Positions 1-64,000 of a DNA stretch of 64,000 bases are shown one piece after another (positions within the stretch are counted from its first letter, which is position 1; the number at the start of each line of letters is the position of its first letter). Location: positions 26,102,001-26,166,000 of the forward strand of contig NC_047026.1 of assembly GCF_902652985.1 (NCBI RefSeq). The letters run 5' to 3'. Made by a program: the position numbers and the translations under genes. This DNA comes from Pecten maximus. Its lineage: Eukaryota. The notes beneath the pieces were generated by a model. The model had not been told where the DNA came from. It saw only the letters and a program-made list of their open reading frames with translations, and did no database searches.

Positions 1-57
1 TAACTCTCAAAAGACAGCGTCTACTTAAACAATCATACTTATCTATATCATACTTAC

Positions 58-234
58 ACGTCATTAACGATGACACGCGCTATTCCTCCGTTTAGAGAGG
101 CCACCTCATCACCCTGCTCTCCACCTATTGTGATCTGGTATTCTGGTGGATCGTCACCTCCCGCAGCAAACCAGCCTTTCTGTTTATGCTGGAGCGTCAC
201 TGATGTCCCATTAAGACTGACCTTTACGCTGTCC
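58..234 (-). CDS. Gene A exon 24 (LG3 C-terminal part)
   Basis: Acceptor gtgtag, donor gtaagt; phase 2->2; DSVKVSLNGTSVTLQHKQKGWFAAGGDDPPEYQITIGGEQGDEVASLNGGIARVIVND. Confidence 0.85.
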
Positions 235-3200
235 CTACACGAACATATTTAATCATTATATTTGTAATTCTCATTAAGGCAACAGAGAATACTGACATCA
301 AAACGGTACTGTAATTATAACTCAAAATCACCAAAACGAGATACAAACAAATAATGGTATAAAAGACACAAAATATATAAATAAACATGGAGACCCTACC
401 AGGAGTAGAATGAGGAAGAGACCAAATGTTCCAAAAGGGTAAGAATGAACATAAATAACAAATCTGGATGAACATGCATATGGATGTTACTTTGTGTCAC
501 TTTGTTTTTGCAATGGTCACAGAAATATGAATATAACAGTATGTGTGCTTCTGTGTTCGTTTTTTGGGACGATTTTTTTTTAAATTCAAGGCGTGGGGAT
601 TGCGGAGGTATGTAAATGATCAAGATGAGTCTTTTGCAATATTATCGTTGTTATGAAAATGAAACCCAATGATAGAAAGCCACTTTACTCTAGTAACTGT
701 TTCTTTACGCTATATGCATGAAGTTGTCAATAAGAAATGCCTGAAGCTATTTGTTTAGAGTTATCTGCAATAATAAAATGGATGCATACACACTTTATTT
801 TAATATATACCCAAATCTTCTTAGACGTATCATTAGTTAAGTTCTTTTATCTTATCGTTGGCCTCCTAAACTTTCGAAACGGGAACTCCGAATATTGGGC
901 GCAAAAAAAAAGTTCTTTTCAGTTGTTAGTGATTTTGAGGTTTTCATATGGAGGTCTTGTGGTATTGTAGAAAAATAGATACAGCTATTATACCGGACAT
1001 AAAACATACAACGGATATTTTAAGCAGGTATTAAAATTGTTTTTGTTAAATGCTGAATTTGAGCAGGTATTAAAATGTTTTGTTTAATGCTGGATCTGAC
1101 TATGCACACTAAACGTGTACACTTTCGTTCCTTTTGTCGACTATCGACTCAGGATTTAGGCAACAAACATTTCGGTTGGCTAACTTTTTATTGTTATTTT
1201 CATGGGAGAACTGGCCTGGAGATTGCTAGTATAAACAATATGGCGAATTGTTCTATTCTCAATTTTGTTCTACATTTCGCCTTGAAAACGTTGTCTATAA
1301 CATTGCATAATGTCTTTAATAGAACGTTTCCATTGTATTGTTATAGGTTTATAACCAAAAAGCTAGAGGATAACAATAACCTTGGTTTTCTGTTCTTCAT
1401 GGAATACAACACTACAAAAATGTACTTGGTAATCTACCATTTCGTTTAAAGCTATGGGGGCGATCTAAGAAACTCTGTCCAGTACGGAAGTCAATGAATT
1501 CACACATGGATATTATCGTTTTGTTAATATCATTTTTGTTATAGATTTTTAACCGGAAATTGTACAGCCGCTAAGCTATGATAATTGACGTACGCAAACG
1601 TAGATAGTTGACAAATTACTGCTATTCATTGCTATTGGAAACTTCCTTTGAACAAACACTGCTTGGATTTGTCCATGCAGATGGACTTTTCTGAAGGGTG
1701 TGTACTGACTTGTGAAGGAATGGCTTTGCAGTGACAAGATATATTTTGTACCGTTTACTTACATTACACATTACTATGTAATCACTATTGGTACATCATG
1801 TCATTTTACTGTAATTTTGATTCATTGAAAGATCTCCATAAATTTTTATTAGAAAATTCTGTATCAAATTTATTTAATATAGGTTATTAGTAACAACGTG
1901 GAACAGGCGCGTATATAACATACTTAACTGTCATTGTATATGGAGATGACTTAATAATCCAATACCTAATGACATAATTAGCGAAGTCTTAATTGATCAA
2001 AATTAAATAAGATATATTGGTTGAATGCTGTTTACTTTAATTCAATTGTGTCAGCTTATGGGTGTATATTTCGTCCTGGGGATTTGTAACTTCCCTGGAT
2101 TCTGTCGTCTGAATAATTTAATTGTTCGTAATATAAATATTTATTTCATGTATTTTAAAATTCAATTGAACCTATTTGATCAAATCAGGGAATTAACTAG
2201 GACGTGTCTCTCCTTTTATTTATTAAACTCGGTTATTGTGATATTTTTTATTTCCACACGTTTTGGTCTCAAATGTCACTTACGAATCCTAGAGGGATGA
2301 AACAGTTGTACGATGCAGATTTACTGTTATTTATGATTCATAATTGTAACTCTTATCTTTATTTATTGTTAAATTCTCATTTATATGTTATTATTCACAT
2401 TTTTAATCTTTGCATAATCTGCTGAGACATCCTTAACGGGCCATTATCCTATCTCATTGCCGACTCTTTGTATCATCAGAAACAATCTGATTTAAACCCT
2501 AACTATAAAGGTATGATTGATATCACAACAAGTGTGCTGACTAAAGCGTGCTGTCATGACGTCATTGCATGGAGTTTTATGAAGTCACAAGTATGGGTAC
2601 ATAATTATAACACTTACTGTATAGGAAAACGGTGTTATGATACATTTATATACATCAACATATGCTAAAATTATCAAGCTCACGAAAGTTTAAAAACTAC
2701 ACTTGTGTTTAAACGTACGTTAAATCCTCTATGACTAGGGTCACCCATCTATCCTCATGATTGAGTGTAGTAAAAAGCTTCTCTTCGTTTCCAACTACGC
2801 TTTCGGTAATGGTCACACCAGCAACGTCTAGGTCAATGTTGATATTGAATTTCTGGGAAAATAATATTATTAGATATAAACTCATTACGGGAAATGAAGT
2901 ATATACATATTCATGTGAGAAGGTATTCACTTTGAATAGTGAGTTTTATATTATGTATGGTAAAAACTACCTGTCACAACACCTATGACCGGTAATAATG
3001 ATAATTTCATACAAATATATTGATTAGCGTTGAGAGCAGGTTACCTCATCAAAATATGAACAATAATCGTATTAATTTCATGCTTGAAATTTTTAAGTTG
3101 TCAACTTGCAAAAGTGGTTATCTTCCGGAATTCGATAAGCAGTGAGGAAGTGTTCTCTCTTCCTCGAGTTCGAGTTGAACATTGTCAGTAGACATTGAAC

Positions 3201-6200
3201 GCAAAATGTGAACTACATATATATGTCTCTTTCTTTTGTGAATTATTTCCGAATTATGCCACTCATTCGTTTGAAAGGCAAATATCATTTGCATAATGAC
3301 TTATCAAATTTATAAAGATGCTTACACTCATGTTGGTGCCTAAATACGATGGAATAAATTATATTTGGACATTAAATTCTGTATTATATTAAAACATATC
3401 AATTGATTTAGACACGTGCAACAATAAACACAGCAGAGCGTTGCGAGCGAGGTAGGTCTTGTTGTGATGATAATTCTTCAGAATATGTTAACATGCAAAA
3501 CTAATAATTGAGTTTAGAATACCAAACGAAGTTATCTATTATTACACAAAAAAACGAACTTACACACAATCTCATACATATGTATATATGGGCCCCATAC
3601 GGCACAAACACGTATGCCATATAAACAAAGCGTGTAGCATGCATGTAAATGAAGAAAATAGATAAAGAATTGTACGAAGATAAGATGATGAGTATACAAA
3701 ATCGACTCGTAATCATTAATCGTGATTCTCTGCGTCAATATTTAACTTTATGTCAGCATGGTAGCAAGTGTATCTTTAAGCATAACATTATTATTAATCT
3801 GTCCAGCAGAAACAAGACGAATTCCTCGTTCGACTCGACTGAGGCGGCCTCATTCCCTCTCCTCCGTCTGTCCATCAGGTTGCCGATATTTATACGACGT
3901 TCACTGTCTGATCGTGTAATCCTATTTCTCGCTGATTTTCAGTGACCTGTTAGCATATCACCAACCACAGAGAGATGGATCTCTGTCGTCGTCTTTAGTG
4001 CGTCCAGTTCTTAGCTTCGGTTATATTTTCAAATACTTTATTTCAAAAAACCTTTGGGCTTCAGTGGCGTATCAAGTTAAAGTTTGTAACTTTAAAAAAA
4101 AACCACACAAGATTCTCGTTTACTTTCATAGCAAAACATTATTTTAACGACGTGATGCCTCTTAATACTTCTGCACGGACTCAGATATCCCAATAGCATA
4201 TAAATGTTATCTTGTATCATACAAAGTCTAGTAGTATTATTGTAAAGTTTCACTTAAGATAATCAAACCATTTTCCTTAAACATAATGTGATGATAACAC
4301 AATTATCTATATTTTAATAGCTATATAATACATACATCTTTCCGTTTGTAGTTCAGAATTGTTCCCACCGCACCGGCACTGACGGTCACATAAATTCTAC
4401 TTGATTCCAACAAGTCTTCCAACGTCACCGGGGTACTTATGTCCACGAACTGAACACAGTGATGCCAAAGCTAAAACAAAGATAAGTAACATGAAACATT
4501 ATAACAACTAAAATTATGTTATAATTATAGGTGACAAAAGTCCTAACTGAGGAAGCCAAGAAAGATGTATGCCTACATAGACCAGTGATCACGTAAACAG
4601 ATACTCATATACTGTATAGTTATTAATCTTCGCTACTTTCGCGGGCATAAAACAAAATTTGAATAAATACGCAAAGGTATATAAACATTTATTTCAGAAT
4701 GCTTGGAAGGCATGGTTACGCGAACTTAATCATCGCGGACTAGGTCCGACTTGCACAACCGTTAAATATATATATAGAGTACTTCTGGGCATGTACCATA
4801 TGATATACAGTAAGTATATATCGTGTATCAGAAAATATGTTCTTTAGGTTTGTAAATATAGATGTTATAGACTCCGGTATATATCACAATCAGTGTATGA
4901 TTTAAGCGTGGCGTTTCGGATACTACACTGCCATCCTCATCAGACAGATAACCAGTTAGCAAAAATGTACACGAGTCATCGAAACGTCACACTGGTTGTG
5001 TTGCATACCAAAATCTATTAACATATATACCGTGGAATTTGAATTTTGTAAAAAGTTTCTGAGTTACTCTCAAAAAACACATTAACTACACCACTCATTA
5101 ATTTCCACCTACACAAATATTGATGATATTTTCAGGTAGTTATGGTAAAAACAAAAAAAAAACAAAAAACAAGTCTAGACATTTGGTGATTCAATTTAAG
5201 AACACTGGCTGAATTTTATACTGATATTGATTTCTTAGGATTCAAAGTCAACAAGAATTATTCTACATTACTATACTTTCCAACAGAATCGACGTGTCCA
5301 GCTTTATTTTTATAAACCTAGTGCATGGTATATCTGCTTATTTACATATGCGCTGTTTTTATTTATTGATTCAAATTAAACCATAACTGTGATCTTTTGA
5401 ATTGCCGTTTCTACACATTATACAGAACAGCAATACCGAAATATAACCAATTAGATAAGTTTGTGTAAGTCACACTTGTTAAATCCTAAACGTAAATAAC
5501 TTTGATATAACTGAATCCATTAGCCGACAAAAGCTGCTTATGAAATGCTGATATTTAATGGTGTAGCATAGGGATTGTACAGCAGACACTCAAGACAATA
5601 AACTGTAGACGGGCGGATGGACAGACGGACAACATGATTATCCCTAACCTTCTTTTGGGGAGAGGGATGGGCAATTAAATAGTGAAAACCTGCATCAGAT
5701 CGTGTCCTTTTAAGACTCATCAGTGATGATAGGGACAGCATATAACTAGTTTGTTCTTCTTGGACTCGTCAGCAAGCATAGGGATACTATACATGTTCAT
5801 TCAGGACTTGTCAGTGACATGAGGGACACCATACAGGTGGTTATGTCATCAAGGACTCGCCAGTGATGTAAGGGACACCATACAGCTTGTTATATCATGT
5901 TGGACTCGACAGTGATATTAGGGACACCATACAGCTTGTTATATCACGTTGGACTCGACAGTGATATTAGGGACACCATACAGCTTGTTATATCATGTTG
6001 GACACGACAGTGATATTAGGGACACCATACAGCTTGTTATATCATGTTGGACTCGACAGTGATATTAGGGACATCATACAGCTTGTTATATCATGTTGGA
6101 CACGACAGTGATATTAGGGACATCATACAGCTTGTTATATCATGTTGGACTCGACAGTGATATTAGGGACATCATACAGCTTGTTATATCATGTTGGACA

Positions 6201-9200
6201 CGACAGTGATATTAGGGACACCATACAGCTTGTTATATCATGTTGGACTCGACAGTGATATTAGGGACACCATATAGCGTGTTATATCACGTTGGACTCG
6301 ACAGTAATATTAGGGACAGCATACAGCTTGTTATATCATGTTGGACTTGACAGTAATATTAGGGACACCATACAGCTTGTTATATCATGTTGGAAACGAC
6401 AGTGATATTAGGGACACCATACAGCTTGTTATATCATGTTGGACTCGACAGTGATATTAGTGACACCATACAGCTTGTTATATCATGTTGGACTTGACAG
6501 TGATATTAGGGACACCATACAGCTTGTTATATCATGTTGGACTCGACAGTAATATTAGGGACACCATACAGCTTGTTATATCATGTTGGACTCGACAGTG
6601 ATATTAGGGACACCATACAGCGTGTAATATCATGTTGGACTTGACAGTAATATTAGGGACACCATACAGCTTGTTATATCATGTTGGACTCGACAGTAAT
6701 ATTAGGGACACCATACAGCTTGTTATATCATGTTGGACTCGACAGTGATATTAGGGAGACCATACAGTTTGTTATATCATGTTGGACTCGACAGTAATAT
6801 TAGGGACACCATACAGCTTGTTATATCATGTTGGACTCGACAGTGATATTAGGGACACCATACAGCTTGTTATATCACGTTGGACTCGACAGTGATATTT
6901 GGGACACCATACAGCTTGTTATATCATGTTGGACTCGACAGTGATATTAGGGACACCATATAGCGTGATATATCATGTTGGACTCGACAGTGATATTAGG
7001 GACACCATACAGCTTGTTATATCACGTTGGACTCGACAGTGATATTAGGGACACCATATAGCGTGATATATCATCTTGGACTCGACAGTGATATTAGGGA
7101 CACCATACAGCTTGGTATAGGATGTTGGACTTGTCGGTGATGTTAGGGACACCATATAGATGGTCCTACCATTTAGGACGCTCCAGTGTTGTTAGGAACA
7201 CCATACATATGGTTCTTTCACATTCAAGACCCGTCCGTGATGCAAAGGATTAAGGGTGTGGAAAGTGAGGAAGAAGTTTGAAAATAAAAAGGGCCTCGAT
7301 AAATGCTTAAAATATGGACGTATACATTTAACAGATTACCTATGATTATAAAAGATGATATACACATATGTTTTGTAGGTCTTTAGGCCAATAACCTCTA
7401 GCAGGAATTTGCCTAATCCGAAAGTGTAGGTTAGGAAATATATCAATCTCATTATCAATGTCAGTCGTCACATTCACACATCGATAGCGTTATAAATGTC
7501 ATAGCATATCAAATTACATTTTTCCATGGCAACATACACGTCATATTATCGGTTTCATATAGCACTAAAAATATTGGTGATAACAGACACGAACACGGCC
7601 ATTTTCCTTTGGTGACCCTTTTCTACTGATAATCTTTTCATTATTTCAGTTCATTTGACCACTTACATTATTTTATAATTTTAATTATAAATTCTAGACA
7701 ATATTGAGTAAAGATTATTTCTAAGCCGACACATTATTTCAAAATCATTAAATGTTTTTTTTATCAGAAAGGGGGAATAGTGCATGCATCTCACACAATC
7801 GACTGATTTAAGTAGTATCCTTCGCAAGGTGATGCGTTTTATACAAAATAGGACAAAACAATGTAATTATCCCATAAGTAGCTTGTTCTAGCATATATTA
7901 CGGCCATATAATATATATATATATATCAAGGAATATTGAAACGACAGAAATACCTTATAAATACAAAAATACGAGTTATGTGATACACAAGTGGAGACTT
8001 GTACTCATAACTATCTATATGGACTGTAGTAAACTAAAATGTTCGTGGCTCCTCGTGGCATATCGATAAATATAATTCGATTTATAAATTCTATATGGCA
8101 TAGTCCTCTTTGTAAGATTCTATATATGATGTCTAATTGTCGGCGGGTCAGTTGAACAGGAATTAAACATATGAGACAGATAGATAATTAAAGCGACTAT
8201 AACTGTAGATTTCAAACTAATTAAAGCGACTATAACTGTAAATTTTATACTAATTAAAACGACTATAACTGTAAATTTTATACTAATTAAAGCGACTATA
8301 ACTGTAAATTTTATTCGAATTAAAGCGACTATAACTGTAAATTTTATACTAATTAAAGCGACTATAACTGTAAATTTTATACTGATTAAAGTGACTATAA
8401 CTGTAAATTTTATGCTCAGTAATGATTCATTGATTTCTTCATATAAATAGTGATATGTTTAATATATAGCGATGCCCGATTATATACCTAAAATGTTCTA
8501 TGAATATGTGTTTACGAATTTTTAAACACTGTTACCTCGTATGATGCTTATAAAGAATGGATCGAGTCAGGTGGGTGCGAGTGACGAGTCCGCTAAGTAT
8601 TCGAATTATGAGCGAAGCGATAACATTTTTAATTATCGTAATTAAGGGAAATCCTTAGCTGCATGAGATGTCCTTTAAAAATATTACGCCATCTTATATT
8701 TTCCAAAAATAATCTTTTTTACAGTTATAGTCAATTTCAGAGAGTAACATTTTATCTTAAATTCGGATTTCGACCAATATCTCTTTGCAGTGACAGTAAC
8801 AACATCTACAAAGCTAGATAATTATCACTATCGGATTTCTGGGATTATTTAAGGGACGAACTCCACCGGATTCATGTTGTCGGGAATGCCAGTTAATGTC
8901 GGCTTAATACTAAGGACGAGTCCTAGGTAGGGAATGATATATATCCGACATACACTTTACATATGTTTACTTGATATAGTCCTGGTAGTTAATGTTCACT
9001 CAATAGAAAACAATTAATTATTTCCTTGTGTTCTTTGTCGTGTGAGTATGGGAGGATATACGCAACTTAACCATAGCTTGAACAGTTAATTCATATGAAA
9101 TTCATTATCATTGCACGACTAAGTTATATGTAGATGAAGTATAAATAAATATAACGTGTGTAGTTAATTCTTTCAAAATTAAGATTTATTGTAACTGCAT

Positions 9201-12200
9201 ATTGCGTAGTCATGCAGTAATAAAAAAAAAACTAACGCATTATTCCACTGTACTCACACTATCCGAACACGATCCATACACCACGTTCTTGCTTTCCTGT
9301 AACATGTACATGGGGATATCTCTATCTGTAATGCGTAGTTTTGAGATACAGCCGGTGAGAGATCTGGAAACAATTGGTTAGATAAATAACAATAGCAGAA
9401 TAACAGTTTACACAGTAAAACATGTTAGTTTAAAAGTAATGTACTGCCTCAGAGCAAATCATAACGTAACAATACTCTCCTTAACTATGGTACAACATTG
9501 TCTTGTCGTCAGAAAAATACAACGTTACATTTCAATTGTAATATAAGAAAGCAATATGGATGTTGAAAAGCGAGATAAGCAGGGAGTGTATAGTAAGGAC
9601 TTTTATCAGATACTGATATTATAATTGTTTGTTAAGTATGGCTTTTGGTACATACCGAATAAATACTAATGAATATGGTTGTCATAACCGTGTCATGTAG
9701 AAAAATATTTTTATCATTTACATTATTGAACATTAAACTCAATAAAGAGCGATGTCGTCATCGATATCAAATAATAAACTTTAAAATAGAAAAATGAAAT
9801 TAAAAAAAGATAGAAAACATTTCATCAGGAATTCATCAAACAAGGTTTGTTTCATCAAAAGATAGGATACAATGGAATGTATATCAATTTTTGTAATAAA
9901 GTCTGTACCTGAGCTTAGTTTTACCACCAATTATTTGACTCGTCAAACCTAATCCACCAACATAAATGCCGTCATCAATTCTAAGAGGAATTTCTTGTGT
10001 AAAAGTCTCAGGTGTAAAGGTCTCTGGAACGCCATCTAGGGTTGCTTCTATTTCTTTTGTTTGTACATTCACCTGTTAGAGATCATTACATATCATTAAA
10101 AGGACGATCAACATAGTTTGGGGTTATACGATTTTTCGACATAAGTCAGCAAAGGTTAAGCGTTATGTTCATGTAACACAATATCCACAACAAACATCCA
10201 TCACTAGTGTAACCTGGGTTTAAATAGTATGCTCAATCCAATCCCTAGATAATAAGGCGGCTGTTAATTCGGTAGAACACTACAAGAAAGATGGGCGTTT
10301 TCGAAAGTCATAACCTGGACGTATGTATTTAAAATCCGGGTAATATAATGTAATCAAAACGGGAATAGGGGTAATGACAACAGAACTAGCTTGCATGTCA
10401 AATCTGGGTTATATAAGATTCTAAAAACGATATGGGGTGGTGATAATAGAAATACCCCCTACATGTCCAATCCGGGTAATATAAGGTTCGCCAACTTTTT
10501 CGCGAATCATTTACATAAAGAGTGAAAAAAACCACTATAGACATTCTATCTATTTATTGAATTTGACCAGAAAACTCGACCAGCGTAACCGATCACAAGT
10601 CATTTTATTTCATCTTTTGTAAAAGTAGCATCTGCCTAATAGCAGAAATATTGTAACAATATTAAAGACATGTCAATGACGTTATGTGTAGGACATTTCA
10701 CGAAAATCTGTCAGGATATTGGGTCGATAGAGCGTATTCGAACCAATTTACCTCCACAGCGTGGAATAATCCATCAGCATATATATTTTCTTTACTCCTC
10801 AGAACAGTCGTTCCCCTCTTTGTTCTCGCTTCCATGTGTATGGAACCTTCAGAAACGGAAAGTAGCATTTGCAGGTGCTGAAACAGAGATGAAACACGTT
10901 ACATTAAATACTAAGCTTGGCTGTTAGTGACAAGCCGGTATTTCTAGTATATATATATCTATCTTACAAGATTTAGAGTATATATCAAAATTTGGTGTTG
11001 TTATTTTCGATTCATTCTTTGTTATTCTTGGGTTTATTAACAGGATTGTAAACACATTTTATTTCACATAGCAAAACACCGCGCCATTTTGGGTTGTACT
11101 AATTCCTATAGAGAAGTGTTTTCAAAAGTGAAATAACCGAAGCAGGCATATTCAGGTTAGTTGTGGTTTTCCGGAAGGATAAACGTTATCAACGTCATCA
11201 TAAGCTCCTACGACAAACTAAAATAAGTCATTACCTTTTAGTGAGAACCAGGGTAATAACTATAAAAACTAGAAAGAATGTTGATGTGACGAAATAGGAA
11301 CGTGGCCTTAGGTAATCAGGAGAAGGAAAATCAAGACTACCGAGGGGTCAGGGGTCAGTCAATTGACCTCTGACCCTCAGTTTAGTTCCTCGTGTACCAC
11401 TGATGTGTAAAACATCACTAATCTACATGAGTTCGTTATGTTTTAACTTCCTAGTATTTTTTTAGTTTCCTTGTAAAGTTTTAGCAATATGTAAATCATT
11501 TCAGTGAAAATAATCTTGAAGACAGTATTTTATTGTCCTTCTATGGCATCCATTTCCAGTCGTATATGCCGCCTATTATTATTATCGCCCTAACGTCTAA
11601 ACACGTACAAACCAGATATCATTGTCTTTATATTAGCTCAAGATTTAATAGTGTAGACGTCAGTACCATGAAATATGTTTTGAAGGAAATATCATGAAAC
11701 GCGGATGGATGTTTTATTATTGTATGACAGCGAAGACGTCTGAACACATGGCGGATTAATATCTTGGTCTCATGCATGACATTTAGAATTGTATCAAACT
11801 AATTTTGTGTAGCAAGGTAAAATCAGAAATGAAATGAAAACGTTCAGGATTAATCGTATCACATCGCCAGTCTATTGGCACGAATGAATTTTCTAAAAAT
11901 AACAGTTATAAAATATGTATCTTCATTGTCTCAATCATCAATTTAAGAACACATACAATTCTGAACTTCTCGCACTAGAGCTCTCATCCGAAATATATTT
12001 TGAATACATTTTTGAATATATATAAACTCAATAAAACGGGCCATACAATTGTATACTGTCGTGTTTCCTCTTATCAATATACTTTCTAGACGGATAATAT
12101 CGGATAATTGATGGTCATATTTGTTATATGTGGTGTGATATTGTCTCTATTATTACGTCAACATAGGGATTGAATTTTGGGATTTCACAACTTACCTAAT

Positions 12201-15200
12201 GCATACTAACTGGCGTCAACATAGGCCAAATTATTGACAAGAGTAAACAGAGTTTTAAAGCATTTCTGAGAAATTTCCATACGGTTGTTGAATATTTCCT
12301 TTCTTTGCATTTGCAGGAATGCCAGCAGTTGCCTTGCAGAAATGTAACTTGCTAATAGAATATTTCGGTATAGAATGTTCTCAGTTTCCCTGTCCAGACA
12401 TCAGAATGAAACTAGGAACGTTTTTTATTTCATTGTTTTCATTGTGTGACATGTCATACCGCTACACATGTTTATGCCGTGAACTAGTTAAACCATACGG
12501 ATTCTGCATTCAATAACTGATAGTGTGTATAGTGAGTACTGAAAATGCAACTACTGTGGCGTCCGTACAGGACATGCCAAATATGGTAGTGTCTGAAAGT
12601 GCAGAATTCCAGAATTTAAGCTTTATAAATCCAAATAACAAAAACAGCTGTTCAATTAACACAATAACTTGTCGATGATACAAATAATACACATATAATA
12701 CAACAAAACAAAGCGCACCTGTCGCTGGTCATTAAGGAGGAGCAGGACACCTTCTCGTTGGCGGGTAGAAAACTTCAGAAATAGACTATCAACTCGATAG
12801 TAGGGACGTAAGATGGACATAGGAAACAGTACATATCCATCACCATCAAACACCATCGACGGCGAAGTGGGCCAACCACTATTGAAAAAAAAAATCAAAT
12901 TGGTATATATTTAAAATTCTTAAATCTTTATATCAAAATTGATATTTAAAATATCTTAAAATATGTTATCAAAATTGTTATATAATCAAGATTCTTAAAA
13001 TCTGATATCAAATTGTTATATAATTGAAACTCTTAAAATTTGATATCAAAGTTCTAGTGATATAATTGAAATTCTTAAGATTTGATATCAAAATTCTTAT
13101 TCACATACACTCTGAGATATCTCATTACCTCACCTCAATAAGGTTATCCAGGCAAATACTAAAGGGAAATTATACAGAATACCTGATAAAATGTATTATT
13201 TATTTATATATGATCTACCATTTAGAGGTACAGGTCCTCACGGCTTGAGTCGTGTTGCCTGTATTGGCTAATCCAACAGCTTGTCCGTTGACTATGACGC
13301 TTCCAATACACCCAGAAACATTAGCACTTCGCTGAAAAGTAGAAGTTGCGTCTAAAGTACAACAACCAAACAAGAAGTGACAACGCGTAATAAGAATTCT
13401 ACCTCAAAATGGATTAACAAGGAAATTAGGGACGAAACATAAACTACTAAGTACTTCAACAAGTACAAATTATTGGATGTTTCTGTCGCCATACCTGTAA
13501 TAAGACTATCGTCTTCAATGAATGTTTCTTTATTGTTTCAGTTGTTGAATATTCTTATATTACTGATTTTTGTGTCTTCTTCATGGACATGACAAGAAAC
13601 AAAACAAAAAAAACAAGCAAAAACCAAAAAACAACAACAAAACAAAAATATCTATCTTCCTCACAGTAAAGAAATCAAAACGGAAACACATGTCACATAT
13701 TCACTATTATTATACCTTTACATTTTTTTCTCTATATAAAAGTAATGTGATAATTTGACTATCAGCCTCGAGAGGATTGCACATGTGTTTCCATGACCAT
13801 CACACCGTGTGACAGTTCGAAAAAACTGTCACACGGCAAACTGTCACACAACGAACTGTCACACCCCTGCTGTAACGTCGTCAGAACGTTTGAAAGACAC
13901 AACGACATGCAAGCGCTTAGTTGACACAGATTTTGTTTTGTTTTCTCTCACGAAACTGCCACACATGGATCAACACACGCGTTTTCAAAACGCCACAGAC
14001 GTAGAGATTGAGTCAATATTAACGGACAGAGATAGCAAACACACTATAAAAACATTATATGAGATACCGACAATGGATTTTAACCTATTTATTAGAAAAT
14101 TTTACGCAGATATTCGAAAGGCTTCTGGTGAGTTTTATGCCAAGAAAAAACGTAAAGGTATAATAAAACAGTTATCAAATGGGTATGAGGGCGATAGTAA
14201 TTTTGTCAGCCCCGAAGCAACAACTGTTGCACGAGGGCTTTACTATTTTTTATTAAGTCAGATAACAAAACCATTGTCTACTTTGAATATCGATGAACAT
14301 CAAAATATAACCACGCTAGATATCTTAGTATCACATTATGTGAAGTCTATCATTGTATTCTATACTTTTTTATGCTGAAATATATCTCTAGTCCTTAAAC
14401 ACTTATTTCTCTATCCACTTTTTTCATTCAGTTTTAACATTCACTCCTGTCGTCAGGTACAGGTAACCTTAAGTATCCACTTCTTTCATTCAGGTACAGG
14501 TAACATTAAGTTCCCACTCCTTTCATTCAGGTACAGGTAACATTAAGTATCCACTCCTTTCATTCAGGTACAGGTAACATTAAGTACCCACTCATGTCAT
14601 TCAGGTACAGGTAACATTAAGTTCCCACTCCTTTCATTCAGGTACAGGTAACATTAAGTTCCCACTCCTTTCATTCAGGTACAGGTAACATTAAGTTCCC
14701 ATTCATGTCATTCAGGTACAGGTAACATTAAGTTCCCACTCCTTTCATTCAGGTACAGGTAACATTAAGTTCCCATTCATGTCATTCAGGTACAGGTAAC
14801 ATTAAGTACCCACTCCTTTCATTCAGGTACAGGTAACATTAAGTTCCCATTCATGTCATTCAGGTACAGGTAACATTAAGTTCCCACTCCTTTCATTCAG
14901 GTACAGGTAACATTAAGTTCCCACTCCTTTCATTCAGGTACAGGTAACATTAAGTACCCACTCATGTCATTCAGGTACAGGTAACATTAAGTTCCCATTC
15001 ATTTCATTCAGGTACAGGTAACATGAAGTACCCACTCCTTTCATTCAGGTACAGGTAACATTAAGTACCCACTCATGTCATTCAGGTACAGGTAACATTA
15101 AGTTCCCATTCATGTCATTCAGGTACAGGTAACATTAAGTACCCACTCCTTTCATTCAGGTACAGGTAACATTAAGTTCCCATTCATGTCATTCAGGTAC

Positions 15201-18200
15201 AGGTAACATTAAGTACCCACTCCTTTCATTCAGGTACAGGTAACATTAAGTTCCCATTCATGTCATTCAGGTACAGGTAACATTAAGTACCCACTCCTTT
15301 CATTCAGGTACAGGTAACATTAAGTTCCCATTCATGTCATTCAGGTACAGGTAACATTGAGTACCCACTCCTTTCATTCAGGTACAGGTAACATTAAGTT
15401 CCCACTCCTTTCATTCAGGTACAGGTAACATTAAGTATCCACTTCTTTCATTCAGGTACAGGTAACATTAAGTTCCCATTCATTTCATTCAGGTACAGAT
15501 AACATTAAGTACCCACTCCTTTCATTCAGGTACAGGTAACATTAAGTACCCACTCATGTCATTCAGGTACAGGTAACATTAAGTTCCCATTCATGTCATT
15601 CAGGTACAGGTAACATTAAGTACCCACTCCTTTCATTCAGGTACAGGTAAAATTAAGTTCCCATTCATGTCATTCAGGTACAGGTAACATTAAGTACCCA
15701 CTCCTTTCATTCAAGTACAGGTAGTATATACCACTCCCTTTGTCGTTAACGCCAGCACTGCCAATGACGTCTTTGATTTTATTAATAAACGTTTAAATGC
15801 ACTACCGGGGAAAGCTGATTATCACATCACAAACTGTCTACTGGGTGTGACGAAAAGGTCAGGTATAAGTAGGTTGATACCCTTACTTTATCTACCAAAC
15901 CAGACCGGATGTACAGATACCTGTGTGTGGAAATAACGAGCGACACCATTCAAATATTGTGTAATACATGTACATATATTGTTTTGTTTTCTCGCAATAT
16001 TTTGAGTTTGATCATCAGTTTATCGTATCCTGCAGTGGTTCTATTTTCTTTTGAGGGATTAAAATAAAACAACGTAAAATATTTACTGAGCATGTACAAT
16101 TATAGAGCAACCTGTTCATTTTATATTTAACACGCAAATAATTTTAGGAATTTAGACATTTGGTATACCCGCGAAATAATGACCGTCGATAAGATACAAC
16201 ATTTGAATGTTAATATGAGACTTCCTATCTGTGAGATGTTAATTTAGGTTCATTCGATTTTCATGTGCATATATTAGCTTGCTTTTTTTTTTTTATAGTT
16301 TCCGTTATTTGTGTTATTTTCAGCAATTCTTTTTGTCATATAAGTACCAAAGAAACTAATATACGACAATATAATGAGAAAGAATATATATAGTATCCAC
16401 ATATACAAATTTGTTTCTGAACCACGCGCATTAAAGAATTTATTTTCTATTTTAGCGGCAAGAATTATATGTACAGTTTATTTCACAATGCCGTTTTTAC
16501 ATTATTTAAGTTATTATAACTGTCACCGTTTCTATATAATTACACATAAATTATAATCATCCTTTTCAGAAAGAATGGAAACTCATCCAATACAGATACA
16601 AATTCTCGTGTAAAGACGATCTATGTCAAATTATTAGAAAAATATTCAAATTTTCCTCAATATTTTTCATAATCTAATTATCAACTTTATTGAATTTTCT
16701 AAAACGGATTTCAATTATTACTTCCAAAATACATTTTAATACAACCGATTTAAATTTCGGATGTTTTTAATTTTCAGTTGCGAATAAAGTTATTCGCCGT
16801 TAAGACGTTTGAGATATAATAATTGGGTAAAGTTTTCGCAATAATTAAGAATTAGGTAATAGCGATTATTTTTTACAGCTTTTTGTCCCGACAAAGAACA
16901 ATAAAACATGGATAACGATGTTCCGCTTGATCTAAAGACGGAAGTTTCAGTAGACCCATCCCAAAAATGAAAGAATGTAGCTGATTCAAGTAATTTAAAA
17001 TCAATATGCCATACGCTTACCTGGTCGGGGGGACTGGAACCGCTAACCTGCACAGTTGTCGGAGACCTCTGTAATACCTGCATGTCTGGGAAAGCAGTTG
17101 CCTCTAGAGTAGGCTCAGTATCATTGCCCAGTCGAGTTGTACGCATCTCAATGGTGTGACCGGTTCTGATCAAGAAAAAATTCAATAGCTTATTGGAAAG
17201 ATATAATTCTGTCCATCAAATCTGCACACCATGGAAAACGAAATTTAAAAGTGAGTAAAGTTAAGAATGGCAAAAAGATGTACTTCGGCGACATCAAAAG
17301 TACAAGAAAACCAGAAAGTGATTTGATACTCATATCAAATAGATAAACCGTGGTATAGTAAACTTACCTAGTAACATGCAAGTTGTACCACTGCGAGGTC
17401 TCCAAAGTAACGGAGGATTTGATTGTACCGTAAAGTTCCCCATCTGTCCCCGTCACAGAAACGGTAGGTACGCTATCCACGAGTTCTATACCATAGGCTA
17501 CCTATATTATATATTTAAACATAATTTAAATATTTTGAAAATTGATTAAGGCCAAAAGAACACTGCAAATGTTTTAAATCGTCTATCTCTATGATAAATA
17601 ACATATTTGAAGATACAGTCTACATTTAAAACGGCAAAAATGACGTCAATTTTTATATTTACTACAATCAGTGAAATGAGATGATAGGACGGTGATGAAA
17701 TTATAATTGAGAAGTTTGATAGCTTTTATCGGGCTTGCAATTGAAAACCTTACACTATGCCAGTACACTATGCCAGGTAACTATGCCAGGTAACTATGCT
17801 AGTAAACTATGCCAGGTAACTATGCCAGTACACTATGCCAGTTACTTAAGATACCGAGATCCTACGGTTTTGGTTATTTATCTAAATAGAGTAGAATGAT
17901 ATCAAGCGCTTGTCTTTAGGTAACATTGTAAATATAAAGAATACAGACATAATAACGAAACCAAAATTCAAATTCAAAACTTATTAAACAAGGGTAAAAT
18001 ATAACGAAATGCAAATCTACAAGTCTATATAACCTTACCAAAAACAATAGAAGGCTATGATGTAGTGTAATGATATGAAGAACAATATTCGTGACGTATT
18101 GTGTATTTGACCTCACGAAAATTCGTGCTACCGGTGAAAAAAAAACCCGATTGACCAATGTAGCGTACAACAATTTATGTCGTGATGTTGTATAAAGGTA

Positions 18201-21200
18201 AAAAAAAACTTCATGTTGGAATATATTGATTAAAATTGAAATATTAAGATTAAAAATAAATTGTAAATTTGATTTCAATTTCCACTAAAATGTACTTTGA
18301 TGTAAATTAGGATGACATGTTCTAGTTACGTCACAAGAATGGGTCCAAATGACAGCGCGAAATCTCACTTAAGAATTCGATAGCACTGTTACAGATTAAA
18401 TATAAAAAAAAAAAATTTGAAACGGAAATGACAATGTTAAACTTAAGTTATTCTTATTAGTCTCACAGGATTACAGAAAAAAGTCATCATAATACTTAAC
18501 GCGTGTTATTGAGCTTGTCTGCAATCATGTGGGAAGTATAAAAGAAGGCAGATAAATGTAGAATTCATACTCATACGGGGGTATCAATGTAAAGCATATA
18601 GAATTAAATAAAATTATAAAATAACCACTTCGTTTTGACATATCGTTAAAATATTTTGTAAGAAAGTATGATAAATATAGCATTCACATGGGTCATTATT
18701 ATTTTTCTGTATTGAAATAAGATGTTTTGTGCTTTCTAATAGACGAGAATGAAAGCGGTCCCATATCCAAAATGATAAGTGTTCGTTGCGGAATACGGAG
18801 ACTTCCGAAAGAATGTGATTCGAGTCGCTAGGAAATATATATTCAACGATAGGTCTTGATTAAGATTCAGCATATGTAAGTACGTGTACTGATAAATTCA
18901 ATTCAGGAGAACGATTTGCAAGCTCAAAGCATGTTTAAAAATTAATACAACACCAAACCTAACATTGGTTTGATTAGCCTTCACAATAAGCTACTATTTT
19001 AATATTATGTTTTCTGAAATATTCCTAATCGTTTTCGATAAGATAAAGAAAGATACGTGAAGCTGGTTATACGTTGTATTAACAATATCTGAACTATTTT
19101 TCAATTTAACTGGAACGCCATGTCATGTCTAATATCTGACAGGCAGGACTTGACAACTTCCAAATGTCAAACGTTGATGGACGATGGGTCACTAGGTTAG
19201 TGAGGAAATTCTACTCACTTCTCCGTTTCCATGGAAACTGGCTACCGTCATTGCCGACCTCTCCGGTTTAAAGCACACCTCTAGCGACGTCACTGGAGAC
19301 AGGGTTTCACTTGTTGACGACACCTCCGCATTGTATTCCCTTCCGTCCACCATCGCTACCGCCACCTTTATAGATAATTGTCTGTTATATGTAGGTATAA
19401 CGTTATATATTGGTTCCTTTTACTAATTAGGAAATCCTTTGCGATTGCAAACTGATATTTATTTAGTATACGGCAGATGCCAGGAAAAGGGATTAGTCAG
19501 GTCGTTAAACCAAGAAAAGTATATTTCATAAAACTCATATTTGTCGGCATTGAATTAAAGTCATATTTCAAATTACATCAGCATTATTTCTATCAACATC
19601 AAAATTGAATGAAAAATTGAAAAATTAAATAGCGTACCGACAATGTTTACCTCTCTTTAACAAAGAAACTATTATTTTAATTCATACATCAAAAGTTATT
19701 TCTCCTTTGTTTAGAGAGTAGAACGCAAAAACGGTCGACAACGTTTGTTTGTTATTCGGATTCATCGCCCTGTGGACAGCAATGGGTATGTTTCGGCAGA
19801 TGAGATAAGCTGGTGACTACCTCAGTGTGAAGCATCCGGAGGCTTGCCATCCAGAGCAATCAGGGTTAAACGTCTTTCCCAAGGATACGGCCATGCCAAA
19901 ATGGGTTTGTTCTTGGTCACTACTTTTTGAGAAACACAAACCGCCCTGGACAGGGGTCTGAGGACAAACTTAGGATCCTACACTTCAGGATGAGTTGTGT
20001 AGTGTGGTAATTGGTTAACAATCGCAATCCCTCTATAGTATAGTTTTTACGATTTATCAATGTGGATGAGAAGACCTTTAATTGAGATGTCCAGCGGTAC
20101 ATATACGATTGACATGTTGAATTAAGCGTCATCACACCAGATCAAAATCAACCACAGCGTCAATATAGGGATATACTATTTTATAGCGTCATCATGCAGT
20201 GACAAAATGAATCACAGGCTCATTACACATGCTCAATATCAACCACACCGTTAATCCTCAAAGACAGAATATATATCAGCGTCACACAAAAGGGAAGAAT
20301 TTATCACAACGTCAACACAAAAGGGAAGAATTTATCACAACGTCAACACAAAAGGGAAGAATTTATCACAACGTCAACACAAAAGGGAAGAATTTATCAC
20401 AACGTCAACACAAAAGGGAAGAATTTATCACAATTTCAACACATAAGGACCGAATTTATCACAGCGTCAACATAAAAGGACAGACTATACCACAGCATCA
20501 ACACACAAGGCCAGAATATACCACAGCGTCAACACACAAGGACATAATATACCACAGCGTCAACACACAAGGACATGATATACCACAGCGTCAACACACA
20601 AGGACAGAATTATCAGTGTCGACAAACAAGGATAGAATATACCACAGCGTCAACACACAAGGACAGAATTATCAGTGTCGACAAACAAGGATAGAATATA
20701 CATGTATCACAGCGTCAACATACAAGCACAGAATATACCACAGCGTCAACATACAGAGATGTAATATACCACTTTACAACACGAACAAGACAGATTATAC
20801 CACAGCGTCAACACACAAGCACAGAATATACCACAGCGTCAACAGACAAGGATATAATATACCACTTCACAACACGAACAAGACAGATTATACCACAGCG
20901 TCAACATACAAGCACAGAATATACCACAGCGTCAACAGACAAGCACAGAATATACCACAGCGTCAACACACAAGGACAGAATATACCACAGCGTCAACAC
21001 ACAAGGACATAATATACCACAGCGTCAACACACAAGGATATAATATACCACAGCGTCAACACACAAGGATATAATATACCACTTCACAACACCAACAAGA
21101 CAGAATAAACCACAGCGTCAACACACAAGGACATAATATACCACAGCGTCAACACACAAGGACAGAATATACCGCAGCGTCAACACACAAGAATATAATA

Positions 21201-24200
21201 TACCACTTCACAACACCAACAAGACAGAATATACCACAGCGTCAACAAACAAGGACAGAATTATCAGTGTCGACAAACAAGGACAGAATATACCACTTGA
21301 CAACACGAACAAGACAGAATATACCACAGCGTCAACACACAAGGACAGAATATACCACTTGACAACACCAACAAGACAGAATAAACCACAGCGTCAACAA
21401 ACAAGGACAGAATATACCACAGCGTCAACACACAAGGACAGAATATACCACAGCGTCAACACACAAGGATCTAATATACCACTTCACAACACCAACAAGA
21501 CAGAATATACCACAGCGTCAACACACAAGGACAGAATTATCAGTGTCGACAAACAAGGATAGAATATACCACTTCACAACACGAACAAGACAGAATATAC
21601 CACAGCGTCAACACACAAGGACAGAATATACCACTTGACAACACCAACAAGACAGAATATACCACAGCGTCAACACACAAGGACAGAATTATCAGTGTCG
21701 ACATACAAGGATAGAATATACCACTTCACAACACGAACAAGACAGAATAAACCACAGCGTCAACACACAAGGACAGAATATACCACTTGACAACACCAAC
21801 AAGACAGAATAAACCACAGCGTCAACACACAAGGGCAGAATATACCACAGCGTCAACACACAAGGACATAATTTATCACCGCGTCATTACGAGTTTATTC
21901 CATAGCACATAATGAAGTTATGTGGCCCATGTGACAGGAATTGTTGCATACCTCATGGAGAAATGTGTAGCTAATATAAATGACACAGAGCATGAGTGTG
22001 AGGTTAATACATACGGGTAGTGCCGACGTGATAGCACGAGCCCTATCGATCTTTTCCCGGAGTTCAGCTATGTTGTTACGTAGTTTTGTTGCCTCTCTTT
22101 GTACGGTCAAGCAGGGTTGGACATCTGGACTTTCAGTTATCTCCTTGATTTGATGCATATTAGATCGGACAGTTTCGACTGAAAATTGCGAAATGATACA
22201 TTTATCTTAACATACAAACATTTGGAGGACTTCTTGGATGTAAGTTTTACTATCTTCTGAAAAAAATACCGTACAGGGAATCGTAATTATATCCCATCTC
22301 TTTCATCAAATCACAATACATTTGATGATGTTGAAAGTTTTTCCCACTATTGACATGGCCATGTATTATTCAAGATGTTAGGAACGCTGCTAGTTTGTTG
22401 TGATTTTTTTCTTTTCCAAGAAATGAAATGTCGTAACAATCACGTGTTTGTGAACTATAACGAACGTAGTTTGTTAAACGTGCGGCTGAGGCCAAGATAA
22501 AATACACTGCGGTTGAAGTTGTGATAATTATTCAATAAATTGTTGACAGTATCTGTGTTGAATTTTATAATTTCCGAACAAACTATTGGCATACTCCTAG
22601 GCGCTACCTCTTACGGAAACATTGGTATCATTTGCTTTCTTCTTATTATGTAAATAGTGTTGGTATTTGTCCTCGGTTTAATTCGAGTAAATTCAGCACT
22701 TGAATGTGAACATACCGTATAATTAAATGATTTCGGCCAATTTTTGATATGGGTGTATTTAATACATTTAAGAGTATTTAAAAAATATTCCTGGTAACGA
22801 CAAATCTCGCGCATCAAACAATGATATTCATCAACGCTCCTGATGAAAGCAATCTATTTCCATAATTTCAATTTAAATTCAATGATTTCTTATTTGATTC
22901 TGACTGTCAGCCGATCATCAATGGAAATTTAGAAAAATAAGCAAGTGAGAAAGAAATAACACAATCTGATCAACATATCTAATATCAACAACCTTTAGCA
23001 AGAAGATCCGTCATCATCTTCACATGTTGACGTGACGGTTGTTGTCCATTTTGGTCTATCTGTGCTTTCTGTAGTTCAGCCTCAGCTATCATCTTTGCCT
23101 GTTCGAGCCTATTGCGGATTGTTATATCATGTTTGTTGATCTTGGAGCTTAGTTTTGCTATCCTGGTGTGCGTGGATTCAATTTCTGGCCTGGTGCCCAT
23201 CCACATGGAATTTATTTCAGAAGCATTGTTCACGAAATCTCTTATGATAGCTACGTTTCCGTTTACCGTTCCCCACCTCTCAACAATCACTAGAATCAAA
23301 GCAAATCTCATCATTATTGGTAAATATGGTATTCAGCAAAATATAGATATATACTTTAAGTAAGAAAGATTCATAACATATTAACAAACTATACATGATC
23401 TGACTTATAAGTGCTTCATAAATACACAATTCTTTAACAAAAATCATCGTGTAATTTTGTGTGAAATAAACGTGCACCATCACCAGACAGAAGGAGCATT
23501 ACCAGAACAATTAAAAGGGACAAAGTTATCAGAACAATCTAAATATTAAAAAAAAAATTAAATTTAAAATACAATTGAAAATGTATAAAACCAACTGTGT
23601 CGTGATTTCTTGATGATTATAATTTTAGAGAATTTATAACATCATGATAAATATCTTGTTTTATTTACCATCGTGCCTGCGGTTGATTGGAATCGACCTT
23701 GATATCAGCTCATCAGATTTCTCTCGTTCATTTTCTGCTCTCTTCTGTAATTTGTCACCTTCAAAATAATCGTATTTTCTGTATTAATCATGTCTGTTCT
23801 CCATTTTAACACACAGCTTTAAGATTATATGGCCTACATAATAAATGTATTGGTGTGTTAGAATATCTAATCAAATTGAAATAAAGACATTTTGACAAGT
23901 CACTGGTAGAACAAAATTACCAAATCGTTATAATATTTCTCTTATTTAACCAATGTTCGCGAGCTTTTCGTTTTAAATTAGGAGATGTAATAATTCCTGT
24001 AAAAATAACAATCGTAAATGTATGAAAGCATTATCTGAATCTTGAATGTTGCACCGCCAAATCTACAGGCCATGTTCGTAAAAAAGATCTAGCATACTAT
24101 GCGATACAACAATTTACGGAATCTGAGGTAATTTTAATGTCTAAAAAATTCCTGTTAGAATTTATTATATCGTCACATCGAATAGTTGAGGTGTTGGAAC

Positions 24201-27200
24201 GTAAACTACATCATAAAAGGTTGTCATTGTTCTATTTTTCCTTAGTTTGGAATAAAGGATAAAATTACATTGTCCGTTTCAAATTGCAACATGATTTCTT
24301 TAAACTTTCCGAAAACTCATTAATGCTTGGTCAATACGAAACATACGTGTACTTTTAAACAAGTTATCTGTTTGGATGTAAATGATGCACTTACGGAATG
24401 AATTATGATAAGCCCCTGCGTTTGGGTCATCACCAAAGGGCCAAACCCAACCTCCAGTATCTTCATTGTCCTTTTCGCTTTCTTCAATAACGAAGTCAGA
24501 TTCTTCGTTACCGCTCCCAATTTCTATTGCTGTGTCTATTTTAGTCGTAGATACCGACTCAGTAGTGGTAGGAGGTGGGACTGTGGTGGGTTCACTCGCC
24601 AGAGTTGTAGGGGTGTTTGTAGTTGTGGTAACAGGCGAGGTTCTGGTAGTGAAAGATTCTGTACTGTGAAGAACTGTTGTGGTAGGTTTGTCTGAGACAA
24701 CAGACAATATATCATCCCCACTAAAAACAATATCATCGTCGTCCGACGTTGTTTCGAAATCATATATTGATGGGGTCATTGGTATATTTTTCGATGTTGT
24801 GGAAGGAGATGGAGACGCGGTTGTCGGGGCAGGTGTTGTTGTTTTTGGGCGGGGTGTCGACGGGACTGTTGTTGATGGCCGCTGAGTTGTCGGGATTGGT
24901 GTTGTTTTTGGGCGGGGTGTCGACGGGACTGTTGTTGATGGCCGCTGAGTTGTCGGGATTGGTGTTGTTTTTGGGCGGGGTGTCGACGGGACTTTTGTTG
25001 ATGGACGCTGAGTCGTCGTGATTGCTGTTGTTGTTTTTGGGCGGGGTGTTGACGGGACTGTTGTGGATGGACGCTGAGTTTTAGGCACAGGTGTCGTTGT
25101 TGTAGGCCTTTGCGTCGACGGGACATGTGTCGTTGTTGTAGGCCTTTGCGTCGACGGCACAGGTGTCGTGGTTGTAGGACTTGGCGTCGACGGAACTGGT
25201 GTCGTGGTTGTTTTAGGGTTTGGTGTCGACGGGGTCGGCGTCGTTGATTTGGGCCGGTCTGTCGATTGAACAGCCGTCGTCGCTTTTGGGCGGCGGGGTG
25301 TTGGTTTGGCAGGCGTTGTTGTTTTGGGGCGTGGGGTTGACGGCACTGTTTTCAGTGAAGGTGACTTCGTTGATGGAGGTAAAGATGTTGAGGGACGTTG
25401 TGTCGAGGGACTTGTCGATACTTTTAATGTTGTAGACTTTGTAATAGGTGTGGAGGTGGTAGAAAGACGTGGTCTAGGGGTGGTCATGCTTGCAGTCATT
25501 AGCTCCTCTCCACCACTTCCTAATATGACGATATATTGTTCACAATCGATTACCATATCTTCATCATCGCCCCCTCCCGATCCCGTGACCAAGTCTTCAC
25601 ATCGCTCACGAAGTATAGCTTCATCCGCCAGCAATATACGTAATTCGTCCATTCTTCTGTCGAGTTTCTGACAAAATCAAATGAATCAGTCAGAGATACG
25701 CATAATTGTAGAGTAATATATTGGAAAAAAAATTAAAAGTTATAGATTTCCACCGAAAAACTCTCACTAAATGAAATAATACGAGACTAATCTATATTAA
25801 CAAATCTTAGATCCGAGGTCAGATGTCATATTCAGACAAACTCCAAATGAATCGACTTTTACTATACCCAGTACGTCACCAATGTATGACATATAATTTT
25901 TTGCACTATCTGGGTAATGTGGCTATGTGCTATTCACCATTGATCTTGAAAAAGGCAGAAATGGATCGTTTAAATTGTTTAAAAGAATTTCATTTTCGAA
26001 CTAGTTACAGAACAAACGTTTAATGTAGGTAAAAGAACATTAAACTCCTACCCATACAAAGGGAGGTTACCTAGTATTTACAGGACCTACCACTACAATA
26101 TCAGCCAGTCTCCCAACAATAGCCAACAACTGCAAACGCACGTTATTTCCAGTTTTGCTCCTCTTAGCTATAAACTCCTTTGCCTTTTTCATTACGGGAA
26201 TTATCGTTCTGGAAAGGAATAACATCCAGTCTTTATGTTAAACCATAAATTTGTAGACTCAAATTTACAAGGATCAAACTCATCAACGTCTTCATAAATT
26301 CAATGTGATTATGGAGAAAAAAAGATTCATGCTACATGTATGATGATTTGTGTAAAATTAACTAAGCATTTTAACAAAATGAAAAGATAAAGAAAAATGC
26401 TGTCTTTTCATCGTTATATCAAATAACGTAAAAATTGACTTACAGCACTTTGCGGTTTTTTTTACGTGATCTATTATTTTTATATACCTTGCCATTGACT
26501 CCACCGTGCGCCCTAACTGTCGGGATTTCTGATAGCTGTCTGTGGCTAGTTGTTCGATTTCATCTATGTTAGTAATGGGCGCCATTGTTTGGAACACGGT
26601 TTGGTCATTCGGTGGCCGTCTTTCAATATAGGCATTTCTTAATGCTATATTTCTCTGAAAGAAATTAACAGAAATTATTTGCACCAGTAATATATTAATT
26701 TGTAAATTTTACCCATTAAACTCATAATATATATAATCATATACCTTACTTTGCAGTCATATTGTGACGTTTCAAGTTAAATCTGTGTTTGCTCAGATTA
26801 TTATGGCTTAATTATCATGCTTTGTTATCGATTAAGCATGAAGGGATGCTACAAAATGTAATGATTTTCTAAAATAAAAACCTCAATAAACGAACACCGG
26901 ATATCATTATTTTAATTATAGGTAGATAATCATCTACTGCAGCACATTCAATGTCATCAACACCAGAAAACTGTATCGTTAATTTTCTATTAAGGTAAGA
27001 ACTTCTACGATAATGTTTTTAAACGAGAACGTAGATATCAAATCAATACACTTACATTGTATGCTTATCTTTGGTATGTAATGATAAGTATAATTTGCTA
27101 CAAACAGGGAACTAATATATAACTCTACTGACAGAAATACAATCAAGCAAGAGAGGAAGAGAAAAGATAAAGGCCGACAGGGGAATAGTTGTAGGGGGAG

Positions 27201-30200
27201 ATACTGATGAAAAATATAGAATAATAAGGAGAGAAATCAACCACATACAAATATAACTGTGGCCTGGATTGCTTACTAATATCCCGCCGCCCAATCATAC
27301 CTGATTCAAACTCTGGCCATAATTGCCCACTCCCGAATCTACCTCGATCCCCATTCTGTCACATTGTTTTAATACATACAAAATGGGAGGGCAAATCTAA
27401 CATACGTTTCGAAAAGGTCGAATAAAAACTTTTGGAAGAGTTGACAGGTCAAGATTCAAGCGCAGGAATAGCGACATAACTACCATTAAAACATAAGCCC
27501 AGGTGTACAACGTCAGTGTAGGATGTCTATAACAATGTTTCGGGTATACACCTATAGAACAAGATGGGAGGTAAAAGGGGGAACGTGAGTGAAGGATATC
27601 TGGTCCTGGTCTTATCAACCATTACCTCAGGGAATTCCTTAAGGAACCTTCCTTCAAATCCGCAATGTTTCCATATGGAAAATCTTATGTTAAGGTTCCT
27701 TAGGCTAAGGGATTCCTCTGAAATTGTGCGGACACCACACTTGCATTAAACTGTCATATACTAACATATATATTCAATTTCATTCTGTATAGGACTGAGA
27801 TAATGCTATATTAGTATGAAAAAGGAGCAGTTCACCAATATTTGTCTTTTCGAGAAGACTTCATACCTGTACGTCCCTTTGGACGGCTCTGATTTCCTTG
27901 TTAGCTGTGTAGGAGTAGTTTCGGGCATCCATGTACCGGTCTGTAAGACTGTTCAGGTATCGCTGTATGACAGAATACGCCATGATTATTTAATAAATTG
28001 ATTAATGATCAATTTAAAGGTAAACCTTGACAAGTATCAAAATGTATGTTACATACGATGGATTTATCTAATGGATATGTCCCCCTTGAGAAGTCATCTT
28101 TGTTGATGGCGAATCATATGGAACATAACAACAACATTGCTTATTTTCATGGTAGGTGAAAATATCAAGACCATAAGCTCGGCTTACAGAAACGCTTGGT
28201 AAAAGTAACCGTATTAAGTTAAAATTTCACCTGGTACGTATGTATACGCTGTCGGACGTCTCCCCGGATTTGTCCGTACAGTCTGGTTTCAATCCTACGA
28301 CGGTAACGAGCAATATCTACAAAGAGAGCCCTGGCATCCCTGTTTTTAAAACTCTTGAAGATTGCGTCATACTGACGCTCCTGATCCATACAGCGACTGA
28401 AACAAACAATAAAATATATTCTTTAGAAGTTAAATATAACATATACGAAATGCACCAAATACACTATGGTGAAGCTAAACCCATGTGCATAGTCTTTGGT
28501 ACCTGATTTTAAATCTCAAGCAAAGACATAAAGGTATACGTGTACCGAATGCGTGGTGGCTACGGACATAAAATTAGAGTGATCGGAAAATAAAGAATAT
28601 CAACAAATAACAAAACCGTAAATCGGAGTCAAAATATATTAGACGACAACAATATCAGAACAGATATATGTATGGCGACCCTTCAAAGTGAACAAGGAGA
28701 TTAAAACCAGGTTCTCCAGAGAATAAGCGTCTTCTGCTTCATCGACGACACGCGCTATACAAATCTAGATCAAATCTTGGTTAAGCCACAATCTCGATTG
28801 AGAGTTAAGTCATAATAACAATCATGAAACACGGCTGAGTTCAAATCGCACAAGAAATATAATAATATTTCCAAATGAGATCATTATATCAACTATAAAA
28901 CACTCTAATGGTCTTCATCAACCTTCATCAACCTTCATCAACCTATCAACCTTCATCAACCTATCAACCTTCATCAACCTTCACCAACCTATCAACCTTA
29001 ATCAACCTTCATCAACCTATCAACCTTCATCAACCTTCATCAACCTATCAACCTTCATCAACCTTCACCAACCTATCAACCTTCATCAACCTTCATCAAC
29101 CTATCAACCTTCATCAACCTATCAACCTTCATCAACCTTCATCAACCTATCAACCTTCATCAACCTTCACCAACCTTCATCTCTCGAAACCTTGGTCAGG
29201 TTATTAAGCTGTATTAGAATTTAAAAGACATATCAATGCCATCAGTCTGTAAATTGTATTTGTAACTATGTATGCAGTGGCTTCAATGAAATGTCACGCT
29301 GTATCTTAGATTCAGTAGTTTGGCTAAGGATTTAGTGTTCTGTAGACAGAGAAAACCTCAATGGAGACTACATTTATTTTTTATTGCCAAGATTCCACAG
29401 AAACAGATCGTAAGGGCCAATAAATAGTGGGTAAAGTGAGTAAAAACGATACATAACAAACACAAAGGTAGAATTAATATGCCGACGTCGAACAATAGCA
29501 CACAAATACATGACATCGCAACATGCTTACACATAAATAGAGATATGTGACAATGATTAGAACAATCTGGTTGAATAGGCCAACAACTTCCAAATAATGT
29601 AAAATTGTGTTTATGCTGAGAGTTTCTAACAGAGATCCGAGATTTGTTATGTTTTGTGGAAAAAAAAATAGCTCATGTTTGCTGGAGGTCAATGTGTTTT
29701 ATCGTGACTGGTTCCTTGTATGGTACATGTATGTACTGAAACTGAACTTCCGACTTCAGTTGAAAAGTGTATATAGTTGTAAATCAAAAGCAACTATCAT
29801 GTGACATCTAATAACGGGTAAACAGAAATAAGTGAAAGTGACAGGATCCTGGTTCATAACAGTTCACAAAAGATCTAGTCTGCCATTAGATTCCAAATGG
29901 CCGTCATTAACCTATTGCTGTCGTGAAACATGGACTCTTTGACATGATACTGTGTGGAAAACCGTAATCCTACGTCCAAAACCGATAAAACGAGGGTTCT
30001 ATGTGAACAAAATAAATACTAGTAGATTAAGGACGACACCAACCATGTACATCTAGGTCAAATTCAGTTAACACATGGTCTCATAATGAGAACAGGAATG
30101 GTGACGATGGAACCACCTGGTATTTCAACCAGTATCGAACACGTCATAGATGATTCAAGGACATAGAAGTCTTCCAAATTATGTGGACCATAAAAATCTC

Positions 30201-33200
30201 CAATGGTCCTTATCAACCCGCATTTCTCAAAAGTACTGCTGTAAGCTCTGTAGCAGTCACATTACCCCAGTTACTGTATACATCAAGACTAGGCTGAGCT
30301 AAATCCAGTTCTTTATAGCATATACAGATGGTCTTTGCCTATCCGAAACCGTAAACATCATAATAAAATCACAATTTAACGTATATATACATAATGTGTG
30401 ACCTTGATAACTGACTGTTTGATACAAAATGTATATATAATATCTAACATGTCCTTTCGTAACATGTGTATATGTGGTAGTAATATCTGTTTATAGTTTT
30501 ATTATTTATTTGTGTCTACACAGAAAGTTATGAAAGGAAATTATCTGAAGTTCGCACGGTCTTTATATCTTATTTCAGAATGATGGAAATATTACCAAGG
30601 TAATTATCTCGTGTTTATAGGTCTATAAATACATTTAACCATCTACAAACAGGCATGAACTTCACATAACCGTACTATGGTAATGAACCTCATATTATGT
30701 ACAATTTGCTTCCTCAAGAGATTGCTTTATAATGTCCGTGAACTATATTTACGGAATCATTATTCTTTATATGATAATTTAGATAAATTTAGCAAATACT
30801 AATTGTTTGTATTTCTTTATATAGATATGACCGATCAATAAATAGATAAATATTTCCAAATGTGTATTATCCTTGATACCTTTTAATTCGTTCTAGGATC
30901 ATATGCATGGCCTTGGCTCGACTTTGTGCTTGGTCAGCGAGCATGACTTGATGGCTGAAATCTTTAAAATGCATATCTGGGGGTATGCTCATGGACACCG
31001 GTGCCACGCGTCTCTCATACGCCCTCAGGTGCACGAAGCGCACGAGCTGTGTGACATCAAGCAACGCATCTGTGTGGAAATTAAATTGGAATGTTAATAC
31101 AACCATATACTAACCCTGACTACCCCATACTACCCCATACTACCCATACTACCCCATCCCCACACGACCCATATTACCCCATATTACCCCATACTACCCA
31201 ATAATACCCATACTACCCATCCCCACACGACCCATATTACCCCATACTACCCCATCCCCACACGACCCATATTACCCCATACTACCCCATCCCCACACGA
31301 CCCATATAACCCCATACTACTCCATCCCCATACGACCCATATTACCCCATACTACCCATGCTACCCCATACTGATCCCATACTACCACATACCAACCCAT
31401 ACTACCCCATAATACCCATACTACCCCATACTGATCCTATACTACCCATACTACCCCATACTACCCATACTACCCCATAATACCCATACTACCCATACTG
31501 ATCCTATACTACCCCATACCAACCCATACTACCCCATACTACCCATACTACCCATACTACCCCATAATACCCATACTACCCCATACTACCCCATAATACC
31601 CATACTACCCATACCAACCCATACTACCCATACTACCCCATACTACCCATAATACCCATACTACCCATACTACCCCATACTACCCATACTACCCATACTA
31701 CCCCATAATACCCATACTACCCCATACTACCCCATACTACCCCATACTACCCATACTACCCATACTACCCCATACTGATCCCATACTACCCCATACTACC
31801 ACATAATACCCATACTACCCCATACTGACCCATACTACCCCATACTACCCATACTACCCATACTACCCCATACTGATCCCATACTACCCCATACTGATCC
31901 CATACTACCCCATACTACCCCATACTACCCCATACTACCCCATAATACCCATACTACCCATACTACCCATAACCATAATACCCCATACTGATCCCATACT
32001 ACCCATACTGATCCCATACTACCCCATACTGATCCCATACTACCCCATACCATCCATACTACCCCATAATACCACATACTACCCAATACCCATACCCCAT
32101 ACTACCCCATACTACCCCATAATACCCCATACTGATCCCATACTACCCCATACTACCCCATAATACCACATACTACCCATACTACCCCATACTACCCCAT
32201 ACTGATCCCATACTACCCCATACAGATCCCATACTACCCCATACTACCCCATAATACCCATACTACCCCTTACTGATCCCATACTACCCCATACTACCCC
32301 ATAATACCCCATACTGATCCCATACTACCCCATAATACACCATAATACACCATACTGATCCTATACTACCCCATACTGATCCTATACTACCCCATACTGA
32401 TCCTATACTACCCCATACTGATCCTATACTACCCCATACTGATCCTATACTACCCCATACCAACCCATACTACCCATAATACCCATACTACCCCATACTG
32501 ATCCTATACTACCCATACTACCCCATACTACCCCATACTGATCCTATACTACAACATACCAACCCATACTACCCCGTACTACCACATCCTGTCATGCTTT
32601 ACCCTCACATTTTCATTCTAACAAGAATGATTTAATGTTATAATTGATGAAATTGTTTGAGAAATTCGAGACAGATACTATATTTGACTACCATGATCAG
32701 GAATGGACCGGACCAAGGAAGGACCGTTCCACATACTACCTCATACCCCCGGTATACTTATATAGAATATGTGTGGTGGTAAGCCTGCTGTGCACTATGA
32801 TATTAAATACAGCAGAGATAGCCTTTGGTCTTTTTATTATAATTATTATTGTTGACTCTCAAGTAAAAGAGAGGAAGAGTCAACTTTAAAGTCATAGGGT
32901 CTACAATATTCATGCAAAAATGTAGGCCCAGTTTTCATAGAAATGACTCTCAAGCTGAATAAACAAATTTGAAAATGCCTTACATTGTTTTGCTTGCGCT
33001 TGCGCTTGTCATAATCATCATTCAGGAGGTTTTTGCGATTGTTTTCTGCTGAATTCGACTTAATACCGTAGCGCTTGGTTTCCAACATTTAAAAAGATTC
33101 ATACATTTTTGGATTACACATTTTCTTGTACTATCATTTTAAACACGGGATGTTTTGGGAGAAATATCGCAGATCTTATGTGTTTAATACAGATAATACG

Positions 33201-36200
33201 TATATGAATGGAATACAAAATAAATCGACGGAACAGAAAATCTCTCATGTCATAAAACACTCTTTTAATTACATGTGTAGCCAAACAGAGGAAGGGATGA
33301 CAGGATATTTCTGTTGTAAAATTTGTATAATAAACAGAGTCCAGGACATATTTAAGGATTAAATGAGGTAATTATTGTTTTCCATCGAAACTGAAGTGTT
33401 CTCTGTCGCTTTTGAACACAGGCTTTACGTTTGTGACTGAACATTATAAACTATGACATGATAGAAAGGTCGCGTTCAAAACATCACGTTTAATTTAGTT
33501 TATTCGTGTTAATATTAAATATCAAACAGGAAAAGGAAAATCAGATATAGATAGGCTTCCTACTGTAACCAAGGTAAAAATCGCAACACGGTCTACATTT
33601 ATGTGTGTGACATTTGAAATGAAAACGTTTTGATTAAAATCATGTTTATCTATTTCTAAATCAGTTTTACATATATAAATGTATATGTTTCGTGTCATTG
33701 CTGTCGTGAATTCAAATTGTACACAGATACAGATGTGACCATTGTTTAAACGCTGGCCTGAACCTGAACAGTGGCAAGTTGAAACATAACAAATCTAGTT
33801 AATGAACAACATTACACCCAGGATATCAAAACCAATGGGGAAATTCCTGAATATTTTGTATGATAGTGTATTGCGTACTGACCGTAAGCCCGATTGTTTT
33901 CGTCATGAATGACCTTCAGCTGGTTTTTCACTTCTGTTATGTCATGTCGTGCACCAGAGTGAATACTCATAAAACGTTCGCTCACCTGAAATGTATCGCA
34001 AATGGTTAAAATTAATTTCGTTTTAAAAATCAAAATCTGGATATATTTAAATATAATTAGAAACTGCTCTTTCTCAATCGCATTGACTACCCTGTTTTGC
34101 TGTCATGGTTTATCAATGTTGTTTATTTGTTTGTTTGTTTGTTTGTTTTTTTAAGAACATTTTGTATAGGTGTTCGTATAAAGGTTCCGTATTAGGACAT
34201 TTAAAACATAAAAAACATAAGTGGTCATTGAGTACTTCTATCAACAGTCTGATTTCATGGTACAATATTTGTTACACATATTATCCTTACATAAAACACT
34301 TAATTATTTTGTTTAAGATTTTTACAAATTATACTGTACCTTTTTCACTTTCTTTTGCATAATTTGAAGGACATTTGCCATGGTCTGTTTAAGGTTGTGA
34401 ACCGCCACGTTTAGTTTGGGTCGCATTCGTTGTTCCTGGCATTATACAGAAAAACAAAAACTTAAGATAGATCTTCTTAATGTCAACAAATATCATGATT
34501 ATGTGCATCCTCCATCTTCGGTATTATTGTTATTACCACTACAATAATAACGTAAGAGGTCTGAAAACGTTAATCTGTAAATCATTTTTAAATGATAAAC
34601 TTGAATATATGTTTTACGTTATAAAGACATAACACAAAAATGGAGTAAACTCTAGATAAACCGGAAGCATATTAATATGATAGTACACTCTGGGTTTGTG
34701 TTTTATACGTAGCTCGATAACATAAGCATATATTCAAGTTAATCCTTATAATTCAATTTACTATACACGATCACTGTGAAAATTATTTTTTTATGAACGG
34801 TTTATTTACAGTTAAGTAATTATATTAAAGGGTACAGTATATGGCTGCACAACACACAATAAGATATTAAAGATTGATAATGATTGTTACACTATATGGC
34901 TGTACAGCACACAATAGACACTTAAATAATGATAGTAATGAGGACATTTGTATATACCGAATAAGAGTAATATCAAACGTCCTAGAAGTCGTCATTAATG
35001 CTTGGGGCAAAACGTGTGAAAATTAAAAAAGGAAGTTAGAAAAATCTCAATGCGTCTCACTTATAAGATTAAAATATCGGAGAGGTGCACTACAACAACT
35101 TAACATCTAACAAGATTTGCTGAATATATGGTTGTCTTATTAAGGTTTTCTACAGCTCATGTGTATGTTTTAATGTTTTTAATGCGCGCTACATATACCA
35201 AAACTGCTCGTGCTGTAAATTAGGCTTATCAATGATGTCCGCCGCCGAATTAAGAAGGATTTTTTTTTTTTTTTTTTTAGATGCGTATGCTTTAGGAAGA
35301 CACGATTTACATATGATGGCGTTAATAAGCTGGTCTTAACTTATCTCCCAACATTGCAGGTACATTAATGATCAGTGAATCGTACGATACAAACGAGCGT
35401 TCCGTAAATCTTCCTAGGACTGGGAAATAGAACAAAGCTAATTCCTAACCGACATGTTTTTCTGTATTCGGTAACAGTGATACTGCAATTCGACAGTATT
35501 CTTCGAGATATACATATTTGAGTAAATGCGCAAGGGGGACTACTACTAACAAATACACAAACAAATTAATCATTATTGAAAGAAATTGCCCAAAATATTC
35601 AACACTCAGTTTGTTGACTAAACTAATCACAAAATTAGTACAAGTTAGCTCAAATTTCATCAAAATTCATTTACTTAAAATTTTCCATAGTAAAACATTA
35701 CAAAATTTAAAGGTAAACGAAATGCTGATTTGTTTTTTATTGTTTCCACAATTAAAACATTCACTCATCATTCAATTTTATTATTTTATTACTTTAAATC
35801 GTCTCATGTGTGCGTTATATTTTTTAAATGGTAAATAATAAAGGACCTCTCGAAATCGCATGTTAAACCTAGCATGAGTTATCGCTCTTGAATCGTTTCA
35901 ATTTTTGTTTTCTATGGATACTTTAAGGAATGCCTTAATGTAAGGATCGTTGAAAAAACCATGACCCGGAAAAAAACAGTCTTACCAGTCTGGAGACCGC
36001 TGCAGGCGCTCTTTGTCCATATCCATAACGACGTCTGTATCCTTGACGACGACTGTACCTGAAAGGAGAATGGTTTTGCATTCCATTCTCCATTGCTCCA
36101 GGACTTATCTGGAGGTCCTTGTCGTTGTATTGATGGTGTACCCCTATGTTTCTGTGGTAGAGCCGATTCTCCGACAATTAAGCCTTGTCCACTTATTGAT

Positions 36201-39200
36201 AGATTTCTCGATTTACTACTATCTTCTGTGAGTGATGTTCGAAATAACTCTTTTTGAGATGATCTGTGATGTGGTGGGTCTCTTTCAAAAGCGAGTTCGT
36301 CATTTTTGAGCTGTAGGTTTCTGGGTGATTCTTGTCGATGGGATGCAGATGGATGCTTCCTGCCTTTCTTCTTGTGATGTCGCCTCCGATTCGTTCTGCT
36401 ATTTCTTGGAAGCTCTGTTCTTGTTTTTCTATCGCCATGATGTCCCGGATGAAGTGCTGGCGACTTGTGAAGAGCATCAAGTCTTTGTCTGTGTCTGTTT
36501 CGGATATGCCGTGTGCCTCTCCTGGATGCACTGTTGTGATGTCTTTTCTCTGTAGTAATATCCACATTTTCACATTCTGTAATAAAACATACATCAAATC
36601 AAATAATTTGAAAAAACATTCGTTCCGTGAAAATGAAGGTATTTTCTTCTTTTTTCATTGCTTTCTAAATTATGGCCGGCGGAAACACAAACCCCTTTAC
36701 TTATGCTATCACGGTGAAACACCTAAAGCACTACTCCATACTATTCTTGATAAGCAGGAAAGAAACAAACTCTGACTAGTTTTGCATAAGATAAACAGGT
36801 TGAAATCCCGAGCACGATAGTTTATTGGTCATCATGTGTAGATCCTTGGTTACAAATGTAAACATAATTATAGATAACCCTTCATAAGTAGTTTGATATC
36901 ATATTCTCTCTTCTGATCGAAAACCTTGGCTATATGGGTTATCAGTAAACGGATAGAACACCAAAAGAACCCTGTTATATATGGGGTTTTTGTGATGTTG
37001 TACCCGTTTACTTATAACCGATGTAGCCAGGACTTTGTTTGTGATATAGCCATTTGCTAGCGAAAAAAAACTCTTGATATATAATTAGTTAACGGATACA
37101 ACCCTGGCTACATAGCTTATTAGTAAACTGGTACAAAATCAACAATCCCATGGATACATACGATATTAGTAAACTGGTACAACATCAACAAAATCCTGGA
37201 TACATACATTATTTGTAAACGGGTACAACGTCAACAAATCCCTGACTACATAGGCTATCAGTAAACGGGTATAACACCAACAAAACCCTGACTACATAGG
37301 CTATCAGTAAACGGGTATAACACCAACAAAACCCTGACTACATAGGCTATCAGTAAACGGGTATAACACCAACAAAACCCTGACTACATAGGCTATCAGT
37401 AAACGGGTATAACACCAACAAAACCCTGACTACATAGGCTATCAGTAAACGGGTATAACACCAACAAAACCCTGACTACATAGGCTATCAGTAAACGGGT
37501 ACAACGTCAACAAAACCCTGGCTACATAGGTTTTCAGTAAACGGGTACAACACCAGCAAAACCCTGGCTACATAGGCTATCAGTAAACGGGTACAACACC
37601 AACAAAACCCTGACTACATAGGCTATCAGTAAACGGGTACAACGTCAACAAAACCCTGACTACATAGGCTATCAGTAAACGGGTATAACACCAACAAAAC
37701 CCTGACTACATAGGCTATCAGTAAACGGGTACAACGTCAACAAAACCCTGACTACATAGGCTATCAGTAAACGGGTACAACGTCAACAAAACCCTGACTA
37801 CATAGGCTATCAGTAAACGGGTACAACGTCAACAAAACCCTGACTACATAGGCTATCAGTAAACGGGTATAACACCAACAAAACCCTGGCTACATAGGTT
37901 TTCAGTAAACGGGTATAACACCAACAAAACCCTGACTACATAGGCTATCAGTAAACGGGTATAACACCAACAAAACCCTGGCTACATAGGTTTTCAGTAA
38001 ACGGGTACAACACCAGCAAAACCCTGACTACATAGGCTATCAGTAAACGGGTATAACACCAACAATCCCCTGCATACATACGTTATTAGTAAACGGGTAT
38101 AACACCAACAAAACCCTGGCTACATACGTTATTAGTAAATGGGTTGATCATTCATCAAAACCCTGTGTTTATAAGAGATTTGTAAATTGGTAGATACATC
38201 TCATCAGTAATTGGTTGGTAAGTAGGTAGACAGGCTACATAGGTTATTGATGAAAACTTCAAAATCACATAGGAAAACCTAGCTTGTAGTTTATTGGTAA
38301 TGGCGCAGTGTAGAAGACTCCAGTAACTGTTTGTCACGACGGCGTTCAGCGAACCTATATCAAATTATTGTATTAAGACAACTGTTAAAAAGGTTCCCAA
38401 TAGTACGCCCAGTTTACGTCACGCAGTGTCGAACTATCTCGTTTTGCCATTGAGAAATACCCGTTCAGCCTATCCTTGCTAAAGAATCTCGATTAAAGAG
38501 AACATGTCAAGAAACTAGGCCATATTTCCCATTAGTTAAGGTCAATCAAAAAGTAAGAGTATCGAATAACCAGACCCATTCACGTATCCAACACTTACAT
38601 TACACAAATCTTTTAAATAGCCAGTAACTGTAAGAACTTGTAAAATGTCAATGAATGGAATTCTACCAAACATATTTAAATGGTAAAGAGAATAAGTTCA
38701 AATGGTTCTACACTGATTTACTTCTTTCTTTAATATATAACTTGTTTTTGAAAATAATTTAAACAATAAAATAGCATTGGTGAATTATTGGTTTTGAAGT
38801 CGTCCTACCAATTATACACTTTATATTTTCGTACACCTTGTTATTAACCACTGTATATTTATCCAAGTCAGATATGATCTTACAGTCATAAAAAAAACTC
38901 CCACGCAGCCTTTTACTACATGTATGTTAAATACTACATAGTAGATGTATTAACATGTCTTGAGTTACCTGTATACATATTTTACATAGATAAGCTAAAA
39001 CATGAACAGTTCACCAAACTGGTTACGAAATAAAAATCCTAAACGTGGCGCCACTTTGTGTTTGTTTGCGAAGTATTAACATTACAATAGCCGTAACCCA
39101 TGAACTGAGATATCGCCATTGACTAGATACGCCGATATTTGTCATGAGGTGATTTTAGAGGTGTGTTATTTTCAGCCAATCAGAACCGTGTATGGTATAT

Positions 39201-42200
39201 GTCCTGATCGAGCCAGGTGAGGTGATTATGAGTTTATGGCCTAGATACGGCGTGTTTGGTGCAGCGTGTCTGATTCTGATGTGCATTATGAAATATATAT
39301 ATATAGCCAGGTTTATAATCAGTTAAATGTCGCTTTCTCAGCTAAGCTACTAACATCAAGGTCACGCTTTGATGGAAAAGATTTTAAGCTAAATATCACT
39401 TGTTACAAAGAAAAAATACACTAAGATAAAACTATGATTACGGTTTGAGTTTACATTGTTTTAAGAACGGTCTCCCCTTTGGGCGAGATGAATGCGTTTG
39501 GTGTGTGTATGTGTGCTTTTGGAGGTTAATGTGATAGCGCGGAAATGATGCCTTCTAAAAGTGCTATCTCACTTAAGCATACTGCCGAATACATCCAGCA
39601 GGACATCCCACCCGGTCATATCATAATGACAACGAGCGAACCGGTCGTTTCACTCTAAAAATACCGAGCGTTAAGCGGGAGTAGAAATTACTGCTGTATA
39701 GACCGTTAGGAAGGACAATATCAAGGGAGGCATTAGGAAGGGCAGTATCAAGGGAGGCATTAGGAAGAACAGTATCAAGGGAGGCATTAGGAAGGACAGT
39801 ATCAAGGGGACATTAGGAAGGACAGTATCAAGGGAGGCATTAGGAAGGACAGTATCAAGGGAGGCATTAGGAAGGGCAGTATCAAGGGGGCATTAGGAAG
39901 GGCAGTATCAAGGGAGGCATTAGGAAGGGCAGTAGCAAGGGGACATTAGGAAGGGCAGTATCAAGGGAGGTATTAGGAAGGACAGTATCAAGGGAGGCAT
40001 TAGGAAGGGCAGTATCAAGGGAGGTATTAGGAAGGGCAGTATCAAGGGGACATTAGGAAGGGCAGTATCAAGGGGACATTAGGAAGGGCAGTATCAAGGG
40101 GGCATTAGGAAGGGCAGTATCAAGGGGGCATTAGGAAGAGCAGTATCAAGGGAGGCATTAGGAAGGGCAGTATCAAGGGGACATTGGGAAGGGCAGTATC
40201 AAGGGGGCATTAGGAAGGGCAGTATCAAGGGGACATTAGGAAGGGCAGTATCAAGGGGACATTAGGAAGGACAGTATCAAGGGGGCATTAGGAAGGGCAG
40301 TATCAAGGGAGGCATTAGGAAGGGCAGTATCAAGGGGACATTAGGAAGGGCAGTATTAAGGGAGGCATTAGGAAGGGCAGTATCAAGGGAGGCATTAGGA
40401 AGGACAGTATCAAGGGAGGCATTAGGAAGGGCAGTATCAAGGGAGGCATTAGGAAGGACAGTATCAAGGGGACATTAGGAAGGGCAGTATCAAGGGAGGC
40501 ATTAGGAAGGACAGTATCAAGGGAGGCATTAGGAAGGACAGTATCAAGGGGGCATTAGGAAGGACAGTATCAAGGGAGGCATTAGGAAGGGCAGTATCAA
40601 GGGAGGCATTAGGAAGGGCAGTATCAAGGGGGCATTAGGAAGGGCAGTATCAAGGGAGGCATTAGGAAGGGCAGTATCAAGGAGGCATTAGGAAGGGTAG
40701 AAATTTGCCTATGAAGGAAGTATCAAGGGAGGCATTAGGAAGTGCAGTATCAAGGGAGGAATTAGGAACGGCAGTGCCAAGGGGGCATTAGGAACGGCAG
40801 TATCAAGGGAGGCATTAGGAACGGCAGTGCCAAGGGGGCATTAGGAAGGGCAGTATCAAGGGAGGTATTAGGAACGGCAGTGCCAAGGGGGCATTAGGAA
40901 GGGCAGTATCAAGGGAGGTATTAGGAACGGCAGTGCCAAGGGGGCATTAGGAAGGGCAGTATCAAGGGAGGTATTAGGAACGGCAGTATCAAGGGGGGCA
41001 TTAGGAAGGGCAGTGCCAAGGGGGCATTAGGAGGCTTAGTTATATATACAGAAGAGAGGATATTGTATCCAAAATAGTCGCATTTTACGAATTATTCAAT
41101 GTAGAAAGCAAAATGTGTTAAAACTCATGATTGGGGGTTACAAATGCTACAACCTGCTCATATAACTCTTATAATGTTTGTACTGTATCTTACATGTTAC
41201 ACAGACCCCCTTTAAAAAAAACTCAGATCTATCTAAATTATTCTTCCAAGTAATTTTATAGAAATAGAGATTTGTTTATTTAGGGTTTTTTAAATGGTTA
41301 TTTTTAATCCCTAAAATGCTTGTTTTAGATTCTATTTAAGGGTTTAATCAAGCAATTTGCATTGCGATTTAACATTTAATCATGTGAGTAAGTAAACAAA
41401 TCATTATACCGATATTACTTACTCAAGTAACATTGCATGTTTGGCGTTATTGCATACATAGAATACAATTTTATTACTTACTTAGAAATTAATTATCGAT
41501 TTTCAGATTTTCAGAAACAAATTTGATATTTAATTACTTTTTATTCAATCTTTGTTGTGGAACGGTATTTCTCGATAGAATTATAAATATTCAAAAAATC
41601 CTATCTGTTCTGTAATGAGTTTATCATGTGAGTTCATCAAAACTACACACTTTGTACATAAGACAAGTGAAATACCAACTCCCAAAAAGTATGGCGTTCG
41701 AGATACCAATGATATCGTATTGATATCCTTATATCCTAAAATAAGCAATGATATCTTACATATGTATGATCCTGTGGACATTACATGTACATGCACTGAA
41801 CTAATGAAAACCATACGTCACAAACAATAGACAACATACCTTACTTAACAATCAATAAACAGCAAGTACTATATTTCACAAACAATAGACAGCATTAATC
41901 ATACTTCACAAACAATAGACAGCATTAATGATACTTCACAAACAATAGACAGCATTAATCATACTTCACAAACAATATACAGCATTAATCATACTTCACA
42001 AACAATAGACAGTATTGATGATACTTCACAAACAATAGACAGCATTAATCATAATTCACAAGCAATAGACAGTATTGATGATACTTCACAAACAATAGAC
42101 AGCATTAATCATACTTCACAAACAATAGACAGCATTAATCATACTTCACAAACAATAGACAGCATTAATCATACTTCACAAACAATAGACAGCATTAATC

Positions 42201-45200
42201 ATACTTCACAAACAATAGACATCATTAATCATACTTCACAAACAATGGACAGCATTAATCATACGTCACAAACAATAGACAGCAGATGCGTCACAAACAA
42301 TAAGTAGTAGTAATACATAAAACAAAACACAGGATGTACCATACTTCACAAAGAACAGGATGCACCATACTTCACAAAGAACAGGATGTACCATACTTCT
42401 CAAAGAACAGGATGTACCATACTTCAAAAAGAACAGGATGCACCATACTTCACAAAGAACAGGATGTACCATACTTCACAAAGAACAGGATGTACCATAC
42501 TTCAAAAAGAACAGGATGCACCATACTTCACAAAGAACAGGATGCACCGTACTTCACAAAGAACAGGATGCACCGTACTTCACAAAGAACAGGATGTACC
42601 GTACTTCACAAAGAACAGGATGTACCATACTTCACAAAGAACAGGATGCACCATACTTCACAAAGAACAGGATGCACCATACTTCACAAAGAACAGGATG
42701 CACCATACTTCACAAAGAACAGGATGCACCATACTTCACAAAGAACAGGATGTACCATACTTCACAAAGAACAGGATGTACCATACTTCACAAAGAACAG
42801 GATGTACCATACTTCACAAAGAACAGGATGCACCATACTTCACAAAGAACAGGATGCACCATACTTCACAAAGAACAGGATGTACCATACTTCACAAAGA
42901 ACAGGATGTACCATACTTCACAAAGAACAGGATGTACCATACTGCACAAAGAACAGGATGTACCATACTTCACAAAGAACAGGATGTACCATACTTCACA
43001 AAGAACAGGATGTACCATACTTCACAAAGAACAGGATGTACCATACTTCACAAAGAACAGGATGTACCATACTTCACAAAGAACAGGATGTACCATACTT
43101 CACAAAGAACAGGATGCACCATACTTCACAAAGAACAGGATGCACCATACTTCACAAAGAACAGGATGCACCATACTTCACAAAGAACAGGATGCACCAT
43201 ACTTCACAAAGAACAGGATGTACCATACTTCACAAAGAACAGGATGCACCATACTTCACAAACAAAATATAAAGCATAAACAGTATCACTCATAAAGCAT
43301 ATCTACGAAAAGTAGACCAAATATAAGATTAGGTTAACAGACAATGTATAAACAGTAACAATAAGGTCAGCAGACAAGAGACAAAATATCAACTTTAGCA
43401 CCAACAAATAGACAAAACATAAACTACATGGTCTATTAATAGGCTTAACATGTTTCATAGCGTCAAAACGAGGGGATGAACTATGGATGATTGCATCAAC
43501 ATACATTTATCAGAAAATAAAAGTGGATGCGAGAAATTTATTACGGGAACCAGGAAAAGCTAGACCAATGTACTGAACATAAAACAATTAAGGAAACACT
43601 AGGAATCACATTAGGCTAGGATAACATATACGGATCGGGATCTGGGGGATTTAATGAATTATGCATTACCAGGCACAATTTATACATAAACATTAAACAT
43701 TTATGTTACCACTATATCATACCCGGCATACACCTGTTGCGCTTTGCTGAGTAGCTGTTTGTTCTGATATGACTGGTACACATTAATTAAGATATTGGAT
43801 GTTTGCCAAAAGATGTTTACGTTATGGAATAAACATTTTTATTAGAATTGCTATAAAATAAAATATTTATAGAAAATGATGACTATATGTGGTAAAGGAG
43901 ACGAGAGACGATATTGGAGAGTGACGATTATTATTACAAGTGAGAGGTAAATCAACACGAATGATAAAGATTATTTTTCTTTTATATCTTTTGAATCATT
44001 TCCAAAATCAGCATATTCTGTTAAATATCAACAAAAGCGATATGATTACACAGATAAAACACCATTTGACAAGTAAAATTATTTGCAGTAAAGGCTTCGT
44101 TATTTTGAACGGATAAAGGATTTTAGAAAAGGAATTCGTGACCATCTTCCATTTGATATCTTGTGTCATCCAAGAAAAGTGTGTGATATATATGTAACAT
44201 TCTTGTGTACAAAACAACGTCGAAATAGTGTCATATATCATATCACGTGATAATTACGCAGTTCTGTAGAAACAGTATAGCGTAATCATACTGAAATATT
44301 ACACCTTTCTAGGACATCTTATTTCAACAACAGGTTATCAATCAGGTACAGAGATGTTGGAAGAGAGATAATGAAACAGTGTTGAGGAGGAATGAGAGAG
44401 CGACATAATGCATACATATATTTGGTCAAATTGACCTTAGGATTATACCATTGGATGCAGAACTACCGACAACACAAGCAAATATAATACAAAAATAAAA
44501 ATATCAACAGTCGACGTCTCCTTGAGTGAATTGCGATCCCCAGAATAGAGGGGGGCCAAAATACACTCTAGGAGAGATTGTTTTACTTAGTATCATACAG
44601 ACCTACAGTTACAGATGACTTAGTATCATACAGACCTACAGTTACAGATGACTTAGTATCATACAGACCTACAGTTACAGGGGACTTAGTATCATACAGT
44701 CATACAGCTACATGAGACTTAGTATCATACAGACATACAGTTACAGGGGACTTAGTATCATACAGATACATATGACTTAGTGTCCTACAGACATACAGTT
44801 ACAGGGGACTTAGTATCATACAGACATACAGCTACAGGGGACTTAGTATCATACAGACCTACAGTTACAGGGGACTTAGTATCATACAGATACATATGAC
44901 TTAGTATCATACAGACATACAGTTACAGGGGACTTAGTGTCCTACAGACATACAGTTACAGGGGACTTAGTATCATACAGACATACAGTTACAGATGACT
45001 TAGTATCATACAGACATACAGCTACAGGGGACTTAGTATCATACAGACCTACAGTTACAGGGGACTTAGTATCATACAGACATACAGTTACAGAAAACTT
45101 AGTATACAGTTACAGAAAACTTAGTATCATACAGACAGTTACAGGGGACTTAGTATCATACAGACATACAGTTACAGAAAACTTAGTATCATACAGACCT

Positions 45201-48200
45201 ACAGATACAGGGGACTTTGTACCATACAGACCTACAGATACAGGGGACTTTGTACCATACAGACCTACAGATACAGAGGATAGTCAAGAATATCTATAAA
45301 GGTTAGGCATTCAAATGTCATTATGTTTAGCATTTTGTCTAAATTAAAAGCCTTCCCTTTTTTCCCATTTGTTGTTCGGATGCAATGTAATACAGTTTCA
45401 TGTTTGTCTTGCATCGTTGTCTAAATGTCGAAATGATTATTGTCATTTTCCACAATTGTTTTAAGAAAAAAAGTTGGAATCAAATGTATTTATTTTTGTC
45501 TGAAACACATTGACGCCGGGAAATCCTGTGAATTATCCTAGTTGTTAGAGTGAGATTGGAGGTCGCGTTCCCACGGATCCCTGTCGTGGTAAAATGTTTG
45601 TACCTACTACAGACATACACAACAGCTTATACACAATGTATTGATCTAGGCTGTTACTATAGACTTGCTGTAATGTTCTCGTGTTTTCTTATGTCACGTC
45701 TATAAAGTGTACGGTGTACACGTTTACATTTATCGGCAATTCGTACAACACTGCACGAGATTCATACTTTTTCTTGTATGAAGAAAAAAATCCAAATTAC
45801 AGATATGTTCTAGTAGTGTGATTTGTCTGTTAGTTTTACGGCCTTTTTTTTTTTTTTTTTGCTGATAAATTTAAAACTTTTTATCAAGCTCAACTTCATT
45901 ATTCCCTATGGATTTATCTTAATTTGATTTCCTTTAAATCTGCTCCTGGCCTCAGCAGTTAATTAGTATATCATGTTATAATCATCTAAAAATAGAACAT
46001 GCCCCTACCTAGCGCTCACTGATTTACATCCCGGGATGATTAACAAAAGCATGGGTGTATTTATCTAATGCCGAAAAGTTCCATGGTGACTTTCCCCTTC
46101 AACCTATCTTTTTCGTTGACTTTGTAAGTAGTACATTCTGTTGTGACTTTGATCTCTCATCTTTCTTTGCCTTCTAGACAGCAACCAGCATCGACTGCTT
46201 GACGTTTTGTTTCTGATGGGTGGCTTTGATCGCTAGTTCACCATTCTTCAAAACAAACCAGTTTGCGCATGGGTGTATGACATATTTCCCTATATTTACA
46301 TATAGAAATTGGAGCATCACATTAGAGAATAGCATTTATCATTGGGCAGGTTCTCGGTTTTAATTGCAATTATCAAAAATTCAGTTTTGATTCTCACATT
46401 ATATCTTCATTAGGATATATTCTATGATATTTTTGTATTTTGATCATAAGAGGCTTTAAGGGTTTACACTATTTATAAAAGATATCTGTATTACAATAGA
46501 AAAATGTTTAATATATAGGTTTTTGTATTTGAAGTATGATTATATACATTGATAACGTAGTCACTCAAAGGCCAGTCTATAGTGTCCTTAAAAAGTATAG
46601 GGAGAATAAGGCCAAGTTGCTCAGGAGGAAAAGCACTTTCTGCATCATGGACGACACCATGAGGACAGTAGCATGTCATCTCGACCCCCTTAATGTTACT
46701 GTTTCAATATGTATTTTCTAAATGTTCATTTTTTTTTTGTCTTAACGTTCAACTAACTTGGAAAGTCGCTGTTGATCTCAGTTTTTTGTTTGGGGTTATA
46801 TGGGGTCGGGGAAATGTGATAATTCCATTTTATGCTTGATATATTTGTAATTCTCTATTCTCAGCTTTGTACTTCTTTGTTGACGAATTCGTAAGATAAA
46901 GCATTTTGTTGATATGTTGATCGGTATCAGCCGCTCTTTAATTACAAAGTACGACAGCTCACAACAAAGCTGAATAATAAACGTGATGATATTTCAATTC
47001 CCCAATACTTGATTTTCCATTTCTAGATAGTAACATATCTGCTTCACCTACCTAAGGTGTTTATATATGCAAGTTGATTCAATATTCAAGGACTTGTTCC
47101 CATTTTCACGATTTCTTTGACAGATGTCGACTGGCTACAAGAAACCTAACATTACAATGTTACAATATAGGCTGGTAGATAAAGACCATGGGAAGGCAGT
47201 CGACAGTTAATACTTGGTAAATATTCTATTTCCTTGTTCCATATAAAGTCAGACATGTTCATTCTAAGCTTGTTGATATGCCTTGTGGTTCAGTTGGGAC
47301 TATCCCACTGTGACTTACCCGGATTTGTCCTCAACAGTTCAGGTCTCATCGTTGAAGCGGAAGTCGCTTACACTTTGGAACCAACTTGTCTTATTCTACT
47401 TGTATTTTTTCGGCGATTTTCAAATAAATCTATACTTTTGTTTGAATGTTGCCCTCTTTTTGTCGATTATATGTTGGAATTATGTGTTGGTTCGATTGTC
47501 GGTATTCTGTGCTATTTTTGCTCTCTTGTCGATGTTGAGTTGTAATTAAGATTGTGTTAATGTCCGCATTTTATTTCGATTGTGTTTGCCCTGGTTTTGT
47601 TGATACTGTCTTTTTCATGCTAAATCTACCATTATTCAACAATGTTACCTTTTTAACACCTGGTGACTGTATAAAAATACGACACGTCAAGACATTAAAG
47701 TTAATAAGTATCATATGATATGCCTTGTAGACTTGTCAGTCTTAGTCAGGTTGAACATAACGGCATAAATATACACTGGAACGGGTTTAAATGGAATAGT
47801 ACCCACGAAATAATCCCCTACTGTAAACATGCCCTACTGAGGTCAATGGGGTCCGAGGTACACTATAGTCCAATAATTTCTAGTTAATCTAGGTGTATTA
47901 AACGTACGACTTATCAGCCATGATAAAACTTTATATGTTTAGTAAGTCTATCAGACCATATCAGTTACAATATGATTGCAATTCCTTCTGTACTCACTAT
48001 ATATACCTGATATCTACGTGTGCAGTTAGTTTTTGATATATTACAATATCCATTGTTTTGTCGTTTTTTTTAATCAAATTAACATAGCACATTTTGTAAA
48101 CAGTAATTAAATAGATTTTGGTAAAGACAGGTATAAAATGTAAAGGATTTATTTTTTGTATGAATCTGAATTTAAATAATTGCAGTAGTTATATATATAA

Positions 48201-48831
48201 TATATGTATACGTATAGTAAATGTCTACACAGGAGTCACTGGATAAACTGTACCTGCATTATTACTACGTTACCTGGTAGTAATGTATAAACGTTAATTA
48301 TGAAGTAGTAAAATTAACATATATAGCTTTACACTTTTTGTCAATATATTCTGTCCCATTACTTATAAACAATATTAAAAATATGAGTTTACAGAAATAT
48401 AAAGTGACTGTCATGTTGGTATATTTGAGATCAATTTAGATAAATAATAAGTGTGTATACATACAGGTAAAAAATGAATTACATCCTACAATCAATCTAC
48501 TTAGCACAGGTAGTGCATTAGGCCATATAACACGCCATGTGTTTCCCGGGGCGGTGTGTTTATAGCTCTCTAGTCTGAAGTCGTGATAGTTCCATTGTTT
48601 TACCTGGTGATTTACCTGTATACGCAACTCACCTTTCCCAAGACACCTTCTCACACCTGATTCTGTTCCACCGTCGACACCTCGTGTCTGAGATTTAGGA
48701 GACACATTTGTATGTTGGATATTCCTTTCAGGTTCAATCTTTCTGCTTTCGTATCCTGATATTACCAAACACAATAGAATGAAACATAGGTGAAATAAAA
48801 TCCTCCATCGAAGTTTCACTATTTTTTCCAT
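58..48831 (-). CDS. Gene A (whole span, 3' end outside window): secreted laminin alpha-like protein lacking the short arm, with coiled coil, mucin/proteoglycan insert and at least 3 laminin G domains
   Basis: 24 GT-AG exons join in consistent phase into one ORF of ~1672 aa. Signal peptide MEKIVKLRWRILFHLCFILLCLVISG; Laminin_II-like end LRNNIAELREKIDRARAITSALPVAVAM; LamG motifs QWYNLHVTR, SGCIGSVIVNG, VFDGDGY, YADGLFHAV, IYVGG, SLTGCISKLRI. Family assignment is by motif recognition, not a database search. Confidence 0.85.
2719..2852 (-). CDS. Gene A exon 23 (LG3)
   Basis: tttcccag|...|gtacgt; phase 0->2; KFNINIDLDVAGVTITESVVGNEEKLFTTLNHEDRWVTLVIEDL. Confidence 0.8.
4336..4470 (-). CDS. Gene A exon 22 (LG3 start)
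   Basis: ttgttttag|...|gtatgt; phase 0->0; LWHHCVQFVDISTPVTLEDLLESSRIYVTVSAGAVGTILNYKRKD. Confidence 0.8.
4856..5029. mobile_element. Small hairpin element with imperfect ~40-bp terminal inverted repeats enclosing a degenerate hammerhead motif (Penelope/retrozyme-like relic)
   Basis: 4856-4896 is an imperfect reverse complement of 4989-5029; central CUGAUGA...GAAA motif on the minus strand. Confidence 0.5.
4907..4946 (-). ncRNA. Degenerate minimal type I hammerhead ribozyme motif (probably inactive)
   Basis: Minus strand ugu-CUGAUGA-ggau-(11 nt)-aucc-GAAA-cg-C-c-acg. Stem II is intact but U16.1 is C. The canonical GAAACGUCACA occurs on the opposite arm at 4981. Confidence 0.5.
5590..5680 (+). 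mobile_element. Helentron-associated (HINE/pearl-like) 3' end relic
   Basis: GACG/GACA microsatellite (gacgggcggatggacagacggac) followed by a short C-rich/G-rich stem-loop and an A-rich end. Confidence 0.35.
5700..7240. repeat. 49-bp minisatellite, ~30 copies (homogeneous core 5902-7130, degenerate ends)
   Basis: Unit ggactcgacagtgatattagggacaccatacagcttgttatatcatgtt. Confidence 0.97.
8186..8414. repeat. 33-bp tandem repeat, ~7 copies
   Basis: Unit aattaaagcgactataactgtaaattttatact. Confidence 0.95.
9258..9363 (-). CDS. Gene A exon 21 (LG2 end)
   Basis: tttccag|...|gtgagt; phase 2->0; SLTGCISKLRITDRDIPMYMLQESKNVVYGSCSDS (LamG GC...C disulfide pair). Confidence 0.9.
9909..10072 (-). CDS. 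Gene A exon 20 (LG2)
   Basis: ctaacag|...|gtacag; phase 0->2; VNVQTKEIEATLDG...IDDGIYVGGLGLTSQIIGGKTKL. Confidence 0.9.
10752..10877 (-). CDS. Gene A exon 19 (LG2)
   Basis: tgtttcag|...|gtaaat; phase 0->0; HLQMLLSVSEGSIHMEARTKRGTTVLRSKENIYADGLFHAVE. Confidence 0.9.
12719..12878 (-). CDS. Gene A exon 18 (LG2 start)
   Basis: tttcaatag|...|gtgcgc; phase 2->0; GWPTSPSMVFDGDGYVLFP...FLKFSTRQREGVLLLLNDQRQ. Confidence 0.9.
12900..13100. repeat. Degenerate AT-rich tandem repeat (~33-37 bp, ~6 copies)
   Basis: Recurring ...ttcttaaaat..gatatcaaaatt...tata. Confidence 0.6.
13219..13331 (-). CDS. Gene A exon 17 (LG1 end)
   Basis: cttttcag|...|gtagat (weak donor chosen because it keeps phase); phase 0->2; RSANVSGCIGSVIVNGQAVGLANTGNTTQAVRTCTSK. 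Confidence 0.8.
13760..14250 (+). mobile_element. Internally deleted Crypton-like (DUF3504/KCTD1-ZMYM-type tyrosine recombinase) transposon relic
   Basis: ORF 13809-14378 contains RFQNATDVEIESILTDRDSKHTIK and FIRKFYADIRKASGEFY, resembling the N-terminal part of DUF3504/Crypton proteins; no catalytic region is present. Confidence 0.6.
14452..15740. repeat. 37-bp minisatellite, ~35 copies, with two alternating variants
   Basis: Unit ttcaggtacaggtaacattaagt(a/t)ccca(ctcctt/ttcatg)tca. Confidence 0.97.
17021..17165 (-). CDS. Gene A exon 16 (LG1)
   Basis: ttcttgatcag|...|gtaagc; phase 2->0; TGHTIEMRTTRLGNDTEPTLEATAFPDMQVLQRSPTTVQVSGSSPPDQ. Confidence 0.88.
17368..17501 (-). CDS. Gene A exon 15 (LG1)
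   Basis: atatag|...|gtaagt; phase 0->2; VAYGIELVDSVPTVSVTGTDGELYGTIKSSVTLETSQWYNLHVTR. Confidence 0.88.
17752..17842. repeat. 13-14 bp tandem repeat, ~7 copies
   Basis: Unit (ac/aa)ctatgccag(g)t. Confidence 0.85.
19219..19365 (-). CDS. Gene A exon 14 (LG1 start)
   Basis: ctataaag|...|gtgagt; phase 0->0; VAVAMVDGREYNAEVSSTSETLSPVTSLEVCFKPERSAMTVASFHGNGE. Confidence 0.85.
19820..20000 (-). mobile_element. Degenerate CORE-type tRNA-derived SINE fragment
   Basis: cagggttaaacgtctttcccaaggatac resembles the reverse-strand CORE/MIR motif GGTTAAGTG(A/T)CTTGCCCAAGG(T/A)CAC. Confidence 0.4.
20240..21885. repeat. Compound ~31-bp minisatellite with interleaved variant monomers
   Basis: Main unit cacagcgtcaacacacaaggacagaatatac; variants cacttcacaacaccaacaagacagaatatac and cagtgtcgacaaacaaggatagaat. 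Explains ORFs 20229-21074 and 21359-21562. Confidence 0.95.
22015..22178 (-). CDS. Gene A exon 13 (Laminin domain II-like C-terminus of the coiled coil)
   Basis: attttcag|...|gtatgt; phase 1->0; ETVRSNMHQIKE...ATKLRNNIAELREKIDRARAITSALP. Confidence 0.9.
22993..23289 (-). CDS. Gene A exon 12 (coiled coil)
   Basis: gattctag|...|gttgtt; phase 1->1; IVERWGTVNGNVAIIRDF...NRLEQAKMIAEAELQKAQ...MMTDLLAK. Confidence 0.85.
23669..23758 (-). CDS. Gene A exon 11 (coiled coil)
   Basis: ttttgaag|...|gtaaat; phase 1->1; DKLQKRAENEREKSDELISRSIPINRRHD. Confidence 0.85.
24395..25667 (-). CDS. Gene A exon 10: mucin-like Thr/Pro/Ser domain with acidic Ser-Gly GAG-attachment-type motifs
   Basis: ttttgtcag|...|gtaagt; 1273 bp, phase 0->1; internal 21-aa repeats (TTPIPTTQRPSTTVPSTPRPK); motifs TGSGGGDDED, LGSGGEE, DDDDIVFSGDD, EIGSGNEESD. 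Confidence 0.92.
26091..26208 (-). CDS. Gene A exon 9 (coiled coil)
   Basis: cctttccag|...|gtaggt; phase 2->0; TIIPVMKKAKEFIAKRSKTGNNVRLQLLAIVGRLADIVV. Confidence 0.85.
26488..26654 (-). CDS. Gene A exon 8 (coiled coil)
   Basis: tttctttcag|...|gtatat; phase 0->2; RNIALRNAYIERRPPNDQ...EIEQLATDSYQKSRQLGRTVESMA. Confidence 0.85.
27400..27720 (-). mobile_element. Highly degenerate DIRS-like reverse transcriptase fragment
   Basis: Minus-strand pieces, in the expected order: FHMETLRI, SFTHVP, LNLDLSTLPKVFIR (cf. DIRS RT FKMETL / DAYFHVP / LPFGLSSAPRVFTK); frameshifted. Confidence 0.35.
27867..27962 (-). CDS. Gene A exon 7 (coiled coil)
   Basis: tcatacag|...|gtatga; phase 0->0; RYLNSLTDRYMDARNYSYTANKEIRAVQRDVQ. 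Confidence 0.85.
28231..28396 (-). CDS. Gene A exon 6 (coiled coil)
   Basis: ttgtttcag|...|gtgaaa; phase 2->0; RCMDQERQYDAIFKSFKNRDARALFVDIARYRRRIETRLYGQIRGDVRQRIHTYQ. Confidence 0.87.
28690..28805 (-). mobile_element. Dispersed short repeat (putative 3' end of the Penelope-like family); other copies at ~30020-30130(-), 47305-47400(+), 51040-51150(+), 52370-52430(-), 61630-61810(-)
   Basis: Shared motif ...GATTTGACCTAG...GTCGATGAAGCAGAAGACGCTTA...CCTGGT(C/T)TTAATCTCCTTG. Confidence 0.6.
28912..29182. repeat. Mixed 8/10-bp simple repeat
   Basis: accttcatca / acctatca units. Confidence 0.95.
30880..31069 (-). CDS. Gene A exon 5 (coiled coil)
   Basis: ttccacacag|...|gtatca; phase 1->2; ALLDVTQLVRFVHLRAYERR...QAQSRAKAMHMILERIK. 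Confidence 0.85.
31110..32585. repeat. C-rich 9-11 bp simple repeat (atactacccc / atactgatccc), ~1.5 kb
   Basis: Directly visible; the minus strand reads (GGGGTAGTAT)n. Confidence 0.97.
33883..33985 (-). CDS. Gene A exon 4
   Basis: catttcag|...|gtcagt; phase 0->1; VSERFMSIHSGARHDITEVKNQLKVIHDENNRAY. Confidence 0.85.
34340..34435 (-). CDS. Gene A exon 3 (start of coiled coil)
   Basis: ataatgccag|...|gtacag; only phase 0 is open; EQRMRPKLNVAVHNLKQTMANVLQIMQKKVKK. Confidence 0.8.
36059..36576 (-). CDS. Gene A exon 2 (basic Arg/His/Lys-rich region); 3' boundary uncertain (36059 or 35986)
   Basis: tttattacag| phase 1 joins exon 1 as RRCLGK-E-CENVDITTEKRHH; cag|gtacag at 36059 gives a phase 0 join to exon 3. 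Confidence 0.65.
36921..38150. repeat. 46-bp minisatellite (~23 copies) preceded by a forward/inverted monomer pair
   Basis: Unit aaaccctgactacataggctatcagtaaacgggtataacaccaaca; inverted monomer at ~36983-37040. Confidence 0.95.
39445..39700 (-). mobile_element. MetaSINE-like SINE fragment
   Basis: catactgccgaatacatccagcaggacatcccacccggtcatatcataatgacaacgagcgaaccggtcg resembles the reverse-strand Meta domain; a homologous copy lies at 51900-52150 on the + strand. Confidence 0.55.
39705..41035. repeat. 25-27 bp purine/G-rich minisatellite, ~50 copies
   Basis: Unit ggcattaggaagggcagtatcaaggga. Confidence 0.97.
41875..42300. repeat. 30-bp minisatellite, ~14 copies
   Basis: Unit cacaaacaatagacagcattaatcatactt. 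Confidence 0.96.
42325..43263. repeat. 26-bp minisatellite, ~36 copies
   Basis: Unit cacaaagaacaggatg(t/c)accatactt; stop-free on +, which explains the three overlapping ~300-aa ORFs. Confidence 0.97.
44583..45282. repeat. 33-bp minisatellite, ~22 copies with deletion variants
   Basis: Unit gacttagtatcatacagacatacagttacaggg. Confidence 0.95.
46950..47400 (+). mobile_element. Penelope-like retroelement relic (RT C-terminal/thumb region plus downstream motif)
   Basis: Translates, with one frameshift and one stop, to RQLTTKLNNKRDD/FNSPILDFPFLDSNISASPT*GVYICKLIQYSRTCSHFHDFFDRCRL, matching the PLE pattern TKLYDKRDDFNFxIxxFPFLxSNIPxxPAYGVYxSQLIRYxRxC. Confidence 0.8.
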
Positions 48832-49512
48832 TGTATGTGAATATCGAAATAACACCTGATGTTCAGACACAGTTATACACCTATCACAATTTACCTGCTG
48901 GTGATCCACAAATTCACAGGTAATAATTTAACGTGTATGTTTAACTTCGCGAATCACGTGGTTTGTAAAGGGTATTGAGGTCATACGACTATATTCGGCA
49001 TTTGTAAACACTTGCGTCATCAGTGCGGTAAGGTTTTTGTGACATTCAGTCGTGGGACAGACGCACAATACGATGTACCATACGGTGATTTGACCTTTTC
49101 ATCGTCAAATCTGGCATTTTGGCAGTAACATGTCACTTGTACGGGCAAGCAGGGATGAAATCTATGATTTACAAAAAAGCGCTGTTGCATTATATCAGTT
49201 TAGATAAACAGATAGTTTTATTCGTTTACAAGGAGGATGCAGTTAACTTAGAGGTCTGTTTCAGTTGTGAAATGCTAAATAATGTTATCAAAATTTGGGT
49301 AAATGGCCAGGCGGATTTTGTTTAAGAATTGTTCATGAGTAACTTCAAATCTTTTATTGTCGTGAAATACAGGACAATACAGCGATACAAATAAGTAGCA
49401 TGCTATATATGCTAGGGCAGGTATTTATAAAGAGTGTTTGCTAGAGCATTAACGTTTGACGTTTACCTGTGTGTAGGGGTGTTAACTTGTGAGGTATTTT
49501 GTCAGGCAGGTG
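48004..49512. promoter_or_regulatory. Cluster of 15 CAGGTA/CAGGTG (E2-box-type) motifs around the first coding exon of gene A
   Basis: Sites at 48004, 48128, 48251, 48271, 48464, 48507, 48601, 48613, 48654, 48853, 48892, 48917, 49418, 49464, 49507 (either strand); about 1 expected by chance at ~35% GC. Confidence 0.5.
48633..48831 (-). CDS. Gene A exon 1 (ATG plus signal peptide)
   Basis: MEKIVKLRWRILFHLCFILLCLVISG-YESRKIEP...RRCLGK; strong donor aag|gtgagt, phase 1, matching exon 2. Confidence 0.75.
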
Positions 49513-50246
49513 ATTCTTTGTTCCCCACTAAACCAGTGAAGTGTTTAGAGACTAAAACATGAAATCATTAGACTGTGATTAATTGATCTCTCGCTCACAT
49601 TGCTACCTTATGTTGTTCCACATCTAAACAAAACAGTGATGTTGTATTTCATAGACTCTATCATTTTTAAATTCAACTTATAATATTGGATTGAAGTTAC
49701 TCGTTTATCTCTATGAAAAATATTATTTTAAATCAGCTATAACAATAGGTAAATATTTCAACTTTTGACTTGTTATGGTGTCACATCATTAGACACCACA
49801 ACAAACCACCAATTTACACTTCTGATACCATGACATTGCGTATTTTGTAATATTTCTATATATGATATATTAAATGTTTCAATGGTAGATTTCAGAATTT
49901 CATATGCACAATGATATACAAGTATTAGAAAATAGAATGAGTAAACGACCTTACTTGTTATACCCTCTTACTCAAGAATTGTTCCACTCTCTCATTTTTG
50001 GTCACAGGTAGCTCTGAGCTTTTGCTTTTGTCATACTTATTCAATTCCTTCCATCATCAAGAAATCATTGTGCGGCGGTAATGAACATATCTTTTGCAGA
50101 TGACCAAACGGTGGAGCGGTATTTATCTCAGCCTTGTTTCATGTTGAGACGATCGTGAAGTAAGTTATATTAATTTTTTAAACAGGAAGATGTCCTTTTG
50201 AACAACCAGAGTAATAACCATATGGTACCATATATATATATATATT

Positions 50247-50375
50247 TAAAAAATAACAAAAAACAGACTTTGCCGCAAGGCCTTTCTGCCCTCTCAGGCT
50301 TCTTCAGGCGAACTAAACTCGCATAAAGAAGCCTGAGAGGGCAGAAAGGCAAAGTCTGTTTTTTGTTATTTTTTA
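50247..50375. mobile_element. Long inverted-repeat hairpin carrying a hammerhead motif (Penelope pLTR/retrozyme-like relic)
   Basis: ~50-bp arms aaaataacaaaaaacagactttg..cctttctgccctctcaggcttctt / aagaagcctgagagggcagaaaggcaaagtctgttttttgttatttt; (TA)n nearby on both sides. Confidence 0.7.
50274..50310 (-). ncRNA. Minimal type I hammerhead ribozyme motif
   Basis: cgc-CUGAAGA-a-gccu-GAGA-gggc-a-GAAA-ggcc-UU-gcg: 3-bp stem I, stem II closed by a GNRA loop (A.A at its base), palindromic stem III (AGGCCU). Confidence 0.65.
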
Positions 50376-50461
50376 TACATTCACCTTCGCAAGGACAGAT
50401 TTCAATTTCTTATATATATATATATAGAATAAAGTTGAAATGTCCATGTGACGGTAAATAC

Positions 50462-50573
50462 TAATAAAATAAAAAGCCAAACACAGATCTGCTGTCTCCC
50501 TGAAGAGCGGCAGAATGTAGCCGCGAAAGTACTAGGGAGACAGCAGATCTGTGTTTGGCTTTTTATTTTATTA
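50462..50573. mobile_element. Perfect ~40-bp inverted-repeat hairpin whose loop is a hammerhead core
   Basis: taataaaataaaaagccaaacacagatctgctgtctccct / agggagacagcagatctgtgtttggctttttattttatta. Confidence 0.75.
50491..50544 (+). ncRNA. Minimal type I hammerhead ribozyme motif
   Basis: gcugucucc-CUGAAGA-gcggc-agaaugua-gccgc-GAAA-guac-UA-gggagacagc: full core, 5-bp stem II, palindromic stem III (AGUACU), CUA cleavage triplet. Confidence 0.75.
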
Positions 50574-51899
50574 TATATTATATACGAGAAACAAGAGTAA
50601 GGTTATAGGTCGATGTTCCTGGTGATTTTTCATTTGAAAAAAGAAAACAAATGCGTATATTTATCAAAAGTCATATGCACTTATAACATCTTTCGTCGTA
50701 CATCTTTTAGTTGTTTTGTATATGGTTTTATGTCAAATATTGTCATTCCTTTTTATTACCAATCAGATCAGATGCCATTTGAATATTGAAGTATACATTG
50801 TGGTTATTTGTTGTTTTGTAAATATGTCTAAAGAAGGAAGGGTTACTTCCCTTATCATGAAATATCATGTTTATCATAGACACAGGTTTAATCTGTTAAC
50901 TTAACTGCTTTATTGGCGATTTATTGAGAAAACTTTATGAAGACCTTATTTGGAAATAATCTGTTTCCTTAAGCGATTTGAAGTTAGATGTGCTCGATAC
51001 TTGTTTATATGGCTCGTGGTTCCGTGGTCACCATCATAACTCTCATCTTAAGAATGCGAGTTAACCTGGATTTGACCTAGATATCGTCGAGAAAGCATAA
51101 GACGCTTACCGTTCTGATACAATTCGTCGTATGCTCTTCATACTTTTGCAAAAGTCTCCGTATTTGTTTTCATATCATGCCTTAGTGTTATCGATTTTTA
51201 TTTAGATTTACGGTTTATGTATAATGTCGATATTCTCAGTTGGTGTTATACTACTGTACTTCTCTCTACGACTCGTAAGAGACGCTAGAGACATCATACA
51301 GCTGATACTTTCCTCTACGAATCGTCAGTGATGCTAGGGGCCGACATTATAGCAATGCAAAGACGGGAAATGAAATAGAGCCTGGACAGATGGTAAAACA
51401 TAGAAGGGGTACATTTGATCTATCAGTTAATCAATTTCGTAACTTTCTTTTTGATATGGAATATGTAGAATTTACATATAGCCAGAGAATGTCATTTCGC
51501 TACTAATCACTAGCTTACAATCATCACATTTCATAAAGGTTTGTAGAACCATCGATTCTAAAGCCCCTTAAAAACACATTATACTATAAAAAGATTGAAT
51601 GTTACCTAATGCATACTTGATTTATTGCTCGATTTACCTGAAACATTACCCAATTTATCATAAACAGTGCCTCTTGTGCAGGTTGTGGTATTGATAATCT
51701 GGCGGCAAAACTTGGGTCATTGTTCTTTATTATTTCTATTATTCTACATTGAGACAGTATCATTATCACACCCTTTGTGAAATAAATTGATTATCCGAGT
51801 GACATGAAAGTTCACACATGTACTCACAAACATCTCCTTTTATAGGTCCCTACCTCTTTTCTCCACAACCAAAGGTAAAAAGTCAAGCAGCTGCAAGTG

Positions 51900-52150
51900 A
51901 GACATTAGAAAGAAACATTATAATGTGACTGTATGAGATGTATTACTAGATGCCTCGGCAGTATGTTTCAGTGAGATAACACTATAGAGTCGACATCGGT
52001 TTGCACTATCACAAGGTGACAAACACATATATACAGTATCACAGCCTCCTAAAACACACACACAGTTGCACTTCGCGCATGTACCTCACACACGGGAAGG
52101 TCGTCTTCATATGACCATAGATGTTCATAGGACGTAAACAGTACCAAACA
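51900..52150 (+). mobile_element. MetaSINE-like SINE fragment (same family as 39445-39700)
   Basis: cggcagtatgtttcagtgagataacactat...gcactatcac aligns to the reverse complement of 39530-39590; CA-rich segment and ...ataggacgtaaac tail. Confidence 0.55.
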
Positions 52151-52877
52151 AAACTGCGATACTGCATTAAAATCAATAGTGAGGTATTTATACAGACAAC
52201 TTAAATCATATCTAATTGCTATAAATATATCATTCAATCGTTCATAACTAACATTCCGTAATCAACAGAGAATACCGACATAATCATGAAACCGTCATTC
52301 CAACTAAAAACCAATAAAACGGGTCAAAATATGAACAAATCGTAGATAGATTTGCATGGGTAATACAATCAAGGTTAAGCGTCCGACCTTAAAAAAATCT
52401 AGGTCAAATCGGATCACATTCTCAATACCTGTACATCACCGAGGATCGAACATGTATAATTTCATATCACACAAGGAAATAAAATGTTTCCAAATGGGAT
52501 TGTGATGCCGACCATAAACGTTTCGACAGAGGTCAAATATGAGATTTGATCAATAGAATGTGTAATGCATTAAGAATTTTTTATCTGATTTTCAAACCTA
52601 CCTTTTTTGATAAATTGGATATTTCCGAATTTTCTATTTCTAACAAAATGTTTTAAATAATATATTATCAATGAGACATTGGAGAGGTTAACCTTACTTT
52701 TAAGTTTGTCTTTTTTCTTCTTTCATCAAGGCACATTGCAATGCTATGCAAACGTTGTCGAATACATGTATTTAACAAACAAACAAAACTAAAATCAAAC
52801 CACCAATGTAAAACGAATAGATATATGATTTCGTTGTTTGTTGAAAGTCAATGTATCCCTCAAACCACTATTAATTC

Positions 52878-53456
52878 CTTACCATACCTAAATACCATAC
52901 CTAAATACCATACCTAAATACCATACAATGTACCTAAATACCATACCTAAATACCATACAATGTACCTAAATACCATACCTAAATACCATACAATGTACC
53001 TAAATACCATACCTAAATACCATACCTAAATACCATACCTAAATACCATACCTAAATACCATACAATGTACCTAAATACACATGTACCATACCTAAATAC
53101 CATACCTAAATACCATACAATGTACCTAAATACCATACCTAAATACCATACCTAAATACCATACCTAAATACCATACCTAAATACCATACCTAATTACCA
53201 TACCGTAAATACCATACCTAAATACCATACCATACCGTAAATACCATACCTAAATACCATACCGTAAATACCATACCTAAATACCATACCTAAATACCAT
53301 ACCTAAATACCATGCCTAAATACCATACCTAAATACCATACCTAAATACCATACCTAAATATACCTAAATACCATACCTAAATACCATACCTAAATACCA
53401 TACCTAAATATACCTAAATACCATACCTAAATACCATACCTTAATACCATACCTAA
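52878..53456. repeat. 13-bp tandem repeat, ~40 copies
   Basis: Unit accatacctaaat. Confidence 0.97.
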
Positions 53457-55737
53457 AAAGGAAAATGGTGAGATCAATTCCTCCACAAATAGAAAAACTG
53501 ACACCAGGAAAATATCAATAACTTTACCGCCATCTTGTCAATCCAAATGAAAATAATATTAATTTTGGGACCAAATAACGATAATTGCCAATAATAAAAA
53601 ATATCGTTAGCGTGATAATAACTCTTTGTTAAATCATTCTAATCCCCAGATTATCACTGAAGCATAGTTGAACGAATTTCCATTAAAACTGAAATCGAGC
53701 TAGCTTATTGAGCCGTATTTGGAAAAAAAGGAATTATTTTCATGATACAAAGTACCATATCTTGAAATGTTTATTCCTAACCATCCTTGATTGACTGTTT
53801 GTTGTTTGATTTTCTATAAAATAGTATGATAATATGATGTACATGTATAAAGTTGTCGGTGATGTATGTAATGAATCTTGTAACAAAGCAAGGGAATTAG
53901 AAATGATTTGTCTAAAGTAATTCAAACAAAGGTTCAAATAGAAATGATAGAAATCAAAATTGCAATATCCCTGAATATTGTTAAACTGTGCGGTTTATCT
54001 CTTTCCCTCTAAAGAAATATGTTCAATGGGGTATCAATCTATTATCTTACAGTTTTATACATTACAAGGGAAGTAACTCAAATTAGAAACAGAACAACTT
54101 TCACCTCCATGATGGAGCCAACTGTTACATTTGTACGAATTTCATCACTTGTACTAAAATAAAGAGTTTACCACAACAGTATTGTCCTCGATTTATAGAT
54201 ACAATAGAAGAACAATTCTCTCACACAGCAGTAAGGAACAGCTCCTGGGTATTTGTAGGAACTCTTCAGCAGCCGTCCAACAGCTTATGTCACAGAATCT
54301 CAGTCTACCAGCCCGTTTTCTTACATTATAGGATCTCAGATACCAACATTAACAACTCAATTTTGTTTATAATTTTAATACTCTAGAAACAAGAATCAGT
54401 AGAACTATGTAATATATACTCTCTGATATCATGAAGTTTTTAATTGATGAGTTTGAATCCACAGCTTTCAGGAACTGATAATGAGAGATATGCTTAATTT
54501 ATACATATACATTTGTATATTGTCACAAAGAGTATCAGCAAAGACAAAGCATAATATGATATTTCTCCGTCCAACTACATTTTATTCAATAAAACAAAAT
54601 GCAACTTCATTAATTACATCTTTATACCTTTCTTCTTTTACTCCAATAGCTATAAAACATGGAGACATACGGATCGGCCTTCTTTGAAGAAAGTGTTTTC
54701 AAAGGTATTAGCTAGATCACACCTGCTAATTAGACGTTTAAAAATTTACAAACATACATCCATATCACACTACGCGACTGGTGTTCCTCCGCCTAACAAA
54801 ATAGTGCTGTGTACGCTTTCATGTCTTATTGCGATATTAGTTGTCAGTCATTCAAGGTACATTTATGTACACGATTGTTTACAACCATCACCGATATTTT
54901 TAATATTGTTTACAAAACAAGGCGAGATTAGTTAACATTAACAAATAACGTAGATAATCATTAGATATTATATGAACTGTAAATATGTCGCTTCCAGTTT
55001 GATATGGGAGTTTTGCCAACAGAACGGTGTAATCAAAGGAATACTTAAATCACATAGATTTTACGAATGCTGATCTAGAAATGACTTTCAATTCGCGAAT
55101 GATCAGCTATTAGGGTCATGAATTTCGCAAGACCACTTTATTGGTAACCGATAGCCGCCATCAAAACATGTTAATGACGTACAAATAATCGTGAAGGATT
55201 CGAATTTGCGATTTACTCTTCTCGCGTATTATAACGTGAAATTAAACCAAACGCGAAATATAGTGATTGATGATACTCTTGCTGAATCATCATCATACAG
55301 TTTCATTAAACCACTGGAATATGCCATATCTACATGTTATAAACAATAAAAAAAACATCATATGAAAAAACACATTTCTAAAAACCAATGATTAGTAAGA
55401 ATTGCATGAATCAATTTCTATTAGTTGATTGAAGAATATCAAAATGAATTAACAAGTTGATATTCATTTGAAAGTTTTAGAACATTTTGTGCATCATAAT
55501 CTTGAAACATTTCATTATATTTGGTGACGTTTCATCATATTTTGTGACGTTTCAGCACATATTGTGATATTTCAGCATATTGCGTGACGTTTCAAAACGC
55601 TCTCCGAATACCATAACGATCCATCAGTTCTGATGATAGGTCATGAAGGACGTTATTCTTGTCTGCGTCAATATACTTCTTCATTTATAAATTTCCTGCG
55701 TAACGTGTGATTATTAATGGTCCGCAAGCCATATTTA

Positions 55738-55977
55738 TCACGGTGTCTCTGTCTCGTCTGTCGCTTCGTCATCATTTAATTTGTCATCACTTAATTTTTT
55801 ACCATTTAATTTGTCATCTCCGATTGAAGTAACGCCATTTTTCTTCCTGTTACATAACCTTAGAACCCCAATAATTACTAGGTCCGATACGATCTCTATA
55901 ATCTCGAACAAGGACACGATGGACAGTCCTATCCAGAGTCCGAGCTGACCACCAATGTCCGATAACAGGTTCGCTAC
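55738..55977 (-). CDS. Gene B last exon (TM2, cytoplasmic tail, TGA stop)
   Basis: tttatatag|VANLLSDIGGQLGLWIGLSIVSLFEIIEIVSDLVIIGVLRLCNRKK...DETETP*. Confidence 0.95.
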   Translation of the reverse strand, partial: VANLLSDIGGQLGLWIGLSIVSLFEIIEIVSDLVIIGVLRLCNRKKNGVTSIGDDKLNGKKLSDDKLNDDEATDETETP

Positions 55978-58900
55978 CTATATAAAAATGACAATATGAT
56001 ATAGTGGTTAAATTAATGGCAGGAATGGTAACCCGATTGCAAAAAAAAATCTTGGTGGCAATATAGGTTATTGTCAAGAAATCATTTATGCTTACAGCAG
56101 TTAAAGTTAGCGTATTGGAAGTAGTTTATACTCTGAAAGCATGTTTGATTTCATATACATTAATTTTGATGGACAGCAAGAGAAAATAAATCATTTGTTC
56201 GCTACAAAAAGCATATCTATGCAAGTTTCTAATTTTTGACTTATTACAACTTAGGATATTCTAAACACAGGCATAATTGCCTCTATATTCAGATCGAAGT
56301 TCATTTAATATACAAACAATGCTGTACTCGTGTGCATGACGTGACGTTACTCCACAATTTGTCCAGACGGGATTTGGAACTGTTTAGCTTGAACTACATT
56401 TTCTGGTAACGAGTTCCAGCTCTCTACAATTCTTTTGGTATATGAATTTTGTCTCATGTCTAGTCTACTTCTTGATTAACCGAGGCTAAATAAATGCACT
56501 TTTGATAGGGGATTTCCAACACACTTTTTGTATAAGGAGCTCGGTAAACCAATTTTCATAACACGAAATCCATGGTAAATGTTTTCATCAACCCTATATA
56601 CGACAATTTGACTACTTAAGTGTAACTTACTTCATACGATGCTTCTGTTTTGATCACCTCGTAGTTCAGATATCGGTAGTATACTTGTACCTTAATTCCG
56701 TTCTCACTGAAATAGTATACAACAATGGGTGAAAACAATACGTTTGTTTTAATAACACTCATATCAACAGGTCGAAAATAAATAATAGTGACAAATCTTA
56801 TATCTCTTTTTTGGTATATACCGCAACTTACTTCATAAACGCCCTCTTCTCTGTGGTTGTGGAACTTGACGATATTGATGAGTAGAGTGAGCTGGAGGAG
56901 CTTCGGAAGTCATTGATGGCCGTATCCTGTGTACAAAACATTATGTTAAATACAAAAGACAAATACTGAGATCGGTACTAGATGAAGCTGTGGAGAAAAT
57001 ATGTAAATATTGAGCCTCCTATATCTGCAGGTACCTGTAAGCCATTTCTAAATTATCATGAAAATAATATCATTTCACTTGTCATGCACTTTTAAAATTA
57101 CATCTAATTTACAGTTGTTGGCTAGTGTGCCTCCCTTTTTAAGATTTGTTTGGGCCAACTTTGATTTTTCTAAATGGCCTTCTTGAAAAGCTGATTTCGG
57201 TATATAATGCATACCTGTTGCTTTAATTATTTCAAATGTGCTATTATCTTTCATGTCTTTTCTCCTCTATAATCATGTCTTAAATGACCTTATTTGGGAC
57301 ATTTGATGATACCAAAACGAACCAATCCATCATCCTACCAGTTACGGAGAAAGGTAAGCCGCCAATGAAATGAAATAATGTCATTGTCAAACTAAAGCCA
57401 CGCAAATTCCTTTACGGCAGATTGACGTATTCTCATATTCAAATTTAAATCATGTGATATTTAAAGATCTAGTTATTTTGAAGAAAAATAATCATCCCTA
57501 TAGTGTGGATTCCAAAATCAAGAAAATAGGTTCCAGCTTATTTTACCAATTAAGTTATGCATAACCTGAATCATCCGTAGGAAGGTAACCATTCATTATC
57601 ACGTGTCAAGTAAATACCAGGGTATAAATGTTTGGAGTCATCTACTACACTCTTGTAAAAAAAAATCAAATCGAAAAAGTAAATATGGATTTCAAACTAA
57701 TGTTATCAAAAATATCTTCAGATTCAAATAAATTTTAATATACTTACCAAGTACTCGTTGGACGGCCAGGCGGACATGGACACTTCCGTTGTGTATTCCG
57801 TCTCACTAAAATAAATATTTATTTATCTATTTATGCTTATGTACTTATACTTCTTTCAAATTCAAGTTCTTGAAATGCTTTGATTTGATTTGATATATCA
57901 GTTCCTATTCAATGTGATCGGTATTGAAATAAGATTGACTGCACACTTTAAGAATCATGTTTTCACTTGATAAAGAAGACCACCACAAGACACGTGTAAA
58001 TGTTTGTCATTATACTGACAGATACACCGTCACAATCTGACGTGTCGTTACACCATGGTAAACATAGTTAAAGCTTCTTGTCGTTAAGTTCTATGTTACT
58101 ACTGTCTTTTTGCCTCGAGTAATTAATTTTATAGTTTTTCTTTAATTATTAACATGTATTCCACTTTTTTGGAAAATTGCAAAATAACGGATGCCGAGTA
58201 TTTAAACATATAAATCTTTTATTATTTTATTGGGAGGAAGTATGAAATGTAAATACGTGTTATGGCCAATGTGAGTTCAATCTTTGCGTTACCTAAATAT
58301 ATTTTTTACTAGAGAACAATAGTTTCACTGTCTGGTGGTTCGAGCAATACCCAAATCGCGTTCAATAAAGCACTATCAGTGAACAGTTGGATGGGGAATT
58401 AGTTTCATGAAATATCAATATGTACATTATGTTTTCTAGCCACAACAAGTTATACAATACTCACTCGCATGGTGGCACACAGGAAGCTGAACAGGGTAGC
58501 TCACTTTTTTCATACTTGCTCAGTACAGACTGTTCACACTGAACTGTGGGGAAACAAAGGATTCTGTTATTTCATTCTACAACACATGTCGAATTTTTTA
58601 GAAGTTTATGGGACAGTTTTTTTACAACAAAAAAAAAGATTACTGGTTCAAGAATTGTGGTAACATGCCCGGTTGATTTTTAAAATGATTACTAACCTCT
58701 TTTGATACTTCCATGAAAGCAATCTCAAAGAAAATGATATTCACCTCCGATTTCATAATGATGGTTGCTAATTATAACTTATCTTCATATTATTTCTTGT
58801 TGGCTTGAATACCCCTTTAGGTATTTCAGGAAACTTCTATTTGTTAGACTTATCTTAATTGTACTTTCAAACCAATTTACAAGGCACATATCGTACATTC

Positions 58901-61900
58901 CCTTATATTTATATCGTAGTTGAAATTTTCCGTGTGATTTCCAGGTGATTTCAACATATTTTAGTGTATAACATCTATACAAATAGGTTAGACAGCAGGC
59001 TAGGCCTATATTAGTCTTCCCCAATATAAACAGAACAACAGTAAACAATAGTAAAATTATACTATAACAATTACAAACGAAGAAGTATAAGAAATATGTA
59101 TATAAATCATATCAATGGATCAATGAATATAACTATTTTTTATTATCAATGGGAGGTAATATGAATAGACAGTTAATGAAAATCCAGTCTGGTCTCACAC
59201 AACTAATTATTTCCCTATTTGTATACAACAATGAATACCTATGACTCCATCCCCTCAATCGCTCATTTGAAGTTAAAATGTTGAGAAATTTATTTCAAAT
59301 TAAAGTTTAAAGATTCCTTACCAGCAAAATGATGTTGTTGGATAGGTTAAATAGTATATAAGAGCACACCAGTACTTGGAAGACAGTAACCCTGTCATTT
59401 ACAGTGGACTGGTGAACACCAACCTGAGGAATTCCCGCCTTTTTACACCTGAAATATTTCGGCTTTCTATTTATTCCAGGAGTGTATATTTGAGATTTTC
59501 AAAATCTCAAGACCATACTCTTCATTCTCGTATATAGAAAGTACCAATTTCATGCATTATTTACTCAGGAAATAGCTCAAAACCTAAGAAACACATTTTC
59601 TTCGGGGACTTGGTTCAGGTGAAACACCAGCTGATTGGCTGAATTAGTTGTGTGAGACCTTTTGTTTATTTAAGCATTGATGTCATTTTTTTTTAGTTTC
59701 ATCGGGGTATGAAACAAATTTTGTTTGCAAACTGTATGAATCCGCATAGCGGATTCTTACAGAAGTTTGCAAACAAAATTTGTTTCATACCCCGATGAAA
59801 CTAAAAAAATAATTGACATCAACGCTTATAATTAATTTTTGAAAATGATTTTCTAATTCAAAACATGTTTTATGTACAATTTTACTGGTTTTAAATGGGA
59901 TTCTTTTTCTTAAATCAATACGCAACGTCAATTGTCGTATTGTGACGTCACATTTTTCGCCCATTCTCGGAATTTTCTTTCATAGAAGAATGAAAAGAAT
60001 TTTTCGACCAATCACATTTGAGTATTTACCATGAAAACAAAGAAAAATTAATTATAGAGTTTTAGAATTACAAAATGTTTTTGTTAGCAGCTAAAATCAA
60101 TGGTTTAGATACATGATTTACACCCAGTCCTAAAGCCAGCAACACTAGAGTTTCAGGCATAAATGTTCATGACTCCGCTTCCTGAAGCCATCCACCCAAG
60201 GGTGCCCGATCCAGACTAAATGCCCCTGTACCCAAACAAAGCTTTCATATACTGTAACAAACTCTGTTTATCGATACTTTCTAATGAAAAGATTGCAGAT
60301 GGATATATTAGTTCTATATCAAATAAATAAAACAAAGATATTTAGGGTCACCAAATTCCTAAATAAAGAATATGAACAATACATAGAGTAACTTCAGATA
60401 AAATAATTAATCAAATGCTAATTAAATAAACTATATTGTCTAGAGATATATGACTGAATATGGCTAAATGTAAATTTGATCAAATTACTTAGTATTGAAG
60501 ATTCCATCAGATTCTGTGAGCCTTTTTCAAAACATATGATGTTCATTTTTATCATTTATTTAAGAGCTGTACAAAAGATATGTGTGAATAACTATTTAAG
60601 GTTATCTATCGGTTTCTAACAGTATTATCCAGATTTGTAAAACTTACCCTGCGTATAGTTTGAATAAAGACACCAACCAACTCCGTTCGGGTAAGCTGAC
60701 AAAACTTCATTGAAGGCGGTTCCAGAACAGGGATAGTCAAGGCTACAACATCCACAGTACTGGATCAAGCTTTTTTGGTAACAGGTTTTTTGGCACGCCT
60801 GGGGAAAATTTAAACATGTAACGAAAATAATCAGACATTAAATCACTCAATAAAGCTAGAGTATGGACAATCGTGATCGCCTCAACTCAAAACTATCTAC
60901 TGTGTTATTAATAGCGGGTGTTTTCCAATCGTGACAATGACACGTTCTTCTCAAAAATTCATTACATTCACATGACAAGTTTAATTTATGGTTTGTATGA
61001 ATTGTGACTGTCTATATATGTAACTTTATGTAATTACTAATCATGAATTAAACAGATTACAATCCAATTAGTTAATTAATATCTGGTAGATATCGCTGAC
61101 GAAACAAAATTCTGTGTTGATGGTTTATTTTTAATTCTCATATGAGTTTTTATTTCAACAAACAAAATGATAACTACGAACATTCAAAACAGAGCAAAAA
61201 TTAACACAAAAACAATTGTTATTGTTACCTTACACTATATAATCATCTGGGCCTTATATTTTACCATAAAGTACCTGTTTCAGGCTCTATAACACCCCGC
61301 ATGTTGTTATAATCTCACGGTAGGTTGTACCTCTGAGGCGCGACGTGCGGAATTCTTAACATGATCTAGATTGGATGTGGCCTTGAATACAAATACAATC
61401 TATCCCTACCAAGTCAAATGTACCATCGATCTGCTGGTTGAAGAAAACTAAATCACATATGGATAGCTAATCAAGCCATCTCGTAAATTGGCATGACGTT
61501 TTAGAATCCAACCGTCGGATCGAAATTTGTCTTCCCTCAAAAACAACAGGGAATACTGAAATCTTAATTCTAACTGAAAATCGATCAAATGAGAGCAAGA
61601 TACAAACACAATTTTCCATTGAGGCCCTTAAAAAAGTGCAAGGAGATTAAGACCAGGAGTTCCTGAAGAGTAAGAGTCTTCTGCTCTATCGACTACACCC
61701 ACTATACAAAAGCTAGGTCAAGTCTCAGGTAAGTCACGTTCTCAAATTGAGGACCAGGATGGTAACAACGGAAGGTGGGAATTATTCCAGCAATCCAACA
61801 TGGATGTCACGCATAACTAACGTTTATTTTGCACATGGACACATGTCAGGAGAAAAGAATGTACTTTTACCACGTGTTAACTTTGGCTGACTTACCACGT

Positions 61901-62417
61901 AAGAATACTTTATGCTGAGTCGGCCTTCTTCAGCCCAAGCGTTGTTGATGAGGTTTTCAGCCTCGGTGTAATCCTTGCATTCACCATGTGGCGGTTTAGC
62001 TCGAATAACTTCAGTCTGAAATGTCATCAATTATAGTCATATCAAATGATTTGGAATACGATTAACAAAAAGATAAATATGTACATTATCTATATTTATC
62101 GTAAAATTTAGGTATTGCGTTAACAATTGTAACTATTGCTTTTATCATATTTTCCCTAATTTATACCTAAATAGTGAAATACTTGACAAAAATGCAAAAA
62201 TTTCGTGAATACTGATGGTATCATTTTTGGCCCTTGAATCGTCCCGTACTCACAAGTTTTAATGCTATTCCCGTTTTGAATCCAGGGGCAAGATTTATAC
62301 CATTTTCTTCGGGAAAAGGCATGCTAGTTTGGTTGTGAATCGTCAACCGTATCCCGGCGTCCTGGGCCAGGCTTCCGACGTATTCATCTTGTTCTAGATA
62401 AATCTCCAGTGTGAGAC
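55738..62417 (-). CDS. Gene B (3' eight exons; 5' part outside window): DEG/ENaC family amiloride-sensitive / ASIC-like sodium channel subunit
   Basis: GLTLEIYLEQDEY, AGIRLTIHNQTSMPFPEENG, Cys-rich thumb CQKTCYQKSLIQYCGC...CVPPC, AWPS, VYYRYLNYE, TM2 LLSDIGGQLGLWIGLSIVSLFEIIE; all splice phases are consistent. Confidence 0.95.
56350..56478 (-). mobile_element. CR1/L2-clade LINE ORF2 3'-end relic
   Basis: SRSRLDMRQNSYTKRIVESWNSLPENVVQAK / SRLDKLW, matching the typical CR1 tail RLDxRKxFFSxRVVxxWNSLPxxVVxA...RLDK. Confidence 0.75.
56631..56706 (-). CDS. Gene B exon
   Basis: phase 2->0; ENGIKVQVYYRYLNYEVIKTEASYE; donor gtaagt. Confidence 0.93.
56832..56926 (-). CDS. Gene B exon (Ser-rich knuckle region)
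   Basis: phase 0->2; DTAINDFRSSSSSLYSSISSSSTTTEKRAFM; donor gtaagt. Confidence 0.88.
57748..57805 (-). CDS. Gene B exon
   Basis: phase 2->0; ETEYTTEVSMSAWPSNEYL; donor gtaagt. Confidence 0.93.
58465..58543 (-). CDS. Gene B exon
   Basis: phase 1->2; QCEQSVLSKYEKSELPCSASCVPPC; donor gtgagt. Confidence 0.93.
59665..60056. mobile_element. Non-autonomous element containing a ~160-bp near-perfect palindrome (Crypton-like/MITE)
   Basis: Arms tttagtttcatcggggtatgaaacaaattttgtttgcaaact / agtttgcaaacaaaatttgtttcataccccgatgaaactaaa around gaatccgc-ata-gcggattc. The palindrome is certain; the family assignment is tentative. Confidence 0.65.
60648..60798 (-). CDS. Gene B exon (Cys-rich thumb)
   Basis: phase 0->1; ACQKTCYQKSLIQYCGCCSLDYPCSGTAFNEVLSAYPNGVGWCLYSNYTQ. 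Confidence 0.95.
61896..62015 (-). CDS. Gene B exon
   Basis: phase 0->0; TEVIRAKPPHGECKDYTEAENLINNAWAEEGRLSIKYSYV. Confidence 0.95.
62254..62417 (-). CDS. Gene B exon (most 5' exon found in window)
   Basis: phase 1->0; LTLEIYLEQDEYVGSLAQDAGIRLTIHNQTSMPFPEENGINLAPGFKTGIALKL. Confidence 0.95.
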
Positions 62418-63724
62418 CTGCAACCAGAATCACCGCATGTGTATGGATACTGAATCAGACCTGGATCTTGTTTGTCATAGTTAAGTCAGTTTTACAAGGG
62501 ACTTCCTCATCTGTTGATACTAATTGTTTCAGCTGTTTCGAGAATGCATTCGAGAACGTACAGGCAAATGAGGAAATAATTCGACCTGAACTTGAGCTGA
62601 ATTTAACATGGAAAACATTTCATGTCATATTCAGATAAACAAAAAAAGGGGGGGGGGGGGGGGAGAGGGACATGAAAACAACATGATATTGAACTGGGAA
62701 AAAATCATGTCAATTTCAGGTCAAATTTTATGCAATGAATTAACGTTTTTGCCCTTTTCAGATACATATAACCTGCATTTTTCCCACATGAAATTGACCT
62801 GGATTTGACCTGAATTCGACATGAATTGTTGAGAAGACATTTGGCCTGTGTAAAATACCATTTGTGTTTAGATTTGATGATCTGGTGTTGCAAGAACATA
62901 TTCTAACACAAAATTATGGATAAAATAGAAATGTTCACCTTAAACAAAATGAGAACAAGGTAGAGTGTTTCGTTATCTGCTTCATCACGACAATCGATAT
63001 TAAGGTCAGACCCATGTTATGTAAGGTTATGTCAGGTTAGGAATAAAGCTACAATTTTGTTTAATGTTTTCTGTGTATGTAAAGACTGTCACTTTCTCCT
63101 TTAACCAATGCAGAAGGGAACAAGACACATTGCGGTGATGTTTATGTGTTTCCGCAAAATGATTTCCACGTGACTGAGTATGTTGAGTAAATATGACGTT
63201 TAGCTGATGACTTATAGCCTATTTTAAACGCTTAATTGGGCAGAGTGTATTTTCTGTTCTTCAATTCTGTATACTACATGATATAGATAAGTGATTTACA
63301 AGTTTGAAAAGTTTTTTTAATTTTTTTTAATCAATAAAGAATTATTATGAAGTAATCTCGCGTTTGTTTTATCTTATTTTATTATTATTTTTTTCAATAA
63401 CGTATCTGTTGCCAAGTCCTCCATTTCCGGTGTTAATGATTTTCTAAATAAACATAGTTGACAACATGGATTCCTATGAGTTCAATAATATCCGCTATTT
63501 TTATTTATACATGAAGGAAACGAAATTATAACTTTTCCGAGTCACGATCAACGTTTTCAATTATTAATTAGAAGACAAGACTAAAACTCTCTCTCAAAAA
63601 TAAATCAAGAATATGGAATTAAACTACTCTCTGACGAAAAAGTATTGTGATCGACTGAATACGAGAGCAGGTTGTTGTATATTTTTTATAAAATACCAAA
63701 AGGTACATATTTCACGCTATTACT

Positions 63725-64000
63725 AATTAATTAGATATGTATATTTCTATACTGTGGGTACCATTTGTAGGTATTAATTAGATATATTTCTATATTGTGG
63801 GTACCATTTGTAGGTATTAATTAGATATATTTCTATATTGTGGGTACCATTTGTAGGTATTAATTAGATATATTTCTATACTGTGGGTACCATTTGTAGG
63901 TGTTAATTAGATATATTTATATACCGTGGGTACCATTTGTAGGTGTTAATTAGATATATTTATATACCGTGGGTACCATTTGTAGGTGTTAATTAGATAT
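63725..64000. repeat. 43-bp tandem repeat running off the window edge
   Basis: Unit taattagatatatttctatattgtgggtaccatttgtaggtat. Confidence 0.95.

What the first reader, a model, noticed from the sequence alone, without database searches (positions are those of the whole stretch)
58..48831. A 'headless' laminin alpha-like chain with no LN/LE/L4 short arm
Seen: the spliced ORF goes from a signal peptide through a ~210-aa low-complexity N-terminal segment straight into about 515 aa of helical sequence. That sequence ends in a Laminin_II-like motif (NNIAELREKIDRARAITSALPVAV) followed by tandem LG domains. Known: laminin alpha chains have a ~600-aa coiled coil followed by LG1-5, and even the truncated vertebrate alpha3A and alpha4 chains keep some LE repeats. 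I found no Cys-rich LE exon in the 12-kb first intron. Inference: this is a lineage-specific alpha-chain derivative that cannot polymerise through LN domains. It may trimerise with beta/gamma chains or with itself, and could be an undescribed invertebrate ECM, adhesive or shell-matrix component.
Basis: partly seen in the sequence, partly recalled or inferred. Interest (0 to 1): 0.8.

Follow-up and report, generated by a model that had tools for sequence, protein, structure and literature searches.

The report
Headless laminin-alpha-like scallop matrix protein
A king-scallop gene encodes a secreted protein that looks like only the rod and first three cell-binding globes of a laminin alpha chain, with a mucin-like stretch in the middle of the rod; so far it is found only in scallops, and the public gene model misses its true start.

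Summary
The gene is real and expressed. It lies on the minus strand of Pecten maximus chromosome C12 and is LOC117339075 / XP_033756340.1, named "uncharacterized protein".

RNA contigs from four studies splice the signal-peptide exon (ATG 48831, donor 48633) directly to the acceptor at 36576. No LN or LE exon lies between them.

The window's DNA has one G too many in a GGGG run (36141-36144). Every RNA contig that spans the run lacks it. This is why RefSeq starts at an internal Met (36093). The two other scallop orthologues read through in one frame.

The protein is about 1,731 aa:
- signal peptide
- about 237 aa of basic His/Arg-rich low complexity
- 364 aa of heptad-rich helix
- 373 aa mucin-like module (58% P/T/S, with acidic Ser-Gly motifs)
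- 183 aa of helix
- exactly three LG domains, not five, ending at the last Cys of LG3

The best solved-structure matches are laminin α2 LG1-3 and the α1 E8 fragment. The α1 alignment runs collinearly from the helix end through LG1 and LG2. Pfam Laminin_I and Laminin_II do not hit.

Only three relatives were found, all Pectinidae. Trimerisation is untested.

My reading is a new variant of a known kind, of moderate interest.

The parts
48633..48867 (-). Exon 1: about 31-36 nt of 5' UTR plus CDS 48831..48633 (66 codons + 1 nt, phase 1). Encodes a signal-peptide-like N-terminus and the start of the mature chain, including Cys63.
   Evidence: Sequence and translation. The 3' end of exon 1 appears as the loose end at 36578 in 4 of 4 runs. 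Loose lengths of 228 and 233 nt place the contig ends about 31-36 nt upstream of the ATG.
36577..48632 (-). Intron 1 (12,056 nt, GT..AG). It is rich in minisatellites and holds no exon that the transcripts use.
   Evidence: Direct exon 1 to exon 2 junction in RNA contigs. Tandem arrays at 37100-38144, 39706-41032, 41812-43262 and 44585-45280. No Cys-rich laminin-EGF-like ORF.
35986..36576 (-). Exon 2: basic His/Arg/Ser-rich low-complexity segment. The upstream 143 aa have pI 11.5, with 22 R, 15 H and 11 K. RefSeq's presumed start Met (36093) lies inside this exon.
   Evidence: The acceptor at 36576 and donor at 35986 are used in RNA. Homologous segments are read in one frame in P0002 and P0003. 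The RefSeq start ATG is TTG in one RNA contig and Val in Mizuhopecten.
36141..36144 (-). GGGG run: the assembly carries one G more than the transcripts. This frameshift splits the ORF in the window.
   Evidence: table 4: one letter is left out in X1 (95.5 of 95.5), in X5 (12.8 of 12.8) and in both spanning contigs of X17. The frame arithmetic was checked on the sequence.
26091..34435 (-). Seven exons encode most of the N-terminal helical region (P0001 residues 37-348): 34340-34435, 33883-33985, 30880-31069, 28231-28396, 27867-27962, 26488-26654 and 26091-26208.
   Evidence: Exact spliced mapping of P0001, all introns GT-AG. Joints 35985|34434, 34338|33983 and 33883|31069 are seen in RNA contigs. 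The heptad score is above all shuffles. The AF2 model is all-helical but of low confidence.
24395..25667 (-). Single 1,273-nt exon. It encodes the end of helix region 1 with two invariant Cys (RERC...IDCEQY), then a 373-aa Pro/Thr/Ser module with 21-aa repeats and acidic Ser-Gly motifs (GSGGGDDED, LGSGGEE, GSGNEESDF).
   Evidence: P 17.7%, T 27.9%, S 12.6%; 63-nt repeat at 24820-25101. The word share of RNA runs (0.43) equals the exon fraction of 21898-26708, 0.44. The motifs are invariant in 3 species.
22015..23758 (-). Three exons encode the C-terminal helical region (P0001 residues 773-956): 23669-23758, 22993-23289 and 22015-22178.
   Evidence: An exhaustive HMMER search with 22988-23332 found only this protein's own cluster.
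22015..22086 (-). End of the helix, KLRNNIAELREKIDRARAITSALP. It continues as VAVAMVDG in the next exon (19365) across a phase-0 intron at the rod/LG1 boundary.
   Evidence: It aligns to NLSRNLSEIKLLISRARKQAASIKVAV of laminin α1 (5mc9_A) as the start of a collinear 370-residue alignment. It is not significant when searched alone.
13219..19365 (-). LG1 exons (P0001 residues 957-1136): 19219-19365, 17368-17501, 17021-17165 and 13219-13331.
   Evidence: aligned to α1/α2 LG1; weak Laminin_G_3 hit at 983-1055.
9258..12878 (-). LG2 exons (P0001 residues 1136-1321): 12719-12878, 10752-10877, 9909-10072 and 9258-9363.
   Evidence: Pfam Laminin_G_2 7.8e-23 and Laminin_G_1 2.2e-18, best stretch 1172-1299..
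58..4470 (-). LG3 exons inside the window (P0001 residues 1322-1470): 4336-4470, 2719-2852 and 58-234. The last coding exon, with the stop, lies outside the window at -592..-697 (G000:C12:26101303-26101408). It ends the protein at the final Cys of LG3.
   Evidence: A second Laminin_G stretch appears.

Best explanation
This is a functional, expressed, single-copy gene of Pecten maximus. It encodes a secreted extracellular-matrix protein of about 1,731 aa.

**What it is.** The protein descends from the long arm and LG1-3 part of a laminin alpha chain. It has lost, or never carried, the whole short arm (LN, LE, L4) and LG4-5. It has gained a basic His/Arg-rich N-terminal tail. It has also gained a mucin/proteoglycan-like module inserted about one third of the rod length from the LG end.

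**Shown here**
- exon structure
- splicing of the signal-peptide exon directly to the low-complexity exon
- the assembly frameshift
- domain order
- three LG domains only
- conservation at 71-83% in three scallop genera outside the mucin part

**Inferred**
- The two heptad-rich helical segments total 547 aa, close to the length of a laminin long arm. I infer that they oligomerise as a coiled coil. My odds are about 35% with the scallop's laminin beta and gamma chains, 35% with itself and 30% neither.
- The P/T/S module would be heavily O-glycosylated and may carry glycosaminoglycans at its acidic Ser-Gly sites. It would loop out of the rod.
- The LG1-3 triad would bind a cell-surface receptor, integrin-type by analogy with the laminin E8 fragment.
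- Without LN domains it cannot join a laminin polymer. It would act as a non-polymerising, hydrated cell-to-matrix linker.
For: **Identity of the gene**
- XP_033756340.1, Pecten maximus.
- Exact 24-exon mapping with GT-AG introns.

**RNA evidence**
- Exon 1 to exon 2 junction in 4 of 4 runs.
- Three further junctions.
- One G missing in all contigs that span 36141-36145.

**Orthologues**
- They read the basic segment and the RefSeq frame as one ORF.

**Domains**
- Pfam finds only LamG domains.
- PDB, single sequence: laminin α2 LG1-3 1.1e-13; α1 E8 5.9e-12, with a collinear alignment of residues 933-1300 that includes the rod end; neurexin 1.4e-8.
- PDB, family profile: α1 2e-12, α2 3.7e-11, neurexin 2e-4.
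- Nearest language-model clusters are 'laminin subunit alpha-3-like' (0.97) and 'alpha-2-like' (0.96). Both carry Laminin_II plus LamG.
- NCBI's own name for the Mizuhopecten orthologue is 'Laminin-like protein epi-1'.

**Helical regions**
- Heptad periodicity is above all 30 shuffles in both.
- The AF2 secondary structure is all long helices.

**Absence of a short arm**
- No LN locus on C12.
- The upstream same-strand neighbour is an ASC channel.

**Copy number**
- Single copy.
Against: - Pfam Laminin_I and Laminin_II do not hit any of the three proteins at E <= 1.
- The rod-end exon alone finds only unrelated coiled coils in the PDB.
- The N-terminal helical profile finds nothing.
- LG3 did not align to laminin LG3. 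Laminin α5 LG1-3 and the α LG4-5 structures are not among the hits.
- No Cys lies at the start of the helical region, where laminin chains are disulphide-linked (Hohenester 2019, PMC6744579).
- Both AF2 models are of low confidence (pLDDT 33 and 41). Neither the LG1-3 triangle nor a rod is shown structurally.
- Oligomeric state, glycosylation, receptor and tissue are all inferred.
Confidence: 0.7

Rival explanations
1. This is a non-laminin LamG protein. A scallop-specific family would have joined three LG domains of some other origin to an unrelated helical region and a mucin domain. The likeness to laminin alpha would then be convergence of architecture plus generic LG similarity.
For: - No Laminin_I or Laminin_II Pfam hit.
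- The rod-end motif is not significant alone.
- The helical regions have no detectable relatives outside scallops.
- Much of the PDB score comes from LG2, which also matches neurexin LNS2 at 1e-8.
Against: - The top two PDB hits are laminin α LG1-3 fragments. They lead neurexin by 5 orders of magnitude with the single sequence and by 7 to 8 orders with the family profile.
- The α1 alignment is collinear from the rod end through LG1, the LG1-LG2 linker (GC...C..C) and LG2.
- The LG domains follow each other without EGF spacers and directly after a helical rod. Among known families only laminin alpha does this.
- The nearest language-model clusters carry Laminin_II.
Confidence: 0.17
2. This is a gene-model artefact or a decaying gene. 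Either the signal-peptide exon and the basic segment belong to another transcript or to a 5' UTR, or the frameshift in the window is real and the gene is a pseudogene in this species.
For: - The window's DNA has the frameshift at 36141-36144.
- RefSeq starts at 36093 with no signal peptide.
- Continuity from exon 1 to exon 5 rests on overlapping contigs, not on one molecule.
Against: - All spanning contigs in three runs lack the extra G.
- Mizuhopecten and Ylistrum read through in one frame.
- None of the 17 transcript variants in exon 2 makes a stop.
- RefSeq's start Met is polymorphic (Leu) and is Val in Mizuhopecten.
- A mucin/LG protein without a signal peptide would make no sense.
- Conservation across genera is 71-83%.
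Confidence: 0.05
3. This is a canonical laminin alpha gene whose LN/LE exons lie further upstream, or whose LG4-5 exons lie further downstream, outside the window.
For: - The window cuts off the last exon.
- The ORF upstream of the ATG stays open to 48927.
Against: - RNA contigs of two runs end 31-36 nt upstream of the ATG.
- A hydrophobic signal sequence follows Met1.
- A complete ASC-channel gene end lies upstream on the same strand.
- No LN-domain locus is on chromosome C12.
- The CDS ends with a stop right after LG3 in all three species.
- No further LG exon appears in the 40 kb downstream.
Confidence: 0.03

Closest known systems
Laminin α1/α2 chains, E8 region (C-terminal third of the long arm plus LG1-3; PDB 5mc9, 2wjs)
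   Same: - A helical rod runs directly into tandem LG domains without EGF spacers.
- These are the best sequence matches among solved structures.
- The alignment is collinear from the rod end (…ISRARKQAASIKVAV against …IDRARAITSALPVAV) through LG1 and LG2.
- A proline lies about 31 residues before the rod end, as described for the α1 kink at Pro2095. The equivalence was inferred, not aligned.
   Different: - No LN, LE or L4 short arm.
- No LG4-5.
- Rod interrupted by a 373-aa mucin-like module.
- Basic His/Arg-rich N-terminal tail.
- Pfam Laminin_I and Laminin_II not detected.
- No Cys at the start of the rod.
Truncated vertebrate laminin alpha chains (α4, α3A)
   Same: These alpha chains lack the LN domain and so cannot take part in three-arm polymerisation (general knowledge; PMC6744579).
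   Different: They keep LE repeats, an uninterrupted coiled coil and all five LG domains. The scallop protein keeps no short-arm module at all and has only LG1-3.
C. elegans EPI-1 (laminin αB), the source of NCBI's name for the Mizuhopecten orthologue
   Same: The name was given by the source. It implies that a laminin alpha chain was the best named match for the annotators.
   Different: EPI-1 is a full-length alpha chain with LN, LE, L4 and five LG domains. The scallop protein is not its orthologue in architecture.
Lβ knob of laminin beta chains
   Same: A non-helical, Cys-flanked interruption of the heptad repeats within the long arm (PMC6744579). Here two invariant Cys (C371, C390) sit at the start of the insert.
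   Different: The Lβ knob is about 30 aa, Cys-rich and in the beta chain. Here the insert is 373 aa, P/T/S-rich and in an alpha-like chain.
Agrin and perlecan (basement-membrane proteoglycans with three C-terminal LG domains)
   Same: - Secreted matrix proteins that combine Ser-Gly/mucin-like glycosylated regions with an LG triplet.
- Agrin LG is a weak PDB hit (0.039).
   Different: Their LG domains are separated by EGF modules, and they have no long helical rod. No EGF, SEA, Kazal or Ig Pfam hits appear here.

Membership tests
Laminin alpha chain (canonical) | N-terminal LN domain (PF00055) | tested here: not met
   No hit in P0001-P0003. The genome's LN loci are on C1, C2, C3, C4 and C7, none on C12. 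Transcripts start about 31-36 nt before the signal-peptide ATG.
Laminin alpha chain (canonical) | Laminin-type EGF (LE) repeats and L4 domains in a short arm | tested here: not met
   No EGF_laminin or Laminin_B hit. Exon 1 is spliced directly to exon 2. The only Cys-rich ORF nearby (51921-52085) has no Pfam hit and lies upstream of the transcript start.
Laminin alpha chain (canonical) | About 550-600 aa heptad-repeat long-arm domain, recognised as Laminin_I/Laminin_II | tested here: inconclusive
   The helical segments are 364 + 183 aa, with heptad periodicity above all shuffles and all-helical AF2 secondary structure at low pLDDT. PF06008 and PF06009 do not hit at E <= 1. PF06009 is unspecific: it rings in 8 of 14 prokaryote controls.
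Laminin alpha chain (canonical) | Rod end running directly into LG1-LG2-LG3, with LG domains closest to alpha-chain LG1-3 | tested here: met
   PDB searches: α2 LG1-3 1.1e-13 and α1 E8 5.9e-12 with a collinear alignment of 933-1300. Family profile: 2e-12 and 3.7e-11 against neurexin 2e-4. Language-model neighbours agree. LG3 itself did not align to laminin LG3.
Laminin alpha chain (canonical) | Five LG domains (LG1-5) | tested here: not met
   There are three LG domains. The stop codon follows the last Cys of LG3 in all three species. No more LG exons lie downstream.
Laminin alpha chain (canonical) | [quoted passage not shown] | tested here: inconclusive
   No Cys lies at the start of the helical region. 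Conserved Cys sit at P0001 positions 168, 371, 390 and 924, and two sit at the mature N-terminus about 200 aa upstream. The feature is as described in PMC6744579.
Laminin alpha chain (canonical) | Forms an αβγ heterotrimer | not testable with these tools
   No multimer prediction or biochemistry was available.
LamG / LNS domain superfamily (PF02210, PF00054) | Significant match to the LamG profiles above Pfam's cut-off | tested here: met
   Laminin_G_2 scores 81.8 bits (cut-off 22.9) and Laminin_G_1 67.2 bits, each with two stretches. The orthologues give the same result.
Mucin-type / part-time proteoglycan module | Long Pro/Thr/Ser-rich repeat region; acidic Ser-Gly motifs as candidate GAG sites | tested here: met
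   58% P+T+S over 373 aa. A 21-aa repeat unit is present. GSGGGDD(E/D)D, LGSG and GSG(N/K)E motifs are invariant in three species. Actual glycosylation is not testable here.
Neurexin / agrin / perlecan-type LG proteins | LG domains separated by EGF modules | tested here: not met
   No EGF-family Pfam hit in any orthologue. The LG1-LG2 and LG2-LG3 linkers are only a few residues long.

The most novel reading that the evidence does not exclude
Scallops may have a third, non-polymerising laminin. This alpha-like chain would assemble with the ordinary beta and gamma chains into a heterotrimer that lacks an alpha short arm and LG4-5. Such a molecule would be a natural E8-like integrin ligand. It would also carry a looped-out mucin/glycosaminoglycan module and a basic His-rich tail. 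This would break the rule that invertebrates make only two laminins, and it would show that the long arm tolerates a 373-aa insertion.
Probability: 0.2. Interest if true: 0.7.

Novelty: new variant of a known kind. Interest (0 to 1): 0.45.

Why it matters
Reviews state that invertebrates have two laminins built from full-length alpha chains (PMC6744579). An expressed, conserved alpha-like chain reduced to rod plus LG1-3 is a natural experiment. It asks which parts of laminin suffice for a function outside the polymer, and whether a coiled-coil rod can carry a large glycosylated insert.

There are also practical points. The public model XP_033756340.1 is N-terminally truncated by a one-base homopolymer error or allele. 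The Mizuhopecten and Ylistrum models likewise lack a proper signal peptide. Anyone using these models for secretome or matrix proteomics would therefore miss the protein.

Tried and rejected
- **Exon-by-exon Pfam**: too fragmentary. It gave only weak LamG hits.
- **PF06009 scan of the genome**: unspecific. It gave 144 coiled-coil hits and rings in prokaryote controls. The window was not among the hits.
- **AF2 of the LG part from a 3-sequence alignment:** pLDDT 33, so I ran no fold search, which would have been meaningless.
- **AF2 of the N-terminal helical part:** pLDDT 41. Only its secondary structure was used.
- **PDB searches with single exons** **and with the N-helical profile**: nothing relevant.
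- **Word-based search with the LG alignment for 315-1,000-aa relatives:** nothing.
- **Language-model search with the N-helical part:** no usable hit.
- **Literature searches** for the locus, the accession and 'laminin-like protein epi-1' in scallops: nothing.
I could not look for the signal-peptide exon in the Mizuhopecten or Ylistrum loci.
- **Joined model:** Whole-protein searches used the database protein P0001. Exon 1 and the two parts of exon 2 were handled apart.
- **Rejected:** a canonical alpha gene with distant exons, and a pseudogene (see the rival explanations).

Full report
**Where and what.** The window is G000:C12:26102001-26166000 of a 918-Mb genome. An exhaustive HMMER search with one exon (22988-23332, minus strand) returned a single protein, P0001, 100% identical over residues 803-901. 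P0001 is XP_033756340.1, 'uncharacterized protein LOC117339075 [Pecten maximus]', 1,504 aa.

**Gene structure.** P0001 maps exactly onto 24 coding exons, all with GT-AG introns. They run from 36093 to 697 bases beyond the start of the window (flank fetched). After the third LG domain the CDS stops at once. No further LG exon lies in the next 40 kb.

**The 5' end.**
- RefSeq starts at an internal Met and has no signal peptide.
- I laid RNA contigs of four runs from four studies on 30850-36800.
- So the donor at 48633 is joined to the acceptor at 36576, and nothing from the 12-kb intron is used.
- The loose parts are 228 and 233 nt long in the two longest contigs. The transcripts therefore end about 31-36 nt upstream of the ATG at 48831.
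- Exon 1 reads MEKIVKLRWR-ILFHLCFILLCLVI-SG|YE. This is a charged n-region, a 14-16-residue hydrophobic core and small residues before the likely cleavage site. The signal-peptide call is my reading of the sequence; no predictor was run.
- The junctions 35985|34434, 34338|33983 and 33883|31069 are also seen.

**The frameshift.**
- Exon 1 ends in phase 1, and the acceptor at 36576 puts the ORF in the frame that reads ECENVDITTEKRHH….
- In the window this frame does not join the RefSeq frame.
- Every RNA contig that spans the GGGG run at 36141-36144 lacks one G: X1 95.5 of 95.5, X5 12.8 of 12.8, and both spanning contigs of X17.
- That single-base difference carries the upstream frame into the RefSeq frame.
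- The Mizuhopecten (P0002) and Ylistrum (P0003) proteins read the homologous basic segment and the RefSeq-frame segment as one ORF.
- RefSeq's start Met is Leu in one RNA contig and Val in Mizuhopecten.
- None of the 17 transcript variants in exon 2 creates a stop; 11 change the amino acid.
- The assembly therefore has a homopolymer error, or the sequenced animal carries a frameshift allele. The public model is truncated either way.
- By arithmetic the full protein is about 1,731 aa (66 + 1 + 143 + 1 + 52 + 1,468).

**Anatomy** (P0001 numbering after the N-terminal part):
- Signal peptide.
- About 237 aa of basic low complexity. The 143-aa upstream part has pI 11.5 with 22 R, 15 H and 11 K.
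- Helical region 37-400.
- P/T/S module 401-773: 17.7% P, 27.9% T, 12.6% S. It is encoded by one 1,273-nt exon and contains 63-nt repeats.
- Helical region 774-956.
- LG1 957-1136, LG2 1137-1321 and LG3 1322-1504.
- Each LG ends with the usual GC…C pair. The protein ends on the last Cys of LG3.
- Both helical regions show heptad periodicity above all 30 shuffles, while the LG and mucin parts do not.
- AF2 gives only long helices for 37-400, but at pLDDT 41.
- Three acidic Ser-Gly motifs flanking the P/T/S repeats, and the Cys at 168, 371, 390 and 924, are invariant in three species.
- Identity to the two orthologues is 78-80% in the first helical region and 71-72% in the second. It is 69-83% in the LG domains and 54-62% in the mucin part.

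**Is it laminin-like?**
- Pfam sees only LamG domains in all three proteins. There is no Laminin_N, EGF_laminin, Laminin_B, Laminin_I or Laminin_II hit.
- Among solved structures the best matches are laminin α2 LG1-3 (2wjs, 1.1e-13) and the laminin-111 integrin-binding fragment chain α1 (5mc9_A, 5.9e-12).
- The α1 alignment is collinear over residues 933-1300. It runs from the last turns of the rod (KLRNNIAELREKIDRARAITSALPVAV against NLSRNLSEIKLLISRARKQAASIKVAV) through LG1, the LG1-LG2 linker and LG2.
- Neurexin LNS2 follows at 1.4e-8, CSPG4 at 7e-4 and agrin at 0.04.
- With a profile of the three scallop proteins the gap widens: α1 2e-12 and α2 3.7e-11 against neurexin 2e-4.
- Protein-language-model neighbours of residues 774-1504 are 'laminin subunit alpha-3-like' (0.97) and 'alpha-2-like' (0.96). 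Both clusters carry Laminin_II plus LamG. A mostly unlabelled 'Laminin G domain-containing protein' cluster with a mollusc member comes next (0.95). This last result is a lead only.
- Against this, the rod-end exon alone is not distinguishable from other coiled coils, the N-terminal helical profile has no relatives, and LG3 did not align to laminin LG3.
- My reading: descent from the rod-end/LG1-3 part of an alpha chain is well supported. Homology of the rest of the rod is plausible but not shown.

**Headless, and alone.**
- No LN locus of this genome lies on C12.
- The next gene upstream on the same strand is an ASC/ENaC-type channel whose last exon is at 55741-55977.
- The one Cys-rich ORF near the gene (51921-52085) has no Pfam hit and lies upstream of the transcript start.
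- The LG part finds only its own exons in the genome, plus one weak hit on C9. The gene is therefore single-copy with no close paralogue.
- Relatives in about 5.8 billion proteins are P0002 (Mizuhopecten yessoensis, named 'Laminin-like protein epi-1') and P0003 (Ylistrum balloti), both Pectinidae. A shorter-length search found nothing.
- The word search is blind to distant kin and to proteins outside its length range. The single exhaustive search used one fast-evolving helical exon. 'Scallop-restricted' therefore means 'so far'.

**How it probably works.**
- Shown: the gene is expressed. RNA runs hold 0.30-0.43 of the words of 21898-26708, and the exons make up 0.44 of that stretch. The protein carries a secretion signal, and the whole chain is conserved.
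- Inferred: the 547 helical residues match the length of a laminin long arm, and their conservation equals that of the LG domains. This suggests a specific coiled-coil partner.
[quoted passage not shown] In the scallop protein the mucin module splits the rod at about that point (183 of 547 residues).
- I therefore picture a rod with an E8-like cell-binding end, a looped-out glycosylated module and a basic tail that could bind polyanions or metals.
- Without LN domains it cannot enter the three-arm laminin polymer (PMC6744579).
- I could not test whether the partners are the scallop beta and gamma chains or the chain itself. The lack of a Cys at the start of the rod argues mildly against a classical heterotrimer.

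**Novelty.** I found no paper on this locus or its orthologues. Truncated alpha chains are known in vertebrates (α4, α3A), but they keep LE repeats and five LG domains. A chain with no short-arm module, only LG1-3 and a mucin insert in the rod is a new variant of a known kind. It is restricted and divergent, and its function is unknown, so I score interest as moderate.

**Limits.** Continuity from exon 1 to exon 5 rests on overlapping contigs.

Noticed in passing
window 55741-62454, minus strand: The upstream neighbour on the same strand is an amiloride-sensitive sodium channel (ASC/ENaC/FaNaC-type) gene. Exon pieces at 62224-62454, 60628-60837 and 55741-55977 hit PF00858 (3e-8, 0.008 and 3e-8). 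The last piece covers the end of the profile.
   Followed up: partly
window 5804-7207, 8185-8413, 14442-15723, 20259-21886, 28913-29181, 31107-32587, 37100-38144, 39706-41032, 41812-43262, 44585-45280: The introns of this gene hold at least ten long minisatellite arrays, with periods of 10-49 nt and up to 152 copies. Several give long spurious ORFs in all frames.
   Followed up: partly
window 34407-35893 (intron between exons 2 and 3): In run X1 a 1,487-nt contig at depth 78 covers this intron contiguously and runs on into unlike sequence at both ends. It could be a retained intron, a transcribed repeat or DNA in the library. It was not resolved.
   Followed up: no
window 50247-50573: Another first-stage note (s1-792341) proposes two minimal hammerhead ribozymes here. 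An Rfam scan of the whole window at gathering thresholds found no family at all. This does not exclude minimal motifs below threshold.
   Followed up: partly
L013 4091-4751, minus strand (about 5.3-5.9 kb beyond the start of the window): The ORF pieces resemble the C-terminal part of a retrotransposon reverse transcriptase (…YKALIRPHLEYSSVIW…). They lie just downstream of the gene's 3' end. This is my reading only; no search was run.
   Followed up: no
G000:C9:13685194-13685631: This is the only non-self genomic match to the LG part (E 0.003, 28% identity to LG2). It lies in an uninterrupted 1,571-aa open frame, which points to an intronless LamG-containing gene or retrocopy.
   Followed up: no
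P0003 residues 1-90 (Ylistrum balloti model): The public Ylistrum model begins with a VLGSVDAVVLGS… repeat instead of a signal peptide, then joins at the conserved 'EC(D/E)' start of exon 2. Its first exon is probably mispredicted. The Mizuhopecten model starts inside exon 2. All three public models therefore lack the true N-terminus.
   Followed up: partly

Follow-up and report, generated by a model that had tools for sequence, protein, structure and literature searches.

In syndecan, agrin and collagen XV/XVIII, acidic GSG clusters lie around or within Ser/Thr/Pro-rich disordered regions. Among laminins, the alpha4 chain has a few LE modules, and its primary papers are reportedly Sasaki 2001 and Kortesmaa 2002. 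The glycosaminoglycan site of the gamma2 chain, at position 803, lies within the long arm, and we know of no dedicated multi-site insert on this chain. The portions available of PMC11260871 describe vertebrate alpha4 (laminin-411/421) as a non-polymerising chain with five encoded LG domains and a truncated short arm that lacks LN, and they name alpha3A and alpha4 as the truncated non-polymerising vertebrate alpha chains. In the parts available of two further papers, chondroitin sulfate is reported on alpha4 (PMC4195691; site 40 in a table of PMC8418075) and on human gamma2 (site 803 in the same table). Glycosaminoglycan chains begin at Ser-Gly sites that lie in disordered regions close to acidic clusters, according to the sections available of PMC8418075 and PMC10424144; the former gives E/D-G/A-S-G as a proven stringent chondroitin motif in C. 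elegans and shows that motifs over-predict, with 19 motif-bearing C. elegans proteins not found modified.

The window analyzed here, a 64,000-nucleotide stretch of the genome of the scallop Pecten maximus, carries on its minus strand a gene (LOC117339075, RefSeq model P0002) that encodes a signal peptide, a disordered arm, a coil and three LG domains (Table 1). A Pfam scan of P0002 returned LG domains alone, with no LN, LE, L4, transmembrane or collagen domain and no match to Laminin_I/II. Compared with the definition of a laminin alpha chain, the product has a long coil homologous to domains I/II and an LG tandem right after it, but three LG domains instead of five, and the LN domain and LE/L4 short arm of a polymerising alpha chain are absent. 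Like alpha4, this chain is headless and is predicted to be non-polymerising and glycosaminoglycan-bearing; unlike alpha4, which carries its glycosaminoglycan near the N-terminus and has five LG domains and LE modules, it has its sites within the coil, three LG domains and no LE, and the comparison is one of description, the mollusc chain being its own clade in a tree with no row labelled alpha4. With alpha1/2 and alpha3/5 it shares homology of the coil and LG1-3, intron phases and the fold of the integrin-binding fragment, whereas it lacks LN, LE, L4 and LG4-5 and has two disordered insertions. A glycosaminoglycan site on a laminin chain, predicted in our case, is also a likeness to gamma2, which has a single site on a gamma chain in contrast to a multi-site insert on an alpha-type chain. 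The first-pass annotation had drawn an analogy with syndecan ectodomains; it holds for syndecan, agrin and collagen XV/XVIII at the level of motifs, but P0002 has no transmembrane or collagen Pfam match, and human alpha4 and gamma2 are the closer precedents.

Table 1. Features of the host gene, in positions of the window
Feature	Position	Strand	Basis
Exon 1: signal-peptide-like N-terminus, first member of the N-terminal Cys pair; missing from the Pecten RefSeq model	48633..48831	-	
Exon 2: second Cys of the pair, followed by a basic arm of low complexity, rich in His/Arg, replacing the LN/LE/L4 short arm	35986..36576	-	tblastn, sequence
Exons 3-9: N-terminal portion of the laminin-alpha-type coil (P0002 37-348)	26091..34435	-	exon map, hhalign, model helices, hydrophobic period
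Exon 10 (the exon under study): a helical start of ~22 residues, a Cys-bracketed GSG, the mucin-like tract, two further SG sites and a Trp-rich linker	24395..25667	-	
C371-C390 segment enclosing the first Ser-Gly (S378), a putative disulfide loop	25542..25601	-	18-member alignment
Thr/Pro/Ser mucin-like tract, 21-aa and 12-aa repeats, includes the third SG	24537..25502	-	repeat finding, composition, model, alignment
S733, fourth Ser-Gly (EIGSGNEESD)	24513..24515	-	aligned in 3/3 pectinids
Exons 11-13: C-terminal coil portion (P0002 773-956), conserved C924	22013..23758	-	hhalign, phmmer
LG1-LG3 exons; last exon and stop codon just beyond the window (L034:9303-9408)	57..19362	-	Pfam LamG, structure match

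Exon 1 matched residues 1-70 of the Mizuhopecten model P0006 at 71% identity, and its phase-1 donor is compatible with exon 2. In tblastn, P0006 matched exon 2 in two frames, which places a frame break of the assembly near 36150-36170, within 36140-36175 on the minus strand and next to a short G run. This break is probably an assembly error, and would be why the RefSeq model begins at an internal Met and has no signal peptide. LN matches were found at six places in the genome, none of them on the contig of the window; five could be assigned, to netrin, beta, gamma, alpha3/5 and alpha1/2. Since both ordinary alpha genes (alpha1/2 and alpha3/5) sit elsewhere, on another contig, the gene in the window is a third alpha-type gene.

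Exon 10 (residues 349-772 of P0002) had been annotated at first pass as a single 424-codon exon of phase 0 to 1 that interrupts a helical region with about 330 aa before it and 185 aa after it, and that encodes a Thr/Pro/Ser tract with 21-aa repeats, four Ser-Gly sites in acidic context and a Cys pair flanking the first of them. Each of these features was recovered. The exon translates into 424 stop-free codons between an acceptor in phase 0 and a donor in phase 1, and the coil flanks measure about 335 aa and 185 aa. In the predicted structure model its first ~22 codons are still helical and extend the preceding helix, so that the exon is a little larger than the insert itself. The Ser-Gly sites are S378, S399, S664 and S733, of which S399 has the least acidic surroundings (2 acidic residues within 7), and the cysteines are C371 and C390. 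From the second to the fourth Ser-Gly the tract spans 323 aa with T+S+P = 65%, and it contains 63-bp (21-aa) repeats at 24820-25101 and 36-bp repeats at 25087-25233; it is basic over its first 237 aa (32 K/R vs 1 D/E), and its pLDDT is below 50 in an orthologue model. A Thr/Ser/Pro-rich tandem-repeat tract of this kind is a mucin-type domain, for which O-glycosylation is predicted. When exon 10 was shuffled 20,000 times, four acidic SG arose with p = 0.002 and three GSG with p = 5e-5. No Pecten site among the four matches E/D-G-S-G strictly. Ser-Gly in an acidic, disordered context is one criterion for a proteoglycan core protein in the portions available of PMC10424144 and PMC8418075, and the exon has it; covalent xylose-linked glycosaminoglycan, the other criterion, is predicted. 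At the end of the insert (24400-24430, minus strand) lies a Trp-rich motif, GGWVWPFGDDP, and similar motifs occur in several bivalves.

The exon is present in transcripts, as the annotation had presumed: RNA contigs joined it at both ends in all four runs examined, from three studies (CT..AC on the plus strand, that is, GT..AG on the minus strand), two of these runs being recorded as RNA and two presumed to be RNA. No joint skipping exon 10 was listed among the RNA contigs of the four runs, although contigs cannot show absence. These joints bear on whether the gene model is an artefact, either through fusion of two genes or as the 3' part of an ordinary laminin alpha gene that was split. The Pecten model without a signal peptide, the frame break in exon 2 and the RNA contigs that break within the repeats of exon 10 would fit such an error. 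Against them stand the spliced joints on both sides of the exon, the signal exon, the contig without an LN match, the location of both ordinary alpha genes on another contig and the equal layout of independent models from 17 named species, and we regard an artefact as highly improbable.

The flanks of exon 10 are almost certainly homologous to the laminin alpha coil, judging from profile comparison, intron phases and hydrophobic periodicity, as the annotation had supposed when it assigned them to laminin domains I/II. The N-coil profile matched canonical alpha chains in register with a best domain E of 2.6e-14 (Z=1000), against 0.01 for the best reversed decoy. By hhalign, positions 59-289 of the N-flank aligned with 108-342 of the template (probability 95.6%, E 1.1e-8; reversed control 0.8%) and positions 10-186 of the C-flank with 388-566 (96.3%, E 1.6e-9; reversed control 8.2%), whereas the first 58 residues of the N-coil gave no alignment to laminin. 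Extrapolated, the two alignments meet near template positions 380-395 of the ~566-aa coil, and therefore no coil has been replaced by the insert. In phmmer, the C-terminal coil part matched laminin alpha1 (5mc9_A); once the last 30 residues were removed, the match of the C-coil profile to canonical chains was weak (best domain E 0.003). Coil introns follow the phases 0,0,2,0,1,1,1,0,0 in both ordinary alpha genes and 0,0,2,0,[extra 1],1,1,0,0 in the host gene, where the canonical boundaries were read by eye from splice-like sites, not transcripts, and three phase-1 boundaries were inferred. The insert exon and the next 30-codon exon lie at the place of a single ~32-codon exon of phase 0 to 1 in the ordinary alpha genes, and one downstream coil intron has been lost from the host gene (99 aa corresponding to about 40+60). 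Because the flanks are in register with the alpha coil and share its intron phases, exon 10 is a true insertion.

Hydrophobic residues recurred with a period of 3.5-3.65 in four of five flank segments (0/1000 shuffles as high; 34/1000 for the fifth), the N-terminal coil part encoded by exons 3-9 showing 3.55-3.65. AlphaFold modeled both flanks as long helices and the insert as disordered, with low overall confidence (pTM 0.22), and a Foldseek search with the low-confidence coil model returned nothing at E 0.001 or better. The model of the C-terminal half reached a pTM of 0.68, and its best match was to the alpha chains of the integrin-binding fragments of laminin-111 and -511 (E 6e-26). A genome scan with Laminin_II was discarded, as it matched generic coiled coils and was also positive in 8 of 14 control genomes.

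Word-based homologue searches found three pectinids alone, and the idea of a scallop-only gene was overturned by a HMMER search with the C-terminal half, which gave 98 matches with E of at most 0.001, 19 of them at 1e-30 or below; nothing usable came from the ESM Atlas. Taxonomy was looked up for 20 of the 98, and the named members are bivalves and gastropods, together with a C-terminal cuttlefish fragment. We aligned 18 members, namely the three pectinid models and 15 HMMER matches that span the insert, excluding fragments and isoforms. No Pfam match to LN, LE or L4 was obtained in any of 17 family members scanned, and Laminin_II appeared below the cut-off in three relatives and in the cuttlefish fragment. 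Sixteen of the 18 members end 537-589 aa past the coil, which corresponds to three LG domains, and the other two are shorter; in Pecten the stop codon was seen. An N-terminal Cys pair resembling the start of an alpha coil is present in 12/18 models (C-x4-C in Pecten, Mizuhopecten, Mytilus and Haliotis), and a second interruption of 133-564 disordered residues separates it from the coil in the nine members measured. Member P0015 has five additional GSG in this N-terminal disordered arm. Further cysteines are conserved at C924 (17/18), C987 (12/18) and C1504 (15/18) in P0002 numbering; C924 may link chains, and the terminal C1504 may staple the tail to LG1, both roles being putative.

A tree of 41 rows, built from the coil end and LG1-2, places all 17 family rows on a single side of one branch (100/98). 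This clade, on a long branch, lies outside the sampled alpha3/5 rows; the tree gives no parentage from alpha1/2 vs alpha3/5, and one of its rows, P0093, is poorly cut and long. The family is not described in the portions of the literature available by accession, name and topic, including PMC4582122; a paper on laminin evolution or a proteome table may mention it. On sequence grounds, the family is a previously uncharacterised laminin alpha variant with a conserved predicted glycosaminoglycan loop.

The insert occurs in orthologues with variable length, a point on which the annotation had asked for comparison: it ranges from 63 to 442 aa, the 63-aa form being that of abalone. All 18 members have acidic SG (three or more acidic neighbors) in the insert and 17/18 have GSG. 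The inserts contain 40 GSG in total, against 1.5 expected by shuffle (maximum 8 in 2000 shuffles), and 25 of the 40 are EGSG, with Glu at -2. Acidic SG occur at 13.5 per 1000 aa inside the insert vs 0.26 outside, and 14 canonical coils contain no GSG. S378 is kept in 15/18 members and S399 in 17/18, the two insert cysteines are retained in 17/18 and 16/18, and all four SG sites align in the three pectinids. By these measures of enrichment and retention, the SG sites are under selection. In the Pinctada model P0007, the Cys-GSG unit of the insert is duplicated. The mucin-like part is distributed differently: Thr exceeds 25% of the insert in 4/18 members (the three pectinids and Mytilus), reaches 18% in Mactra and is 13% or less in the others, and among pectinids the first part of the tract is 47-49% identical vs 71-79% for the coil and LG domains. 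Since an acidic GSG insert is found in 18/18 members and a strong mucin in 4/18, the conserved element is the predicted glycosaminoglycan loop and the bottle-brush is a lineage add-on. The glycosylated bottle-brush of the annotation thus stands as a real tract, but not as the conserved part. The ancestral insert was likely a short Cys-bracketed acidic GSG loop, with the mucin as a later expansion in scallops and mussels.

The insert could also be a flexible, O-GalNAc-coated hinge or a protease-sensitive linker whose SG are mostly unoccupied, and whose cleavage may free a C-terminal integrin-binding piece. A disordered segment of 63 to 442 aa placed about 185 aa ahead of LG1 would suit this role, and SG motifs are imperfect predictors. 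Such a linker, however, has no need for GSG 26-fold above shuffle, for Glu at -2 or for Asp/Glu downstream, and an R-x-K/R-R site is absent from the insert in the three pectinids. We consider this explanation rather improbable, and glycosaminoglycan occupancy of the SG sites is predicted with good confidence.

We favor, with fair assurance, the reading that the exon is an insertion in the coil of a headless mollusc laminin alpha paralogue, with GSG sites that likely bear glycosaminoglycan on a loop from an alpha-beta-gamma rod. The laminin-proteoglycan hybrid proposed at first pass agrees with the alpha coil flanks, the transcription and the selection on SG, but the chain is a headless LG1-3 paralogue, not a full laminin chain. 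The headless chain would wind with ordinary beta and gamma chains; the Pecten genome retains beta, gamma, alpha1/2, alpha3/5 and a xylosyltransferase-domain gene, and a heterotrimer with beta and gamma is predicted as probable. The insert would loop out with C371-C390 closing the base of the loop, and xylosyltransferase would start glycosaminoglycan chains (chondroitin or heparan sulfate) at the SG sites. The Thr/Pro tract of scallops and mussels would carry O-GalNAc, stiffening a spacer that keeps the SG sites apart. Lacking an alpha LN domain, the trimer would be unable to complete a network node, so that its incorporation would dilute or soften the laminin lattice. LG1-3 and the gamma tail would still bind integrin; the tail Glu is retained in the Pecten gamma gene (aligned to 5xau_C; L026:5742-6002, plus strand), with five further residues after it. 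Dystroglycan and heparin binding would be reduced because LG4-5 are absent. Through its own glycosaminoglycan, the chain would keep the matrix hydrated and form bridges to further components.

Alternatively, the chain could be a laminin-derived proteoglycan independent of beta and gamma that forms a homotrimer, or whose two helical halves fold back on each other at the insert; it would then lie free in matrix or mucus as a proteoglycan headed by LG domains. Two long disordered interruptions, a long branch from the canonical chains, a net basic N-coil and extra conserved cysteines (C924 and the C-terminal Cys) are consistent with this explanation. We nevertheless hold it to be unlikely, because most of the coil runs collinear with canonical alpha and nothing is lost at the insert, the N-terminal Cys pair is retained, and the unit of coil end and LG1-3 is modeled like the trimer-dependent integrin-binding fragment.

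For the heterotrimer, the beta chain offers a comparison that the annotation had raised, the laminin beta knob. Both are Cys-containing interruptions of the coil, but the knob is short, Cys/Gly-rich, located on the beta chain and devoid of an acidic GSG cluster. The scallop beta gene has a Cys/Gly knob exon (L019:6610-6840, minus strand), followed by roughly 360 aa of coil in an exon-based estimate, vs about 185 aa after the insert; the knob and the insert are therefore not in register but at different levels of the rod. The last beta exon gave no match to beta1 in a PDB search and was assigned by gene position and terminal Cys alone.

On balance we lean toward an early-mollusc third laminin alpha, a non-polymerising laminin-proteoglycan convergent on alpha4 with a glycan loop built into its coil. 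If so, one strand of a laminin trimer can accommodate a looped-out stretch of more than 400 disordered residues, and an expandable mucin exon tunes the spacing of the glycans. The family would represent an independent, mollusc-wide non-polymerising alpha, in bivalves and gastropods and probably in cephalopods; beside vertebrate alpha3A and alpha4, it suggests that lattice dilution with glycosaminoglycan addition is a recurrent solution. It also provides a natural test of the size of interruption that a three-chain coil tolerates and of whether register resumes, and the headless alpha is a candidate core protein for molluscan glycosaminoglycans.

Upstream of the host gene and on the same strand, the window contains exons of an amiloride-sensitive sodium channel (ENaC/ASIC) gene at 55741-62454 (Pfam ASC). 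Large intronic minisatellite arrays with periods of 10-99 occupy 5804-7207, 14442-15723, 20259-21886, 31107-32587 and 37100-45280.
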